From the NCBI GenBank assembly GCA_963808625.1, contig CAWEHK010000008.1, forward strand, positions 192,001 to 256,000: DNA of 64,000 nt, in the 5' to 3' direction. The translations under genes and the position numbers were made by a program. This document shows positions 1 to 64,000 of the stretch, piece after piece (position 1 is the first letter of the stretch; the number at the start of each line of letters is the position of its first letter). The notes under the pieces were generated by a model that searched no databases, was not told the origin of the DNA, and worked only from the letters and a program-made list of their open reading frames with translations. The DNA comes from an uncultured delta proteobacterium (GTDB lineage Bacteria > Desulfobacterota > Syntrophobacteria > Syntrophobacterales > Syntrophobacteraceae).

Positions 1-398
1 TTCTCGTCATCGTCGAAGGACACTCTCCCCCTGACCGCTTGCCCCGTTCGCACCGCTTCATCCAGTCGCGACCAGGACTCCACCAGGTGGTGGTGATGCA
101 TGATCATGAACCCGAGGTAGTGAGGCGAGTCTTTGCATAAAAAGGTCAGGCTGCCCGATGTGTTGCCATACCGGCCTTCGCTCTTGGACAAAAAATCCAT
201 GGCGGTGAGGGCATTGAGCAGCATCACCAGGGCCCTTTCGTCCACGTTCAGCTTCTTGGCGACTTCCCGTCCGCTGAGGCTCTCCTTACCAATCGCCGTA
301 AACACGTCGAGCTTCACTCCGGCATGGAGCGTGCAAACTTTCCAATAGTATCCCGACAACTCCAGGATTCGCCCGGGATTCCATTCCGGCACGTTCAT
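1..398 (-). CDS. SAM-dependent O-methyltransferase (family 2, N-terminal dimerisation domain); 3' part outside window
   Basis: Hand translation from ATG 398 (AGGAG RBS): MNVPEWNPGRILELSGYYWKVCTLHAGVKLDVFTAIG...EVAKKLNVDERALVMLLNALTAMDFL...YGNT...W.RLDEAVRTG, typical of the methyltransferase dimerisation domain. Not in the ORF track. Confidence 0.8.
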   Translation of the reverse strand, partial: MNVPEWNPGRILELSGYYWKVCTLHAGVKLDVFTAIGKESLSGREVAKKLNVDERALVMLLNALTAMDFLSKSEGRYGNTSGSLTFLCKDSPHYLGFMIMHHHHLVESWSRLDEAVRTGQAVRGRVSFDDDE

Positions 399-480
399 AA
401 ACGTTCTCCTTCCCGTCTGATGTTATTTGCCGCATTTCTCGACACCGCTTTACGCATCAGGGTTGAAATCCTTCGCCTTT

Positions 481-551
481 ACCGCACAGACGCAGCGTGC
501 GCAGAGAATTCAAGCAGGTGTTGTTCCCTGCGGTCTCTGCGTCTCTGCGGT
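481..551. repeat. REP-like imperfect palindrome (ACCGCAcAGACGCAG...CTGCGTCTCTGCGGT)
   Basis: Inverted-repeat arms visible in the intergenic sequence. Confidence 0.6.
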
Positions 552-620
552 GGGTTCCTGGTTGCCGCCCACGGCCCCGGTGCGGTGTTCACAACCCTTG
601 GTCCTGATGGTTAAACTTCC

Positions 621-1085
621 TTATTCAGGCTTTCCGGAAACCTTGGCGGTCATAGATTCCACCTCAATCTCGATCACCGCAACGAGATCGAACGACGCTT
701 CGGGAACATCGAAGGGATCAGGGGAATAGTGTCGGAAAACTATCTCCAGTCCCTTTCTCTTTTCTTCGATACCTTCCACGAAATAAGCCTTACCATAGCC
801 GATCACGGATTCATATCTCGTACTCCATCTACACGGGCTCGCTCCTTTGATCAACCCGAAATCGGCTTCCAGTTCAAAACAAATCCGATTGTTCTTCCTT
901 ATCAGATCAATCTTCTTGCCCTCGCACGCGGAGTGAACATAGAATTTCCCGTGACGATATCCAAAATGGACCGGCACCAGGTAGGGGAATGGCTCGTCAA
1001 ACAGCGCAAGCCTTAATATGGAAGCCCTGCCAATGATGCTTTCGATCCGCTCCGGATCATTCTCCTGCTTGTCTTTTCTTCGCAA
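621..1085 (-). CDS. Pyridoxamine 5'-phosphate oxidase / NimA-like flavin-binding protein
   Basis: (M)RRKDK...PYLVPVHFGY...YVHSA.EGKKIDLIRKNNRICFE...CRWSTRYESVIGYG; TTG start after AGGAGG. Confidence 0.85.
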   Translation of the reverse strand: MRRKDKQENDPERIESIIGRASILRLALFDEPFPYLVPVHFGYRHGKFYVHSACEGKKIDLIRKNNRICFELEADFGLIKGASPCRWSTRYESVIGYGKAYFVEGIEEKRKGLEIVFRHYSPDPFDVPEASFDLVAVIEIEVESMTAKVSGKPE

Positions 1086-1299
1086 TGGCGCAACCCTCCT
1101 TGATGGGGATAAGAAAACCGGCGGGAAACCATCTCCGCCAACCGTGAGCAACCTTTAATGATGATTATAACGGATCATAGTGTATCCGGTTTCCTTAAGG
1201 AATAGGGAATCACGCAGAGGGCCCTCATGGGCCAGGAAAACGACTTCTTTGCGTAGTTAAATGTTTGAACTGCGGTCATCATATCACTGTATTTTTTTC

Positions 1300-1330
1300 T
1301 TGACATACCACGTCTACTCTGCGTAATAAT
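1300..1330 (+). promoter_or_regulatory. Putative sigma-70 promoter of duplicated gene copy 1
   Basis: TTGACA (1300-1305), then TAATAAT 18 bp later; TTGACA is also present at the equivalent place in copy 2 (2787). Confidence 0.45.
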
Positions 1331-1583
1331 GCCTCTAAAGGTGCGAATGCTGGTTTTCAACCTATCAACTTTTCTTTTAACCCGACTCTGTGCCGTGACG
1401 AATCGAGTGCTCGATTCCAAGCGCAGGGGAGGATGTTTGTGGCGAGGGTATTCTTTGGTGGTTCGGGTTTTAACGGTCTTGGGAGGTTTGGTAAGGCCAG
1501 CATCGAGATGACGTATGCTGGTAAGCTGATTGTGCAGTATTCGAGGGTTTCTTAAATTTCCTTAAAAAAGCGAGGAGGAAAGA

Positions 1584-2638
1584 ATGCTAAGAAAAGCGAC
1601 ATTTTTTGCATTGGCGGTTGTTTTGGTGCTTGGCATGGTGACCATGGCCTCAGCAGCGCAGAATGTGGCCAACACCAGCCAAAAGGGAAGCTTGTTGATT
1701 TTCCCCAAGATCTGGGTTGACGGGGAAGTTGACACTTACATTACCATCGGCAATGACTACTTCGAAGAAGTATGGGTAAAGTGTTATTGGGTGGATTGGG
1801 ATCAGAACATTGAAGATTTCATGTTTCGGCTGACCCCGAACCAGCCCATTATTTTCAGTGCTTATTTCGGGTCTGACCTGCAGGGCTTCGTCACCGTTCC
1901 GCCATTTCTTGGCGGCCGCGGTGAACTGAAATGCTGGGCGGTCAACGCCGCCGGCGATCAGCAGATTTCCTTCAATCACCTCTATGGAAATGCGATTATC
2001 GCCCAGGAAGATGCCGGCGTAGTCTACAACGCCTGGTCCTTTACGGCTCGTGCGCCCCTCAAAGCCGTCATGGGGACCGGCGGGACGCTTTTACTCACCG
2101 GTGCTGCCGGTGGCTATGATGCTTGTCCCAGCTACCTGGTTACGAACTTCGTCCCGGCGTATGCCCCGGATCCATGGCGGCAGGGCGTAGTTCCGGACCT
2201 GACCCTGGTCCCCTGCAAGCAGGATTTGCGCCAGGATCGGGTTCCAACCTGTACGAAAGCTAAGTTCGATGTCTGGAACGAGAACGAAACCAAGTTCACC
2301 GGCGCTTACGCGTGTCTGAAGTGCTGGGCCGAGTTTTACCTGGATAGATTGGCCCGCCTTGGGGCTTCGGCGGAGACAAATTCACGATGTTCACGCTGAA
2401 GACCTTTGCCGCCCGCTTCCGCGTCCAGAGCGCCAATAACTCCGCGTGTAAGGCTGCCTTCCCGGCATGCGCGTCGATTCCTGGCGTCCTGACTCCCTTT
2501 GTCGGCCTGATGCTGTACGTTGATTACGAAAGCGGGCTGCCTTGGGCCGGGTACGAACCGTTCACAGCCGGCGCTGATGGGACCGGGTTTGTTCTTTGGG
2601 ATGCTCAGTATCTTCCTCAGGAAGCCCCCAGCAAGTAA
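1584..2638 (+). CDS. Secreted Cys-rich protein of unknown function, copy 1 (one-base frameshift ~2345)
   Basis: Signal peptide MLRKATFFALAVVLVLGMVTMASA; ORFs 1584-2399 and 2387-2638 join into ~350 aa; near-identical to copy 2. Confidence 0.8.
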
Positions 2639-2663
2639 ACTGTTTCGCCTCTCAAGACCAAAA

Positions 2664-2703
2664 GGGATGGGGAACGAAGGATGCTTTCGTTCCCCATCTT
2701 TTT
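2664..2703 (+). terminator. Intrinsic terminator
   Basis: GATGGGGAACGAAGG-ATG-CTTTCGTTCCCCATC followed by TTTTT. Confidence 0.85.
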
Positions 2704-3071
2704 GCTGTCCCAACCAGTCGCCAAAATCTCCGGCCCCCCTTCCTCGATCGTTTTGGTTGTTTGATAGCCTCTGGTGACTTTTCCCGTTGACATCCACGCT
2801 TATTTGTGTGTTAGTAATGCCCCAGTATGTCCGAGTGGTGGCTTTCAACTTATCAACCTTTCTTTTGACCCGACTCTGTGCCGTGACGAATCGAGTGCTC
2901 GATTCCAAGCGCAGGGAAGGATGTTTGTGGCGAGGGTGTTCTTGGGTGGTTCGGGTTTTGACGGTCTTGGGAGGTTTGGTAAGGCCGGCATCGAGATGAC
3001 GTATGCTGGTGAGCTGATTGTGCATTATTTGAGGGTTTCTTAGATTTCCTTTAAAAAGTGAGGAGGAAAGC

Positions 3072-4128
3072 ATGGTAAGAAAAGCGACATTTCTTGCATT
3101 GGCGGTTGTTTTGGTGCTTGGCATGGTGACCATGGCCTCAGCAGCGCAGAATGTGGCCAACACCAGCCAGAAGGGAAGCTTGTTGATTTTCCCCAAGATC
3201 TGGGTTGACGGGAGAGTTGACACTTACATTACCATCGGCAATGACTACTTCGAAGAAGTATGGGTAAAGTGTTATTGGGTGGATTGGGACCAGAACATTG
3301 AAGATTTCATGTTTCGGCTGACCCCGAACCAGCCCATTATTTTCAGTGCTTATTTCGGGTCTGACATGCAGGGCTTCGTCACCGTTCCGCCATTTCTTGG
3401 CGGCCGCGGTGAACTGAAATGCTGGGCGGTCAACGCCGCCGGCGATCAGCAGATTTCCTTCAATCACCTCTATGGAAATGCGATTATCGCCCAGGAAGAT
3501 GCCGGCGTAGTCTACAACGCCTGGTCCTTTACGGCTCGTGCGCCCCTCAAAGCCGTCATGGGGACCGGCGGGACGCTTTTACTCACCGGCGCTGCCGGTG
3601 GCTATGATGCTTGTCCCAGCTACCTGGTTACGAACTTCGTCCCGGCGTATGCCCCGGATCCATGGCGCCAGGGCGTAGTTCCGGATCTGACCCTGGTCCC
3701 CTGCAAGCAGGATTTGCGCCAGGATCGGGTTCCAACCTGTACGAAAGCTAAGTTCGATGTCTGGAACGAGAACGAAACCAAGTTCACCGGCGCTTACGCG
3801 TGTCTGAAGTGCTGGGCCGAGGGTTATCTCAGTGAGATTGGCCCGCCTGTATGGCTTCGGCGGAGACAAATTCACGATGTTCACGCTGAAGACCTTTGCC
3901 GCCCGCTTCCGCGTCCAGAGCGCGAACAACTCAGCGTGTAAGGCTTCGATCAAAGCATGCGCGTCGATTCCTGGCGTCCTGACTCCCTTTGTCGGCTTGA
4001 TGCTGTACGTTGATTACTATACCGGGCTGCCTTGGGCCGGTTACGAGCCGTTCACTGCCGGCGCTGATGGGACCGGGTTTGTTCTTTGGGATGCTCAGTA
4101 TCTTCCTCAGGAAGCCCCCAGCAAGTAG
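3072..4128 (+). CDS. Secreted Cys-rich protein of unknown function, copy 2 (one-base frameshift ~3849)
   Basis: ORFs 3072-3941 and 3832-4128 join; same signal peptide and NVANTSQKGSLLIFPKI start as copy 1. Confidence 0.8.
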
Positions 4129-4157
4129 ACTGATTCAACTCTCAAGACCAAAAGAGA

Positions 4158-4196
4158 TGGGGAACGAAGGACGCCTTCGTTCCCCAGACCTTTTTC
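4158..4196 (+). terminator. Intrinsic terminator
   Basis: TGGGGAACGAAGG-ACG-CCTTCGTTCCCCA then a T-run; paralogous to 2664-2703. Confidence 0.8.
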
Positions 4197-4387
4197 TACC
4201 CCAATCAGATCTCTGTTTTTTCGTGGCTTCCTGACGATGAACGAATGCCCTTCTCGTTCTTAATGCACCCCCCCCAGGGAGATAACGGCAGACGTCTATA
4301 GAAAGACTTTGGAGCTGATGTTGAGGGCTCTTCCCAGTTTCTTGGCTGCTGCTTTACACGTAATATGGTATCAGGTCAAGATGGACC

Positions 4388-4421
4388 AAAAAAAAAGCCT
4401 TGTCCGATATGGACCAAGGCT
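4388..4421 (-). terminator. Intrinsic terminator after tRNA
   Basis: Minus strand AGCCTTGGTCC-ATATC-GGACAAGGC followed by a T9 run. Confidence 0.75.
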
Positions 4422-4438
4422 GGATTGCTATCCTGGGC

Positions 4439-4514
4439 TGGTGGAGATGATCGGGATCGAACCGACGACCTCAGCCTTGCGAAGGCTGCGCTCTCCCAAC
4501 TGAGCTACATCCCC
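4439..4514 (-). tRNA. tRNA-Ala (anticodon CGC)
   Basis: GGGGATGTAGCTCAGTTGGGAGAGCGCAGCCTT-CGC-AAGGCTGAGGTCGTCGGTTCGATCCCGATCATCTCCACCA; 76 nt cloverleaf, G3:U70 pair, encoded CCA. Confidence 0.97.
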
Positions 4515-4598
4515 ACGGGCACGCTTTATAGCGTGTTTTGGACGCGGTGTCAACGCTTCATCAGATTGACACGCGATTGCAAACCGTCGTTCCCCAAA

Positions 4599-4799
4599 TC
4601 AAGAACCGGTGGCCGGTTCACCCTTCGCCTTGCGGTAAAACTCCATCAGGAATTCTGCTTCCTTGGGCGAGAGATCAAAGCGCAAAACGGCGTCTTGAAC
4701 CAGTTTTTGAGGAGAGAAGCCGGGCTTTTCCTCCAAATTTGCCGAAATCCATTTCACAGCCTTGCGTATGGCTTCACCTTCGGGCATGACAGAGCTCAC
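4599..4799 (-). CDS. Small hypothetical protein (PEGEAIRKAVKWIS...RFDLSPKEAEFL)
   Basis: GTG start behind AAGGAG; compact helical ORF following metF. Confidence 0.65.
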   Translation of the reverse strand: MSSVMPEGEAIRKAVKWISANLEEKPGFSPQKLVQDAVLRFDLSPKEAEFLMEFYRKAKGEPATGS

Positions 4800-4953
4800 A
4801 GGTCGATACTCCTTTCGAACGATTTGCAGTTGGCGCACCAAGATCCAGCATTATCAATTTTTTCAGCCGGCATTGTACATGAACCTGGTAGAATCTCCAA
4901 GGACCTTGTTTGAAACCCGGTCGCACTTGTCAGTTACGATTACCGATGATCTC

Positions 4954-5898
4954 CTATTCCACCTTTGGACGCGGATAAAGCCCGGCACGGTCGACTATTT
5001 CCGGGACCATTTGTTCCCATTCAATGGCCATGATATGAAAGCCACTGACGCCCTTGACCTCTTTCAGTTCCTCGATCTGTTCAATACAGATATTGATGCC
5101 TTCTTCGGCCTGTTTGTCCTTCGGAACTCCGGTGAGGCGCTTGATGATCTCATCAGGAACGTCCATGCCGGGGACCCTGTTCTTCATGTACCGGGCCATA
5201 CCAACGCCTTTCATGGGCGTCAGGCCCGCCAGGATATAGACGCGCTCGTTTAGGCCGCGGTCGACCACGCCCTGCATCCACTGCTTGAATTTGGCCATAT
5301 TGTAAATACACTGGGTCTGGATAAACTGAGCCCCGGCCGCCACTTTTTTGGCAAGGCGCAGGACGCGGATCTCAAACGGGTCGGCAAAGGGATTTTCGGC
5401 AGCACCAATGAACATCTTGGGGCGTTCTTTCATGTCCACGCCGCTGAGGAGTTTGCCTTCATCGCGCATCATTTTGACCGTCTGGATGAGCTGCGTCGAA
5501 TCCAGGTCAAACACGTTGGCCGCAGTCGGGTGGTCGCCGAAGCTTTGATGGTCGCCGGTAAGGCAGAGGATATTGTCAATGCCAAACGAGGCCGCTCCCA
5601 GGATGTCACTCTGCATCCCAATGCGGTTGCGATCGCGCGTGACCATCTGGAGGACCGGTTCCAGCCCCATCTGCTTGATCCGAATACAGGCCGCTAAACT
5701 GCACAGACGCACCACGGCGGTCTGGTTGTCGGTGACATTGATGGCGTCCACATACGAACCAATGATCCCGGCCTTTTCTCCCACGACCTTCCCGTCAGCA
5801 CTTCGGGGAGGACCACACTCGGAGGTCACGGCAAGGTGCCCTGCCTGCAGAATTTTCTGGAGTTTACTCGGGGTATTCGAGGTATTGTTCGTGCTCAT
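4954..5898 (-). CDS. metF: 5,10-methylenetetrahydrofolate reductase MetF, copy 1
   Basis: TSECGPP, NVTDNQ, RDRNR, LTGDH and FIQTQ motifs; ATG 5898 overlaps the metV stop (ATGA). Confidence 0.92.
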   Translation of the reverse strand: MSTNNTSNTPSKLQKILQAGHLAVTSECGPPRSADGKVVGEKAGIIGSYVDAINVTDNQTAVVRLCSLAACIRIKQMGLEPVLQMVTRDRNRIGMQSDILGAASFGIDNILCLTGDHQSFGDHPTAANVFDLDSTQLIQTVKMMRDEGKLLSGVDMKERPKMFIGAAENPFADPFEIRVLRLAKKVAAGAQFIQTQCIYNMAKFKQWMQGVVDRGLNERVYILAGLTPMKGVGMARYMKNRVPGMDVPDEIIKRLTGVPKDKQAEEGINICIEQIEELKEVKGVSGFHIMAIEWEQMVPEIVDRAGLYPRPKVE

Positions 5899-6564
5899 AT
5901 CTGCGAAACCTCCTTGACGATCTTGCGGGGGCCCCCATCGCGGCTTGTCGACCAGTCTTTGGGGTCGGTCGGGACGCTCGAACCGATCCAGTTGACCAAG
6001 CTCCTTGAGCCGTTCGTAGATCAACTGCCAACCGCACGCAATTTCCTTGTTCACCTCGCACTTGCCATCGGCGGAGCCACCGCAGGGCCCGTTAGCCATG
6101 CGCTTGGAACACCGGGCAATGGGGCAGATACCCCCGGTGGTGGAGAGAATGCACTGGCCGCAGGCGGCACAACGCTCCGCCCACTCGCCCCGCGCTTCGG
6201 TCACGCCGATAAAGCAGGTATCCACCCCGGGGAGGATGATCTTATTTTTATAGGTCTCGGCCAGGAATTGGACGCCGGCCCCGCACGCCAGGGAAACCAC
6301 GGCATCATATTGCGCGATCTTATCGTCGAGCAGTGCCACATAGGGCCGGTCACACTGCCGCGTCAGGCTCAACTCATCCACCGTTATCTCTTTACCGAGC
6401 TGCTTGAAGACCATGCGCAGAGCCGAGGCCAGGATTTGAACTTCCTTCATCCCTCCCGCTTCACAAACGGTCACACAGCCATCACAGCCGGCGATCAGGA
6501 TCTTATTGAAATCCTTCACTTCGTTGATGATTTCTTCGATTGGTTTCGGTTTCGCCATGATCAT
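5895..6564 (-). CDS. metV: MTHFR small Fe-S/Zn subunit MetV, copy 1 (one-base frameshift ~5973)
   Basis: GCDGCVTVCEAGG, RQCD, CGAGVQ, CAACGQC, CPIARCSK...NGPCGG; the alternative frame gives the expected end DWSTSRDGGPRKIVKEVSQI*. Confidence 0.9.
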
Positions 6565-6998
6565 GCGGCTTTCTCCTTTCCGGCCCCTCCCGATTTGATG
6601 GGGCTGGGTCCTAATTCCCGTATCTTTTCGGTCATCTCTCGAATAATTTCAGCAAACCTCGGACCCATGCCGGCGGAGAGGTTATACATGGCCGCCCGTT
6701 CCGGCTCCATGCCAATGCTCTTCAAGATCTGCTGAACATGCGCCACACGCTTCTTTGCCCTGAGATTGCCACATTGGTAATGACAGTCTCCTTCCAGACA
6801 CCCTGCCACCAGAACCCCATCTGCCCCCAGCTCCAGAGCTTTAAGCAGATGAATTTCGGCGACACGCCCCGTGCAGGGTACTTTTACAATCCGCACGTTA
6901 GGCGGATAATTCAATCTCATGGAACCTGCCAGGTCCGCTGCAGAGTATGCTCAATAGGTGCAGCAAAAGGCGACAATCACCGGTTCAAACTGCTCCAT
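6561..6998 (-). CDS. mvhD: MvhD/FlpD [2Fe-2S] subunit, predicted selenoprotein (UGA codon 16 at 6951-6953)
   Basis: MEQFEPVIVAFCCTY-U-AYSAADLAGSMRLNYPPNVRIVKVPCTGRV...GCLEGDCHY; ATG coupled to the hdrA stop (TGATG). Confidence 0.9.
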
Positions 6999-9900
6999 CA
7001 CATCACTCCTTCCAGTAAGGTCTCAACCTTGATCATGATCTGATCATCCTCGTAGTGGGCCAGTTGAATCGCTCCCGCCGGGCATTCCGAAGCACACACG
7101 CCGCAACCCTGGCAGAGTGCTTCATTGATTTCCGAAACATTTTCCTCGTTGATCCGCGGCACCCCGTAGGGACAGCTCATCACGCACACCAGGCAGGCCG
7201 CGCAGTGAGCGGTATCGACGTGGGCCACCACACCACCAATGGTCTGGTCCGTGGCCGCAAGGAAGGAACCCGCCCGTGAAGCCGCCGCCAGGGCCTGCGA
7301 AATGCTTTCGCTGATCAGTTTTGGTCCATGGGCAAGCCCGCACAGGTAAATGCCCTCGGACGAGAAGTCCACCGGCCTGAGCTTGGCATGCGCCTCGATA
7401 AAGAAACCATCCGCATTGCGCGGGACCTTGAGGAAGGTGGCGAGCTCATGGGTATCGGCAGCGAGCGTTGCGGCGCTGAGAATCACGGCATCGGCCTTCA
7501 TCTTGAGGGGCCGACGGAGGACATGATCCATGAAAGTGACGTGCATCCCCTCGCCGTTGCTGCTTACCTGGGGAGGATCGGCCTGCGGGAAGCGGCAGAA
7601 GAGCACGCCCTTGTTTCGCGCCTCGGTGTAATAATCCTCGAGCAGGCCGTAGGTCCTCATATCCCGATAGAGAACAATGACTTCCATGCTGGGATTCAGT
7701 TCCTTCAGCTCGATCGCGTGCTTGACCGCGCCCTGGCAGCAGATGCGGCTGCAGTTGGGGTTCTCCTCGTTGCGGGAGCCGACACACTGGATCATGAAGA
7801 CGCGTTCCCACGCGGCGACCGCACTCTTCCGGTCACGGATGGCTTCATCCAGTTCCAATTGCGTCATAATCCCGCTGGCAGTGCCGTATTGGAACTCCTG
7901 CGGCTGGTATTCCCGTCCGCCGGTGGCGACGATGGTCACCCCGTGATCGATCTTCCGGCGGTCGCCATTGGGGCCAACCTCCACCTGCGTCACAAAGTTT
8001 CCCTTGTATCCGCTGAAGCCGACCACCCTGGCTTCCGTCAGGACCTGGATCCTGTCATGGTTCCGGACCTCGCTGACGAGCCGGCCCAGATAGTCCTGAA
8101 CATCCAAACCATCAATGGTGTGATTGATGCGACGCGCCACACCCCCGAGGTCCTGCCGCTGTTCCACCAGGACCGTTTCAAAACCCTGCCGGGCAAGGCT
8201 CAGGGCTGCGTTCAGCCCGGCAATGCCACCACCGATCACCAGGCCTCGTTGGGTGATCTCGAGCGGGCGCTCGACCAGTGGCTTCAAGAGGGCCGCCCGA
8301 GCCGCCGCCATCCGTACCAGGTCTTTCGCCTTCTCGGTGGCGTTGACGGGGTCCTTCTGATGCACCCACGAATCCTGATCGCGAATGTTGGCCATCTCGA
8401 AAAGGTACTTGTTAAGCCCGCAGGCCTTGAGGGTATCCTGAAACAGTTGTTCGTGAGTGCGCGGCGAGCAGGCCGCCACGACCACCCGGTTCAGTTTATG
8501 CTCGGCAATGACCTGCCTGATCTTTTCCTGCGTGTCCTGGGAACAGGTGAAGAGGTTGTCCCCGGTATAGACCACATTGGGCAAGGTGGCAGCATAGCCG
8601 GCGACTTCCTTGACATCCACCACCGAGCCGATATTGATGCCGCAGTTGCAGACAAAGACCCCGATGCGCGGGGCGACCTCCGCCAGGTCCAGTTCCGGCG
8701 GCAACTGGCGCACCTGCACCTGAGTGCCCCTGACTTCCGCGAGATCGATCGCCGAGGCGCACGCTGCCGCACTGGCTTCGGTCACCGAGAAGGGAATGTC
8801 CTTCGGGCCCTGGAACAAGCCGCAGGCGTAGACGCCGGGCCGGGAGGTGTTGACCGGCTCAAAGCCCCCGGTGACGGCAAAGTTGTACCGGTCGAGCTCG
8901 ATATCCAATTTCTTCGCCAGCTCTGCCGTGTCCTTCCCTACCTCCATCCCCACCGACAGCACGATCATATCGAACTGCTCTTCCACAATGCTGCCATCTT
9001 CGGTCACGTAGGAAATCGCGAGGCCGCCCTCGGCCCCGGGATCGATGGTATGGATCCGCGAGCGAACGAAGCGAACGCCGTATTCATCCTTGGCGCGATT
9101 GTAATATTTTTCGAAATCCTTGCCGTAGGTCCGCATGTCCATGAAAAAGATGGTCGCATTGAGCGGTTCGGCACTGTGTTCCTTGGCAACAATGGCCTCT
9201 TTCACCGCGTACATGCAGCAGACCCCGGAACAATAGCCATTGTCGCAGTGATTGGTATTTCTCGAACCCACACACTGGAGCCAGGCAATGCTCTTCGGTT
9301 CTTTGCTGTCAAGCGGCCTCATCAGGTGTCCCATGTACGGGCCGGAGGCGCTGAGGATGCGTTCGAACTCGAGGCTGGTCACGACGTTGGGATGTTTGCC
9401 ATAGAGGTAAGTATCCATGGCGGATGGCTCGTAAGTTTTCGCACCCGGCGCCAGGATCACGGAACCCACTTCGATGACGCGGGTAACCGGCTGCTGCTCG
9501 TGAACGACAGCGTTTGCAGGACATGCCGTAACACACTGGTAGCACTCCGAGCAAATCCCGCAGGCCAGGCACCGCGCCGCTTCCGTCAGCACCTGCTCTT
9601 CGCTGAAGCCCTGCTGCACTTCATCGAAGCTTTTCAGGCGCGCTTCGGGATCGAGCCGCGGCATCAGCTCGCGCGGAATCCGGTCGTAGCCCTCCGTGCG
9701 CACCTCTTCGACCGCCGCCAATCCTTTTGGCGGCCTTCTCTGAGGTCCAGACCCTGAATGAGACGGTCGATGGAGATGGCCGCCTGTTTGCCGGCCGCGA
9801 TGGCCTCGATGACGGTTTTCGGCCCGGTTACCGCGTCCCCGCCGGCGAAAATATCCGGATCATCGGTTTGCAAGGTCAGGGGATCCACACGCACCGTCCC

Positions 9901-11439
9901 CCAGTCGCTCAGGGTGCAGGTGCACTCGGGGGTGAGGCAGGCCCAGTCGGACTCCTGGCCGATGGCCGGAATGACGGCATCGACCTCGATGATGAATTCC
10001 GATCCCGCGATGGGCACCGGGCGCCGCCGGCCGCTGGCATCGGGTTCCCCGAGCTCCAGTTCTGATGCATTCAATGGCTTTGACGCGCCCATTTTCCCCG
10101 ATGATGCGGGTGGGAGTGGTGAGGGTCATGATCTCGATGCCTTCCTCGCGGCATTCTTCGATCTCCTCCTCGTTGGCGGGCATCTCCGCGTAGCTGCGGC
10201 GGTAGACGATAAAGGGCCTGGCCGCACCCAGACGCTTGGCGCTGCGCACGGCATCCATGGCGACGTTGCCGCCGCCGGCCACGGCCACCCGGTCCCCGAG
10301 GGCAAGGCGCTCGCCCAGGTTCACCCGGCGCAGGAAATCGGTCCCCGGATAGACCCCTTCGAGGTTCTCTCCCTCGACCCCGAGGATCTTGCATTCGTGC
10401 GCCCCGATGGCGAGGAAGAAGGCCTTGTAGCCCTGTTCGCGCAGCTGGGCGACGGTGACATCCTTGCCGATGTCGACGCCGGTTCTGAATTCCACGCCAA
10501 GATCGCGGATGACCTGGATCTCGGCTTCGATGGTGTCCCGCGGCAGGCGGTAGGACGGAATGCCCACGGTGAGCATGCCGCCAAGCACCGGCAGTTTTTC
10601 GAAGACGGTTACCTGATAACCTTCGATGGCGAGGTAATAGGCGCAGGAAAGCCCCGCCGGTCCGGAACCGATGATCGCCACTTTTTCGTCACGCTTGACT
10701 TTGATCTCGGGAACATAGCGCGTTTCGGAGTTGAGGTCGAGATCGGCCACGAAGCGCTTGATGAAATCGATGGCCACCGGTTCATCCACCTGGCCGCGCG
10801 TGCAGGCCGATTCGCAGGGGTGGTGGCAGACCCGGCCGCAGATCGCCGGCAGGGGGTTCTGCTCCTTGATCAGCTGCAGCGCTTCGCGGTATTTCCCTGG
10901 GCGACCAACGCGACGTAGCCCTGGACGCTGATGTGCGCCGGGCACGTAGCCTTGCACGGACTGGTGCCTTTCTTGTCGATGGCAAAAGTGCCGGGAACCG
11001 CCTGGGGATAACGCTTGTAGGCCGCTTTTCTGACCGAAAGGCCCTCATCGAATTCGTTCTTGAGGTTAATGGGACAGACCGTAGCGCAGTCCCCGCATCC
11101 CGTACACTTGTCGCGGTCGATGAAGCGAGGCTGCTGGATCACCGTCGCTTTGAACCGCCCCACCTGGCCTTCCAGGGCCGCGAGCTCGCTCAAAGTGAGC
11201 AGCTCGATATTCGGGTGGCTGGCGCATTCGACCAGTTTCGGCGAAATGATACACATGGAGCAGTCATTGGTCGGGAACGTCTTGTCAAGTTGCGACATCA
11301 CGCCGCCGATGGCGGAGGACTTTTCCAGAAGGTGGACATAGAAGCCGGAATTGGCAAGGTCCAGTGCGGCCTGGATGCCGGCGACGCCACCCCCGACCAC
11401 CATGACCGAACCAACGGAATTGTTTGGTTTTGTTTCCAT
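6998..11439 (-). CDS. hdrA: Large heterodisulfide reductase A-like flavoprotein (~1,480 aa) with inserted GltD/NfnB-type NAD(P)H:FAD module; frameshifts ~10897, ~10060, ~9722
   Basis: VVGGGVAG...DKTFPTNDCSMC; ferredoxin motifs; PCKATCPAH...CGRVCHHPCE...GSGPAGL...GIPSYRLP...GGGNVAMD; then QCVGSR, CSGVCC, ACSPRTHE, EAHAKLRP and a C-terminal 2x[4Fe-4S]. Confidence 0.88.
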
Positions 11440-11972
11440 GATTCCTGTACCCCGGAAGGTTAGCAAAAGCGATTGACGGTATGGTTATCCCTTGCTTGTT
11501 CATCAGGGATTGAGGGCTATGGCAAGCCTGGAGCCTGATTCAACAATCAGCAGGGCTACCCCTCTGTGATGGTGTGCACGGCTACAGTCAGCACCATGGC
11601 GGAACTTTCCAAGCAGCATCGGGCGGGAATGGGGAAATCGGTTTACCGAATCGGGATTTCCCACAACATGAGCATCGGGTCTGGATGCGAGCGCAAGAGG
11701 AAGCTTCACGGGGGCCACCAAGACGTGAACTGCCTCACAGAACACCAGGATAAATACGCCATCAGCGGCGATAAGACAATCTTTTTTTTCCGGTAGGGGG
11801 CTCATTGTCCTGCCCACGGCGACTGGAGCTAGTCTTCATCTTCCTTGCTCTTCATTCGTATTCTGCATATTCTACCAATATGGAACCGTCCCTATTGGAT
11901 GGTTCGCTCCTGAGGGATGATAGCAAGGGTTCGCCCAGCCCCAGCTTTTCGAGGTCTTGCTGGAGGGATTTC

Positions 11973-12425
11973 ATGGGGTCACATGACAAATATGGAAAAC
12001 AGGTATTGCGTTTGGCCACGAATGGTGAAGTAGTTCATTCCGGCCAGCCAGTTAAAGTAGATTTCAGTGCAGGTTTGCCTGCCAGAATTGACGGGGCGGT
12101 TGGTGGTAACATTGCCATTGAAGTCGACTCTCGGACATCGAAGCAGGTTCGCGGAGCTCTCCTCGACCTAATCTGCCATCCATATCCCAAAGAACTTCTC
12201 CTGCTTCTGCCGGTTCATATGTCAGACGCTGAAGTTGCGGCAAAACAATCTGATCATATCCTCGCCCAGTTTGTGCCTCGCGAATCCTTCCGCGTGGTTT
12301 TGCTCGGCGGTAGCGGAGGCAACCCAAAATTCGATGAGGACATCTCGAAAGTTTCAGATGCGCTGGCTGAACTCGGATACCTGGACAGATGCAGGGTTTC
12401 GTGTCGATACTGTTCGCCAGCTTGA
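11973..12425 (+). CDS. Hypothetical protein with PD-(D/E)XK-like motif
   Basis: ATG 11973 after GGAGG; ARIDG...IAIEVDSR resembles a restriction-endonuclease-fold core. Confidence 0.5.
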   Translation: MGSHDKYGKQVLRLATNGEVVHSGQPVKVDFSAGLPARIDGAVGGNIAIEVDSRTSKQVRGALLDLICHPYPKELLLLLPVHMSDAEVAAKQSDHILAQFVPRESFRVVLLGGSGGNPKFDEDISKVSDALAELGYLDRCRVSCRYCSPA

Positions 12426-12520
12426 GGAGGACTCGCGGGTGAGGTTTGTACGCAAGCAGGTTCGACGGCGCGTAACGCCGGGCGACAGCTAATCCTTAAA
12501 CACTCCAAGGGCAATTATCC

Positions 12521-12850
12521 TCATGAGACCTTTTGTTTGTGCTGCTTGGAAACTGGAACCCTCCTTGCTGGTTTGGAGGGTTTGAGCGCAATCAGGGAGC
12601 GTAGAGCTTTGTTCACACTCTCTGAATTTGGGAAATACTCACGCACATCCGGCTCCAGCATCACAGACCCTTCTTCCAAGGTGAAGTACTCCACCGTAAC
12701 GCTGCCATCATCTTGAAAGACTCTGACGGTATGCCCCTGTCGGTAGGCTTCGTAATATTTTCCACGGACACCCTTTTTGCCTGTCAGGTCATACTCGGGC
12801 AACATATCGCCTTGGGCCGCTTCGATTTGTTTATTCTTTGTTTTCCTCAT
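12521..12850 (-). CDS. BrnA-type antitoxin
   Basis: DMLPEYDL...GVRGKYY...VMLEPDVREYFPNSESVNKALRSLI; overlaps the end of the BrnT gene. Confidence 0.75.
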   Translation of the reverse strand: MRKTKNKQIEAAQGDMLPEYDLTGKKGVRGKYYEAYRQGHTVRVFQDDGSVTVEYFTLEEGSVMLEPDVREYFPNSESVNKALRSLIALKPSKPARRVPVSKQHKQKVS

Positions 12851-13138
12851 AAGTCCTTCGTTCAGATCGAGTGGTCCTGCGGCTACTAATGATACGCACT
12901 ACCAAACCATCTTCTGCTGTCTGTTCCGTGTGGACCACCAGTAACAATCTGCCGGAAACAGAACGGCCGATGCTGAGGTAGCGTTCTTCACCGTGGGAAT
13001 GAAATTCATCGGGAAAGGTAATCAGAAACGGATCGTTAAAAACCGTCTTAGTTCTTCAAAACCCACCTTGTGCTTGATCTGGTTCGAACGAGCTTTGTTG
13101 GCGTCCCACTCGAATAAGAGTCTCATGCTAACTCTCAT
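12831..13138 (-). CDS. BrnT-family toxin (frameshift ~13051)
   Basis: MRLLFEWDANKARSNQIKHKVGFEE/AKTVFNDP...DEFHSHGEERYLSIG...LLVVHTE...VRIISSRRTTRSERRTYEE after a one-base correction. Confidence 0.8.
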
Positions 13139-13337
13139 CTACCTTCATAAAATACCATTCTTTCGCGTCTCTCTCAATAGCCTGAGTCTGCCAACCTGGC
13201 AACACTGGTCTAGGCAGCGTCTATGATGTCAGAACGCCAATCGGGGAAAATGAGGGACGAGCCGCAGGACAACTCCGGAATTTGCGCGGGTGCCATGGCT
13301 TCCGAGTTTGTTCATGGCTTGCTCGCGATCATGAAGA

Positions 13338-14357
13338 TCATAGCTTCCTCGCTGGGACCTGAAAACTGGAACCCAGGGCTTCGATGACTCGATTCAAGTC
13401 CTTTTCCTGGATGGCAGCGGAGACGGAGGATACGGCACAGCTTAGGGCCAGGGGCGCTATGCCTGCCCTGCGCAGAGAGCTCACGAAGGCGTTGGCGATG
13501 CCGTAGCGGTCCCCGAAATGGGGGCCGTGCAGTAGGAAGACCGATACCGGGCCCTGGCAGAAGACGCCAACGCCCGGCAGGTCCTGGTCAAGCGCCTGCT
13601 GCACGGCATTATGGTGGGATGCGGCAAGACAGAATGCAAAGTAAAGGCTTTCGCCATCGGGGAAGGACTTCGAAACCAGGAGCGGCATCTTCAGCTGCAA
13701 TCCGTCAAGTTTCAGCAGGAGGGCGCCGAAATCGCCGAGGCGGTTTAACGGCAGACTCAGGTTCCACAGATCAAGACCGGTAAGGTGGGAAAGATCATAT
13801 ATTTTGATCACCTCCTCCTGGTAGGAGCAGATGATCTCACTGAGCAACTCTTCCTGGCCCCGGTAAGCGGCGTGCCAGTCCAGGGGAGACGACCAGGTGG
13901 GAAATTCGAAGGCTTCAAAAAGGCTGTAGATCGCACCTTCAAAATCCGAGGAAGGGACCAGGATGGTCATGGCCGAAGGGGAACTGGCAAAACCATAAGT
14001 TCTCAGGCCGTTTTCAGCGACGGCGCCGAGCAGCGAGCCGATGACGTTGAGCTTCTGATGATGGGGGAATATTGAAATGGTGCTGATGTTCGTCACCAGT
14101 TTGCCCACACCACACTGGCCATGGCTGGCTTTCCAGAGGATATAACTGGAAACGCCTTCAACATTTTCGGTGGCGGCAGCCGTGATTGCTTCATGCGCCC
14201 CGGTATTGGCAATATGAGTCAATAAGCTGATGTTGATCCGCTCAGCCGCCAGCCGTGCGCAAATATCCCCCAGGACATCATCGCCACTTCGACACAACGA
14301 AGTGAGATAAGCACGTTTTTCAAAAGCTTTAATCCCTCCCAGTCTCATTTTCGACAT
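13338..14357 (-). CDS. ACT-domain regulatory protein (aspartokinase regulatory-like, no kinase domain)
   Basis: Repeated ACT-like segments (LAAERINISLL; GPHFGDRYGIANAFVSSLRRAGI); no amino-acid-kinase motifs. Confidence 0.6.
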   Translation of the reverse strand: MSKMRLGGIKAFEKRAYLTSLCRSGDDVLGDICARLAAERINISLLTHIANTGAHEAITAAATENVEGVSSYILWKASHGQCGVGKLVTNISTISIFPHHQKLNVIGSLLGAVAENGLRTYGFASSPSAMTILVPSSDFEGAIYSLFEAFEFPTWSSPLDWHAAYRGQEELLSEIICSYQEEVIKIYDLSHLTGLDLWNLSLPLNRLGDFGALLLKLDGLQLKMPLLVSKSFPDGESLYFAFCLAASHHNAVQQALDQDLPGVGVFCQGPVSVFLLHGPHFGDRYGIANAFVSSLRRAGIAPLALSCAVSSVSAAIQEKDLNRVIEALGSSFQVPARKL

Positions 14358-14374
14358 GAGGGCCTCACCAATTC

Positions 14375-14764
14375 CTAAGCAAAGAGCCTCTCTATCGCCT
14401 CCACCAGGACCCCGGCATCAACCGGCTTGGGCAGATAATCGTCGGCTTCCGTAGCCATCCCGTCAGCATGGGAGTAGCTGGTTGTCGGCACCGCTTCGCC
14501 TACGGCGGTGAGCAGGACGATGGGGATATCTTTTGTGACCCGGCTTTTTTTCAGCTCGGCACAAAGGACGTAACCGTTTTTGCGGGGCATCATCACGTCA
14601 AGAACCACCAGGTCAGGTCGTCGCTGCTTGATGGACTCTTCCCCTTCGATGCCGTCATAGGCCTTTCCGACTTCGTAGCCTTTGCTCTCGAGCATCATGC
14701 CAACGGTTTCGACCATATCCGGATCATCGTCAACAATCAGAACATACTTCTTTCCCATTGCCAC
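14375..14764 (-). CDS. Single-domain response regulator
   Basis: VLIVDDDPD...VVLDVMMP...LLTAV...YLPKP. Confidence 0.92.
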   Translation of the reverse strand: MAMGKKYVLIVDDDPDMVETVGMMLESKGYEVGKAYDGIEGEESIKQRRPDLVVLDVMMPRKNGYVLCAELKKSRVTKDIPIVLLTAVGEAVPTTSYSHADGMATEADDYLPKPVDAGVLVEAIERLFA

Positions 14765-14777
14765 ACCTCCTCAGGTT

Positions 14778-14818
14778 GATTTCGGATTTCGGATATCGGA
14801 TTTTGGATTTCGGATTTG
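14778..14818. repeat. Heptamer tract (GGATTTC)n
   Basis: GATTTC GGATTTC GGATATC GGATTTT GGATTTC GGATTTG, directly upstream of the regulator RBS. Confidence 0.85.
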
Positions 14819-14889
14819 AAAACCGACACCTTGCCGAAATATGCGTTCCCTAATACAACTCCGAATAAACCAGTGTCCGCATTCGAGTT

Positions 14890-14920
14890 GTCATTCCCGC
14901 CAGGAACATGCGGGAATGAC
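14890..14920. repeat. GTCATTCCCGC-N9-GCGGGAATGAC palindrome
   Basis: Perfect 11-bp inverted repeat. Confidence 0.85.
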
Positions 14921-15111
14921 GTCCAGAGACCAAGGACACTTCATTCTGCCGTGCTGCACTAAGCTTTCATGCGCCTTTGATTTACAGGGGTGCTGGTAAT
15001 TATCATGTTTGCTCTTCAATCCGTGGAAAAATCCTGTCACCAAATCAAAAACGGCATAGCGGACGTTTCCCAGCCAGCGGATGGGCGCCCGGCAAGCGCC
15101 ATGGAAGCCGA

Positions 15112-16047
15112 TCAGTCGCTTCTGGGCCGGGGGTAAAGTCCCGCCCGCTGGACGATCTCGGGGACTTTTTCCTCCCATTCGATGGCCATGATATGGAAGC
15201 CGCGAATCCCCTCCACTTCCTTCAGTTCCGCGATCTGCTCAAGACAGATGTTGATTCCCTCTTCCGCCTGCTTCTCCTTGGGGACCCCCGCCAGGCGCTT
15301 GACGATGGCTTCCGGCACATCGATGCCCGGCACGCGGTTCTTCATGTATCTCGCCATGCCCACGTTCTTCATGGGGGTGACGCCGGCAAGGATCGCAACG
15401 TGTTCATGGAGCCCCATGTCACAGACCCCCTGCATCCAGAGTTTGAACTTTTCCATGTTGTAAATGCACTGCGTCTGGATGAACTGGGCGCCGGCGGCAA
15501 CCTTTTTGGCCAGGCGGAAAACCCGGATTTCAAAAGGGTCCGCGAAAGGATTTTCGGCCGCGCCGATAAACATCTGCGGCCGCCCATCTTCCATTTCATA
15601 ACCTCCGAGCAGACGCCCCTCATCACGCATCATTCGCACCGTTTGGATCAGCTTCGTGGAGTCCATGTCGAAGACATTGGCGCTGTTGGGATGGTCCCCA
15701 AACCGCTGATGATCGCCGGTGAGACACAGGATATTATGAATCCCGAAGGACGTGGCTCCCAGGAGATCACTCTGGATCGCGATGCGGTTCCGGTCCCGGG
15801 TCACCATCTGCAAGACCGGATCGATCCCCATCAACTTCAGACGGATACAGGCGGCAAGACTGCACTGGCGCACCACGGCCGTCTGGTTGTCGGTGATATT
15901 GATCGCATCGACATATTCCCTGATCATATCGGCTTTCTTTTGCACCGTATCCGGATTTCCATTTCGAGGCGGTCCGCACTCCGAGGTGACGGCCAAATGT
16001 CCGGCGGCCAAAACTTTCTCAAGGTTGCTGGGCGTTTTCACATTCAT
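15112..16047 (-). CDS. metF: MetF, copy 2
   Basis: Highly similar to 4954-5898, with the same catalytic motifs. Confidence 0.93.
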   Translation of the reverse strand: MNVKTPSNLEKVLAAGHLAVTSECGPPRNGNPDTVQKKADMIREYVDAINITDNQTAVVRQCSLAACIRLKLMGIDPVLQMVTRDRNRIAIQSDLLGATSFGIHNILCLTGDHQRFGDHPNSANVFDMDSTKLIQTVRMMRDEGRLLGGYEMEDGRPQMFIGAAENPFADPFEIRVFRLAKKVAAGAQFIQTQCIYNMEKFKLWMQGVCDMGLHEHVAILAGVTPMKNVGMARYMKNRVPGIDVPEAIVKRLAGVPKEKQAEEGINICLEQIAELKEVEGIRGFHIMAIEWEEKVPEIVQRAGLYPRPRSD

Positions 16048-16724
16048 GGCCTGACATCCTCCCTTACAATTTCGCGAGGTCCGCCATCACGGTTAACCGT
16101 CCAATCCTTGTCTTCGGCCGGCGTCTTGAATCGGTCCAGCTGGCCCAGGCTCTTGAGCCGATCGTAAATGAGCTGCCAGCCGCAGGGAATTTCTTTGTTC
16201 ATGAGGACACTCAGTTCACATTTGCCTTTTTCCGAACCACCGCAAGGACCGTTGAGCATGCGTTTCGAACACCGGGCAACGGGACAGATGCCGCCGGTAC
16301 TTGCGAGCACGCATTGGCCGCAAGCCAGACACCGCTCACTCCATACTCCCTGCTCGATGGTAACCCCGATAAAACAGGTGTCCACGGCCGGGAGTATGGG
16401 TTTCTCGGCATACATTTCCGCCAGGAACTGGACGCCGGCCCCGCAGGCCAAAGAAAGCACCGCGTCGTAGGTGTCCATCTTATCCTTCAGTTCCTGGAGG
16501 TACTCTTTGTCGCACTGGCGCGTCAGGCTGATCTCATCAATCTCCACCCGCCGTCCCTGCTGTGAAAAATAGATGCGCAGGGCCGAGGCAAGGGTCTGGA
16601 CCTCTTTCAGGCCGCCCGCTTCACATACTGCGACGCACCCGTTACAGCCGGCCAGCAGTATTTTGTCGAAGCCAGCGATCATGTTTATGATTTCATCAAT
16701 CGGTTTGGCTTTTGCCATAATCAT
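16044..16724 (-). CDS. metV: MetV, copy 2
   Basis: Intact 226-aa ORF with MetV Cys motifs, ending DWTVNRDGGPREIVRE; ATGA coupling to metF. Confidence 0.92.
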   Translation of the reverse strand: MIMAKAKPIDEIINMIAGFDKILLAGCNGCVAVCEAGGLKEVQTLASALRIYFSQQGRRVEIDEISLTRQCDKEYLQELKDKMDTYDAVLSLACGAGVQFLAEMYAEKPILPAVDTCFIGVTIEQGVWSERCLACGQCVLASTGGICPVARCSKRMLNGPCGGSEKGKCELSVLMNKEIPCGWQLIYDRLKSLGQLDRFKTPAEDKDWTVNRDGGPREIVREDVRP

Positions 16725-16826
16725 ACGGCCACCTCCCTAAAGTGATTCGACTCAGCCTCGTTTGGTCCTTGAATTTACCGGCTCCCGGACAGCAGCCGGC
16801 AACCGGGAACCGCCGATCATTAGCTG

Positions 16827-17264
16827 CTAAGCAACCGCGGCTTTGCCCTTGGCTCCATCGCTGACATTCAAGGGCCCAAGTTGCCGCACCTTTTCGGTCA
16901 TCTCCTGCACAATCTCGGCAAACCTGGGTCCCATTCCGGCGGAGAGATTGTACATGGCAATCCTTTCCGGAGCCACCCCAATGCTCTGGAGGATCTGCTG
17001 CACATAGCCTACCCTCTTCCTGGCCCTCAGATTGCCGGATTGATAATGACAATCGCCCTCTAAACAGCCCGCAACAAAAACCCCATCGGCGCCCTTCTCC
17101 AATGTCTTCAGCAGATGGACGGCGTCCACTCGGCCGGTGCAGGGCACGATGACGATCCTGACATTGGAGGGATAACTCAGTCTCATGGTACCTGCCAGGT
17201 CCGCAGCAGAATAAGCTCAGTAATTGCAGCAAAATGCGACAATGACCGGTTCAAATTGCGCCAT
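16827..17264 (-). CDS. mvhD: MvhD/FlpD, copy 2, predicted selenoprotein (UGA codon 16 at 17217-17219)
   Basis: MAQFEPVIVAFCCNY-U-AYSAADLAGTMRLSYPSNV; AAGGAG RBS before ATG 17264. Confidence 0.9.
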
Positions 17265-17281
17265 TGGATTTCTCCTTCTCT

Positions 17282-17423
<142 letters not shown>

Positions 17424-17430
<7 letters not shown>

Positions 17431-20400
17431 AACAAAGCGTCTATTTTCGCCATCAGCTGGTCGTCCGAATAATGGGCCAGTTGGATTGCCTTGGCCGGAC
17501 ATTCGGAGGCACAAATGCCACATCCCTGACAAAGCGCCTCATTGATTTCCGAAACATCGTTCTCGTTGATGCGCGGCACCCCGTACGGGCATCTTCTTAC
17601 GCAGACGAGACACGCCGCACACAGGCTCTGCTCAACATGGGCAACAACGCCGCCAATGGTCTGGTGCATGGAGGCAAGGAAGGAACCGGCCCTCGAGGCC
17701 GCGGCCATCGCCTGAGCGATGCTTTCACTGATCAGCTTGGGGCCGTGCGCCATACCGCAGAGATAGATGCCCTCGGAAGGAAAGTCCACCGGCCGGAGTT
17801 TGGCATGGGCTTCAATGAAGTAACCTTCCGCGTTGCGAGGGACTTTCAGGAAGGATGCCAGTTCCTCGGTTTCTTCGGCGACGGTGGCGGCGCTCAGCAC
17901 AACGGCGTCAGCGCTCATCCTGAGGGTGCGTTTCAAGACGTGATCCCGGAAGGTGACACTCACGCCGTCCCCCTGCGTCTCCGTTTCGGGAGGCTGTTCC
18001 AGATCGTAGCGGCAGAAAAGGATCCCTTCGTTCCTGGCGGCCGTGTAGTAATCCTCGAGCAGGCCATACATTCTCATGTCCCGGTAAAGAACCACGATAT
18101 TCATATCCGGGTTGAGCTCTTTCAGGAGCAGGGCGTTCTTCACCGCATTCTGGCAGCAAATACGGCTGCAGTTCGGATTCTCCTCATTGCGCGAACCCAC
18201 ACATTGGATCATGACCACACAGTTCCATGCGGCTACGTCTTTAGCACGCTCCTCCATGAGCCGTCCGAGCTCGAGCTGAGTCACTATTCTCTGGTCTTCC
18301 CCGTAGAGGAATTCTTTGGGCTTGTATTCTTTGGCCCCCGTAGCGACGATGACAACGCCGTGGTCGATCTTGCGATGATACATCCCCGGGCCAACCAGCA
18401 CCTCGGTACTGAAATTGCCTTTGTAGCCGGTGAACCCAACCACAAGGGCTTCCGTCAAGACCTGGATGTTCTTATGGTTGGTCACATCCCGGATGAGCTG
18501 GTCGAGATAGGCCTGCACATCCAGCCCCTCGATGGTGTGGTAAAGGGAGCGCGCCGTACCGCCCAGTTCTTTATCTTTTTCGACCAGGATGGTTTCGAAT
18601 CCCTGTCTCGCAAGACTCAGGGCAGCATTGAGACCGGCGATGCCTCCGCCCAGCACGAGACCCCTTTGCCTTATCTCCAGCGGCCGTTCGATGAGCGGCT
18701 CCAAATGGGCCGCACGAGCAACCGCCATTCTTACCAGGTCCTTCGCCTTCTCCGTTGCCTGCAGCGGTTCTTTCTGATGCACCCAGGAATCCTGGTCGCG
18801 AATGTTGGCCATATCGAACAGGTATTTATTAACTCCGCAAGCCTTCAAGGTTTCCCGAAAGAGACTTTCATGGGTCCTGGGCGAACATGCCGCCACCACA
18901 ATTCGATTCAGCTTCTCTTCCTCGATGATGCTTTTGATCCTCTCCTGGGTATCTTGAGAGCAACTGAAAAGGTTTTGAGTGGTGAACACGACATGGGGCA
19001 GCGTGGCGGCATAATCGACCACCTCGGTGACATTGACAACCGAGCTGATATTGATGCCGCAGTTGCAGACAAAAACACCGATCCGGGGCTCCTCCAGCGA
19101 TAGATCGCGCTCAGCCGGCAGCACTTCCTCCAGCGCCTGGGTCCCGCGGGCATCGGAGAGGTCGATGGCAGCAGCACAGGCCGCCGCACTCGCCTCCATT
19201 ACCGCGTAGGGAATGTCCTTGGGGCCCTGGAAAAGCCCGCAAACGTAGACTCCCGGCCGGGAAGTGCTGACCGGAGAAGTCACGCTGGTCATGGCGAAGT
19301 TGTACTGATTGAGGTCGATATCGAGCCTCCCGGCAAGAGCGATCGTATCCGGCCCGACCTCCATACCGACGGAAAGCACCACCAGGTCGAATTCTTCATC
19401 AACCATCTCCCCGTCTTCGGTGGCATAGCTTATACTCAGGCTCCCATCTGCGGAGCTCGGGTTCACCGTGTGCACCCTTGAACGAACGAACCGCACCCCG
19501 TATTCGTCGTTGGCCCGGTTGTAATATCTCTCGAAGTCTTTCCCATGAGTCCGCATGTCCATAAAAAAGATCGCCGTATCCAGGGGCTCGCTGCTGTGCT
19601 CCTTGGCGCAGATGGCCTCCTTGATGGCGTACATGCAGCAGACGCCGGAACAGTATCCATTGCCGCCGTGCTGGATATCCCTTGAGCCGACGCATTGAAG
19701 CCAGGCAATCTTGTCGGGCTTCCGCCCGTCCGACGGGCGTTCGAGATGCCCCTGGGTAGGCCCGGAGGCGCTCAACATGCGTTCGAATTCTTTACTGGTA
19801 ATCACATTGGGGTGAGCCCCGTACCCGTAGCTGTACATCTGAGGATCGAAAGCCTTGAATCCGGGCGCCAGGATAACCGACCCGACTTCAATCCGGTGGA
19901 CCTTAGCCTGCTGATCGAGAGCGACGGCCTGGGCCGGACAAAACTTCTCGCAGGCCCGGCACTTGCCCTTTTCAAAATAAATGCAGTTCTTCTCGTCGAT
20001 GGCATACTTCAAAGGTACCGCCTGAGGGAATTTAACATAGGCAGCTTTGCGCATGGTTCAGACCCTCGTTGAATTCATCCGCTACCTTCCGCGGACATTT
20101 CTCCGCACATACGCCGCACGCGATGCATTTCTCCATATCCACATAGCGCGGATGTTCCTTCACCACCGCGGTGAAATGACCCGCTTCACCTTCCAGATCC
20201 TCCAGTTCCGCCATGGTAATCAGCTTGATGTTCAGATGACGCCCGCATTCGACCAGTTTGGGTGAGAGGATGCACATCGAGCAGTCATTGGTGGGGAAGG
20301 TCTTATCCAATTGCGCCATGACACCCCCGATGGCAGGGGATTTTTCGACCAGGTAAACGTAGAACCCCGAGTTGGCCAGGTCGAGGGCAGCCTGAACGCC

Positions 20401-20460
20401 GGCCACGCCGCCTCCTACCACCATTACGGAACCAACAGAACGGCCCTGCTTGCTTTCCAT
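17424..20460 (-). CDS. hdrA: HdrA-like flavoprotein (~1,010 aa), copy 2, without the NAD(P)H insert (frameshift ~20056)
   Basis: Same N- and C-terminal motifs as copy 1; ORFs 20032-20460 and 17424-20054 join. Confidence 0.9.
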
Positions 20461-20464
20461 GACC

Positions 20465-21331
20465 TTACCCCTCCAGGATATCGGAAAGTTTGTCTTCCCA
20501 ACCGATGGTGGAGATGAGCACTCCGCCGTACCCGGCGTCCCTCAAAGCCAGGACAAGTTCGCGGGCGATTTGCACGCATTCGCGGGCTTTATCCGGGGCC
20601 TTTTGAATACGCGTGATGAGCTCGCCGGGAACATGGACATGAGCCAGATGCTGATCGATATAACGGGCCATGCCGACGGATTTGAGCAAGAGCACGGTCG
20701 GGATAATTCCGGGCTTTCGGTTTTCGGCTCTTTTCATGAACCGGGTCAGGGTCTGGAGGTCAAAGACCGGTTGGGTGACAAAGAATTCCGCGCCGGCCGC
20801 AATCTTCTTCTCCAGCTCCTCCAGCTCCAGGTCCAGGAGCCCTCCGCTGACCCCGGTATTGACCATGGAGCCAACACAATACCTGGGCGCACCATTCAGC
20901 TCGACTCCCGCCATATCGCGACCGGCCTGGAGTTTTTGAATGGCCTCCAACAATTCCAGCAAATCGATGTCGTTAACGGGACGGGCCCGGTGGTGGTCCC
21001 CATAACTTGGTTCAACGCCGGTGATGGCCATGACATTTGAGACACCGAGGGCGTTAGCCGCCAGGAGGTCGGCCTGCAAGGCCAAACGGTTGCGATCCCG
21101 GCAGCAAACCTGCATCACCGTCTCCAACCCCCGGTTCTGCAGCAGTGCACAACCTCCCAGAGAGCTCATCCTCATAACCGCATTGCTCATCTCAGGAACC
21201 ACGAAGGCATCCACTTTGCCTTTAACATGCATGGCATGAGCGATCACGGCAGAGAAATCCGCTCCCTTAGGAGGCTCCATCTCCGCCAGAACAAGGAACT
21301 CCCCAGAGGCCAGTTTCTTTTGCATGTTCAT
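20465..21331 (-). CDS. Divergent MetF-family flavoprotein
   Basis: EMEPPKG, CRDRNRLALQADL, KKIAAGAEFFVTQ; the usual TGD motif is replaced by TGV; GGAGG before ATG 21331. Confidence 0.82.
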   Translation of the reverse strand: MNMQKKLASGEFLVLAEMEPPKGADFSAVIAHAMHVKGKVDAFVVPEMSNAVMRMSSLGGCALLQNRGLETVMQVCCRDRNRLALQADLLAANALGVSNVMAITGVEPSYGDHHRARPVNDIDLLELLEAIQKLQAGRDMAGVELNGAPRYCVGSMVNTGVSGGLLDLELEELEKKIAAGAEFFVTQPVFDLQTLTRFMKRAENRKPGIIPTVLLLKSVGMARYIDQHLAHVHVPGELITRIQKAPDKARECVQIARELVLALRDAGYGGVLISTIGWEDKLSDILEG

Positions 21332-21789
21332 AAGGTATCCCTCCAAAATATGAGTGCTGTTGGCTCTTCACCCCTGAGTCGGGCCGGGTTCCCAACTCCT
21401 GCATCGCGACGCCGGATGACCGCATAGAAAAACTGAAAAAGGTGTGCCTCTTTCAGTGGCAAAAATTCGGGGAAAACTTGGGCACAGGCCTGTGCTTATG
21501 GGGACAGATTCATAGCCCTCGCCCTGAGCCAGGGGAAACATCCATGGTGACGCTGCAAATCCATTCACCCGATAACGTGATGAAAACTTCTTCCAGTTTC
21601 TCAACCGCTTTGGATGATCAAAACTTCTCCGTCAACTTCAGGTCGCGGGTGGCGTTCAACCGGCTACGAGGTTCCACATGAAGAGGGGACGACGGCCACA
21701 TTTTCTTATTCCGTGGGGTGGTACAGGACACCACCATTGCCGCCGGTTATTATTTATCACTATTTTTTCAATCTTGCAAACACGATGGC

Positions 21790-21899
21790 ACAGAAAACAG
21801 GAGTCAGAAGTCAGAAGTCAGAAGTCAACAGTCGGAAGTCAGAATTGAAAATGATCTTTTCGTGTGCCTTCGTCTTCCTTCGTGTGAATTCGTGGATGA
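21790..21899 (+). repeat. Composite intergenic element copy: (CAGAAGT)n plus TTCGTGTG motif
   Basis: CAGGAGT CAGAAGT CAGAAGT CAGAAGT...AAATGATC-TTTTCGTGTGCCTTCGTCTTCCTTCGTGTGAATTCGTGGATGA. Confidence 0.75.
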
Positions 21900-21907
21900 G
21901 ACAACGT

Positions 21908-23392
21908 TCACGGTTGCCGGAGCACCGGGAGGAGCACGCGAAAGGTCGTTCCCACACCAGGCTGGCTCTCGACCTCGATGGAACCCCGGTGAGATTCGAC
22001 AATCCCTTTGACAATGGCAAGGCCCAGACCCGTACCGATCACCTGCCTGGTTTTGGGATGTTTGACCCGATAGAACTTGTCGAAGATTTTCGGGAGCTCT
22101 TCGGGTTCGATGCCAACCCCCGTATCACTTACCATCACTTCCAGGTAGTCTCCCCGTGAAACGACCGAAACGTTCACTTCTCCGCCGCCTGGCGAATAAT
22201 TGACCGCATTGCTGACAAGGTTGGTAAAAAGCTCTTCCATGCTTCGAGGGTCCGCCTGAACGAGCGGGACTTCAGATGGGAGATTCAGCCGCAGCGACAC
22301 ATTCTGGCTTTCCGCCCGAGGTCTCAACAGGCCAACGGTCTGCTCCAGCACCTCCCCCAGGCGGAGTGGGACCTGCTGCTGAAAGGTATGGCCGCTCTCA
22401 ATCTTGGCTACATCCAAAAGATCATTGATGAGTTCGAGCAAGCCATCGATCTTTAGCAGAGAACGACCGAGGAGGTCTTTCTGCTTGTCCATCAGTTCCC
22501 CGGCGAGACCGTCCACGACGACGGTCAGCAATTGCCTGATGGACGCCAGGGGCGAGCGCAGCTCATGAGAAACCATGTGGACGAAATCCGATTTCATCTC
22601 ATCCAGTTGTTTAAACGTCGTAATATCCTGGAAAACGGTGACGGTGCCCATAACTTCCCCATGCAATCCGGGCACGGGGGCCGACAGGGAATGGATATAC
22701 TTGCTTCCTATGTGGAGGTCCCGGGAAAGAAGAACCGGATCATCACCACTCGCGCCCAGAATGCTCTTGAGACCCTTTTCCAGGTCCTCGTCAGCGAGAA
22801 ATTCGGAGAGGGCGGTGGGCTCGGCCAACGAGTCAGAAAGGCCGAGCGTTCTCATCAAGGCCGGATTATGCAGGACCATCTCCAGATCGCGGTTGGTCAC
22901 CATGACCCCGTCCGCCATGCAGTTGATGATCGTTCGGATGCGGCTCTTTTCCATCGCGAGGTCATAGAGGTTTTGCGCCTGCGCTTCCTGGAGTTCCCGC
23001 GCACGGCGCTCCAACGCCTGTTTTTCCAGCGCTCTGCTTACAATCAGGGTCAGGTGGTCGGCCCGGAACGGTTTGGTGATGAAATCGTAGGCCCCCTTCT
23101 TCATGGCCTCGACCGCATTGGCCACCGTACCGTGACCCGTAATGACAATCAGCGGCACCTCGGGATAATTGGCCCTGACTTCCTCAAGGACCTCAAAGGC
23201 CCCCATCACCGGCATGACAAGATCGCAGAGAATCAGGTCCATCGGTTCCGCTGCAAGCAGATCAAGCGCTTCCCGACCGTTCACGGCGGTAAGGGGCCGA
23301 TACCCCGCAAGTTTCAACAAACGGCTGCAGCCATCCCGGATTACCTTTTCATCATCTACAACCAGAACCGTCTGCATCGGGCCAGCCTTCAT
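21908..23392 (-). CDS. Hybrid REC-PAS-histidine kinase
   Basis: VLVVDDE...CDLVMP receiver; VSHELRSP H-box; NLVSNA, DTGVGI, FDKFYR, GTGLGL. Confidence 0.92.
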   Translation of the reverse strand: MKAGPMQTVLVVDDEKVIRDGCSRLLKLAGYRPLTAVNGREALDLLAAEPMDLILCDLVMPVMGAFEVLEEVRANYPEVPLIVITGHGTVANAVEAMKKGAYDFITKPFRADHLTLIVSRALEKQALERRARELQEAQAQNLYDLAMEKSRIRTIINCMADGVMVTNRDLEMVLHNPALMRTLGLSDSLAEPTALSEFLADEDLEKGLKSILGASGDDPVLLSRDLHIGSKYIHSLSAPVPGLHGEVMGTVTVFQDITTFKQLDEMKSDFVHMVSHELRSPLASIRQLLTVVVDGLAGELMDKQKDLLGRSLLKIDGLLELINDLLDVAKIESGHTFQQQVPLRLGEVLEQTVGLLRPRAESQNVSLRLNLPSEVPLVQADPRSMEELFTNLVSNAVNYSPGGGEVNVSVVSRGDYLEVMVSDTGVGIEPEELPKIFDKFYRVKHPKTRQVIGTGLGLAIVKGIVESHRGSIEVESQPGVGTTFRVLLPVLRQP

Positions 23393-23400
23393 TCTGCCGT

Positions 23401-25731
23401 TTAACAGGTGAACTCAATTTCTTCTTCAGGGCACTCCAGCGGGAGGGTGATCGTAAAGAGGGCGCCGCCCGCGTGAGCATTCTTGACCTCGATGGTCCCT
23501 CCGTGTTGTTGAATGATCCCGTAGACGACGGACAGACCAAGGCCGGTGCCCTCTCCCGGCCGTTTCGTGGTAAAGAAAGGCTCGAATATTTTGTCCATGA
23601 TTTCGGAGGGGATGCCCGGACCCGTATCGGCAATTTGCAGGCTGACTTCCTCACATTCCGGATCGAACCTGCTGGTGATGACGATCTTGCCCTTGCCGTT
23701 CATGGCGACCCCGGCATTGATAATGAGATTCGTGAAAACCTGCTGAAACTGACCCGGATCACCCGTCATCTGGGGAATATCGGGTTGGAGATCGATCACA
23801 AAATCGACATCCTGAAAAAGCGATTGGCGAGCCAACAGCTCGGCGGAACGGTTGATCACAAGGTTGATGTCGAAAGGAACTCTCTGGCCCACAGACTGTC
23901 GGCTGAACTCCAACAAACGGGTAACGATTTCCTTGCAGCGCAGGGTCTGATCAACGATCTCCTGCAGGTCTTCGCGCCACTGAGGGTTGGGCTCAAGCTC
24001 TTTCATCAGCATGTCGGCGTAGAGCAAAATGCCGGAGAGCGGGTTATTGATTTCGTGAGCGACACCAGCTGCCAATCTTCCGACCGAGGCGATTTTTTCG
24101 GCCTGCATCAATTGAATTTTGGCTTCCTCGAGCTCCCTGCGTATTCGCAACCGTTCCCGGAGGTCGGAGAAGATACCGACGCTGCCGATTTCACGCTCAT
24201 TTTGCTTGATGAGGGCCGCGGAGAAGTTTACCGGCACTTCCTCGCCCGATTTGGTCACAAGAATTATCCGCAAAGAAGTGGCCTTGCCGGGTACGCCATA
24301 ATCCTTGCTGCGCATCCGCCGCATGATTACCTTTGCGACTTCCTCGCTGCAGATGTTGAACGACATGAGGGGATGATCGACCAACTCTTCTGCGCTATAA
24401 CCCAGAATCCTTTCGGCTGCTTCATTGAAAATTAATACTTTCCCTTCATTGTCGAGGACCATTATACCATCAGCGGAACTCCTGATAATGTTAGTGAGAA
24501 AGCTGTTAGTGTTGTGGAGTTGCCGCTCGATCTCAATGTGCTTTGTCAAATCGTGGAAAAACATGTAGGTTATCGCGCTCTTGCCAATACGAGACACGAT
24601 CATGCAGGTTTCAAGGACACGATGCTCCTGCTGGGGGACCTTCGCCGGCTGGATGGTGCTGCAAAAGAGCAATTGCTGAGGGTTTTCCGGGTCAACTTTC
24701 TGCATTAAATCGTCTATAATGTTAAGGTGCTGCAATGGGAGTAAGGCGCTGAGGTCTTTGCCAATAAGCTCATCTTCAGGTTGCTCCAGGATCTCGGCCA
24801 TCTTTGAGTTGGCAAAAATCACTCGCCGGCTCTCGTCAGCCATGAGGATTCCTTCCTGAGTAATCTCAGTGAGCACCCTGAACTTCTCTTCCGCTTCCAG
24901 GAGCGGGGTAATATCCCTCATTGCTTCAAAGCCGCCAATCACCCCCTGCTCCGCGTCAGTCAGCATGGTGGCATGAGCCGCTACCGGGATTCTCCTGCCC
25001 TCCCGATCCTGGATGGTGAAGCGAAGCCCGGCAAGGGGCTTCATGGTCTCCATCGCATACTTGATGGCACACCTTTTCGTATGGCAGTGATCGGTTCGGA
25101 GCAGTTCAGCACAGGTCATCCTGTTCACCACTTCGCTTTTACTGTACCCCGTAAGTCTCTCGAGGTGATGGTTCATGTAGGTGATCGTCAGGTCTTTATT
25201 CACAGTGAAAAAGGGCATGGGGAAGTTATTGATGATGCTGGAGGATATAGGACCCATGAGATGATTTCCCGCCCCGGCGAGAGCCGCTGGCGCGTCGCGC
25301 AGAATGGCCAGGCGCCACGCAGGTCCCCCCTCTTTGCTGCTCGCCAATTGGGTGGAAAGTGAAAAGGGCAGCCAGTCCCCCGAAAGACGTTTGAGTTGTA
25401 CCGGAACGTCTTTTAAGCTGTGGTTTTCGAGAAATCGATCGAGCAGAGATCCCGGGGCATCGCCGACATCCGTGCGCAAAAGATCAGCGCAAAGGAGAGG
25501 GCTTTCTTCCGTACCAGTTTTGCCCGTCAGGCGTTGTGCAGAATCATTCAGATATACGATTCTGCACAGCACGTCCATTACCATGACCGGGTCGGGGAAA
25601 CCATCGAAACAGCGCCGGAAAAATTCCAGATCCAAAATCTCAGGACAGGTCGCGACAATCGCGTCAGACCCGGCTTCCGCTGCGGTTGAGGCAGGCTCGG
25701 AGCTCATCTTCTTTGTCCTCATCAGGCGCAC
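23401..25731 (-). CDS. Cytoplasmic multi-PAS histidine kinase
   Basis: Four PAS-like segments, [26 protein letters not shown]; no TM helix seen; exact start uncertain. Confidence 0.9.
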
Positions 25732-25899
25732 ACGTGTCGCCTTGTTCTCCCGGAGACTTTTCGATCCGGTGACTGGAGGCGACAGGAGCGACGGGAATTT
25801 CGATGCTAGAGTATTCTAATCAACACCTACAGGGGCTGTCAGGCTAACCATGTCCTTATACCGTAAAAGCCGGGAGGAGCGAAGCATAAAAATTCGTTG

Positions 25900-26061
25900 G
25901 AGGAGACAGAAGTCAGAGACAGGAGTTGGAGTCAGAAGTCAGGAGACAGAAGTCAAGAGAAGGAGTCAGGAGTCGGGAGTACGGAGGCTGAAATCGGAAG
26001 TCAGAGTACAAAATGATTTCTTCGTGTGACTTCGTTGTCCTTCGTGTGACTTCGTGGATGA
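25900..26061 (+). repeat. Composite intergenic element copy
   Basis: Degenerate CAG(A/G)AG(T/A) heptamers, then AAATGATTTC-TTCGTGTGAC TTCGTTGTCC TTCGTGTGAC TTCGTGGATGA. Confidence 0.75.
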
Positions 26062-26074
26062 CTTGTGGATAGAT

Positions 26075-26696
26075 TTATTCACGTGAATGCCTGGGCTTTG
26101 CGCCTCGCGTGAGTCCGGGCTCAGGACGTTCCGCGGCTACATAACGAGTGAAGAGAAAGGAAAAAGGATCGCCAGAAGGGGAATGAGATAAAGCGTCAGG
26201 TAAAAAAAATCATCACCTCATTTTCAATGGCTTTTACTTCCGTCATCGGCAATGCCAGGCGGATGATTCTACCCTTTTCTTTGAAAAACACCGACGCATA
26301 AAACATATCCGCATTCAGTGTTTCACTGTAGCGGACAGCGGTTGCAGACCCAACAGCGATAGCCCGCTGGATCTCCGGCCGGTCCATACGGTTCTCACCA
26401 ACAATGGCATCGTCGGTGGAATCGCCAAGCACACTGCCATCCATCTCGATTACGGTGATGCGCACCTGTGCCGCATCCTGGTACTGCCGACACCAGGCGA
26501 CGAGAATGGCAGGATCTGAGGTATCGGGCAGCACGCTCGCCAAGACCTTTGCCAGAGTGAAAACCTGTTTTTCGAGTTGGTCCTTCAGTTTCTCTTTCAA
26601 CTGCATCTGCAGGACAAAGCCGGCCATGGTCACCAGGATTACGAAAAGAGCAGAGGAAATAAGGTAGAATTTCCATATGCGGCTCAGTCTTATCAT
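26075..26696 (-). CDS. PhoR-like membrane sensor domain only (TM-Cache-TM, no kinase); homopolymer frameshift ~26205
   Basis: RITVIEMDGSVLGDS...ENRMDRPEIQRAI...RYSETLNADMFY; correcting the T8 run gives a second TM helix and a stop at 26075. Confidence 0.65.
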
Positions 26697-26725
26697 ACCG
26701 TCCTCCCATGCGATGGTCAGAATAG

Positions 26726-27706
26726 CTAAGGGCCATTTCCGAGGGTCTGTGAGACTTGCCGAAGGAAAGTAGTTAGCGTCTCAATTCGGTCGAACCTGAT
26801 AAACAGGTATGCCAGAAGCGCTGCTGACGCCGGTGCCGAAATCCAGCCCACACCAATCTTTGTAAGCATTTTGCGGCTGACCGTTTGGACGTCGCCGGCG
26901 ATCCCGATGCCCACTACCGCACCGACGATGGCCTGGGAAGAAGACACCGGCACCCCCAACTGGGTAAAGAGGTGCATGGTGAGTGCTCCGGCCAATACAG
27001 CCACAAGCGCGGAAAATGGATCAAGAGGGGCAATGCCCTTGCCGATCGTCACCATCACCTTCTTGCTGTAGGTGAGTACGCCGCTGGCGATACTCAACCC
27101 TCCGATAAGGGATGCCGCCTCAGCGGTCAGCATGTGGGCACCAACATAGACACCCGTGACGTTGGCAACATTATTGGAACCCAGACAATAAGCCCCGTAG
27201 CATCCGGTAAGGATAGTCCCAGCGGTATAAATCAGGTTGCGCTGAGTGATGTTGCTGGTGGCTCTATCAAGAAGGTATCCGAGAAGACGATAGAGGGCAT
27301 AGCTTGCGAAGACGGCAAAAAATGGCGTGAAAACCCAACAGGCGACAATCTTGTAGAGCTTCGAAAAATCCGCTGATCCCGAAAAGATGCCGGCCCCGAT
27401 GACCGCCCCGATGATGGCCTGAGAAGCGGAACCGGGAAAGGAGAGGACGGTGAGAAGGGTCATCATGATAGCGGCCGCCAGGGCACAGTAGAAGGCATCG
27501 AGAGGGGTCAGACGGGAAAGGGCGCCGACCGTGCGCATGCACTTCGGGCCTTCAAGGAAAGCACCCAGGATCACGAACACTGCCGTTAACGCGATCGCCA
27601 TGCGATAACTGACAGTCCCGGTCGCAACCCCCGTGCCGAATACATTCGCGGTATGATTGGCGCCAAGGCTCCAACCAAGAAGAAGACCGCTCGACACCAT
27701 CCACAT
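26726..27706 (-). CDS. PiT-family inorganic phosphate transporter
   Basis: GWSLGANHTANVFGT, SASQAIIGAVIG, GSNNVANVTG and GVPVSSSQAIVGAVVG signatures. Confidence 0.92.
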   Translation of the reverse strand: MWMVSSGLLLGWSLGANHTANVFGTGVATGTVSYRMAIALTAVFVILGAFLEGPKCMRTVGALSRLTPLDAFYCALAAAIMMTLLTVLSFPGSASQAIIGAVIGAGIFSGSADFSKLYKIVACWVFTPFFAVFASYALYRLLGYLLDRATSNITQRNLIYTAGTILTGCYGAYCLGSNNVANVTGVYVGAHMLTAEAASLIGGLSIASGVLTYSKKVMVTIGKGIAPLDPFSALVAVLAGALTMHLFTQLGVPVSSSQAIVGAVVGIGIAGDVQTVSRKMLTKIGVGWISAPASAALLAYLFIRFDRIETLTTFLRQVSQTLGNGP

Positions 27707-27774
27707 GCTCTACATCGTCCTCAGTCGCAACCCGACATCGAAATCCCAAATCCCTCCAAAAGCTCTCCACTAAG

Positions 27775-27931
27775 CCACACGAAGATTAACGAAGACACAC
27801 GAATTGAATTGACTGCCCAACAATCCAACATCCAAAATCCAACATCCAAAATCCAACCTCCGAAATCCAACCTCCGAAATCCAACCTCCAAAATCCGAAA
27901 TCCGACATCCGAAATCCGACATCCGAAATCC
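27775..27931 (-). repeat. Long (GGATTTC/GGATGTT/GGAGGTT)n heptamer tract plus TTCGTGTG motif
   Basis: About 15 heptamers starting at the DUF47 stop, followed by TTCGTGTGTC TTCGTTAATC TTCGTGTGGC TTAGTGG. Confidence 0.8.
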
Positions 27932-27933
27932 AT

Positions 27934-28564
27934 CTACCGGGTGCTTAAATTGAGAATCTGAAGATGGTCACTGGCGTCTTCGATGATGTCGCTGATCGAG
28001 GTCAGGCCTGAGATCAAATCGGACAACATCTTTCCCGACCAGAAGTCGGCCACCCCCACCTGCTGGGCCTGACTGATAATATCGAACTTCATGTCGTCAA
28101 TTTTTTTCTCATAAATTCTTATGGCAAGGGTTTTCTCACGGAGGTCCTCACCTTCGAGCATGGCCTCAAAAGTGATTAACAGCATCTCACACATGCGGAA
28201 ATTCAGGAGAGCTACCCGGACGCACTCGTTGCGCAAGGGTTCAGGGAGGTCTGTGTCCAGGTAATAGGTGGCCGTATCCTTGAGGAGATCGAAGACCTCG
28301 TCGACGACTTCCACGAACTTGCACAGGTCCGGGCGCAGGTAGGGTAGAAATGCTCCCTCGTAGATGTGGGAAATCACTTGCTCTCCTCACCGAGTCGCCT
28401 TGGCGCTCCAAGTCGATTACCTCACGCATGAGGTTCGTGTCCTGTTTCTCCAGGGCCGCTTTGAAGGTATTGCAGGCGTCGCAGAGGAGCTGAATATGCC
28501 TTCTCATATCTTCCGTGACATCCCGCTCCTTTTTGCCAAACTGCAATAATCTCTCAAAAATCAT
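27934..28564 (-). CDS. DUF47 / PhoU-like phosphate transport regulator (frameshift ~28380)
   Basis: LERQGDSVRR..ISHIYEGAFLPYLRPD...YEKKIDD...ISDIIEDASDHL; adjacent to PiT. Confidence 0.85.
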
Positions 28565-28967
28565 GGTTCCCCCTCGCTCTGTTGATCAATTCGGCAGCCA
28601 TGATATCGAGCAGGGAAACCACCCCGATCACCTTTTCCCCATCGCAGACGAAGAGTCTGGCTATATTCGACTTTTCCATGAGTGTCGCAGCATCCTCGAT
28701 GTCCATCTGCTCGTCGATACAGACGATGGGCTTTGACGCAATTTCCGAGACTTTGACATTCTTGGGATTGATGCCCTTGGCAAGCACCTTGAAGACGATG
28801 TCCCTCGCCGTCACCACACCGTCAATGGACGTTTTCCCGGATTTTCGGATCACCTTGACGGCCAGCGAGCGAAGGTGCTGGTCCACCATGATCTCCACGG
28901 CGTCATACACCGTCCTGTCGGCGTCAATCGACTCCACCTTTGTGCTCATAAACTCATGAATCTGCAT
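28554..28967 (-). CDS. CBS-pair domain protein
   Basis: EFMSTKVESIDAD.TV.DAV..M...GVVTARDI...AATLMEK.NI.RL.V...IGVVS..DI. Confidence 0.9.
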   Translation of the reverse strand: MQIHEFMSTKVESIDADRTVYDAVEIMVDQHLRSLAVKVIRKSGKTSIDGVVTARDIVFKVLAKGINPKNVKVSEIASKPIVCIDEQMDIEDAATLMEKSNIARLFVCDGEKVIGVVSLLDIMAAELINRARGNHDF

Positions 28968-29134
28968 TCCTTTACCTCCATCTGGCAGGAAACAAGATGT
29001 GATTGCTTGCAGTCATTGAGGTCGTCACCGGAGTGGTCCATGGTGTGGCAAATCATACTCCACCAAATCACAACGCATCAAGCCATTTGGTCGCGGGTGC
29101 GGTCTTTTTCCGGCAGATTGAAGGTTCCTGGTCC

Positions 29135-29749
29135 TCACTCACCCCGGCACCTCGTAAAGCACCGCAGAATAGAGTGCCCTTGATCTCGCGATGTCATTCC
29201 CGTACGTTCTTCGCGGGGATCCAGGGAATTCGCAGGGCCTGGATTCCCCCCCAGAAGCGCGAAGGAATGACGATTCGAATTCGGACACCGATCTGTAAGG
29301 ACCCAGTCGGCGTCGAAGACAAGCCGATCATCATGCTCCTGTGTGGTGATTCGCAGGTTCCTGTAACCGAAATGTCGTGACAGCCCCTCGACCACGGGAA
29401 CCAGATGCAGGTGCCGATTGGTGATATGGACCGCGAGGACACCTCCCGGGGCAAGATGGCACCGGGAGAGTGCAAATGCTTCCCGCGTGAGCAGACGCAA
29501 CGGGATGGCGGCACTGCTGAAGGCGTCGACAACAAGGACATCAAAGTTCGGCGGCGCTTCCCGCTCCAGCGACACCCGACCGTCTCCCGGAACCACTTCG
29601 CACGTTCCGCGGCAATCCGCCAAATATGTGCAATATTGTCGAGCCAGGCGCAGGACTTCCGGGTTGATCTCATCGAACCGGTACTCGTCTCCCGGTCCGG
29701 CATAAGCGGCGAGAGTCCCGACGCCCAAACCTGCCGCCCCCAGGCGCAT
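29135..29749 (-). pseudogene. Fragment of a spermidine-synthase-like methyltransferase
   Basis: GLGVGTLAAY...EINPEV...GDGRVSLE...FDVLVVDAFSS..IP..LLTREAF...HITNRHL; no N-terminus; homology stops at a palindromic element. Confidence 0.7.
29193..29271. repeat. GTCATTCC...GGAATGAC two-hairpin palindromic element
   Basis: Terminal IRs GTCATTCC/GGAATGAC with internal GGATCCAGG...CCTGGATTC arms. Confidence 0.7.
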
Positions 29750-30717
29750 GACGCCGTGTTCCTATGATGTTTTCCCTGGAACTGAGAACAGAACAAGGAT
29801 ATCACGCTGATGGCATGGGATACAGTCAGGTTACAGCGAGATTGACCCCAAAAACAAAGACTAAAGTCCGGCAGCACATAGGGTTCCTCCATTGGGTGCT
29901 TCGATGGCCGGGGCCTTCCATCGGTTCATGGTGATTTCTGGAATGTCTATGATTTCTGTCGTCTATCAGTTCTTGACTTGGAAGACGAGTTCTTGTATTT
30001 TTCACCCCGCGAAACCATTTCGCCAATCTCTCATTCGCATTCTGGATGGATTTACTTACGATACAGTGTGTCTCCTTGCGCCTCTAACGGCCAGGGTGTT
30101 TCAAGTCTTCTCATTCGCCGCTCCGGTGAGGGTGGGGCGTATCGCGCGGTCAGGGTTTCATGGCGCACGAATACAGTGCGCCAGTGTCTATTGATCTTAT
30201 GAAAGGAGGTTTTTCAAGAGACAAACGGTTCCATGTGAGAGGGTCCCGTGTTCCCATGAGAAAAGATCGCTGCTTGCTGATGCGCCAGGTTGAAATTCCT
30301 GCTTTTGATTCCTCCCGATCTGTTCGATCTTGGTCTTGCCTAATCGCTGAATCCTCAGGCAGTTTGCAGACTACCTCCGCTATGGACCGACGATGCCGGC
30401 AGAGGTATTTGACGGATCCCCCGAGGGTGTCTGTTCGTAATCAAAGCAGCCCTCTCGCGCCTATTTTGCTCGCACGTATGAACGGTTCTTTCGCTTGCGT
30501 TGATGCTGGGCTGGAATAACCCTTTCATCATGAAAGGGCTCTCAACTGATCAGGGAGTACCTGTCAAGAAATGTGGCGAAAACCAGAAGGCTTTTTCAGG
30601 CTCATGTTTGCGCCTTCATTCACAAAATCGCGGGAGGTGAACGACAGATCAGGGTTTGATAGCTATTGAAGAGGAATTTTTTCGCTTGAGTAAGGTATTC
30701 AAATGGAGGTTATCCGC

Positions 30718-31273
30718 ATGGCAGACAATCAAAAATCGCGAGGAGCCGTAAAATGTCTTTTCTGGACGGCTCTGGCACTTGTGTTAATCGGTTATGCCTG
30801 GTGGTCGTACACCTCGGGGCAGATGGTTGAATGGTACTATTTCAGGGCCAAGACGGACGGCTTTGCCGTCAACGCCAACACCTTCGCGGGATGCAACCAA
30901 GGAAAAGCCCATCTCCCTTGAAATCGGCAAATTCAATCCCCTTGAGGGACTGCAGGCGACTGCCGTGAAGAAAGGCGACCGGCTGCCCACCAACACCAAC
31001 GGCGTCATCAGCAAGAAGTTAGTGGAAGAGGGCAAGCGCGTCAAGCTCGACGGGGACAAGCTCGTGGTGATGATCCCCATGCAGATCCAGGAGGCGAGAG
31101 GCTTCAAGTTCAAGGACACCTTCAAGCACAAGGGCGTCGAGACCAACCCCTGGTCGGGGGTCTGGAATGTGTGCTGGATCCTTGCTCTCGGGGTGTGCCT
31201 GGGCTACAGCGCCGAGGGGATGACCGACATGTTCGGCCTGAAGCTCACCAAGATACAACACCATGGTCATTAA
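30718..31273 (+). CDS. Two-TM membrane protein with extracytoplasmic loop, first gene of TSUP operon 1 (frameshift ~30889)
   Basis: GGAGG RBS; ORFs 30703-30921 and 30794-31273 join; C-terminus resembles the 99-aa protein at 55081. Confidence 0.7.
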
Positions 31274-31309
31274 GACCGGTTGCCTGAAATCTCACTGGAG
31301 GAGTTGGAC

Positions 31310-32377
31310 ATGTTTGAATTTACAATAGCTGGTGTTACAAGCCCCTGGTTTCTGCTGGTACTTACCGGGTTCACCGTGGGCATAGTGGGCGGCTTCATCG
31401 GGGTCGGCGGCGGCTACATGGTGACGCCGGCCCTCATCGTTTTCGGATTTCCGGGCTACATGGCCTCGGGCATCGACATGACGCATATCGCGGGTAAATC
31501 GGTCATTGCCACCGTCAGGCACCGGCAGATGGGCAACATCGACTGGGTCCTTGGTCTGGCCATGGTGGGCGGCACCATGTTGGGCGTGGAGATCGGCGTC
31601 ACTTTGCTCAGCTGGGCCAAGGCCCTGGGAATAGCCGGAGTTCTGCTCCTGATCTGCTCCCTGGTGGTCATGCTGAGTCTCTTCTTTTACACCCAGATTG
31701 AAACCGCCAAGGCTCAGAAGAAGATCCGGCAGGATTCCGCGGCGGGCATCGAGCACGGCCGAGAGGTCATGGTCAGCAAAGTCCCCATGTTTTTTCAAAA
31801 CATTCCCCTCTATCCCATCGTGCGCTGCCGCACCGCCCGCCTGGTCATCTCCATGTGGGTGATTGTCATCGTCGGCATCGTCACGGGGGTCCTTTCCGGC
31901 TTCCTGGGGGTCGGGGGCGGTTTCGTGCGCGTGCCGGCCCTGGTCTACATTGTGGGTGCGACCACCCACATCGCGGTGGGCACCGACCTGCTCGAGATTG
32001 CCGTCTCCGGCGGCTACGGGGCCATGAGGCACTCCCAGATGGGCAACGTGGACATGATCGCCGTCCTCTTCATGATCATCGGCGCCATGGTCGGGGCCCA
32101 GTTCGGCAGCATCGCCACCTCCTACGTGCGCGGTCCGGCCATTCGGTACATCCTCAGTTACTCGCTGGTTCTGGCCTGCGTGGGAGCAGGTTTTCGGCTG
32201 GTTGACATGCTCACCGGCCAGCAGTACGAGATCCTTCAATTCTTCGCCATCGTCTTCACCCTGGGGGAGATGTTCTTCCTCTGCTTCTTCATTGTGAGCC
32301 TGGTGATCTTCGCCGTGCGTTACCGCAACGGCAAGTCGGTGCCTGACTGGATTCCCTCACTGGTGGTCAAGGAATAG
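31310..32377 (+). CDS. TauE/SafE (TSUP) family transporter 1
   Basis: GFTVGIVGGFIGVGGG...P, RHRQMGNID, GFLGVGGGFVRVPAL...AVGTDL. Confidence 0.92.
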   Translation: MFEFTIAGVTSPWFLLVLTGFTVGIVGGFIGVGGGYMVTPALIVFGFPGYMASGIDMTHIAGKSVIATVRHRQMGNIDWVLGLAMVGGTMLGVEIGVTLLSWAKALGIAGVLLLICSLVVMLSLFFYTQIETAKAQKKIRQDSAAGIEHGREVMVSKVPMFFQNIPLYPIVRCRTARLVISMWVIVIVGIVTGVLSGFLGVGGGFVRVPALVYIVGATTHIAVGTDLLEIAVSGGYGAMRHSQMGNVDMIAVLFMIIGAMVGAQFGSIATSYVRGPAIRYILSYSLVLACVGAGFRLVDMLTGQQYEILQFFAIVFTLGEMFFLCFFIVSLVIFAVRYRNGKSVPDWIPSLVVKE

Positions 32378-32412
32378 TCATTCTCTTCAACCTTACTAGG
32401 AGGTAAAGCGCA

Positions 32413-32520
32413 ATGGGATGGTTCTGGAATAGTATGATCGGTTATTGGATCGGCCTGCTCCTCATTTCCTGCGGGATTGCGGCGGCCATTTACATGATAT
32501 GGCTTCGAGGATTACTATAA
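32413..32520 (+). CDS. 35-aa single-TM peptide
   Basis: GGAGG RBS; MGWFWNSMIGYWIGLLLISCGIAAAIYMIWLRGLL; fills the operon gap; below the ORF-track cutoff. Confidence 0.6.
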   Translation: MGWFWNSMIGYWIGLLLISCGIAAAIYMIWLRGLL

Positions 32521-32535
32521 GGGGGAAAATAAGCC

Positions 32536-32727
32536 ATGCAAATGATGATCAATTTGGTACTATACGGGTTCCTAGCATTTATGATCTACGAGTCCGTCTT
32601 TATCGCAGAGGATTACTTTATGACCTTCTGTGTGGTGTTCGTCATTGTGGTGGCGGTCATCACCAAGCTCATGCCCAGTCTTCATGTGGATAAGTGCTAC
32701 CCCGGTGAGTATCCATTCGACGACTGA
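32536..32727 (+). CDS. 63-aa two-TM membrane protein
   Basis: Hydrophobic ORF; stop overlaps the next ATG (TGATG). Confidence 0.65.
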   Translation: MQMMINLVLYGFLAFMIYESVFIAEDYFMTFCVVFVIVVAVITKLMPSLHVDKCYPGEYPFDD

Positions 32728-33389
32728 TGACCGTTAAACCCATGGCAACGGATCTTGAACCCCTGCGCAGGGGGATCATAACGCTTTACGAGAAGCGGAA
32801 GATCGGCGACCTGACGGAAAAGAAGTTTCAGGCTCAGCTCGCCGAAAAGACGGTGGACCTCTACCGGGCCCTCGTGCGAGACCGGATGGCGGATGGGGAG
32901 GAAATCCAGCTTGAGCACCACACGATCCTCTCCCATCTCAAGCTCACCAAGTCCGTCCTTCGCGAACCGGAACAGTTCGCCACCAGCCTGTTCGCCACCG
33001 ACCGGAGGCTCTTCCGCGTCCGCGCCACGGTGATCATTACCAAGCCCCCGACGGGGGACAAGCGGGATCAGACCGAGGTGGATGCGCTTTCTTACAAGCG
33101 CATGGCGTCGCTCAAGGTCCATCGCGAGATCCGGTGGGGCGAAGCCGGCGTGGGCGCTGGCTTCGCGGCCATCGGGGCCTTCTTCGCCCCCTGGCTCGAC
33201 ATCACCGGACCCTTTGTGATCGGCTTCGGCGTGTTGGGCATCTTGCACGCCTTTATCATTCCCACCCGCTGGATGGAGGTGGTGCCCGAGAACCCGATTC
33301 CCGATATGGATCCGATGAACATCAACGTGCTGAGAAAAAAGAGTGCCAAGGCTCTCGTGCGGTTCCTCCGGGAGAAACTGGAGCGGTGA
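32727..33389 (+). CDS. Hypothetical membrane protein (bPH-like soluble domain plus 2 TM)
   Basis: 220 aa, translationally coupled on both sides; LFATDRRLF resembles bacterial PH domains. Confidence 0.7.
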   Translation: MTVKPMATDLEPLRRGIITLYEKRKIGDLTEKKFQAQLAEKTVDLYRALVRDRMADGEEIQLEHHTILSHLKLTKSVLREPEQFATSLFATDRRLFRVRATVIITKPPTGDKRDQTEVDALSYKRMASLKVHREIRWGEAGVGAGFAAIGAFFAPWLDITGPFVIGFGVLGILHAFIIPTRWMEVVPENPIPDMDPMNINVLRKKSAKALVRFLREKLER

Positions 33390-33788
33390 TGGAAGGGATC
33401 AAGGTTCTTCTCGTAGACGATGAAGTCGAGTTCACCGCCAGCATGCGCAGGGTCCTGGCGCGGCGGGGATTCGAGGTGGACGTTGCCGATGACGGCCTGG
33501 CCGCGCTTCCCATGATGGCGCAGAAGCGTTTTGACGTCGTCGTGCTCGACATCAAAATGCCCGGCATGGATGGAATCAGTGTGCTCGCGCGAAATCAAGC
33601 GCCTTTACCCGGACACCCAGGTGATCATGCTCACCGGGCACTTCTCTTTCGATGGGGAAGAGGACCCTGCGCAACCCGGGGCCTTCGCCCACCTGCTGAA
33701 GCCCATTCCCATCATGAAGCTGGTGGACATCATCCGGGACGCTGCCGTTCATGCCAAAACGGTCCCCGGTGGAGGTGCAAGATCCTGA
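33389..33788 (+). CDS. Single-domain response regulator (frameshift ~33588)
   Basis: VLLVDDEVEF...VVLDIKMPGMDG / VIMLTGH...LLKP. Confidence 0.85.
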
Positions 33789-34260
33789 GGGATTGAAGCT
33801 CCTGGCCTTCGCATTGGAACCCCCCCCCCGCTCCTGCTATTCTCCCTCTGCGCCTCCCGACCGCCTTTACGCCTCTTGCGGGGTGTGATACAGAAGTGGG
33901 GGATAGAAGAGCACGAAGTGAGGAAAGAGCAGGGAATTTGTAATGGTCGGGCACGGTAAAGGTGTGCCAGGATTCCTCCTAGAATTGAAGCTGCGGCGAT
34001 CAAAGGGTGAGGCGCAGTTGCTACATTTTGAAGCCGGCCGAGACGATACTGGCCCATTCACAACTGCAAGTGAAGGTTCAGCATGGGGTCAAACGTTTCG
34101 AACTATAATTTCTTCCTGCCCCTCGTCCCCGGTCAGGTTCGTGGTAAAAAAACCTTTGTTCACACTATGGGCTTCCGTCGGGTTAATGACAACTCGGCTA
34201 GTCAAATGTCGGTGATTACCGCAATCAACCACCAGCGACAACTATTAAGAGAATGGGAAC

Positions 34261-36930
34261 ATGGAATCTGCGAAACCGGTTGAAACTGAAGCCTCGGAAG
34301 CCCGTCCCTGGCATGCAAGAGCCTGGTCGGGTTTTCTCAATTTCCTGGAAATCATCGGCATACTGAAAGGACAGGACGTGGACCAGGCGGCCCAGGTCGC
34401 CAGGCTCAGGCTTTATCACACCGAGTTCCGCAAGCTCCTGTCGGCCAACAACAGCTTCCTGGAGAACCTCGGCGATCTCGATCAGAAGCTTCACGGTAGC
34501 GAACTCGTCGACCGCGCCTTCGTGAAGAGCAAGGTCGTGCGGCTCATCACCGATATCCACGGCATGGTGGAGAGCATCAATGTCATAGCGGGGGATCGCT
34601 ATGGAGCATTACGCGACGCATTCGACCGAATATCAGCCCCGGTTGGCCTGCTGCTGGAAGAAGCCACCGAATCCCCCGGAAGCGAACTGGTCTTGGACCT
34701 CCCCTCGCTGACAACGGCGCAGGCCGAGCTGGCCGGCGGGAAAATGGCCAACTTGAGCGAAGTGGCCAACGGTATGGGCCTGCCCACCCCGGATGGCTTT
34801 GTGGTGACGACCGAGGGTTTCCGGGTGCTGGTGGAGGAGGGCGGTATCCGCTCCTGGCTCCAGAACCGGCACCTCGAAATCGAGTCCGCCCAGGATCTCG
34901 ATGAGATCAGTGCGGAACTGCAGGATCGTATCCTGGGCCTCGAAATTCCCTCTCGACTGCAGGAAGGAATCCTGTCCGCCTATGACCGCCTGGTTGAACG
35001 AACTGGGGAGCCGATGCCTGCCGCTGTCCGATCGAGCGCCGTCGGCGAGGATAGTGACTTTTCCTTTGCCGGCCAATTTCTTTCGGTGCTTAACGTTCCC
35101 AGAGACGAACTCTGCCAGGCCTATCTGCGGGTGGCTGCCAGCCTTTATTCACCGGAAGCCATGCATTACCGGTTCCTGCACGGCATCCCCGGAGAATCCG
35201 CTCAAATGGCGGTGGGATGCATCGGGATGGTGAATGCCGCGGCCAGTGGGGTGGTCTTTTCGCGCGATCCCAACCGGCCCGACTCCGGCAAGGTTTTGAT
35301 CCATGCCATCAAGGGGGTGGGAGTCCTGCTCGTGGATGGGCGTACCTCCCCCGAAGTGCTGGAGGTTTCACGGGATCTCGATGATAAGCAAGTCTTACGG
35401 AGCCCCTCTTCCCAGCTCAGCCGGCTGGTGCTCTCCCCGACATCCGGCCTGAAAGAAGAGGACTTACCGCCGGGAGAAGCCCATAAGCCATGCATTACCG
35501 ACGACCAGGCGGTGCAGCTGGCGACGTGGGCGCTGGAACTGGAAGCCCATTTCGGGAGCACTCAGGATCTGGAATGGGCGCTTGATGAGGAAGGAAGGCT
35601 CATTCTGCTGCAGTCGAGGCCCCTCAGCCTTTCCGCGCAGTCGAGCCGCACCGAAAAACCGATCCCCGGCTGCACGCTTCTGGTGGAGGGCGGCGAAGTC
35701 GGCTGCCCCGGCATCGGGATCGGCCCCGCTGTCCACATGTCCCAGGATGACGACCTGGAATCCTTTCCGGATGGTGCCGTGCTCGTGGCGAGAAGGTCCT
35801 CCCCGCGGTTTGTGCGCCTGATGTCCAAGGCGAGGGCGATCGTGACCGACGCCGGCAGCACCACCGGGCACATGGCGTCTCTCGCCCGGGAACTCAGAGT
35901 CCCTACCCTGCTCAACACCAGGACGGCCGTCTCGTCCATTCCCAACGGCACCCTGGTCACCGTTGACGCCAGCAGCGGGTTCGTTTACGAAGGAGAAGTC
36001 CCGGCTCTGGCCGAGAAGCAGGCTACAGCTCTGGAAGAAGGAGAATTCTCCGGCAGAAGAAAGCTGACGCCCGGCTATCAACTGCTCGCAAAAGCGGTCG
36101 AGCTCATCGCGCCGCTCCACCTCACCAACCCTGCCGGGGGCGGTTTTTCCGCCAAAGGGTGCCTCACCCTGCACGATATCGCCCGCTACGTCCACGAAAA
36201 ATCCTACCAGGAAATGTTCATGCTCAGCGACAATGTGGGAGATCTCCGCGCCGCCAGCTATCACCTCGATGTGTTTCTGCCTATTGATCTCTACATCATC
36301 GACCTCGGCGGCGGTCTCGAAGGGGACCTCTCGCATCGCAAGGTCAAACGCGCCCAGGTGATTTCCGTGCCGCTCAAGGCGGTGCTGGACGGCATGATGC
36401 ACAAGAAGATCCAAAGGTTTGGAGCAAAACCCATGGACTTCAGCGGTTTCTTCAACATCATGATGCGGCACGCCACATCCAGCCCCGAGGAGGACGCCTC
36501 CTTCCGGGCCCCCTGCTACGCCATCATCTCCGACAAATATCTGAATTACGCCGCCCGGGTCGGCTACCACTTCAGCGTGGTGGACAGCTACTGCGGGCTG
36601 ACCCAGAACAAGAATTACATCAGTCTGGTCTTTCACGGCGGGGCCGCCGACTATACGCGCAGGGCGCGGAGAGTACGGGCCATTGGCGAGATCCTCAAGG
36701 AGCATGGCTTCACGGTAAAGGTCGACCAGGACCGGGTCCATGCCCGCCTGGCCAAGACCACCCAGGAAGATACCGTGAAGCATTTGGAGATGATCGGTTC
36801 CCTCTTCCAGTTCTTCCGGCAGATGGATGCGGCTATGACCAGCGACGCGGCCGTTGCCATTTACCGGGATGCGTTTCTGCGAGGCGATTACGGTCTGGAA
36901 GAAATCACTGGGAAGGGAACATCCCAGTAA
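34261..36930 (+). CDS. PEP-synthase-like dikinase 1 (ATP-grasp plus swivelling His domain plus uncharacterised C-terminal domain)
   Basis: GGKMANL, PDGFVV, AVRSSA.GED...SFAGQF, QDLEWA...LQSRP, GSTTGHMASLARE; no PEP-binding barrel motifs. Confidence 0.88.
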   Translation: MESAKPVETEASEARPWHARAWSGFLNFLEIIGILKGQDVDQAAQVARLRLYHTEFRKLLSANNSFLENLGDLDQKLHGSELVDRAFVKSKVVRLITDIHGMVESINVIAGDRYGALRDAFDRISAPVGLLLEEATESPGSELVLDLPSLTTAQAELAGGKMANLSEVANGMGLPTPDGFVVTTEGFRVLVEEGGIRSWLQNRHLEIESAQDLDEISAELQDRILGLEIPSRLQEGILSAYDRLVERTGEPMPAAVRSSAVGEDSDFSFAGQFLSVLNVPRDELCQAYLRVAASLYSPEAMHYRFLHGIPGESAQMAVGCIGMVNAAASGVVFSRDPNRPDSGKVLIHAIKGVGVLLVDGRTSPEVLEVSRDLDDKQVLRSPSSQLSRLVLSPTSGLKEEDLPPGEAHKPCITDDQAVQLATWALELEAHFGSTQDLEWALDEEGRLILLQSRPLSLSAQSSRTEKPIPGCTLLVEGGEVGCPGIGIGPAVHMSQDDDLESFPDGAVLVARRSSPRFVRLMSKARAIVTDAGSTTGHMASLARELRVPTLLNTRTAVSSIPNGTLVTVDASSGFVYEGEVPALAEKQATALEEGEFSGRRKLTPGYQLLAKAVELIAPLHLTNPAGGGFSAKGCLTLHDIARYVHEKSYQEMFMLSDNVGDLRAASYHLDVFLPIDLYIIDLGGGLEGDLSHRKVKRAQVISVPLKAVLDGMMHKKIQRFGAKPMDFSGFFNIMMRHATSSPEEDASFRAPCYAIISDKYLNYAARVGYHFSVVDSYCGLTQNKNYISLVFHGGAADYTRRARRVRAIGEILKEHGFTVKVDQDRVHARLAKTTQEDTVKHLEMIGSLFQFFRQMDAAMTSDAAVAIYRDAFLRGDYGLEEITGKGTSQ

Positions 36931-37085
36931 AGGCGGGCATGGGTGCGTGCGTGGAGCCCCTCTCAGGACCTTGCCGGCGCTGATAAGGGGCTCACACTCT
37001 GGAAACTGGAAAAGGTCTCGCAATGACAACCCGAATCTCTGCCAAGCGTGAAGCCTGAGACGTATCGGCCCATACCAGGCCGGAT

Positions 37086-37568
37086 TCAGACCACCGTGAC
37101 AGGGCAGCCGGCATTTGCGATTAAATCCTCCACCGGCGCTCCGAAGAATTTCTTCACCCATTCAGGTCTTTTTGACCGTGTGGTCACAATAAGAGATGGC
37201 TTCACCCGCTCCACGATCTCAAGGCACACGACCGCAAAGCGGCCGATCTGGATGTGCGTCTGCACTTCAATTCCTTCTTTTTGAGCCCTCGCAATGATCG
37301 CCTCCACATGCTCCCGGCCGGCTTTCTCATGCTGCTCCAGCAGACCTGACTCGCAAGACTCCCTCAACTCACCAAAGAGCCCCAGGTCGACGTCCACAAA
37401 GTAGCGCGCTAAATTGACGTCCGCGACATAAACGACCGCTAGTCTCTTAACCTCTCGAGATTTTTCAATGGCGGTGTCGATGGCCTTCTCAGATTGCCTG
37501 AACGTCGAGAGGGCCAACATCACACAGCCTTCCATGTTCCTGGTTGCACTGTCAGGTGCTTGCGCCAT
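37086..37568 (-). CDS. Universal stress protein
   Basis: USP fold pattern (MLALSTF...VVYVAD...IV..T.S...FFG...E.LI..A.CPV.VV). Confidence 0.8.
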   Translation of the reverse strand: MAQAPDSATRNMEGCVMLALSTFRQSEKAIDTAIEKSREVKRLAVVYVADVNLARYFVDVDLGLFGELRESCESGLLEQHEKAGREHVEAIIARAQKEGIEVQTHIQIGRFAVVCLEIVERVKPSLIVTTRSKRPEWVKKFFGAPVEDLIANAGCPVTVV

Positions 37569-38066
37569 GACTTCCTCCTCAATCCAAAGAAGTGGTAAGT
37601 GGTGAATTGATTACGGGAAAACCAAACCCATAATCCGCGATAGCCTCCCGTGGGCTCACCTTCCTCCTTTCTCAGGCCAAGGGAACTGGTTCGGTCGCCC
37701 TCCCTGGGTCAGTGCGTTTCAGAAGAATCGCGTCCCATTTAAAACTTGCTTCCACCTGTTGATGCTATGCACTTGTGCAGGTACGGCAAAAGCGCTTGAA
37801 TCGAGATCTCAGCTTCAATCGATAAGTGAGGTTCCGGACGTCGCGGAGACGCTTCCTGGCAAGAACCCTGCATATCTCCATGCGGACGAACGGACGATGC
37901 GTGAAGTTTGCGTGTCCCATTCATTATCCACATAAATGGATATTTTCTCAATGGCTTCTTTGCAGTGTGGGTCCTATTCTTTAGAAGTTTGAGGCATCGG
38001 TGCCAGGATATTTCCCGGGATTATGCATTTTATGCATTCACGGTTGCGCCGAAAGAGAAGAGCCTG

Positions 38067-38575
38067 CCTGACCGATCCGACCTCGGGGGCCTTTCGGCCG
38101 ACGCCGCCAGCGTCAAGGACATGGCCCCATACATCCTCGAGAAATCGTATCACGAGATGTTCATGCTGGGTGAAAACGCAGGCGATCTTGGGCTCCCCGC
38201 TCCCCCTGGACAGCTGTCTGCCAATCGGCATGTATCCATTGATCTAGGGGGCTGATCCCGGGGACTGCGAGCAAGCCAAGGCAGAACGCGCTCAAATCGG
38301 CTCGACCCCCTGCAGGTGCGGAGGGTACGCACTATTGCGGGTAACTCGACGAGTAAGAAGATTCAGCGTAAAGGTCAATCAGGACGGAGCGGCTAAACGC
38401 CAGCCTGAATAAGCCAAGCAGGGAGGAAGCGGTAACACATCTCGAGATGATCGGCTCACTCCTGCAGTTTTTCAGGCAAATGGACGCGGCCATGACCAGC
38501 GACGAAGCCTTGACCATCATAAAGGACGATTTGAGAGGTGATTATGGCCTGGAGGAAATTGCCGGGAAGAAGTAA
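38067..38575 (+). pseudogene. Decayed, internally deleted copy of the dikinase 3' region
   Basis: EKSYHEMFMLGENAGDL and HLEMIGSLLQFFRQMDAAMTSD...RGDYGLEEIAGK* match 36120-36930; stops and frameshifts lie between them. Confidence 0.8.
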
Positions 38576-38579
38576 ACGA

Positions 38580-38981
38580 CTAGGTCTTTTCAGCAACGTC
38601 CAGGACACAGCATTTCCGCTCGTAGGCGTCTTCGATACACGAGACCAGATTGTCGATGGGGCAGGGCTTCAGCAAGACCTCGGCGCAGCCGTCCTTAAGG
38701 GCCTGAGACACCTGTTTGATATCGATATGACCCGATAAAAAGATCACCGGAGTCACAGCATCCCGCTCCCTCATCGCCTTGAAGGTTGCAATCCCATCCA
38801 TCCCGGGCATTCGCACATCGAGAACGATAACATCGACCTCCTCTTTGGACAGCAGTTCCAGCGCGGCTGCCCCATTCGGAGCGCTCTGCACCACCATTCC
38901 CCTTCTCCGGAGGACTCTGGTCAGCGAGTCAACAAAGATCTGTTCATCATCAATCAGTAGCACACGTATGGGATCAGACAT
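38580..38981 (-). CDS. Single-domain response regulator
   Basis: LLIDDEQ...VLDVRMPGMDG...FLSGH...LLKP. Confidence 0.92.
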   Translation of the reverse strand: MSDPIRVLLIDDEQIFVDSLTRVLRRRGMVVQSAPNGAAALELLSKEEVDVIVLDVRMPGMDGIATFKAMRERDAVTPVIFLSGHIDIKQVSQALKDGCAEVLLKPCPIDNLVSCIEDAYERKCCVLDVAEKT

Positions 38982-38992
38982 TTTCGTTCACC

Positions 38993-39400
38993 TTAAGGAC
39001 CTTTCCCTTCCTGCATTAGCTTTCGCTCAAAGGCCTCGTCGATTTTTTCCTGCAGCTCGCTGATCTGGATCGGCTTCATGGCGTAATCAAAAGCGCCGAT
39101 GTTCATCCCCTGAATTCCCGTTTCCACCGAGCCATGGCCGGTAAGGATGATGACTTCCATCAGCGGCCGTTTCCTCTTCATCACTTTCAGAGCGGCAATA
39201 CCGTCCATTCCCGGCATGCGCAGGTCGAGCATGGCGACGTCGTATTCCTCGTCTTCGATGGCCCTGACCGCGCTCTCGCCATCGTTTACGGCGCTGACAT
39301 CATATCCCCTTCTGGAAAGGAGCTTGGACATGTTGGCGGTAAAGGCAACCTCATCATCAACCAGCAAAATCCTTGCTTTCCTCATCTCAATTTCCTCCAT
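38993..39400 (-). CDS. Single-domain response regulator
   Basis: LLVDDE...[11 protein letters not shown]...ILTGHG...AFDY.MKP. Confidence 0.92.
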
Positions 39401-41170
39401 GAATGCCGTCCGCGCTTCCGTGGCGATCCCCAGACGACCTGAAGGGGAGGAAAATCGTGAACTCGGTTCCCTTCCCGACCTCGCTCTGTACCGTAATGAC
39501 CCCGCCCAGTTCTTTGATAATGTTGTACGAGATCGACAAGCCCCAACCCGGTTCCTTTGCCCACCGGTTTGGTGGTGAAGAAAGGATCGAATATTTTCTC
39601 GAGAACTTCACGGGGCATACCGGAACCGGTATCGGCAAACCTGATCTCACACCCTGCCCGGCTTTGTCATTGGCGCGCGTGGCTCACGCGGATGGTTCCA
39701 TAGGGCTTTCCGTCATGAGCATCGATGGCATTTGCAGCCAGGTTCACAAAGACCTGCTGAAGCTGGGAAGCATCGGTCAGGACTTTGGGCAGATCCTTAT
39801 CCAGATCGGTGACAAATTCGACCCCACTCGATTTGCCTCTCTTTTCCAGCAGATCAACGACTTCCTGCAGACAGCCATTGAGATCGACCATTTCCGTCAC
39901 CGCCTGCGAACGCCGGGCAAAGCGCAAAAGATTGTGGGTAATGTGATTGCAGCGCTGAACCTGATTTTCAATTTGGGTTAAGGATTCAGACAATTCTGCT
40001 TTGAACTCGCCGTTGAGATCCGGATAATCCCCGCTGACATCCCGCACAATCTGGCTTTCCGTAAGAATAATGGCCAGCGGATTGTTGATTTCGTGCGCCA
40101 CACCCGCGGCCAGCTCGCCCAGCGAGGCCAGTTTGCTGGCCTGCATGAGTTGCCGGTTAAGATGTTCCGCTTCTTCATCCCGCTTCCGGATCACCCCGAT
40201 CATGTGCTTGGTCGTAATGAAAGAAACGACCAGAATGGCCAGCACGCTCAGGTGAATGAAGACCAACGCCAGGGTGTTGGCATGGTTGACGTCGCCAAAG
40301 GCTTCCGCATAATCCTGCTTGACGATGAGCACCCAGCGAGGTTCTTTGAGCCACGCGTAGCCCACTACCTGGGAGGGTTGCTTCTGATAGGTGCTGATCT
40401 CTCTCGGTTCCAGGACCCGAACCCCCCCTTCACCCGGCAAAGGATGCCACCGGCAGGGGCGATCGCTCCATGATCTTGCCGCCGAAGCGAGGGCTGGTTT
40501 GATAGACGCCCTCGCCGTTCACAATGAACACTTCACCGGTTTCACCGAGTTTGATGTTGCCAAGGAGTGAGTCCAGGAACTCGTTTTCCATGGTCGCTCG
40601 TAAAATCCATTTTCGGCCTCCTTCCGACCACAGGAAGCCGATGATAAAGTGAGGCGTCTTGCGATATCCGGTAAACATGTCACTGACGTAGAACCCTCCT
40701 TTCGCCATCAGTTCCTTAAACCAGAAGGTCACAGAGTAGTCCTTATCCATCAGATCATACGGCCCCACATAGGCCACATGCTTGCCCTGGTCATTGATGA
40801 GCCCGAGATCCATGAAGTAGGAATCTTCCCGATTCAGGTTATCGAGAACGCGCTGAAGGTTTGAACGGTCCCCAAGATAGTCCACGGAATGGGTCGAGGC
40901 CGTCAATTGGAGGTCGGAAGTGCGCTCTTTCAGAAACAGTTCGATCAGTTTTCGATTGTACTCTACCCGCCGGTAGAAGAAATCTTCCATTCGCGAAAAG
41001 GCAAAGTTGGAGTAGTTCGAGTAAATGACCCACCCCACCAGAAGCATGGGAAGCACGGAACAGATCAACGTGAGCAGGATGAAGCGGCGATAGAGACTGG
41101 AATAGGATTTCTTGTGCAACTCCCCGGTATGCTGGTGGGAATCGGCGGCAATGTTCAGTTCACGGCTCAT
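39387..41170 (-). CDS. Membrane Cache-domain histidine kinase (frameshifts ~40435, ~39672, ~39535)
   Basis: TM, YVGPYDL...[44 protein letters not shown] spread over four ORFs. Confidence 0.85.
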
Positions 41171-41265
41171 CTAACCCCCACAACCCGTTCGGCCGCAACG
41201 AGGTAAGGGAACTTTGTCGCAGGGGCAAGTCCCAAACCCGTCACAACCATATTATCATTAATCCC

Positions 41266-41281
41266 TGCAACCCTCATGCCC
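41266..41281 (-). promoter_or_regulatory. Putative sigma-54 promoter
   Basis: GGGCATGAGGGTTGCA = GG-N10-GC with TTGC, ~95 bp upstream of the kinase ATG. Confidence 0.55.
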
Positions 41282-41316
41282 CGGAGGGTCGCAAAGAACC
41301 ATGAAAGCCTCGGCCT

Positions 41317-41739
41317 GTCATTTCCCCGCGCTTTAGCGGGAATCGATTCCGCCCTTGGCGGAACGGGACGTCTGACATGGACGTGTGCGGGGGATGACTG
41401 CTTGGCAGCTGTCATATAAGCAGGTTAAATTCAGCATGAAATCATATCTGCAAAGCGCTATGTTTTAGCAAGCCATTTCCTGCTTGCACCCGAATCGGAC
41501 GAACTGCTGCCTCCGCTTTCGAGCCGGCATTTACCAAAGTGCTTTGACCCTTCAAGTCCGTATTCCCATTTATGGCCTTTTTGTGGTTTAATGGTCAGGT
41601 GAAGAGCGATATTTTCTCTTTGCGAAAGTTGAAGCTACCAGCTCCACATAAACATGACTCCGGATTCAGATAAGTCATACGGGCGAAAGCCGGTACTCCA
41701 GGCAGTCTTCTGGATTCCGGTTCCACACGCGGGAATGAC
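41317..41739. repeat. Two degenerate GTCAT...ATGAC palindromic elements (41317-41398 and 41674-41739)
   Basis: Ends GTCATT../..GGATGAC and GTCATAC../GCGGGAATGAC, with internal GGGAATC/GGATTCC arms. Confidence 0.55.
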
Positions 41740-41823
41740 GCGCCGAGAGTCCTGTGGTCGCTTGGCTGTCGCTGGGGTCATTGACGAAGCCGCCTGTCAC
41801 AGAAAACACAGGATCGATGCAAT

Positions 41824-44427
41824 ATGCTTGACAGACTCAATCCCTTTCGATGGTTCCGTTCCAGGAGCCAAAAGCCCTCAAAGGACCAGGCCTACGATGC
41901 TTTCCGCTTCAAATACGAACGCTTCAAGGAACTCCTGGACTCGAACTCGGAATTGTCGAAAATTCTCGTGGATATGGAAGAGAGACTTCAAGGCCACCGG
42001 GTGTTCGGCATGAGTTATGTCCGGTCGCAATCGGCGCGGGCCGTTTTCCATACCATGCGCATGATCCAGAGCTTGAATGCCATCTCGCGCGACCGCTATC
42101 CGACGCTCCTGAAAGTGCTCGAAGACATCAACCTCCAGATCAAACGAGAATTGGACAAACGCAAAGAGAGTCCGATCCAGGACTTGATTCTCCCCTACTC
42201 CGCAATCACCCGCGAGATGGTGGACTGGGTGGGCGGCAAAAGCGCCAACCTCGGCGAAGTGGCCAGCCGGGTCAAGTTGCCGATCCCGGAAGGGTTTGCC
42301 ATCACTACCCACGCCTTCGATGTTTTCCTCAAGCAGAACGACCTCATCGATGAGATCAACAAAGTAAAAATGGAGATCGACCCCAACATTCCGGAAACGA
42401 TCACCCTGGCAAGCGAGGAAATCCAGCGGATCATTATCGGCGCATCCCTTCCCCAGGAGCTCGAAGGGGTGATGCTCGCCGCTTATGATCAGATGATCGA
42501 GCGCATTACCGAAACCGGCGCCACCGATTTTTCACCCCAGGTATCGTTGCGAAGCAGCGCCATTGGAGAAGACAGTGAGCTCTCCTTTGCCGGCCAGTAC
42601 CTCTCCGTGCTCAACGTCCCCCGCGACCGGCTCACCAGGACTTACAAGTTTGTGGTGGCGAGCCTCTTTACGCCTCGCGCCATTTCCTATCGACTGAGCA
42701 AGGGCATCCCCCACGAAAGTGCGGCCATGAGCGTCGCCTGCCTCCAGATGATCGACTCGGTTGCCAGCGGCGTTGCCTACTCGCACCATCCTTTCAATCT
42801 CCTCGAGGAAAACATCATCATCAACGCCGTGTGGGGACTCGGACCTTATGCTGTCGACGGCGTCATCACGCCGGATACCTACACTGTCGCTAAGGATCGA
42901 GCACCTGACGATTCTCGAGACGAAGATTTCCCACAAAGCTGTCCAACTGGTGAGCCGCCCTGAGGGCGGTTTGGTGGAAATCCCGGTGCCCGAAGGTGAC
43001 CAGGAGCGGCCGTGCCTCTCTGAGGAGCAGATCAAGGGCCTCGCCGATTACTCGCTGAGACTCGAGAGGCACTACGGGCATCCCCAGGACACCGAATGGG
43101 CGCTCGACAAGCATGGCCGGATCATCATCCTCCAGACCCGGCCCCTGATTCTCCAGTCCCAGAACGAAGGCGGCGCGGGTCGAACCACGCCGGTGCTGCC
43201 CGGCTACCCTTTGCTTTTTGAAGGCGGCGCCGTCGCGTCGCCCGGAGTCGGGTTCGGACCGGCTTTTGTCGTCAATACCGACGACGATCTCATGGCATTT
43301 CCTGACGGTGCGGTGCTCGTCTCGAAGCACTCCTCCCCCAAGTTTGTGGTGGCCATGCCAAAAGCCCAGGCCATTCTTACCGATTCCGGCAGCGTCAGCG
43401 GCCACATGGCCTCACTCACCCGCGAATTTTCCGTCCCCACCATCGTCGGGACGAAAGATTTGACCTCAAACCTTGCCAATGGTCTCGGAGATCACGGTGG
43501 ATGCCTATTCCGGGAGAGTGTACGCGGGCAAGGTGCCCGAGTTGCTGAAGCTGCAGGTAGCGAGGCAAACCGGGATCAGCAGAGACACCCCGGTCTACCA
43601 GACCCTCAAGCATATCGGCGAACTCTCCATCCCCCTTCGGCTCCTTGATCCGAAGTCGCCCGATTTTACGCCGGAAAACTGCCGATCCCTTCACGACATC
43701 ATGCGGCTGGTCCACGAATTCTCCTACCGTCACATGTTTCAACTGAGCGACCAGGTTTCGGACGTGAGCGGCTGCAGTGTGAATCTGGTTGCCCCCATTC
43801 CCCTCGATCTCTGCATCATCGACCTGGGAGGAGGTCTCGCGGACACTCGAGAAGGGGTCAGAAAGGTCCCGGTGGACCAGGTCGTGTCCGTTCCTTTCAA
43901 GGCCCTCCTCAAAGGCATGCTGCATGAAGGCGTTCGTCATACGCAGCCGCGACCGGTCGAGACTCAAAGGCTTCTTTTCCGTGATGAGCGAACAGATGCT
44001 CTCACCCGGCTATGGTTCGGAACGGTTCGGGGACCGGAGCTACGCCATCGTCTCCGACAAGTACCTCAACTTCAGCTCCCGCGTCGGCTACCACTACGCC
44101 ATTCTCGACGCCTACTGCGGCCAGACTATTAACAACAATTACATCACCTTCTCGTTCAAGGGAGGAGCTGCCGACGATGTCCGCAGGAACCGGCGCGTCC
44201 GCTCCATCGGCCGCATTCTCGAGGAACTCGGCTTTGTCGTGGACGTCACCGGCGATCGGGTCAGTGCGCGCTTTCAGCGCTACGAATGCCCGGAAATTCA
44301 AGAGCGACTGGACACCATGGGCCGCCTGCTGCAATTCACCCGCCAGATGGATATGCTCATGCGCAGCGAAGCAGCTGTGGAGACGATTGCCAAGGCTTTT
44401 CTGGAGGGAAATTATAGCTTGGAGTGA
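41824..44427 (+). CDS. PEP-synthase-like dikinase 2 (frameshifts ~42895, ~43488, ~43962)
   Basis: GGKSANL, LRSSAIGED..LSFAGQY, PQDTEWA...LQTRP, GSVSGHMASLTRE, SLHDIMR..HE, GYHY...NYITF.FKGGAAD; paralog of 34261. Confidence 0.85.
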
Positions 44428-44500
44428 TGAGTGATGAGTGATGGGTGGCGAGTGAGGAGTGATGAGTGATGAGTGGAGGGGAGAGTGAGGAGAGAGGAGC
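44423..44500 (+). repeat. Heptamer tract (GTGATGA/GTGAGGA)n starting at the stop codon
   Basis: GTGATGA GTGATGA GTGATGG GTGGCGA GTGAGGA GTGATGA GTGATGA. Confidence 0.85.
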
Positions 44501-44743
44501 AAGGGGTCGGGAGGGGGAATGGATGCTGCGGGTGCTCTGATATTGCTTTCTTCCCCGAGTCAGGACTCCCCGTGACCCGAAGAATCAGAGAAAATGTTGA
44601 GAACCAACGATCGTCATTCCCGCAGGCTCCAGTCGGGAATCCAGAGAGATGGTCTGGATACACGCTTTCACCAGTTTGAAAGAGTGAGATTATATGGACC
44701 GCTAACCACCGTTTTCATAAGTGCCAAGCAAAGGAGACCCATT

Positions 44744-45370
44744 ATGAAACGACTTCTGGTTGTGCTGCTTTTGCTTTTCTGGGCAACGACGCCGGCCTGG
44801 GCAGACTATGAATCGGCAATGGCCGCCTACAAACAGGCCGACTATGCAACCGCCCTCAAGGAATTAAAGCCGCTGGCGGAGCAGGGCGACGCCAAGGCTC
44901 AAAACACCCTCGGCTGGATGTATCGGGAGGGACAGGGAGTAACCAAGGATTACAACGAAGCCATAAAGTGGTTTGAAAAAGCGGCTGCCCAAGGCTTTGC
45001 CAAGGCCTTGAACAACCTCGGCATCATGTATGAAAAAGGGATTGGCGTCAAACCTGACGGGGCAGAAGCCATGAAGTGGTATCAAAAGGCCGCCGATCAG
45101 GGGGATGCCTGGGGCCAAAACAATCTTGGCATGCTGTACCTGGGGGACAAGGGCATTCCTCAGAACCAACTCGAGGCCGTAAAATGGTTCCGCAGGGCGG
45201 CGGATCAGGGCCTCGCCAAATCACAGTTCCAGCTCGGATTGATGTACGAGCAGGGGCTTGGGGTGCAGCAGGACAAGGAAGAGGCCGCAAAATGGTATCA
45301 GAAAGCGGCAGATCAAGGCTTCGAAGAGGCAAAGGCAAAGCTCGACGCTGGAAAAACCAAGGCCCAATAA
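44744..45370 (+). CDS. Secreted Sel1-repeat protein
   Basis: Signal peptide; repeated A..QG.A.AQ..LG.MY..G.GV..D..EA.KW..KAA.QG units. Confidence 0.93.
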   Translation: MKRLLVVLLLLFWATTPAWADYESAMAAYKQADYATALKELKPLAEQGDAKAQNTLGWMYREGQGVTKDYNEAIKWFEKAAAQGFAKALNNLGIMYEKGIGVKPDGAEAMKWYQKAADQGDAWGQNNLGMLYLGDKGIPQNQLEAVKWFRRAADQGLAKSQFQLGLMYEQGLGVQQDKEEAAKWYQKAADQGFEEAKAKLDAGKTKAQ

Positions 45371-45566
45371 GCTTCAACATCGTCCCGCGGCTCTATGAGG
45401 ATCGCCTTATCGGGCTGCCGTTCACCCACTTGTGAACACGCTTTCTGGGGAAGTTCTCTTGATGAGTGCCGGGCCCAGATGACAACATAGAGGGCATGTT
45501 CATGGTGATCCACACCTTACTCGTTTACTCGTGAGAATAGTGTGGCGACGGGGCGAACATTGCCTG

Positions 45567-45596
45567 TTGACATCACCCTTTTTTAACTGCTATTTT
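45567..45596 (+). promoter_or_regulatory. Putative sigma-70 promoter
   Basis: TTGACA-18 bp-TATTTT with a TGn extension, upstream of 45714. Confidence 0.5.
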
Positions 45597-45713
45597 CAAT
45601 CGAAATAGAAATCCTCGATCAAGAAGCTAAGTCCTGATTGATAGCGCCTACCTGAAGATAATGAAAAAGAGTCTCGAATAGGGAAAAACGTTCTTTCATA
45701 GAAAGGGGTTCCC

Positions 45714-48700
45714 ATGAAGCGGTCCAAGGCCCTAAATCTCAGCGTCTCCCGTCTCGTTGTCCGTTCCGTTTTCATCATTGGCGTGCTTCTTTGCGCTTGT
45801 CTGGTGTGGTCGGCGCCGTGGGCGGCGACCGATGTGGATACGGGATCGGTCGAAGGCAGGCTCTTTGATGGGGTCGTGACGGGCGGGGGCAGCCTGACTC
45901 CCGTGTTGCAGGCCGCAGCGGCAACCGGCGAGGAGGAATCAGGCGACAGAGGATATTTAAGCGAACAGGCCGACACTTCATGGCTCATGGCTGGAGCGAC
46001 TGACCTGGAAGGCGGCGCTATTCTGATCGGCCAGCGGATCGCCGGTGCCATCGATGACAGCGGAGATGCAGACGTCTTCCATTTCCAGGGTGTGGCCGGC
46101 GAGTCGGTGAAGATTGAAGTCAATTCCTTATCCGGTGGTCTGGACCCGGCGGTGACCTTGTTCTGGGAAACAGGATCTGCTAAAGCCGCGGCCTCCCTTG
46201 GTGCGGACAAGTTGGAGGTACCGCCCGCTCAGGCCGAGGAAATCCCCGGTGTCTACAGCATTTCCTTTGCCAAACTCGCTGCGCAAGCCAAAGTTTTCGT
46301 GGAAATCACGAGTCCCAGCGATGGGGCTACGGTCCCCATCGCTGCAAACCCCGCCAATATCCAGGTGTCAGGCAAGGCCGGGGTGACGGGTTCCGGCACC
46401 CCGACCAACCTGGAGGTGGCCATTGTTCTGGATGTCTCCGGCAGCGTCGATGGCACGGAGTTCAACCTGGAATTGGCAGGGGCGCGGGCAATCCTCGATG
46501 CTCTGGATCCCGACAAGGATGGGATGCTCTCGTCACCCGTGGCCATCATCCAGTTCAGCGACGGCGCAGTGATCACCGCCGCGCTGAGCCGCAGCCGCTC
46601 CCAGGTTGAGGCCGGCTTCACCCGCCAGTACAGCGGCGGCACCAACTTCGACCCGGCGTTTACCAAAGCGCTCGAAGCACTGGCACCCTCCAGCACTACG
46701 GACGGCGTGGCAGAGGTGGTCCTTTTTTTCACTGATGGATACGGCAGTTATACCCCGCCAGGCCAAAGCGGTCCCCTGGATCAGTTCAAACCCAACGGTA
46801 TCGTTGTCAACACCTTTGGCATCGGCTCTTCCGTGGACGCGAACAGTCTTACCACGATCGCCCAGGCCACAGACGGTACGTACACCGCCATTCCGGACTT
46901 TGCCGACATCTCCAAGGTCGTATCCTCCCTTCCTGGACTGGTAGGCCTCAGTTCGGTCAAGATCGACACCAACAACGACGGCATTGGGGACATTGACGCT
47001 GCGGTTGGCATCGACGGGAGCTGGACCGCCACCGTACCCATCCATCTGGGACCCAATAAACTCACAGCCATCGCCACTGCCACTGACGCCGGACTGACGC
47101 CCGCAACAGCCTCGATTACCGTCTACGGTCAGCTGAGCCGGCAGGGAGAGATCATCCACGACGACAATTCCGGGGGTGGGGGCAATGCTCTGATCAAAGT
47201 CTTCAAACTGCCTTATACCGGGAAGTACCGGATCGTGGTTGCCGCTTCCGGCAGTGCCTCCAGCGGCGATTACGAGCTAGTCCTGAGCCCCGTGGATAAG
47301 GACAGCAATGCAGGGGTCTATAGCCATTCCACCGGCCTGGTGCTCTTCAGCACCAGCAGAGACAACCATGCGATCTTCACGACGGGCCAACCCGACACTG
47401 CGTTTCTGGGATTCAGCCCCGATGGGGAGTCAGCAGCCTATTCGCATTCGACCGGACTGGTCGTCGCCAGCACCAGGACGGACAACCATGCGATCTTCAC
47501 GACGGGCCAACCCGACGCTACGTTTCTCGGATTCAGCCCCGATGGCGCCTCAGTGGCCTATTCGCATTCGACCGGACTGGTCGTCGCCAGCACCAGGATG
47601 GACAACCATGCGATCTTCACGACGGGCCAACCCAACGCCACATTTCTCGGATTCAGCCCCGATGGCGCCTCGGCGGCCTATTCGCACTCGACCGGTCTGG
47701 TCGTCGCCAGCACCAGGACGGACAACCATGCGATCTTCACGACGGGCCAACCCAACGCCACATTTCTGGGATTCAGCCCCGATGGCGCCTCGGCGGCCTA
47801 TTCGCACTCGACCGGTCTGGTCGTCGCCAGCACCAGGACAGACAACCATGCGATTTTCACGACGGGCCAACCCAACGCTGCATTTCTCGGATTCAGCCCC
47901 GATAGCGCCTCGGCGGCCTATTCGCACTCAACCGGACTGGTAGTCGCCAGCACCAAGACGGACAACCACGCGATTTTCACGACGGGCCAACCCAACGCCA
48001 CATTTCTGGGATTCAGCCCCGATGGCGCCTCGGCGGTCTATTCGCACTCGACCGGACTGGCGGTCGCCAGCACCAGGACGGATAACCATGCGATCTTCAC
48101 GACGGGCCAACCCAACGCTGCATTTCTCGGATTCAGCCCCGATAGCGCCTCGGTGGTCTATTCGCACTCTACCGGACTGGTAGTCGCCAGCACCAGGACG
48201 GACAACCATGCGATCTTTACGACGGGCCAACCCAACGCCGCATTTATCGGATTCAGCCCTGAGGGCGCCTCGGCGGTTTATTCGCATTCGACCGGTCTGG
48301 TAGTCGCCAGCACGAAGACAGACAACCATGCCATCTTCACAACGGGCCAACCCAACGCCACGTTTCTCGGATTCAGTCCCGATGGCGCCTCGGCGGTTTA
48401 TTCGCATTCGACCGGTCTGGCAGTCGCCAGCACCAAGACGGACAACCATGCCATCTTCACAACGGGCCAACCCAATGCCACATTTTTGGGATTCAGCCCC
48501 GATGGTGCCTCGGCGGCCTATTCGCATTCTACCGGTCTGGCAGTCGCCAGCACCAGGACGGACAACCATGCCATCTTCACGACGGGCCAACCCAATGCCA
48601 TTTTTCTGGGATTCAGCCCCGAGGGTGCCTCGGCGGCCTATTCGCACTCTACCGGTCTGGCAGTCGCCAGCACCAAGACGGACAACCATGCGATCTTCAC

Positions 48701-51700
48701 TACGGGCCAACCCAACGCCGCCTTTCTGGGGTTCAGCCCCGACGGTACTGCAGCAGCATATTCGCATTCGACGGGTCTCGTGGTCCTCAGCACGCAAGTG
48801 GACAACCATGCGATCCTCACGACGGGCCAACCCAGTGCCACTTTCCTGGGGTTCAGTCTGGATGCGGATTCAGGGGTGTATTCACACGCCACCGGCCTGG
48901 TGCTCTTCAGCACGCAACTGGACGACCATGCGATCCTCACTACGGGCCAACCCAATGCCGCTTTTCTGGGGTTCAGCTTCGACCGGACTCATGGAACAAG
49001 CCCCAACGGACCGGACGACAACTGCCTCAAGGCTGCGCTTATCACCAATCTCCCGTTCACCCAGTCCTCGGATACTGCTGCTGCCACGGCTTCTCAGGAT
49101 GATCCAACCCAATCCTGCGCCTGGACGGATGATCATTTCAGCAGTGTCTGGTACAAGTACACTTCCAGCAAGAATGGCATCCTCAGGGCTGACACCGACG
49201 GCAGCGGCTACGATACCATCCTCACCGTCTACAGCGGCGCCTGCGGCGGGCTGACGGAGGTCGCCTGTGACGACGACGGCGGGATCGGGCTGCAGTCAAA
49301 GATTCAATTCCCGGTTACGGCAGGCACCACCTACTATTTCCTGACCACGGGCTTCGATGAGGGTGGTGGCACCCTGGTCTTCAACCTCAACTGGGCGCCC
49401 TCGGTAACGGTGTTGACCCCCAACGGCGGTGAAGTCTGGTCGGTAGGTTCTGTCAAGACCATCAGCTGGGATACCATCGGCAAGGTGGACAGGGTAAGCC
49501 TCGAATACTCCACCAACAGCGGCTATACTTGGAAGGTCATCGCCACGGACATCGAGAACACCGGCTCCCAGCCCTGGACCATCCCCAACAATCCCTCGAC
49601 TGCCTGTGTGGTGCGGGTCTATGAGGCCTACAGCGGGGATCCCATGGATTTCGGGGACGGCCTTTTCACCATTACTCTGGCCCCTGATTCACCCACCAAC
49701 CTGCAGTTGACAGTCATCTCACCGACCCAGATCGACTTGGCCTGGCAGGACAATTCCGCCAATGAGACCGGCTTCCGCATCGAGCGCAAGAGCGGGCCCA
49801 CCGGTACCTGGACCTATGTGAACTCTCTGGGGCCGAACAAGACCGCCTATCAGAGCAAGGGGTTGAAACCGGGGACCACCTATTATTACCGGTTGCGATC
49901 CTACAATACTGACGGGAAATCGGGTTACTCCAACGAAGCGTTTGCCACCACACTCACGGTCGGGCCTACAGCCCCGACCAACCTCACTGCCGCGGCAGCC
50001 TCATCCACTGCAGTAAATCTGGCCTGGCAGGACAACTCCAGTAACGAAACCGGCTTCAGGATCGAGCGCAAGACTGTCCCGCCCAACAAGTGGGAGGAGA
50101 TCGCTACGGTGGGAGCGGGTGTGACCGCTTATAAGAACACCGGGCTAATTACCAACACTCGTTACTACTACCGTGTCAGAGCTTACAACGCTTCCGGCAA
50201 CTCCAGCTATTCCAACTCGGCCGATGCTACCCCACCCTCCGTGCCCGTACCGCCTTCAAATCTGAAGGCAATCGCGGTGTCCAAGACCGGGATCAATTTG
50301 CATTGGGTCGACAAGTCCGGCAAAGAAGATGGGTTCAAGATCGAGCGGAAGACGGGCCAAGGTGGCGCCTATGCCCGGATAGCCACGGTACCGGCCAACA
50401 CTACTGACTACCAGGATACGGGCTTGACCCCTGGCACCACCTACTATTACCGCCTGCGGGCCTATAACGTGGGTGGCAACTCGGGTCCGTCCAACGAAGC
50501 ATCGGCTACAACCCAGGGGGCCCCTGTGGCGCCGACGAAATTGACCGCCGCGGTGGCCTCGGGCACGTCGGTAAACCTGGCCTGGCAGGACAACTCCGAT
50601 GATGAGAATGGGTTCAAAATCGAACGAAAGCCATCGGGGGGCGCCTATGCCGAGATTGCCACAGTAGGGGCCAACGTGGCTGCCTACACGGACACCGGCC
50701 TGACGAGCAATATCAAATATTTCTATCGGGTGCGGGCGTTCAATGCCTATGGGAACTCGGCATATTCCAATGCCGCCGATGCGACGCCGCCGTCCGTGCC
50801 TGTGGCGCCGGCAAACCTGACCGCGACGGTGGTATCCGACACCCAGGTCGATCTAAGCTGGACCGACAAATCGAGCAAGGAAGACGGGTTCAAGATCGAG
50901 CGGAAGACGGGCGCTGGCGGGACCTTTGTCCAGATCGCCACCGTGGCAGCCAATACCACCACGTACCAGGACACCGGGCTGGGCAAGGGCATTGCCTATT
51001 TCTACCGGGTGCGTGCCTACAACGTAGCGGGCAACTCGGGGTATTCCAATGTGGCTTCAGCGACTCCCGGCGGCGAAGCGGGGGAACTCTACGCTGTCGA
51101 CAAGATCGTGGGCAACATGCGTTTTACTCCAGCCACAGGCCCAGGCGGCTTCAAGCAGGGTTCGGAGGCAACCGAATTCTGTAAGCGATCTGACGAGAAA
51201 CCTTTCCAACATGAACTGACAGCAAACCTGGCCGTCATGGAAACCGAAGTGACCCGGCAGATGTGGGAAGACCTGCAAGCCGTCCGGTCATCGCTGCCCA
51301 ATGATCCAAGCTACCTTGCCGTCAGCACCGGCATGAGCGACCCCGTGCAGAGCAGCACCTGGAATGAAGCGTTTCTCTTCGCCAACCTGCTGTCGATCGA
51401 AAATGGCTTTACCCGGGCCTATTACGCGAATAGTGGTTTTACCGTCCCGATAACCGCTTCCAACTACACCACCACCAGCGCGATTTATTGTGATTTTTCG
51501 GCCAACGGCTATCGCCTGCCGACCGAGGGGGAGTGGGAGTATTTCACACGGGCCGGCACCAAGACTGCGTTTTCCATCGATGAGCCGAACTACGACGGCT
51601 CCACTTGCGCTTCCTGCACCGTTGATGACCTGCCCTCCCTGCAAACGGTGGCTTGGTTCTGTGGCAACAGCTTTGGCCTCGAATACACGAACCCGGTTGG

Positions 51701-51959
51701 TTGGCTCGATCCCAATCCCTGGAACTTGAAGGATGTCCACGGGAACGTATTGGAAATGTGTTGGGATTTTTACGATGCCAACTATCCCACCGGGACGGTT
51801 GCGGACTACCATGGCCCAGCCACCGGACTCGAGCGCGTCATTCGCGGCGGCAGCTGGTCCTTCGAGCCCAGGTACTGCCGGTCGGCGTTCCGCTTGCACA
51901 TCCCGATCGGGAACCGTTATTACAACGTCGGCTTCCGCCTGGTGCGCAAAGCCGACTGA
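45714..51959 (+). CDS. 2,081-aa secreted multidomain surface protein (PPC/Ig/VWA, 14 x 40-aa repeats, Ig-like, 5 x FN3, C-terminal FGE-sulfatase/CLec domain)
   Basis: Signal peptide; DVSGS MIDAS; FSPDG repeats; W.DNS.NE.GF.IERK FN3 units; GYRLPTEGEWEY..RAG, DVHGNV.E, RGGSW...GFRLVR. Confidence 0.9.
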   Translation: MKRSKALNLSVSRLVVRSVFIIGVLLCACLVWSAPWAATDVDTGSVEGRLFDGVVTGGGSLTPVLQAAAATGEEESGDRGYLSEQADTSWLMAGATDLEGGAILIGQRIAGAIDDSGDADVFHFQGVAGESVKIEVNSLSGGLDPAVTLFWETGSAKAAASLGADKLEVPPAQAEEIPGVYSISFAKLAAQAKVFVEITSPSDGATVPIAANPANIQVSGKAGVTGSGTPTNLEVAIVLDVSGSVDGTEFNLELAGARAILDALDPDKDGMLSSPVAIIQFSDGAVITAALSRSRSQVEAGFTRQYSGGTNFDPAFTKALEALAPSSTTDGVAEVVLFFTDGYGSYTPPGQSGPLDQFKPNGIVVNTFGIGSSVDANSLTTIAQATDGTYTAIPDFADISKVVSSLPGLVGLSSVKIDTNNDGIGDIDAAVGIDGSWTATVPIHLGPNKLTAIATATDAGLTPATASITVYGQLSRQGEIIHDDNSGGGGNALIKVFKLPYTGKYRIVVAASGSASSGDYELVLSPVDKDSNAGVYSHSTGLVLFSTSRDNHAIFTTGQPDTAFLGFSPDGESAAYSHSTGLVVASTRTDNHAIFTTGQPDATFLGFSPDGASVAYSHSTGLVVASTRMDNHAIFTTGQPNATFLGFSPDGASAAYSHSTGLVVASTRTDNHAIFTTGQPNATFLGFSPDGASAAYSHSTGLVVASTRTDNHAIFTTGQPNAAFLGFSPDSASAAYSHSTGLVVASTKTDNHAIFTTGQPNATFLGFSPDGASAVYSHSTGLAVASTRTDNHAIFTTGQPNAAFLGFSPDSASVVYSHSTGLVVASTRTDNHAIFTTGQPNAAFIGFSPEGASAVYSHSTGLVVASTKTDNHAIFTTGQPNATFLGFSPDGASAVYSHSTGLAVASTKTDNHAIFTTGQPNATFLGFSPDGASAAYSHSTGLAVASTRTDNHAIFTTGQPNAIFLGFSPEGASAAYSHSTGLAVASTKTDNHAIFTTGQPNAAFLGFSPDGTAAAYSHSTGLVVLSTQVDNHAILTTGQPSATFLGFSLDADSGVYSHATGLVLFSTQLDDHAILTTGQPNAAFLGFSFDRTHGTSPNGPDDNCLKAALITNLPFTQSSDTAAATASQDDPTQSCAWTDDHFSSVWYKYTSSKNGILRADTDGSGYDTILTVYSGACGGLTEVACDDDGGIGLQSKIQFPVTAGTTYYFLTTGFDEGGGTLVFNLNWAPSVTVLTPNGGEVWSVGSVKTISWDTIGKVDRVSLEYSTNSGYTWKVIATDIENTGSQPWTIPNNPSTACVVRVYEAYSGDPMDFGDGLFTITLAPDSPTNLQLTVISPTQIDLAWQDNSANETGFRIERKSGPTGTWTYVNSLGPNKTAYQSKGLKPGTTYYYRLRSYNTDGKSGYSNEAFATTLTVGPTAPTNLTAAAASSTAVNLAWQDNSSNETGFRIERKTVPPNKWEEIATVGAGVTAYKNTGLITNTRYYYRVRAYNASGNSSYSNSADATPPSVPVPPSNLKAIAVSKTGINLHWVDKSGKEDGFKIERKTGQGGAYARIATVPANTTDYQDTGLTPGTTYYYRLRAYNVGGNSGPSNEASATTQGAPVAPTKLTAAVASGTSVNLAWQDNSDDENGFKIERKPSGGAYAEIATVGANVAAYTDTGLTSNIKYFYRVRAFNAYGNSAYSNAADATPPSVPVAPANLTATVVSDTQVDLSWTDKSSKEDGFKIERKTGAGGTFVQIATVAANTTTYQDTGLGKGIAYFYRVRAYNVAGNSGYSNVASATPGGEAGELYAVDKIVGNMRFTPATGPGGFKQGSEATEFCKRSDEKPFQHELTANLAVMETEVTRQMWEDLQAVRSSLPNDPSYLAVSTGMSDPVQSSTWNEAFLFANLLSIENGFTRAYYANSGFTVPITASNYTTTSAIYCDFSANGYRLPTEGEWEYFTRAGTKTAFSIDEPNYDGSTCASCTVDDLPSLQTVAWFCGNSFGLEYTNPVGWLDPNPWNLKDVHGNVLEMCWDFYDANYPTGTVADYHGPATGLERVIRGGSWSFEPRYCRSAFRLHIPIGNRYYNVGFRLVRKAD
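47319..48998 (+). repeat. 14 tandem 120-bp coding repeats
   Basis: Unit YSHSTGLVVASTRTDNHAIFTTGQPNATFLGFSPDGASAA counted 14 times. Confidence 0.95.
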
Positions 51960-52126
51960 GGACCCAGCCCGGGGACCGGCCTTTTCGAGGTCGCTCCCCC
52001 CATCAAAGAGGATAACCGCACTGGGCACAGGATGGGCACGTCTTTTTGTGCCCACGGGGGAACTGCGCAGGAATTTACACCGATATGCACTGGTGGTTAG
52101 AGGAGTTCGGCTCGGGTAGTTGCCCA

Positions 52127-52913
52127 TCAGGACAATGCGACCAGAAAGCCCGGTTCCTGGCAGGCAGTCCGAGGTTGCGACGGCGATTGCATCCTCGTCG
52201 TAGACCTCCTTAACCACGACGCTGCCGACGGGGACCCCTGTCTTATCGAGAAGCGTCAGCACACTGCCGGTGCGCACCCCTTGCCTGGTTCCAAGGGCGA
52301 AGGATACTTCATATTCGTCGTCCTTTCTGCTGATGCGATAGATTTCTGCTTTGCCCTCCTGCCTGAGGAGTTGCTCCCTTCGCTGTGAACACAGGTAGAC
52401 TATGCCGGAGAATACTATTGCCAGGGGAAAGAAGAGGGCTGCGGACCACCAGGGCGAAATGCCCGTATAGCGCTGAATGATGGATGCAGAGCTTCTCTGC
52501 AGACTGGCTGTACTACCAAAGATCCGAACGCGGAATACCGTGAGTGGTTTCCCGGATGGTTCGCTTCTGCTGCTCACGGTAACCGTGTAGTCCCCAGCCG
52601 TGATCTCGGTGCTCGTCGTCAACTCTCCTCGCCACATGAGGCCCCCGAGCCAGAACCCGGTATGGATTTTCTCGAAGGAGAGGCGGATCTGGTCGGAGTC
52701 ACTGGCATATTTCAAATCCTGAGGGTCGCGGACGCCTTCGCTTGCCGGTCCATTTACCGGTATGGATTCTCCGGGGAGGAGCCGCAGTTCGTTGACGTCC
52801 TGCCCGAAACGAGAGCTCAGACCGTCAAGGGCGGAAACACAAAACAGCAGACAGCAAAGGGCTGCCACTCTTCCCGCTGACTGCCGCCAACGGTTGATGT
52901 GATCAAGGGTCAT
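52127..52913 (-). CDS. Hypothetical membrane protein, last gene of TSUP operon 2 (probable frameshift ~52158)
   Basis: N-terminal TM, GFWLGGLMWRG, second TM; the alternative frame ends EPGFLVALS* at 52127. Confidence 0.65.
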
Positions 52914-52943
52914 GAAGAAAACACCATAGGCTTCGCGAAGGGG

Positions 52944-53160
52944 CTAAACATTTGTCTTCGGCTCCGGTTCTTTCGAACGCAACCCCTTGATAACAAATCG
53001 TGCCAGAATCAGCGTCGGAATAAGCAAGGAAAAAAACATCAGGAAAAAGATTGAGGCAAAGTCTCCAGGATTCTGGTTGGCAAAATAGATGCTGATAGCC
53101 AAGCTCAACCAGGACCGCAACATCCAAAACCGCTACCCCAACTTTTTGCCGAAAGTTCAT
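52944..53160 (-). CDS. Small two-TM membrane protein (frameshift ~53100)
   Basis: MNFRQKVGVAVLDVAVLVEL/AISIYFANQNPGDFASIFFLMFFSLLIPTLILARFVIKGL. Confidence 0.65.
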
Positions 53161-53296
53161 GCTCCCCTGGTTGCAGTCTCTTCAAGCCGATTGTAATCGT
53201 CGAAAAATAAAAACGGAGAATCGCCCCCGGTCATTGGTTGTCAATCGCCGGGAGCGATTCTCCTCAACCAGCCGTAACTCTGTGCCTGTCTTGCCC

Positions 53297-53911
53297 CTAT
53301 TTCTTGTAGATATCCGTCGTGGTGACGTTCATGCACCGTTGGGCCACACCTTCCTTATGATAATAAACCCGGATCTCGTCTCCGGCATCCCAGGTGCTGT
53401 CGGGAAGGGCAAAATATTCGTCCGGAAGCGAGAAGGTGACCAGGACCTTCTGTCGGCCGGAGTAAATGGTGATGGTCTTCTTTTCCTTGTCCACCGCCGG
53501 GAATTTCTTGGCCTTCTTCTCAGCCGCGTCATAGACCAGCGGATCAATCTTCTCCACGTTTTCTTTCTGGTCGATCAGGGTGTAGTCGAGGGTTTTGAAA
53601 TTCTGTGCAGCCGGATCATAAATCACAATCTGCTTGGCCTTGGTATCCAGCTTCATACGGCCGCCGGGTTTCGGTTCCTGGCCCATTTCCATGGGATCTT
53701 TGGGCAGGGCGTAGGTCATGGGCGGCAGATGAGTGTAGTCCGGGTTTTTCGAATCATTGGCAGTGTCCCGGATGATCGTGGCCGTCCACTTCTCCTTATC
53801 GAATTTGACCACCCGACCCTGGTCCACCTTTCCATATTCGCCACAACTCACCACCAGGGCCAGTGGCAGAATGATCAAAAGCGTCATCAACCAGTTGCGT
53901 TTCATTGCCAT
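53297..53911 (-). CDS. Lipoprotein, DUF4881-like
   Basis: Lipobox LVVSC; GKVDQGRVV, EMG.EPK.GGRMKLD, W.AGDE.R.YY, MNVT.TDI; family name is from recall. Confidence 0.75.
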   Translation of the reverse strand: MAMKRNWLMTLLIILPLALVVSCGEYGKVDQGRVVKFDKEKWTATIIRDTANDSKNPDYTHLPPMTYALPKDPMEMGQEPKPGGRMKLDTKAKQIVIYDPAAQNFKTLDYTLIDQKENVEKIDPLVYDAAEKKAKKFPAVDKEKKTITIYSGRQKVLVTFSLPDEYFALPDSTWDAGDEIRVYYHKEGVAQRCMNVTTTDIYKK

Positions 53912-53966
53912 ATTACTCTCCCTCTCTTTCGAAGTCCAACTCTCGGAACTTTCCGCTCGGACACCA

Positions 53967-55028
53967 TTAGCTTCCCATAGCTGCTTTCTTGCGCCGTACT
54001 TCCTCTGCCGCTCCCTGAAACATCTTGACGGAGATATAGACCGACAGGGCAGCGACAACCCCCAGCACGACCACGGTGGCGAGGGTATCGCAAATGGCCT
54101 GGACGGAAGGAACGTACATGGGAATGATTTTCAAAATGACCGAAATGGTACAGCCCACCACGGCACAGCCAAACGCAACGCGAATGCCGTAGCCCTTGAT
54201 GTATTTGGTGGCGACCGCGCCAATCTGAGCTCCCATGGACGCCCCCACCAGCATGATGATGGCCGCAACGAGTTCGACCCGGCCCTTGTAGGTATAGGTA
54301 GCCGCGCCGTAGAGGCCCGAGATCATGACTTCAAAGAGGTCGGTGCCCACCGCGACGTGGGTCGGACAGCCAAGGATATAGATCAAAGCGGGCATCCGGA
54401 TGAGACCACCGCCGATGCCAAGGATACCAGCGAGCCAACCCGTGAGGAAGCTCACCATGATGGGCAGCCAGGCCGAACAATAGATGCCGGCCACGTGGAG
54501 ATGCACCATGGGAGGGATCTTGATTTTGTGAAAGGTCTTGTGCCATTCGAGACCCGTAGCCAGGGCATCCAGTTCCTCGCCCGCGGCCGCGGCTTCTCTT
54601 TCCTTCTTTCTTCGCTTGGCTATATCGCTGAAGACCATCCAGGTGATGAGAAGGAGCAGCAGGACGTAAAGCCAGCGGACAATCATATCCACCTGGCCGA
54701 TGCGTTCCAGCCACATGATCATCTGGGCGCCGACTTCAAAACCGATGACCGTGCCGACCAGCATGATCAGGCCGAGCTTGTAGTCCACGTTCCCGAACTT
54801 GCCGTGGCGCATGGTGGAGATGAGGGATTTCCCGGCCATGTGCGCAATGTCCGTGCCAATGGCAAAAGCCATGGGAAAACCGAGGATGTTCAGGCCGGGA
54901 GTCACCATCCAGGCACCGCCCATACCAAAGAAACCGCCAATGATGCCCACGCCGATTCCCAGAATGATCAAACCTGGCCAGAATATATGGACACCCGCAA
55001 TGGGCATGAGAACATAAAGCCAATCCAT
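53967..55028 (-). CDS. TauE/SafE (TSUP) family transporter 2
   Basis: GVGIIGGFFGMGGAWMVTP, AIGTDIAH, RH.KFGNVD, GIGGGLIRMPAL...AVGTDL. Confidence 0.92.
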   Translation of the reverse strand: MDWLYVLMPIAGVHIFWPGLIILGIGVGIIGGFFGMGGAWMVTPGLNILGFPMAFAIGTDIAHMAGKSLISTMRHGKFGNVDYKLGLIMLVGTVIGFEVGAQMIMWLERIGQVDMIVRWLYVLLLLLITWMVFSDIAKRRKKEREAAAAGEELDALATGLEWHKTFHKIKIPPMVHLHVAGIYCSAWLPIMVSFLTGWLAGILGIGGGLIRMPALIYILGCPTHVAVGTDLFEVMISGLYGAATYTYKGRVELVAAIIMLVGASMGAQIGAVATKYIKGYGIRVAFGCAVVGCTISVILKIIPMYVPSVQAICDTLATVVVLGVVAALSVYISVKMFQGAAEEVRRKKAAMGS

Positions 55029-55080
55029 AAAAATACCTCCTGTTTTGGGTTGGGGTGGCGATTGCCGTCAACAATCGCCA

Positions 55081-55380
55081 TTAGTGTTCCGCGAGGTCCC
55101 GCGACTTCAGATCAATGCCGATGTGGGACATGACGATATCGGCCAGCGTCCCGAAGATTACCCCAATCAAAGGGATCAGAATGATGGTCACGATCGTGAA
55201 ATAGACATGGCTTTCATTGTACAGATCGCCCCACCAGGCCATCAGGCCGCTGAGCTTGCGCGTGTCGGCGACAATGACCACCGGTGCCGCGCCGCCCCCA
55301 CCGGCTGCCAGCACCATCCCGGGCAACAGGAGAGAGACCAGGGTCCCCAGTCCAAGAAGTTTTGTCCATAATCTCCGCAT
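55081..55380 (-). CDS. DVU0150-like small membrane protein
   Basis: Signal peptide, VIVADTRKL.G..AWW.DLYNES, GIDL.SRDLAEH; family name is from recall. Confidence 0.75.
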   Translation of the reverse strand: MRRLWTKLLGLGTLVSLLLPGMVLAAGGGGAAPVVIVADTRKLSGLMAWWGDLYNESHVYFTIVTIILIPLIGVIFGTLADIVMSHIGIDLKSRDLAEH

Positions 55381-55511
55381 GTTTGATAACCTCCCTTTGC
55401 TAAAATTCTAAATCGGAACGCAGCCTCAAGCCTCGTAGCAAATTATTTCTTCGGAAAGCAAGCCGCCCGGAACCATCTTCCTCCAGGATTCTTCCCGACG
55501 TCCCGCTCCCT

Positions 55512-55925
55512 TCACCTGATCACGGCAACCGAACAAGGGGCACTGGCGACGACCTTTGCCGCCGTACTGCCGATCAACAACCTCTTCAAGCCGCTGTGCC
55601 CGGTGCTTCCCATCAGGACAAGATCGAACTTTCCCTCTTCCGCCTTGCTGATAATATTGTTGGCGGGTACATAGCCCGCTTCGAGGATGGTCTCGACCTT
55701 GATGCCCTTCTCGTCAAAGAGCGCTTTCGCTTTCTTCAAGGCATCGGCAGCTTGAGCTTCCAGTTTTTCCTGGATGTTCAAGGGAATCTCATCGAGGTCT
55801 TCCCTTGAAAAGAAGGCGACGGAAATCAGGGTGATCTCATCACCCTCCCTTTCCGCCAACTCTATCGCCCTCCTCACGGCCTTCAGGGAATGCTCCGACC
55901 CGTCCGTTGCGACAAGAATCTTCAT
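55512..55925 (-). CDS. Universal stress protein
   Basis: KILVATDGSEHS...DLVLMGSTG.SGL..LLIGS.A.KVV..APCSV. Confidence 0.93.
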   Translation of the reverse strand: MKILVATDGSEHSLKAVRRAIELAEREGDEITLISVAFFSREDLDEIPLNIQEKLEAQAADALKKAKALFDEKGIKVETILEAGYVPANNIISKAEEGKFDLVLMGSTGHSGLKRLLIGSTAAKVVASAPCSVAVIR

Positions 55926-56183
55926 AAAAACCTCCCTTCCTCTTTTAAGTGGCTACAAACGTGGCGCCTCTCTTCAGGTTTGAGAGAAGATCTCCACCCT
56001 CACAATCTCCAAGTTCCTTTCATTTCAGGGTAAGGCCGGTCGCTCCCGGAAGTTTCTTCAAAGAGACCCGGACCACTTCCTGCAGTTGGTCGAAAACGGT
56101 CGTTTCACGTGAGGAGAGGAGCAGTATCGGAGGATGAATTCGTCGTTTAACAGTCACTCGATGGTCAACCGGTTATGGCTTTG

Positions 56184-56199
56184 AGCAATATTTATACCA
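56184..56199 (-). promoter_or_regulatory. Putative sigma-54 promoter for the USP-TSUP operon 2
   Basis: TGGTATAAATATTGCT (GG-N10-GC); palindrome GTGTCA-N9-TGACAC at 56297-56317 is a candidate UAS. Confidence 0.6.
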
Positions 56200-56319
56200 T
56201 ACCATTGATACGATGCTCTGCCACGAAATTGCGAGCCTCGGCGGCCTGATCAATCCCTTCCTCAAGAGGCAACAGTGAAACTTCCAGGCGACAGGTGTGT
56301 CATGCGCCGGGTGACACTC

Positions 56320-56715
56320 TCACAGGATGGAAGCCTGGGCCATGGGGAAAAATTCTTCGATTTTCTTTCTGATTGACTCCACTTTGATGGGTTTGAAGAT
56401 ATGGCCCTGGGCCCCCAGGGTGAAGGCCTCACCGAGATGTTCCTTTTGGTGAAGGAAGGCGTTCACTACGACAACCACCTCCGGGAACCGCCTTTTGATC
56501 TTTTTGAGAAGCTTGAAATCACTCTCCCTGGCAATGCTCAAGTCGATCAGCGTGAGGACGAAGGGGATATCCTGAAGGAGGTCGAAAGCCTCCTCTTCTC
56601 CCGCCGCCAGGTAACACTTGCAGTCCCGGCGAACCTCAATGGCGCGCGCGAACAATTCACTCACATCGCGATCCGCCTCCAGGATGAGAATGTTCTTGCG
56701 GTTTGGTTCGGTCAT
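56320..56715 (-). CDS. Atypical single-domain response regulator
   Basis: ILILEAD...LIDLS...VVNAF...IFKP; conserved Thr/Ser replaced by Asn. Confidence 0.75.
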   Translation of the reverse strand: MTEPNRKNILILEADRDVSELFARAIEVRRDCKCYLAAGEEEAFDLLQDIPFVLTLIDLSIARESDFKLLKKIKRRFPEVVVVVNAFLHQKEHLGEAFTLGAQGHIFKPIKVESIRKKIEEFFPMAQASIL

Positions 56716-56902
56716 GCTGAGAACGCTTTCCGCTCCCGGGAGAAGAGCCAGGCTCAAGTGGGCCGAAGACTCGTTGCATGGTTGTCAGCGCATCAACGGC
56801 AAATATCGGCGAATTCCTTATCGGGGAAGAACAATATCAATTACTGTGCCAGACTAAGCCGGCATCTGAAATAGGGGCGCAGGGCAGACACTGAGGCAAA
56901 CC

Positions 56903-57050
56903 GATATCGAACATCGAACCGCACAGGGTGAAGGATCGAACCGCAGAATATCGAACCGCAGAAAGTCGAAGGGTGCGCCTGTTCACAGTTTGAAGTTCGT
57001 CTTCCCACCCCTTCGATATTCGTGATTCGATTTTCGTTATTCGGTATTCG
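56903..57050. repeat. Inverted pair of CGAA-based short-repeat tracts overlapping the kinase stop
   Basis: ATATCGAACATCGAA...TCGAAGGG faces CCCTTCGATATTCGTGATTCGATTTTCGTTATTCGGTATTCG. Confidence 0.65.
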
Positions 57051-59265
57051 CTTTTTGTAGAGGTATCCGAAGGGTGAATGTAGTACCGGAAGCCCCCGGT
57101 CGGTCGGCCTCGGTGTGACTTTCACACTCTATCGTCCCGCCATACTGAGTGACAATGCCATAGCTCACGGAAAGGCCCAGGCCCGTGCCTTCTCCCACCT
57201 TCTTCGTGGTGAAGAAGGGATCGAAGATCCGGGGCAGGAATTCCTTCTCGATGCCGCAACCGGTGTCCGAAACCAGCACCTCGGCCCAACCGGCTTCTCC
57301 TTCGCAGCGGGTCGATACGTTAAGCACCCCCTTGCCGTTCATCGCATGAAGCGCGTTGCTGATGAGGTTCAACAGCACCTGCTGCAGGCCTTTGGAATCA
57401 ATGCCGGCAATTCCCACTCCCTCTTCGAGGTTGGCAATCAGTTTGATATTGTTCATGCTAAGGGTGTGCTTGACGACGGCAAGGATGGCCTCAACACTGG
57501 CGTTCACGTTGCAGTACGCTTCGGTCTCTTCGCTGATCCTGGCAAAGTTGAGCAGCCTCTCGATGATGCTCTTGCAGTGCAATCCATGCCGTTCGATGGT
57601 CTTCAGATCGTTATACTCCATGGTGCCCGGCGCCATTCTCTCCAGCAGCAGCTCACAAAACCCCATCATGATCCCGAGAGGGTTGTTGATCTCATGCGCC
57701 ACGCCCGAAGCCAGGGTCCCCAGGGACGCCAGTTTCTCCGTGTTGATCAGTTGTTTTTCGAGGCTTTTTCGCTCCGTTACGTCGCGCCCTATGGCAAGAA
57801 CGTAATCCTCACCACTGCCTTCATCCCTTACCGGAAGGAATTGGAGATGAAACCAGAATTCCTGGTTATGAATCTTGAAGATGGTTTCAGTCCGCTGGCT
57901 GATCCCGGACCGCAGCACCTCGTTGACAATGCGCAACTGATCTTCCGTTTGATCCAGCGAAAGCAGGCAGTAGAGGCTTTGACCGGCCAGTTCGTCCATG
58001 TTGACGCCAAAGAGCTTGGACATGTATTGGTTCATGGATTTGATGATGCCGTCGCCATCGAGAGTGAAGATGAGCTCCTCGGCATTTTCCGCCAGTGCGC
58101 TGAACCTTGCCTCCGAGGTTTTCAGATCTTTTGCCTGCCGGTGAAGATCATCGACTTTCGCGCTCACCTCCTGTTCAAGGGCATTTGCCCAACGCCATTC
58201 ATAAAGCACCCCGACGAACCCCCCCAGGAGGATAAGGAGGAGCACCAGGCCTTCGAGGAAAACCTGCCGCCCGTAGACGGTCGTGATAATCCCCTCAACC
58301 TCGTCGGCAGGGGCAACGACGGCCACCGACCAGACATAGTCCATAAAGGGTCCCTGGATACGGACTGGAGCAAAAGCAATCAGTTTTTCCATCGGTTCGA
58401 TCAGCTCGCGATGCCAGCCCGACAGGTACTTGCCGGTGCCTTCCCGGCCTTTCATCATCTCATTGCGCTGGATGTCATTGATTTGGGCAAAAGACATTTG
58501 CGCATTGCGAATGGTGCGTATTTCAAAGGCGTTTTCCGCGATAAAACCGCTTTCCGGATGGTAAAGAAAGGTGCCGGAGGAGTCCATGACCCAGGCATAA
58601 CCGCTCCTGCCCGACCGGATCAGGGGCACAATCTGGGCGAGAAGCCGGCTGACATCGATGGTGGCTTTCAGATACCCGGCAAAGCCGTGAGACGGTTGCG
58701 GATGCAAACTGCTGATTGCTTCTTCGTAGGTCGGAATGATGAGATCCATAACGAGATGTTTGCGGTCGATGGTGGGATCTTTTGAGCGAATGCCGGTCCC
58801 CATGGTCTTTCCCCGATTGCTGAGATCGGAAGCCCAGGACAGATACACACCGGCCTCACTCTGGACCAGGTCCAGATGTTTCATGCCAATTCCCTGCTCG
58901 TTGGCGACGAAGAGCGTATGGCCATTGCGGTCGACCCGCCGGATTTCAATGATATTGTCTCGATTCAGCAGGGGAAGGGTCGAGAGAAGGAGTACTTCAT
59001 AGGAATTGGGATCACCATATTGGACCGCCGGCAGCGAGTTCAGCAGGATCAGATCCGTAATTGCCGCCTGCAGGTTGGCTTCGATCCGCTGCGCCGTTGC
59101 CCTTGCCAGGACCAGTTGTTCGGCATTGAACTGGTCTTCGATAATTACCCGCATTTGCCGGACCGTCGAAAACCCCAGATAGCAGGTCCCGGCAATCAGC
59201 AGGACCGCTAGAACGCATATTATCTTGAATCTCTTGAGAAGTTTTTGCCGTTCTCTGGCGATCAT
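57037..59265 (-). CDS. Membrane Cache-PAS histidine kinase
   Basis: Two TMs, [41 protein letters not shown]. Confidence 0.92.
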   Translation of the reverse strand: MIARERQKLLKRFKIICVLAVLLIAGTCYLGFSTVRQMRVIIEDQFNAEQLVLARATAQRIEANLQAAITDLILLNSLPAVQYGDPNSYEVLLLSTLPLLNRDNIIEIRRVDRNGHTLFVANEQGIGMKHLDLVQSEAGVYLSWASDLSNRGKTMGTGIRSKDPTIDRKHLVMDLIIPTYEEAISSLHPQPSHGFAGYLKATIDVSRLLAQIVPLIRSGRSGYAWVMDSSGTFLYHPESGFIAENAFEIRTIRNAQMSFAQINDIQRNEMMKGREGTGKYLSGWHRELIEPMEKLIAFAPVRIQGPFMDYVWSVAVVAPADEVEGIITTVYGRQVFLEGLVLLLILLGGFVGVLYEWRWANALEQEVSAKVDDLHRQAKDLKTSEARFSALAENAEELIFTLDGDGIIKSMNQYMSKLFGVNMDELAGQSLYCLLSLDQTEDQLRIVNEVLRSGISQRTETIFKIHNQEFWFHLQFLPVRDEGSGEDYVLAIGRDVTERKSLEKQLINTEKLASLGTLASGVAHEINNPLGIMMGFCELLLERMAPGTMEYNDLKTIERHGLHCKSIIERLLNFARISEETEAYCNVNASVEAILAVVKHTLSMNNIKLIANLEEGVGIAGIDSKGLQQVLLNLISNALHAMNGKGVLNVSTRCEGEAGWAEVLVSDTGCGIEKEFLPRIFDPFFTTKKVGEGTGLGLSVSYGIVTQYGGTIECESHTEADRPGASGTTFTLRIPLQKANTE

Positions 59266-59430
59266 TTTTTGTTTTCCTCTGCTTCGAAGAGTTGCGCGTT
59301 CGCGAGTTGCGGGTCAAGAAAGCAACGTGGCCTTTTCATGTGTTTTCGGGTGTCCCGAAGGGGCATAAAGAGCTGCTACCGAAAGCGCCTGGCGTGGGGT
59401 GAAACTTTCAGGTGACATTCTCATTGACTT

Positions 59431-59530
59431 GCCCCTCACATCGTGGTCAGAATAGCCGACATGAATTGGTTGATGGTTGATAGTTGATGGTTGAAGCCCC
59501 TCACGTCGTGGTCAGAATAGCCGACATGAA
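59431..59530 (+). repeat. 35-bp direct repeat flanking a 30-bp (TGGTTGA)4 tract
   Basis: GCCCCTCACRTCGTGGTCAGAATAGCCGACATGAA at 59431-59465 and 59496-59530, one mismatch. Confidence 0.9.
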
Positions 59531-59556
59531 CCGTGATTCCAACAAGGGAGGCAGAG

Positions 59557-60978
59557 ATGTCGGGAAGAATCCTCATCATTGATGATGAAAAGGACATGCT
59601 GGTCCTTTTGGAACGGATCTTGTCGGGGGCTCTTGCCGTCGAGATCACACGCACCGATGATCCCATGGAAGTGCCGGGATTGTTAAAGAAAAACAACTTC
59701 GAGGTGGTCATCACCGACCTCAAGATGCCGCAGCGAAACGGCATCCAGATTCTCGAAATGGTCAAGGAGAAAGACGAGACCACGGCCGTGATCATCATGA
59801 CCGCCTTCGGCACTATCGAATCGGCCATCGAAGCCACGCGCAAAGGGGCATACGACTATATCACCAAGCCTTTTCGGAAGGAAAGAATCCTGCACGTGGT
59901 GGAAAAAGCCATCAACTGGCAGCGGCTCCAGAAGGAAAACGTCTATCTCCGGGAAAAGCTGGGAGGAAAGCCGCAGTTTCCGGCCCTCCTTGGAGGCAGC
60001 GCCGCCATGGAGCGTTTGCACGCCCAGATCGACCGCATCGCCGGGACTTCGGCGACCGTGCTCATCACCGGTGAAAGCGGGACCGGTAAGGAATTGGTGG
60101 CGCGCGCCGTGCACATCCACAGCCAGAGAAAGACGAAACCGTTTATCCCCATTGACTGCAGCACCATTCCCGAATCACTTATTGAAAGCGAGCTTTTCGG
60201 TCATGTGAAGGGAGCGTTTACCGGTGCCATTCGGGACAAGAAGGGACTGGTCGAGGAAGCCAACAGCGGGACGCTTTTCCTGGATGAGATCGGTGACCTG
60301 AGCGTGACCATGCAGGTCAAACTCCTGCGCGTGCTCCAGGAAGGGGAATACAAGGTGGTGGGTGCGAACACCATGCGGAAGGTGGATATCCGCTTTATCG
60401 CCGCCACCAATCGGAATTTGCAGGAGCAAATCAAAAACGGAGAATTTCGTGAAGACCTCTTCTACCGCCTGAACGTCATCAACATTCATCTTCCCCCTCT
60501 GCGGCGAGAGGATGGAAGACATCCCCGTGCTGACCAGCCCATTTCATCGAAAAATACAGCGTCATTCACGGCAAGAAGGTGAAAGGAATCTGCCGGGAAG
60601 CCCTTGATCATTTGCTGTCGCGGGACTGGCCGGGCAATATCCGGGAATTGGAAAATGTCATCGAACGGGGCGTGATCATGGCCACCGGCGATATCTTGCT
60701 TGAGGAAGATCTCCTGGCCACGGACGCGCCGGGTTCTGCCGGAGCCGCCCCCGCTCATCTCGCCGATGATATCTTCGCCATGCCCTTCAAGGAGGCCAAA
60801 GACCGACTGATCGAGGAATTCCAGATGCCAATACATCGCCCGAGCCCTGGCGCGCCACGGTGGCAATGTCTCGCAGGCCGCCCGCGACTCCGGCGTCAAG
60901 CGCCAATATCTCCACCGCCTCATGCGCGACACCCACCTCGAGTCAAAGGCCTTCAGGAAGCCTGAGTCATCAGAGTAG
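59557..60978 (+). CDS. Sigma-54-dependent response regulator, NtrC family (frameshifts ~60510-60540 and ~60828)
   Basis: [62 protein letters not shown]. Confidence 0.92.
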
Positions 60979-61156
60979 TTGCGCTCTCCTCAAAGCCATA
61001 CTTGCTGAATCTAAGGGTCCGGCAATTCTCAGTTACCGCTCTGGCGGTGTTTTTGGGCACCCCGTCCTGCGCCTGAACGGGCAGTCAGTCCGGCTTTGAG
61101 AACTTCGAAGCCACGACCGATCCTTTCACTGTTGGTTACCGCCATCCAAATCTCCC

Positions 61157-61570
61157 CTATTCGCTTCCCAGAAGCTTCTTCATCTCGGCCACAAAGGCCA
61201 TGGCCTGGTCGAGGATGGCCCTCACCTCATCAGATTCAAACTGCGCGATGGGTTGATAACCGGCCCGCTGGCGGTGGTCGAAGATCCATTCATAAAACGG
61301 CCCCCACGAGACATCGATCCTTCCGGGCTTGATCAGATCTCGATGAAAACTTGCGCACACCTGGGAGTGTTTCTTCAAGGTCTTGCCTTCCTTCATGAAA
61401 AACGCTGAAACGACGTGGAAACACGCAAAGTAAATGTCTCGCAAAGCATTGGGCAGTCTCCCGGCTTCAAAGTTCACCTGTGCTGAGTCATGATCGTTTC
61501 GCGCCTTGTCGATCCAGTGACTCACAAGAACCGTGCTGTAGTCTTTCTCCTGCCGCCCCTTCTCTGTCAT
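61157..61570 (-). CDS. HEPN-domain protein
   Basis: W..KA..D...A......Y.ACFH...KKHSQV...FHR.LIK.G...R..A.Y; ATGA-coupled to MNT. Confidence 0.8.
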   Translation of the reverse strand: MTEKGRQEKDYSTVLVSHWIDKARNDHDSAQVNFEAGRLPNALRDIYFACFHVVSAFFMKEGKTLKKHSQVCASFHRDLIKPGRIDVSWGPFYEWIFDHRQRAGYQPIAQFESDEVRAILDQAMAFVAEMKKLLGSE

Positions 61571-61914
61571 GCTGCCAGTAACCCATCCCGCATGATTTCC
61601 CGATAAATTGGCAATGCGGTGAAAATACCGCCTGACCATTCCTCCATCGTGACGATCAGAATGCTTATGATCGCGTCGTGACTCATTTCGATTTCAAACA
61701 GCGCGTCGATGATGGCTTTTCGTTCTCGCCACTAAATGGAACGTGAAGAGATGAGAAGAAGATCGATATCGGAGTCCTCATCCGAATCCCCCCGGGCTTT
61801 GGACCCGTAAACGATGACCTTTTCAACGGGAAATCGCTCCCTGAGCATTTCAACGGCTGCATTGACGGCTCGGAGGTCGCGTTCAGCAAGTGGCACCTCA
61901 TTGAGAGTTCTCAT
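61567..61914 (-). pseudogene. Minimal nucleotidyltransferase (MNT) with in-frame TAG at 61732-61734
   Basis: VYGSKARGD.DEDSDIDLL; the frame continues after TAG (WRERKAIIDALFEIE...IYREIMRDG) to a TGA overlapping the HEPN start. Confidence 0.8.
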
Positions 61915-62441
61915 GCCATATCCCTCATATTCATTTGTCTTCGACCCTGACTGCTCGTTTGCCGTTGACTTGCCAACCCCGTCAACCGCGGCTAGTCTCC
62001 ACGAGACAATTTATCCACTTGCTGCTTGCCCTCGTCGGGTGGTCTTGTGAGTATCTTGATCTCTATCGTCTTTTGACGAGCTCTCTTGGAAATATGACAT
62101 ATTTGTCCGGACTCGCACAGAAGTCTTTCAATGACTTTTGAGGGTCGGTCGCATGGCTCTCTGAAATTCCTTCACGGCAGGCGAGCGGCCTTTCATTCTT
62201 CCGGTCACACCACCAGGCAACCGGGCAAGCATGCCAGTCCTTTCGGATCGCCTACCGAAGCTTTTTCCCTTGTTTTCGGAATGTGCGACAAGACAAACGC
62301 AACACCACCCGTTTCGACCGACCCCGGACTCTTTGATTCCCATTCATGGCACCCCTCACCGACCCCGAAGCCCCCAAACGCAACAAACCCTCCCCTGTTC
62401 ACCAACCGATGGGCTCTCGGATTTCAATTCCGGGAGTCCTC

Positions 62442-64000
62442 TCAGGGAAGGCGAGCTGGAACTCTTCTGAAGCGCCGAGGCACGGGAAGATCCGGGCATT
62501 GTTTTTCGTAGGGAAGATCGGGGATATACCGCCGCCACTCGTTTTCGCTCAAATTACACGTTAGCTTGGCGCAGACCAGTTCAAGCCAGGCATCCGGCCC
62601 GTCCCACAAGTGGAGCGTCTTATCCCGACTCCCTGAGACGATGCTCTTGCCATCGGGGCTGAAGGCTACACCATATACCCCTTCCTTATGATCGCTTAAG
62701 GGCTCACCGATAGGTTGACCGGTTTGAGCGTCCCACAGCCGCAGCGTCCTGTCCGCACTTCCCGAGACGATGTACCGGCCATCCGAGCTGAAGGCTACGC
62801 TGAGTACCTCGTTGTCATGGCAGCACAAGGACTCTGTGATGGGCTTGGCACTTGGGCTGAAGGCCGGGCTATACTCCATTCGCCAATGACCGCGCGGGCG
62901 TGGCATGTCGTCGTCCGTTGAAATTTTGGGAATATGGTAGGGGGACACAAAGCGCCCATGATCGCGCAGGATCTCGCTGACATGCCACAGCCGCACCGAC
63001 TTGTCCCAACTTCCGGAGACGATGCGTTGGCCATCAGGGCTGAAGGCTACGCTATTTACTCCGCCGTCGTGGCCGCGCAGGGGCTCACCGACAGGTTGAC
63101 CGGTTTGAGCGTCCCACAGCCGTAACGTCTGGTCCCCACTTCCGGAGACGATGCGTTGGCCATCAGGGCTGAAGGCTACGCTATTTACTCCGCCGTCGTG
63201 GCCGCGCAGGGGCTCACCGACAGGTTGACCGGTTTGAGCGTCCCACAGCCGTAACGTCTGGTCCCCACTTCCGGAGACGATGCGTTGGCCATCAGGGCTG
63301 AAGGCTACGCTAAACACCACCCCCTCATGGCCGCGCAGGGGCTCACCGATAAGTCGACCGGTTATAGCATCCCACAGACGCACCGTCTGGTCCCCACCTC
63401 CAGAGACAATGCGTTGGCCATCAGGGCTGAAGGCTACGCTAAACACCACCCCCTCATGGCCGCGCAGGGGATCGCCAAGGGGCTGACCCGTTTGAGCATC
63501 CCACAGCCGCAATGTCTTGTCCCCACTTCCTGAGACGATGCGCTTGCCATCAGGGCTGAAGGCCACACCATTCACCTGGTCCTCATGACGGAACCGGGGA
63601 TTACCGATGGGGTGGCCGCTTTGAACATCCCAGAGCCGCACCGTCCAGTCATAACTTCCTGAGACGATGCACTTGCCATCCGGGCTGAAGGCTACACCAG
63701 ACACCGCCTTTTCATGGCCAGACAGGGGCTCGCCGATGGGTTGACCGCTTTGGGCATCCCACAGCCGCACCGTCCAGTCATAACTTCCTGACACGATGCG
63801 TTTCCCATCACGACTGAAGGCTACACCAGACACCACGTCTTGATGGCCAAGCAGGGGCTTGCCGACAGGCTGACCGCTTCGAGCATCCCAAAGCCGCACC
63901 GTAGTGTCCCAACTTCCAGAGACAATGCGCTTGCCATCAGGGCTAAAGGCTACGCTAAGCACCGAGTTCTCATGGCCGCGCAGGGGCTTGCCGATGGGTT
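62442..64000 (-). CDS. C-terminal part of a WD40-repeat protein (5' end outside window)
   Basis: About 10 GH...[21 protein letters not shown] repeats of 43 aa, ending with C.KL..NLS..EW..YIP..PY.K.CP. Confidence 0.93.

Follow-up and report, generated by a model that had tools for sequence, protein, structure and literature searches.

The closest described counterparts of the locus analysed here are two gene clusters of Desulfovibrio. The D. vulgaris operon DVU0146-0150 is induced in syntrophy (PMC4265775, PMC4641369), in line with a preliminary description of the locus; the available passages on DVU0150-DVU0146 in these papers assign the operon no function and make no mention of DVU0152. The second is a sister cluster, in which insertions in the D. 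vulgaris TSUP, receiver or dikinase gene lead to nitrate resistance, whereas an insertion in the phosphatase gene does not; unlike this mutant, the phosphatase mutant of strain G20 was resistant (fitness 2.08). In the available passages of the same report thiosulfate is put forward as a hypothesis for the cargo, the cluster is taken to point to thiosulfate/nitrate entry, and the annotation of DVU0246 lists ATP-grasp and mobile domains only (PMC4001038).

Two TSUP modules in the window

The window, a stretch of 64,000 nucleotides from an uncultured delta proteobacterium, contains two TSUP operons, each with three accessory genes, as initially described. Module 1 is led by a type-B TSUP partner of ~185 aa with N- and C-terminal membrane helices (leader 1, 30718..31273, + strand, one frameshift near 30890). 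It is followed on the same strand by TSUP1 (31310..32377), a 355-aa TauE/SafE permease of type B (PF01925, E 9e-40), and by genes for a 35-aa single-helix membrane protein (32413..32520), a 62-aa two-helix membrane protein (32539..32727) and a 220-aa accessory protein that is hydrophobic in its C-terminal segment and has no Pfam family (32727..33389). Of 16 related loci, 14 retain the 35-aa protein, and the remaining two are truncated by contig ends. A stand-alone receiver (33389..33788, +, frameshift near 33589) precedes the dikinase gene DK1 (34261..36930, +). This order is conserved: in 14/14 uncut loci the type-B operon is followed by DK1, encoded on the same strand, and a receiver is found directly 5′ of the DK1-type gene in 13/14 type-B loci. 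Beyond DK1 lie universal stress protein 1 (37086..37568, -, PF00582), a remnant, left by deletion, of a dikinase C-terminal domain (38085..38575, +, 68% identity with DK1 across 62 aa), two more stand-alone receivers (38580..38981 and 38993..39400, both -, PF00072) and a dCache_1 sensor histidine kinase whose gene is split into three reading-frame pieces (39400..41170, -). A literature search found no published description of module 1.

Module 2 comprises the dikinase gene DK2 (41824..44427, +) and a type-A operon on the opposite strand. The first gene of the operon encodes universal stress protein 2 (55512..55925, -, profile match) and is preceded by a predicted sigma-54 -24/-12 site (56183..56201, -, pattern match). 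The pattern recurs in 4/6 related loci, against a background of 0.04 per 450 nt. Then follow a 99-aa DVU0150-family protein (leader 2, 55081..55380, -; NF040783, 147 bits against a cut-off of 70), TSUP2 (53967..55028, -, PF01925), a DVU0149-like type-A permease of 353 aa identified also by primer-motif comparison with DVU0149, a DUF4881 lipoprotein (53297..53911, -; PF16222, E 9e-80), a ~72-aa two-helix protein with one frameshift (52910..53160, -), present in 4/6 related loci checked, and a ~245-aa accessory membrane protein, the last gene, whose true end is uncertain (52185..52913, -). Judged by order and size, the ~72-aa protein would occupy the position of DVU0147. The neighbouring control genes encode a divergent stand-alone receiver (56320..56757, -, profile match), a dCache_1-PAS sensor histidine kinase (57037..59265, -, domain matches) and an NtrC-type receiver-AAA activator with a frameshift near its 3′ end (59533..60978, +). 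The two stress proteins, four stand-alone receivers, two Cache kinases and single activator of the preliminary description were thus all found.

The two permeases are 36-38% identical and score 137 and 147 bits with PF01925 (gathering cut-off 32.6, model positions 1-235 of 237). That the two leader proteins are related, as proposed, has only weak backing and is not established. The 159-aa piece of leader 1 had no HMM match to the DVU0150 family NF040783, and its hhalign comparison with the family was not significant (E 0.086; full length E 0.11; last ~60 aa E 0.012).

A Sel1 gene and a gene for a 2081-aa surface protein (44594-51959) break the span of the modules; the surface protein has no match of at least 40% among proteins of 9 related loci. 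Many genes of the span carry frameshifts. These are probably assembly errors, because at 30890-30891, 33589-33590 and 42897 the window has one base more than contigs of related strains. Contig C39 of the same genome carries a third module with the order TSUP-partner-USP-receiver-dikinase-USP.

Domains and conserved residues of the dikinase

Two full and one decayed PEP-synthase-like genes had been described. DK1 is indeed intact (889 aa), and DK2 is full length, spanning intact ~865-aa orthologues end to end, although three frameshifts divide it into four reading-frame pieces; the third gene is a C-terminal remnant only. The nearest relatives of DK2 are dikinases in the DVU0150-operon clade. 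DK1 consists of a helical N-domain (residues 42-135), an ATP-grasp domain (156-464), a swivel domain with His537 and a C-terminal domain (~604-880) with His638. The catalytic residues of the ATP-grasp and swivel domains are present and conserved (K161, R257, E263, D264, E438, Q451, R453, H537), which supports the ATP-driven His phosphotransfer predicted earlier.

With the PEP synthase model TIGR01418 DK1 scored 281 bits, below the cut-off of 739.75, and aligned with model positions 2-463 of 784 only; the pyruvate-binding barrel of PEP synthase had no match in the dikinase (TIGR01418 model positions 1-463 of 784 only). The scores for rifampin phosphotransferase (180 bits vs 999) and PigC (165 vs 1300) were also below cut-off. 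The C-terminal domain is an alpha/beta domain of 280 residues. No Pfam match of note was obtained among 47 dikinase C-domains, and the domain had no clear PDB match.

His638 is retained in 75/75 enzymes that have the swivel His and is lost in the 4/4 variants that lack it, which represent two or three independent lineages only. It is also retained in 73/74 further fragments, the exception being one fragment with the His domain and Gln at this position. Asp639, Arg642, His645, His770, Arg804 and Asp856 are invariant in the C-domain. In the predicted model His638 is placed at the start of a helix, as is His537, and this His-Asp-x-x-Arg helix presumably resembles the H-box of histidine kinases. 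The four variants without the swivel His have been retained at a distance of about 2 kb or less from TSUP genes, which fits a binding or regulatory role.

Co-occurrence of TSUP and dikinase genes

The expected co-occurrence of the dikinase with these TSUP operons in other genomes was observed, far beyond that of other TSUPs. Among 60 sampled genomes of Desulfobacterota the dikinase family is present in 18, often in several copies; clade TSUP and dikinase are found together in 17, and each alone in one. A dikinase C-domain lies within 10 kb of 29/44 clade TSUPs, versus 3/37 other TSUPs of the same genomes. The TSUP-dikinase link is real, and the pairing is cognate: dikinase clades largely track transporter subtype, even though several subtypes may share a genome. 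The tracking is imperfect, with 10/20 in the type-C clade and three type-D neighbours outside the D clade. For 22 of 57 dikinases there is no TSUP within 10 kb on the contig, and some adjoin SLC13/CitMHS carriers.

Fifteen protein clusters recur in at least 4 of 41 loci, and all of them are transport proteins, signalling proteins or transporter partners; no catabolic or downstream enzyme was found to recur in the 41 loci. A dual-specificity phosphatase gene lies 3′ of one dikinase group in 4 loci. Phosphatases of this kind act on small molecules too.

Proposed role of the dikinase

Our main reading, to which we assign a probability of about 40%, is that an ATP-to-His-to-His relay in the dikinase switches on a multi-subunit anion importer, with one cognate enzyme per TSUP operon. 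Gene order suggests that the products of each operon would form such an importer, whose cargo may be a small carboxylate or a sulfur oxyanion, for instance thiosulfate. Phosphate would move from ATP to His537, from there to His638 of the C-terminal domain and then to one of the transporter-complex proteins, turning uptake on. The adjacent receiver, acting downstream of the Cache kinase, would activate the dikinase, and the type-A operon would be transcribed via sigma-54/NtrC. The relay is supported by the pairing of both partners, the lack of a recurring catabolic enzyme in the loci and the joint retention of His638 and the swivel His. Further support comes from the stand-alone receivers adjoining dikinases, the phosphatase following one group, and the nitrate resistance shared by D. 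vulgaris TSUP, receiver and dikinase insertions, although these phenotypes, as reported in the available passages, may be polar.

An equally tenable role for His638 is that of catalytic base in a reaction on a small molecule. If so, the dikinase would phosphorylate an imported compound to trap or activate it, and the conserved arginines would bind the anion; the nearest solved relatives of the dikinase, rifampin phosphotransferase and PEP synthase, act in this way on small molecules. The invariant C-domain residues suit this role and substrate matching would also yield cognate pairing, but one enzyme family serves several transporter types as well as SLC13 carriers. Substrate trapping and transporter regulation had both been considered in the preliminary description; regulation fits better. 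No downstream enzyme recurs at the loci, and catalytically stripped variants are retained beside TSUP genes. We consider phosphorylation of the cargo rather unlikely.

Less probable still, the dikinase may be an unconventional two-component kinase, passing phosphate from His638 to the Asp of a neighbouring receiver or NtrC, with transcription of the transporter operon as the output. For 26/49 dikinase genes a receiver is encoded no more than 300 nt away, and one stands directly ahead of DK1 in the 13/14 loci mentioned above; the helix around His638 recalls an H-box, and receiver and dikinase mutants have a common phenotype (available passages of PMC4001038). However, 23/49 dikinases have no adjacent receiver, conventional Cache kinases are already present at the loci, and the clades track transporter subtype. 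That enzyme and transporter merely share a regulon, the dikinase being for example a non-canonical PEP synthase with no action on transporter or cargo, is very improbable: the database name is pyruvate,water dikinase and no protein of this genome, which is 84.6% complete, exceeds the TIGR01418 cut-off for PEP synthase, but the pyruvate-binding barrel is unmatched, there are up to nine family matches per genome, paired with transporter subtypes, and in the nitrate cluster, as far as described, an insertion in the dikinase gene has the same effect as one in the TSUP gene (PMC4001038).

Returning to the relay, a bolder and more doubtful version is that the dikinases are two-histidine phosphorelay enzymes of a new, ATP-fuelled class, combining the logic of PTS enzyme I and HPr in one ATP-grasp-driven chain. 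Each paralogue would phosphorylate and gate its own TSUP importer under receiver control, and at some loci the dual-specificity phosphatase would be the off-switch. If the relay exists, it is a new mode of secondary-transporter control and bears on the escape of sulfate reducers from nitrate treatment. The arrangement is widespread in Desulfobacterota-type anaerobes, and, with the family annotated as pyruvate,water dikinase, the metabolism reconstructed for sulfate reducers and syntrophs can be misleading.

Comparison with known systems

On the published descriptions available, the DVU0146-0150 operon induced in syntrophy and the cluster linked to nitrate resistance, two long-open Desulfovibrio results, appear to be versions of one system. 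Module 2 has the order of DVU0150-DVU0146 (DVU0150-family gene, TSUP, lipoprotein, small gene, membrane gene), the D. vulgaris side being taken from published gene sizes; TSUP2 (353 aa) and DVU0149 (1053 nt) are of like size. TSUP2 contains a motif encoded by a published DVU0149 primer, and loci retrieved with this primer are 70-83% identical to TSUP2. The module 2 operon stands behind a predicted sigma-54 site, and its control genes encode a Cache-PAS kinase and a receiver-NtrC protein, neighbours found also in loci L083 and L084, whereas 21/23 primer loci have instead the divergent one-component DVU0151 activator, which is absent at module 2. A syntrophy-specific role is unsupported; the importance for syntrophy raised in the preliminary description has as its basis, in the available passages, one expression result in one species.

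The nitrate cluster DVU0251-DVU0245/Dde_0597-0605, likened here by its published annotation, likewise brings together a TSUP, a kinase, a lone receiver and a barrel-less dikinase with a common mutant phenotype. As described in the available passages, it lacks the DVU0150, DUF4881 and type-B partners of the window modules but also encodes a phosphonate-binding protein and a dual-specificity phosphatase (PMC4001038). Neither of these two was among 40 ORFs scanned in 26196-63962, and both were seen in other loci.

A membrane-anchored partner adjoining the TSUP is found likewise in pairs of TSUP and Alph_Pro_TM (PF09608) proteins. DVU0150 resembles the last ~40 aa of the latter (hhalign probability 72%, E 3e-5) but lacks their large periplasmic part; leader 1 and a 237-aa type-C partner had no significant match to PF09608.

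PEP synthase (TIGR01418) and pyruvate phosphate dikinase have, like DK1, an ATP-grasp domain followed by a swivel-His domain, the best fold match being 2ols. Unlike PEP synthase, DK1 has a 280-aa alpha/beta domain in place of the pyruvate barrel, and an extra helical N-domain. Rifampin phosphotransferase, PigC and RedH share with DK1 the ATP-grasp and swivel-His chemistry and a non-barrel third domain. In these enzymes the acceptor domain sits between the two catalytic domains, so that the order in rifampin phosphotransferase and PigC is ATP-grasp, acceptor and C-terminal His, whereas in DK1 the His domain is central and the acceptor-type third domain is C-terminal.

Gene content of the window

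The window holds two copies of a real, conserved transporter-phosphotransferase-signalling system, and a third lies elsewhere in the genome, which is 84.6% complete. ORF listing, translation and family scans bore out the two TSUP (TauE/SafE permease) operons of the preliminary description; the TSUP genes show 36-38% mutual identity. In module 1 (+ strand), leader 1 is followed by TSUP1, by three genes whose products have 35, 62 and 220 aa, by a receiver and by the barrel-less dikinase DK1 (34261-36930). DK1 is followed by USP1, a dikinase remnant, a receiver-receiver-Cache kinase set and the second dikinase, DK2 (41824-44427, +); USP1 and the kinase set, the remnant excepted, are on the strand opposite to module 1. 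Module 2 (- strand) comprises USP2, the DVU0150-family leader 2, TSUP2, a DUF4881 lipoprotein gene, a ~72-aa gene and a ~245-aa membrane gene. Its upstream side carries a receiver gene and a gene for a Cache-PAS kinase; NtrC is divergent.

A Sel1 gene (44594-45370) and a gene for a 2081-aa secreted surface protein (45714-51959; it combines VWA with an array of internal repeats, five FN3 domains and a domain resembling FGE-sulfatase) are inserted between DK2 and module 2; neither had a match of at least 40% among the proteins of nine related loci. The window belongs to contig C8. The third full module is on contig C39 (L001:7507-13428) and consists of a 417-aa TSUP, a 237-aa two-helix partner, a USP, a receiver, an intact 872-aa dikinase and a tandem USP.

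Genes for a PiT phosphate transporter, DUF47 and CBS proteins and a Cache-like kinase fragment occupy 26196-28967, just 5′ of module 1. A WD40 repeat protein gene and a HEPN-domain gene are found at 61157-63962. The stretch 4954-21346 has three genes with an MTHFR domain, and two of these contain DUF5981 parts that we take to be MetV-like; the three are interleaved with large FAD/4Fe-4S oxidoreductases, presumably of HdrA-like make-up.

The fragmented genes are those of leader 1, DK2, NtrC and the 72-aa protein, together with one receiver gene and one kinase gene; intact orthologues span each of them over its whole length. Contigs from four public runs, of strains that are related but not identical, do without the surplus base at 30890-30891, 33589-33590 and 42897, sites that are among the 12 best supported of 48 indels. 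The DK2 pieces retain the catalytic motifs. Because intact orthologues span the pieces and the related-strain contigs lack the extra base, DK2 is probably intact. The third dikinase copy is a true remnant, consisting of the C-terminal region only. Of the two full genes and one decayed gene described previously, the remnant stands, and DK2 is full only as pieces.

Association of TSUP operons with dikinases

Sixty other genomes of the phylum were searched with one profile for the ~280-residue C-terminal domain of the dikinases (C-domain) and with another made from the three TSUPs of the present genome. The TSUP cut was placed post hoc at a score gap (E 3.5e-30 versus 4e-18), and repeat matches to one gene were merged. 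The C-domain was found in 18 genomes, high-scoring TSUPs in 18, and both in 17. Less than 10 kb from a C-domain lay 29 of 44 high-scoring TSUPs, compared with 3/75 other TSUPs (3/37 within dikinase-bearing genomes). The Fisher value for this proximity, 8e-13, is an overstatement, because kin genomes are included and these are not independent. The dikinase thus co-occurs with these operons in other genomes, as the preliminary description had expected.

Loci chosen by a DVU0149 primer alone contained DVU0150 (23/23), DUF4881 (21/23) and a dikinase (10/23), counted within the sequence of each locus, several of which are short. Leader 1 had matches in 20 other genomes, of which 16 supplied the 16 loci compared; all 14 that were long enough had three small accessory genes and then a DK1 orthologue (one cut by a contig end), with a receiver in between in 13. 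All 15 protein clusters present in at least 4 of 41 loci were transport, signalling or transporter-partner proteins. The pairing does not look strict: 22 of 57 dikinases lacked a TSUP at a distance of up to 10 kb on the same contig, and some (L062, L064, L067, L058) adjoin SLC13/CitMHS carriers with CBS-domain proteins in place of TSUPs.

A FastTree tree was built of 80 dikinases; DK2, being fragmented, was omitted. Every one of the 15 enzymes in the DK1 clade (support 1.0) flanks an operon of the module 1 type (type B), loci that are largely close kin. In a second clade (0.99) 13/16 members have a DVU0150 operon no more than 6 kb away; the closest matches of DK2 belong to this clade. All six members of a third (1.0) flank Alph_Pro_TM (PF09608) partners, with three more PF09608 neighbours outside the clade. 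In a fourth (1.0), which includes the C39 enzyme, 10/20 flank the 237-aa partner. Since single genomes hold several subtypes, the pattern does not reflect species phylogeny alone.

Conserved histidines of the dikinase

DK1 contains PPDK_N (156-464) and a mobile (swivel) His domain (502-573), but in family scans it scored far below the PEP synthase, Rph and PigC cut-offs. The ATP-grasp residues and the swivel-domain His537 are conserved over 47 family members, and Asp639, Arg642, His645, His770, Arg804 and Asp856 of the C-domain are invariant in them. His638, also of the C-domain, was present in 45/45 enzymes with His537, in 75/75 of a larger, overlapping set (an alignment-misassigned 371-aa protein was moved to the His-less group on inspection, and one contig-end fragment set aside) and in 73/74 further fragments. 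It was replaced in all four variants without a swivel domain (L036:13329-14645, L060:3079-4212, L133:126-1241, L039:9302-11707), which represent two or three lineages, lie close to TSUP genes and in three cases also lack the ATP-grasp. In the DK1 structure model (pLDDT 81), whose best fold matches are PEP synthase and rifampin phosphotransferase, His537 and His638 each start a helix; the phospho-histidine of HPr likewise sits at a helix start. Retention of His638 with His537 and its loss without the swivel domain tie it to phosphotransfer, as second acceptor or as base.

Three related dikinases (L053:6477-9593, L054:2355-5729, L056:228-3425) carry an extra ~200-aa C-terminal domain; in two of them it matches lectin-like beta-sandwich families weakly, with scores under the cut-off.

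We tentatively favour, at a probability of about 0.4, an importer gated by the dikinase over three other explanations. ATP-driven phosphate would pass from His537 to His638, and this predicted relay would gate the importer. Phosphorylation of the substrate itself by the dikinase seems rather unlikely.

Regulatory genes and leader proteins

Among loci chosen around dikinases, a stand-alone receiver was found less than 300 nt from 26 of 49 dikinase genes; phosphorylation of receivers by the dikinase is a still less likely explanation than substrate phosphorylation. A predicted sigma-54-type site (pattern background 0.04 per 450 nt) lies ahead of USP2 both in the window and in 4/6 relatives, and ahead of leader 1 in 13/16 relatives; 5′ of leader 1 it is absent in the window. 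That dikinase and transporter are merely co-regulated is improbable. One dikinase group has, directly 3′, a dual-specificity phosphatase that bears a cysteine-rich extension at its C-terminus (four loci: L055:6218-7231, L065:5644-6726, L066:6742-7740, L071:6282-7361).

The leaders of the two operons had been described as related. Leader 2 is a member of NF040783; leader 1 forms a separate family (401 sampled genomes, 21 with a match, of which one was weak), and its profile comparisons with DVU0150 were not significant (E 0.086; E 0.11 and 0.012), so that the relationship was not upheld. What the two have in common is no more than the appearance of a glycine-bearing helix at the C-terminus. DVU0150 resembles the C-terminal ~40 aa of Alph_Pro_TM proteins (probability 72%, E 3e-5; pair compared, window 55081-55380 and L048:8991-9770), which accompany a fourth TSUP subtype. 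The likeness suggests that both families may share a TSUP-anchoring element in the C-terminal membrane segment.

Comparison with published systems

A search of open-access papers, bioRxiv supplements excepted, turned up no biochemical work on either the dikinase or these partner families. Module 1 represents a subtype that was not encountered in the papers searched; module 2 corresponds to a form of an operon already in print. The syntrophic induction mentioned in the preliminary description is reported in PMC4265775, where DVU0145-0150 of D. vulgaris are up-regulated in co-culture and no function is given. PMC4641369 places DVU0150-0146 under the sigma-54 activator DVU0151 and terms DVU0132-0133 a TSUP operon. 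Gene sizes and non-essentiality data were taken from PMC10102598.

According to PMC4001038, insertions in DVU0251 (TauE), DVU0250, DVU0247 (receiver) and DVU0246 (dikinase) gave nitrate resistance; insertion in DVU0245 (phosphatase) did not, and a G20 phosphatase mutant was resistant. Its authors suggested, from unpublished data, a leaky thiosulfate transporter. The nitrate cluster contains a dual-specificity phosphatase, as do the four loci in which this gene directly follows the dikinase.
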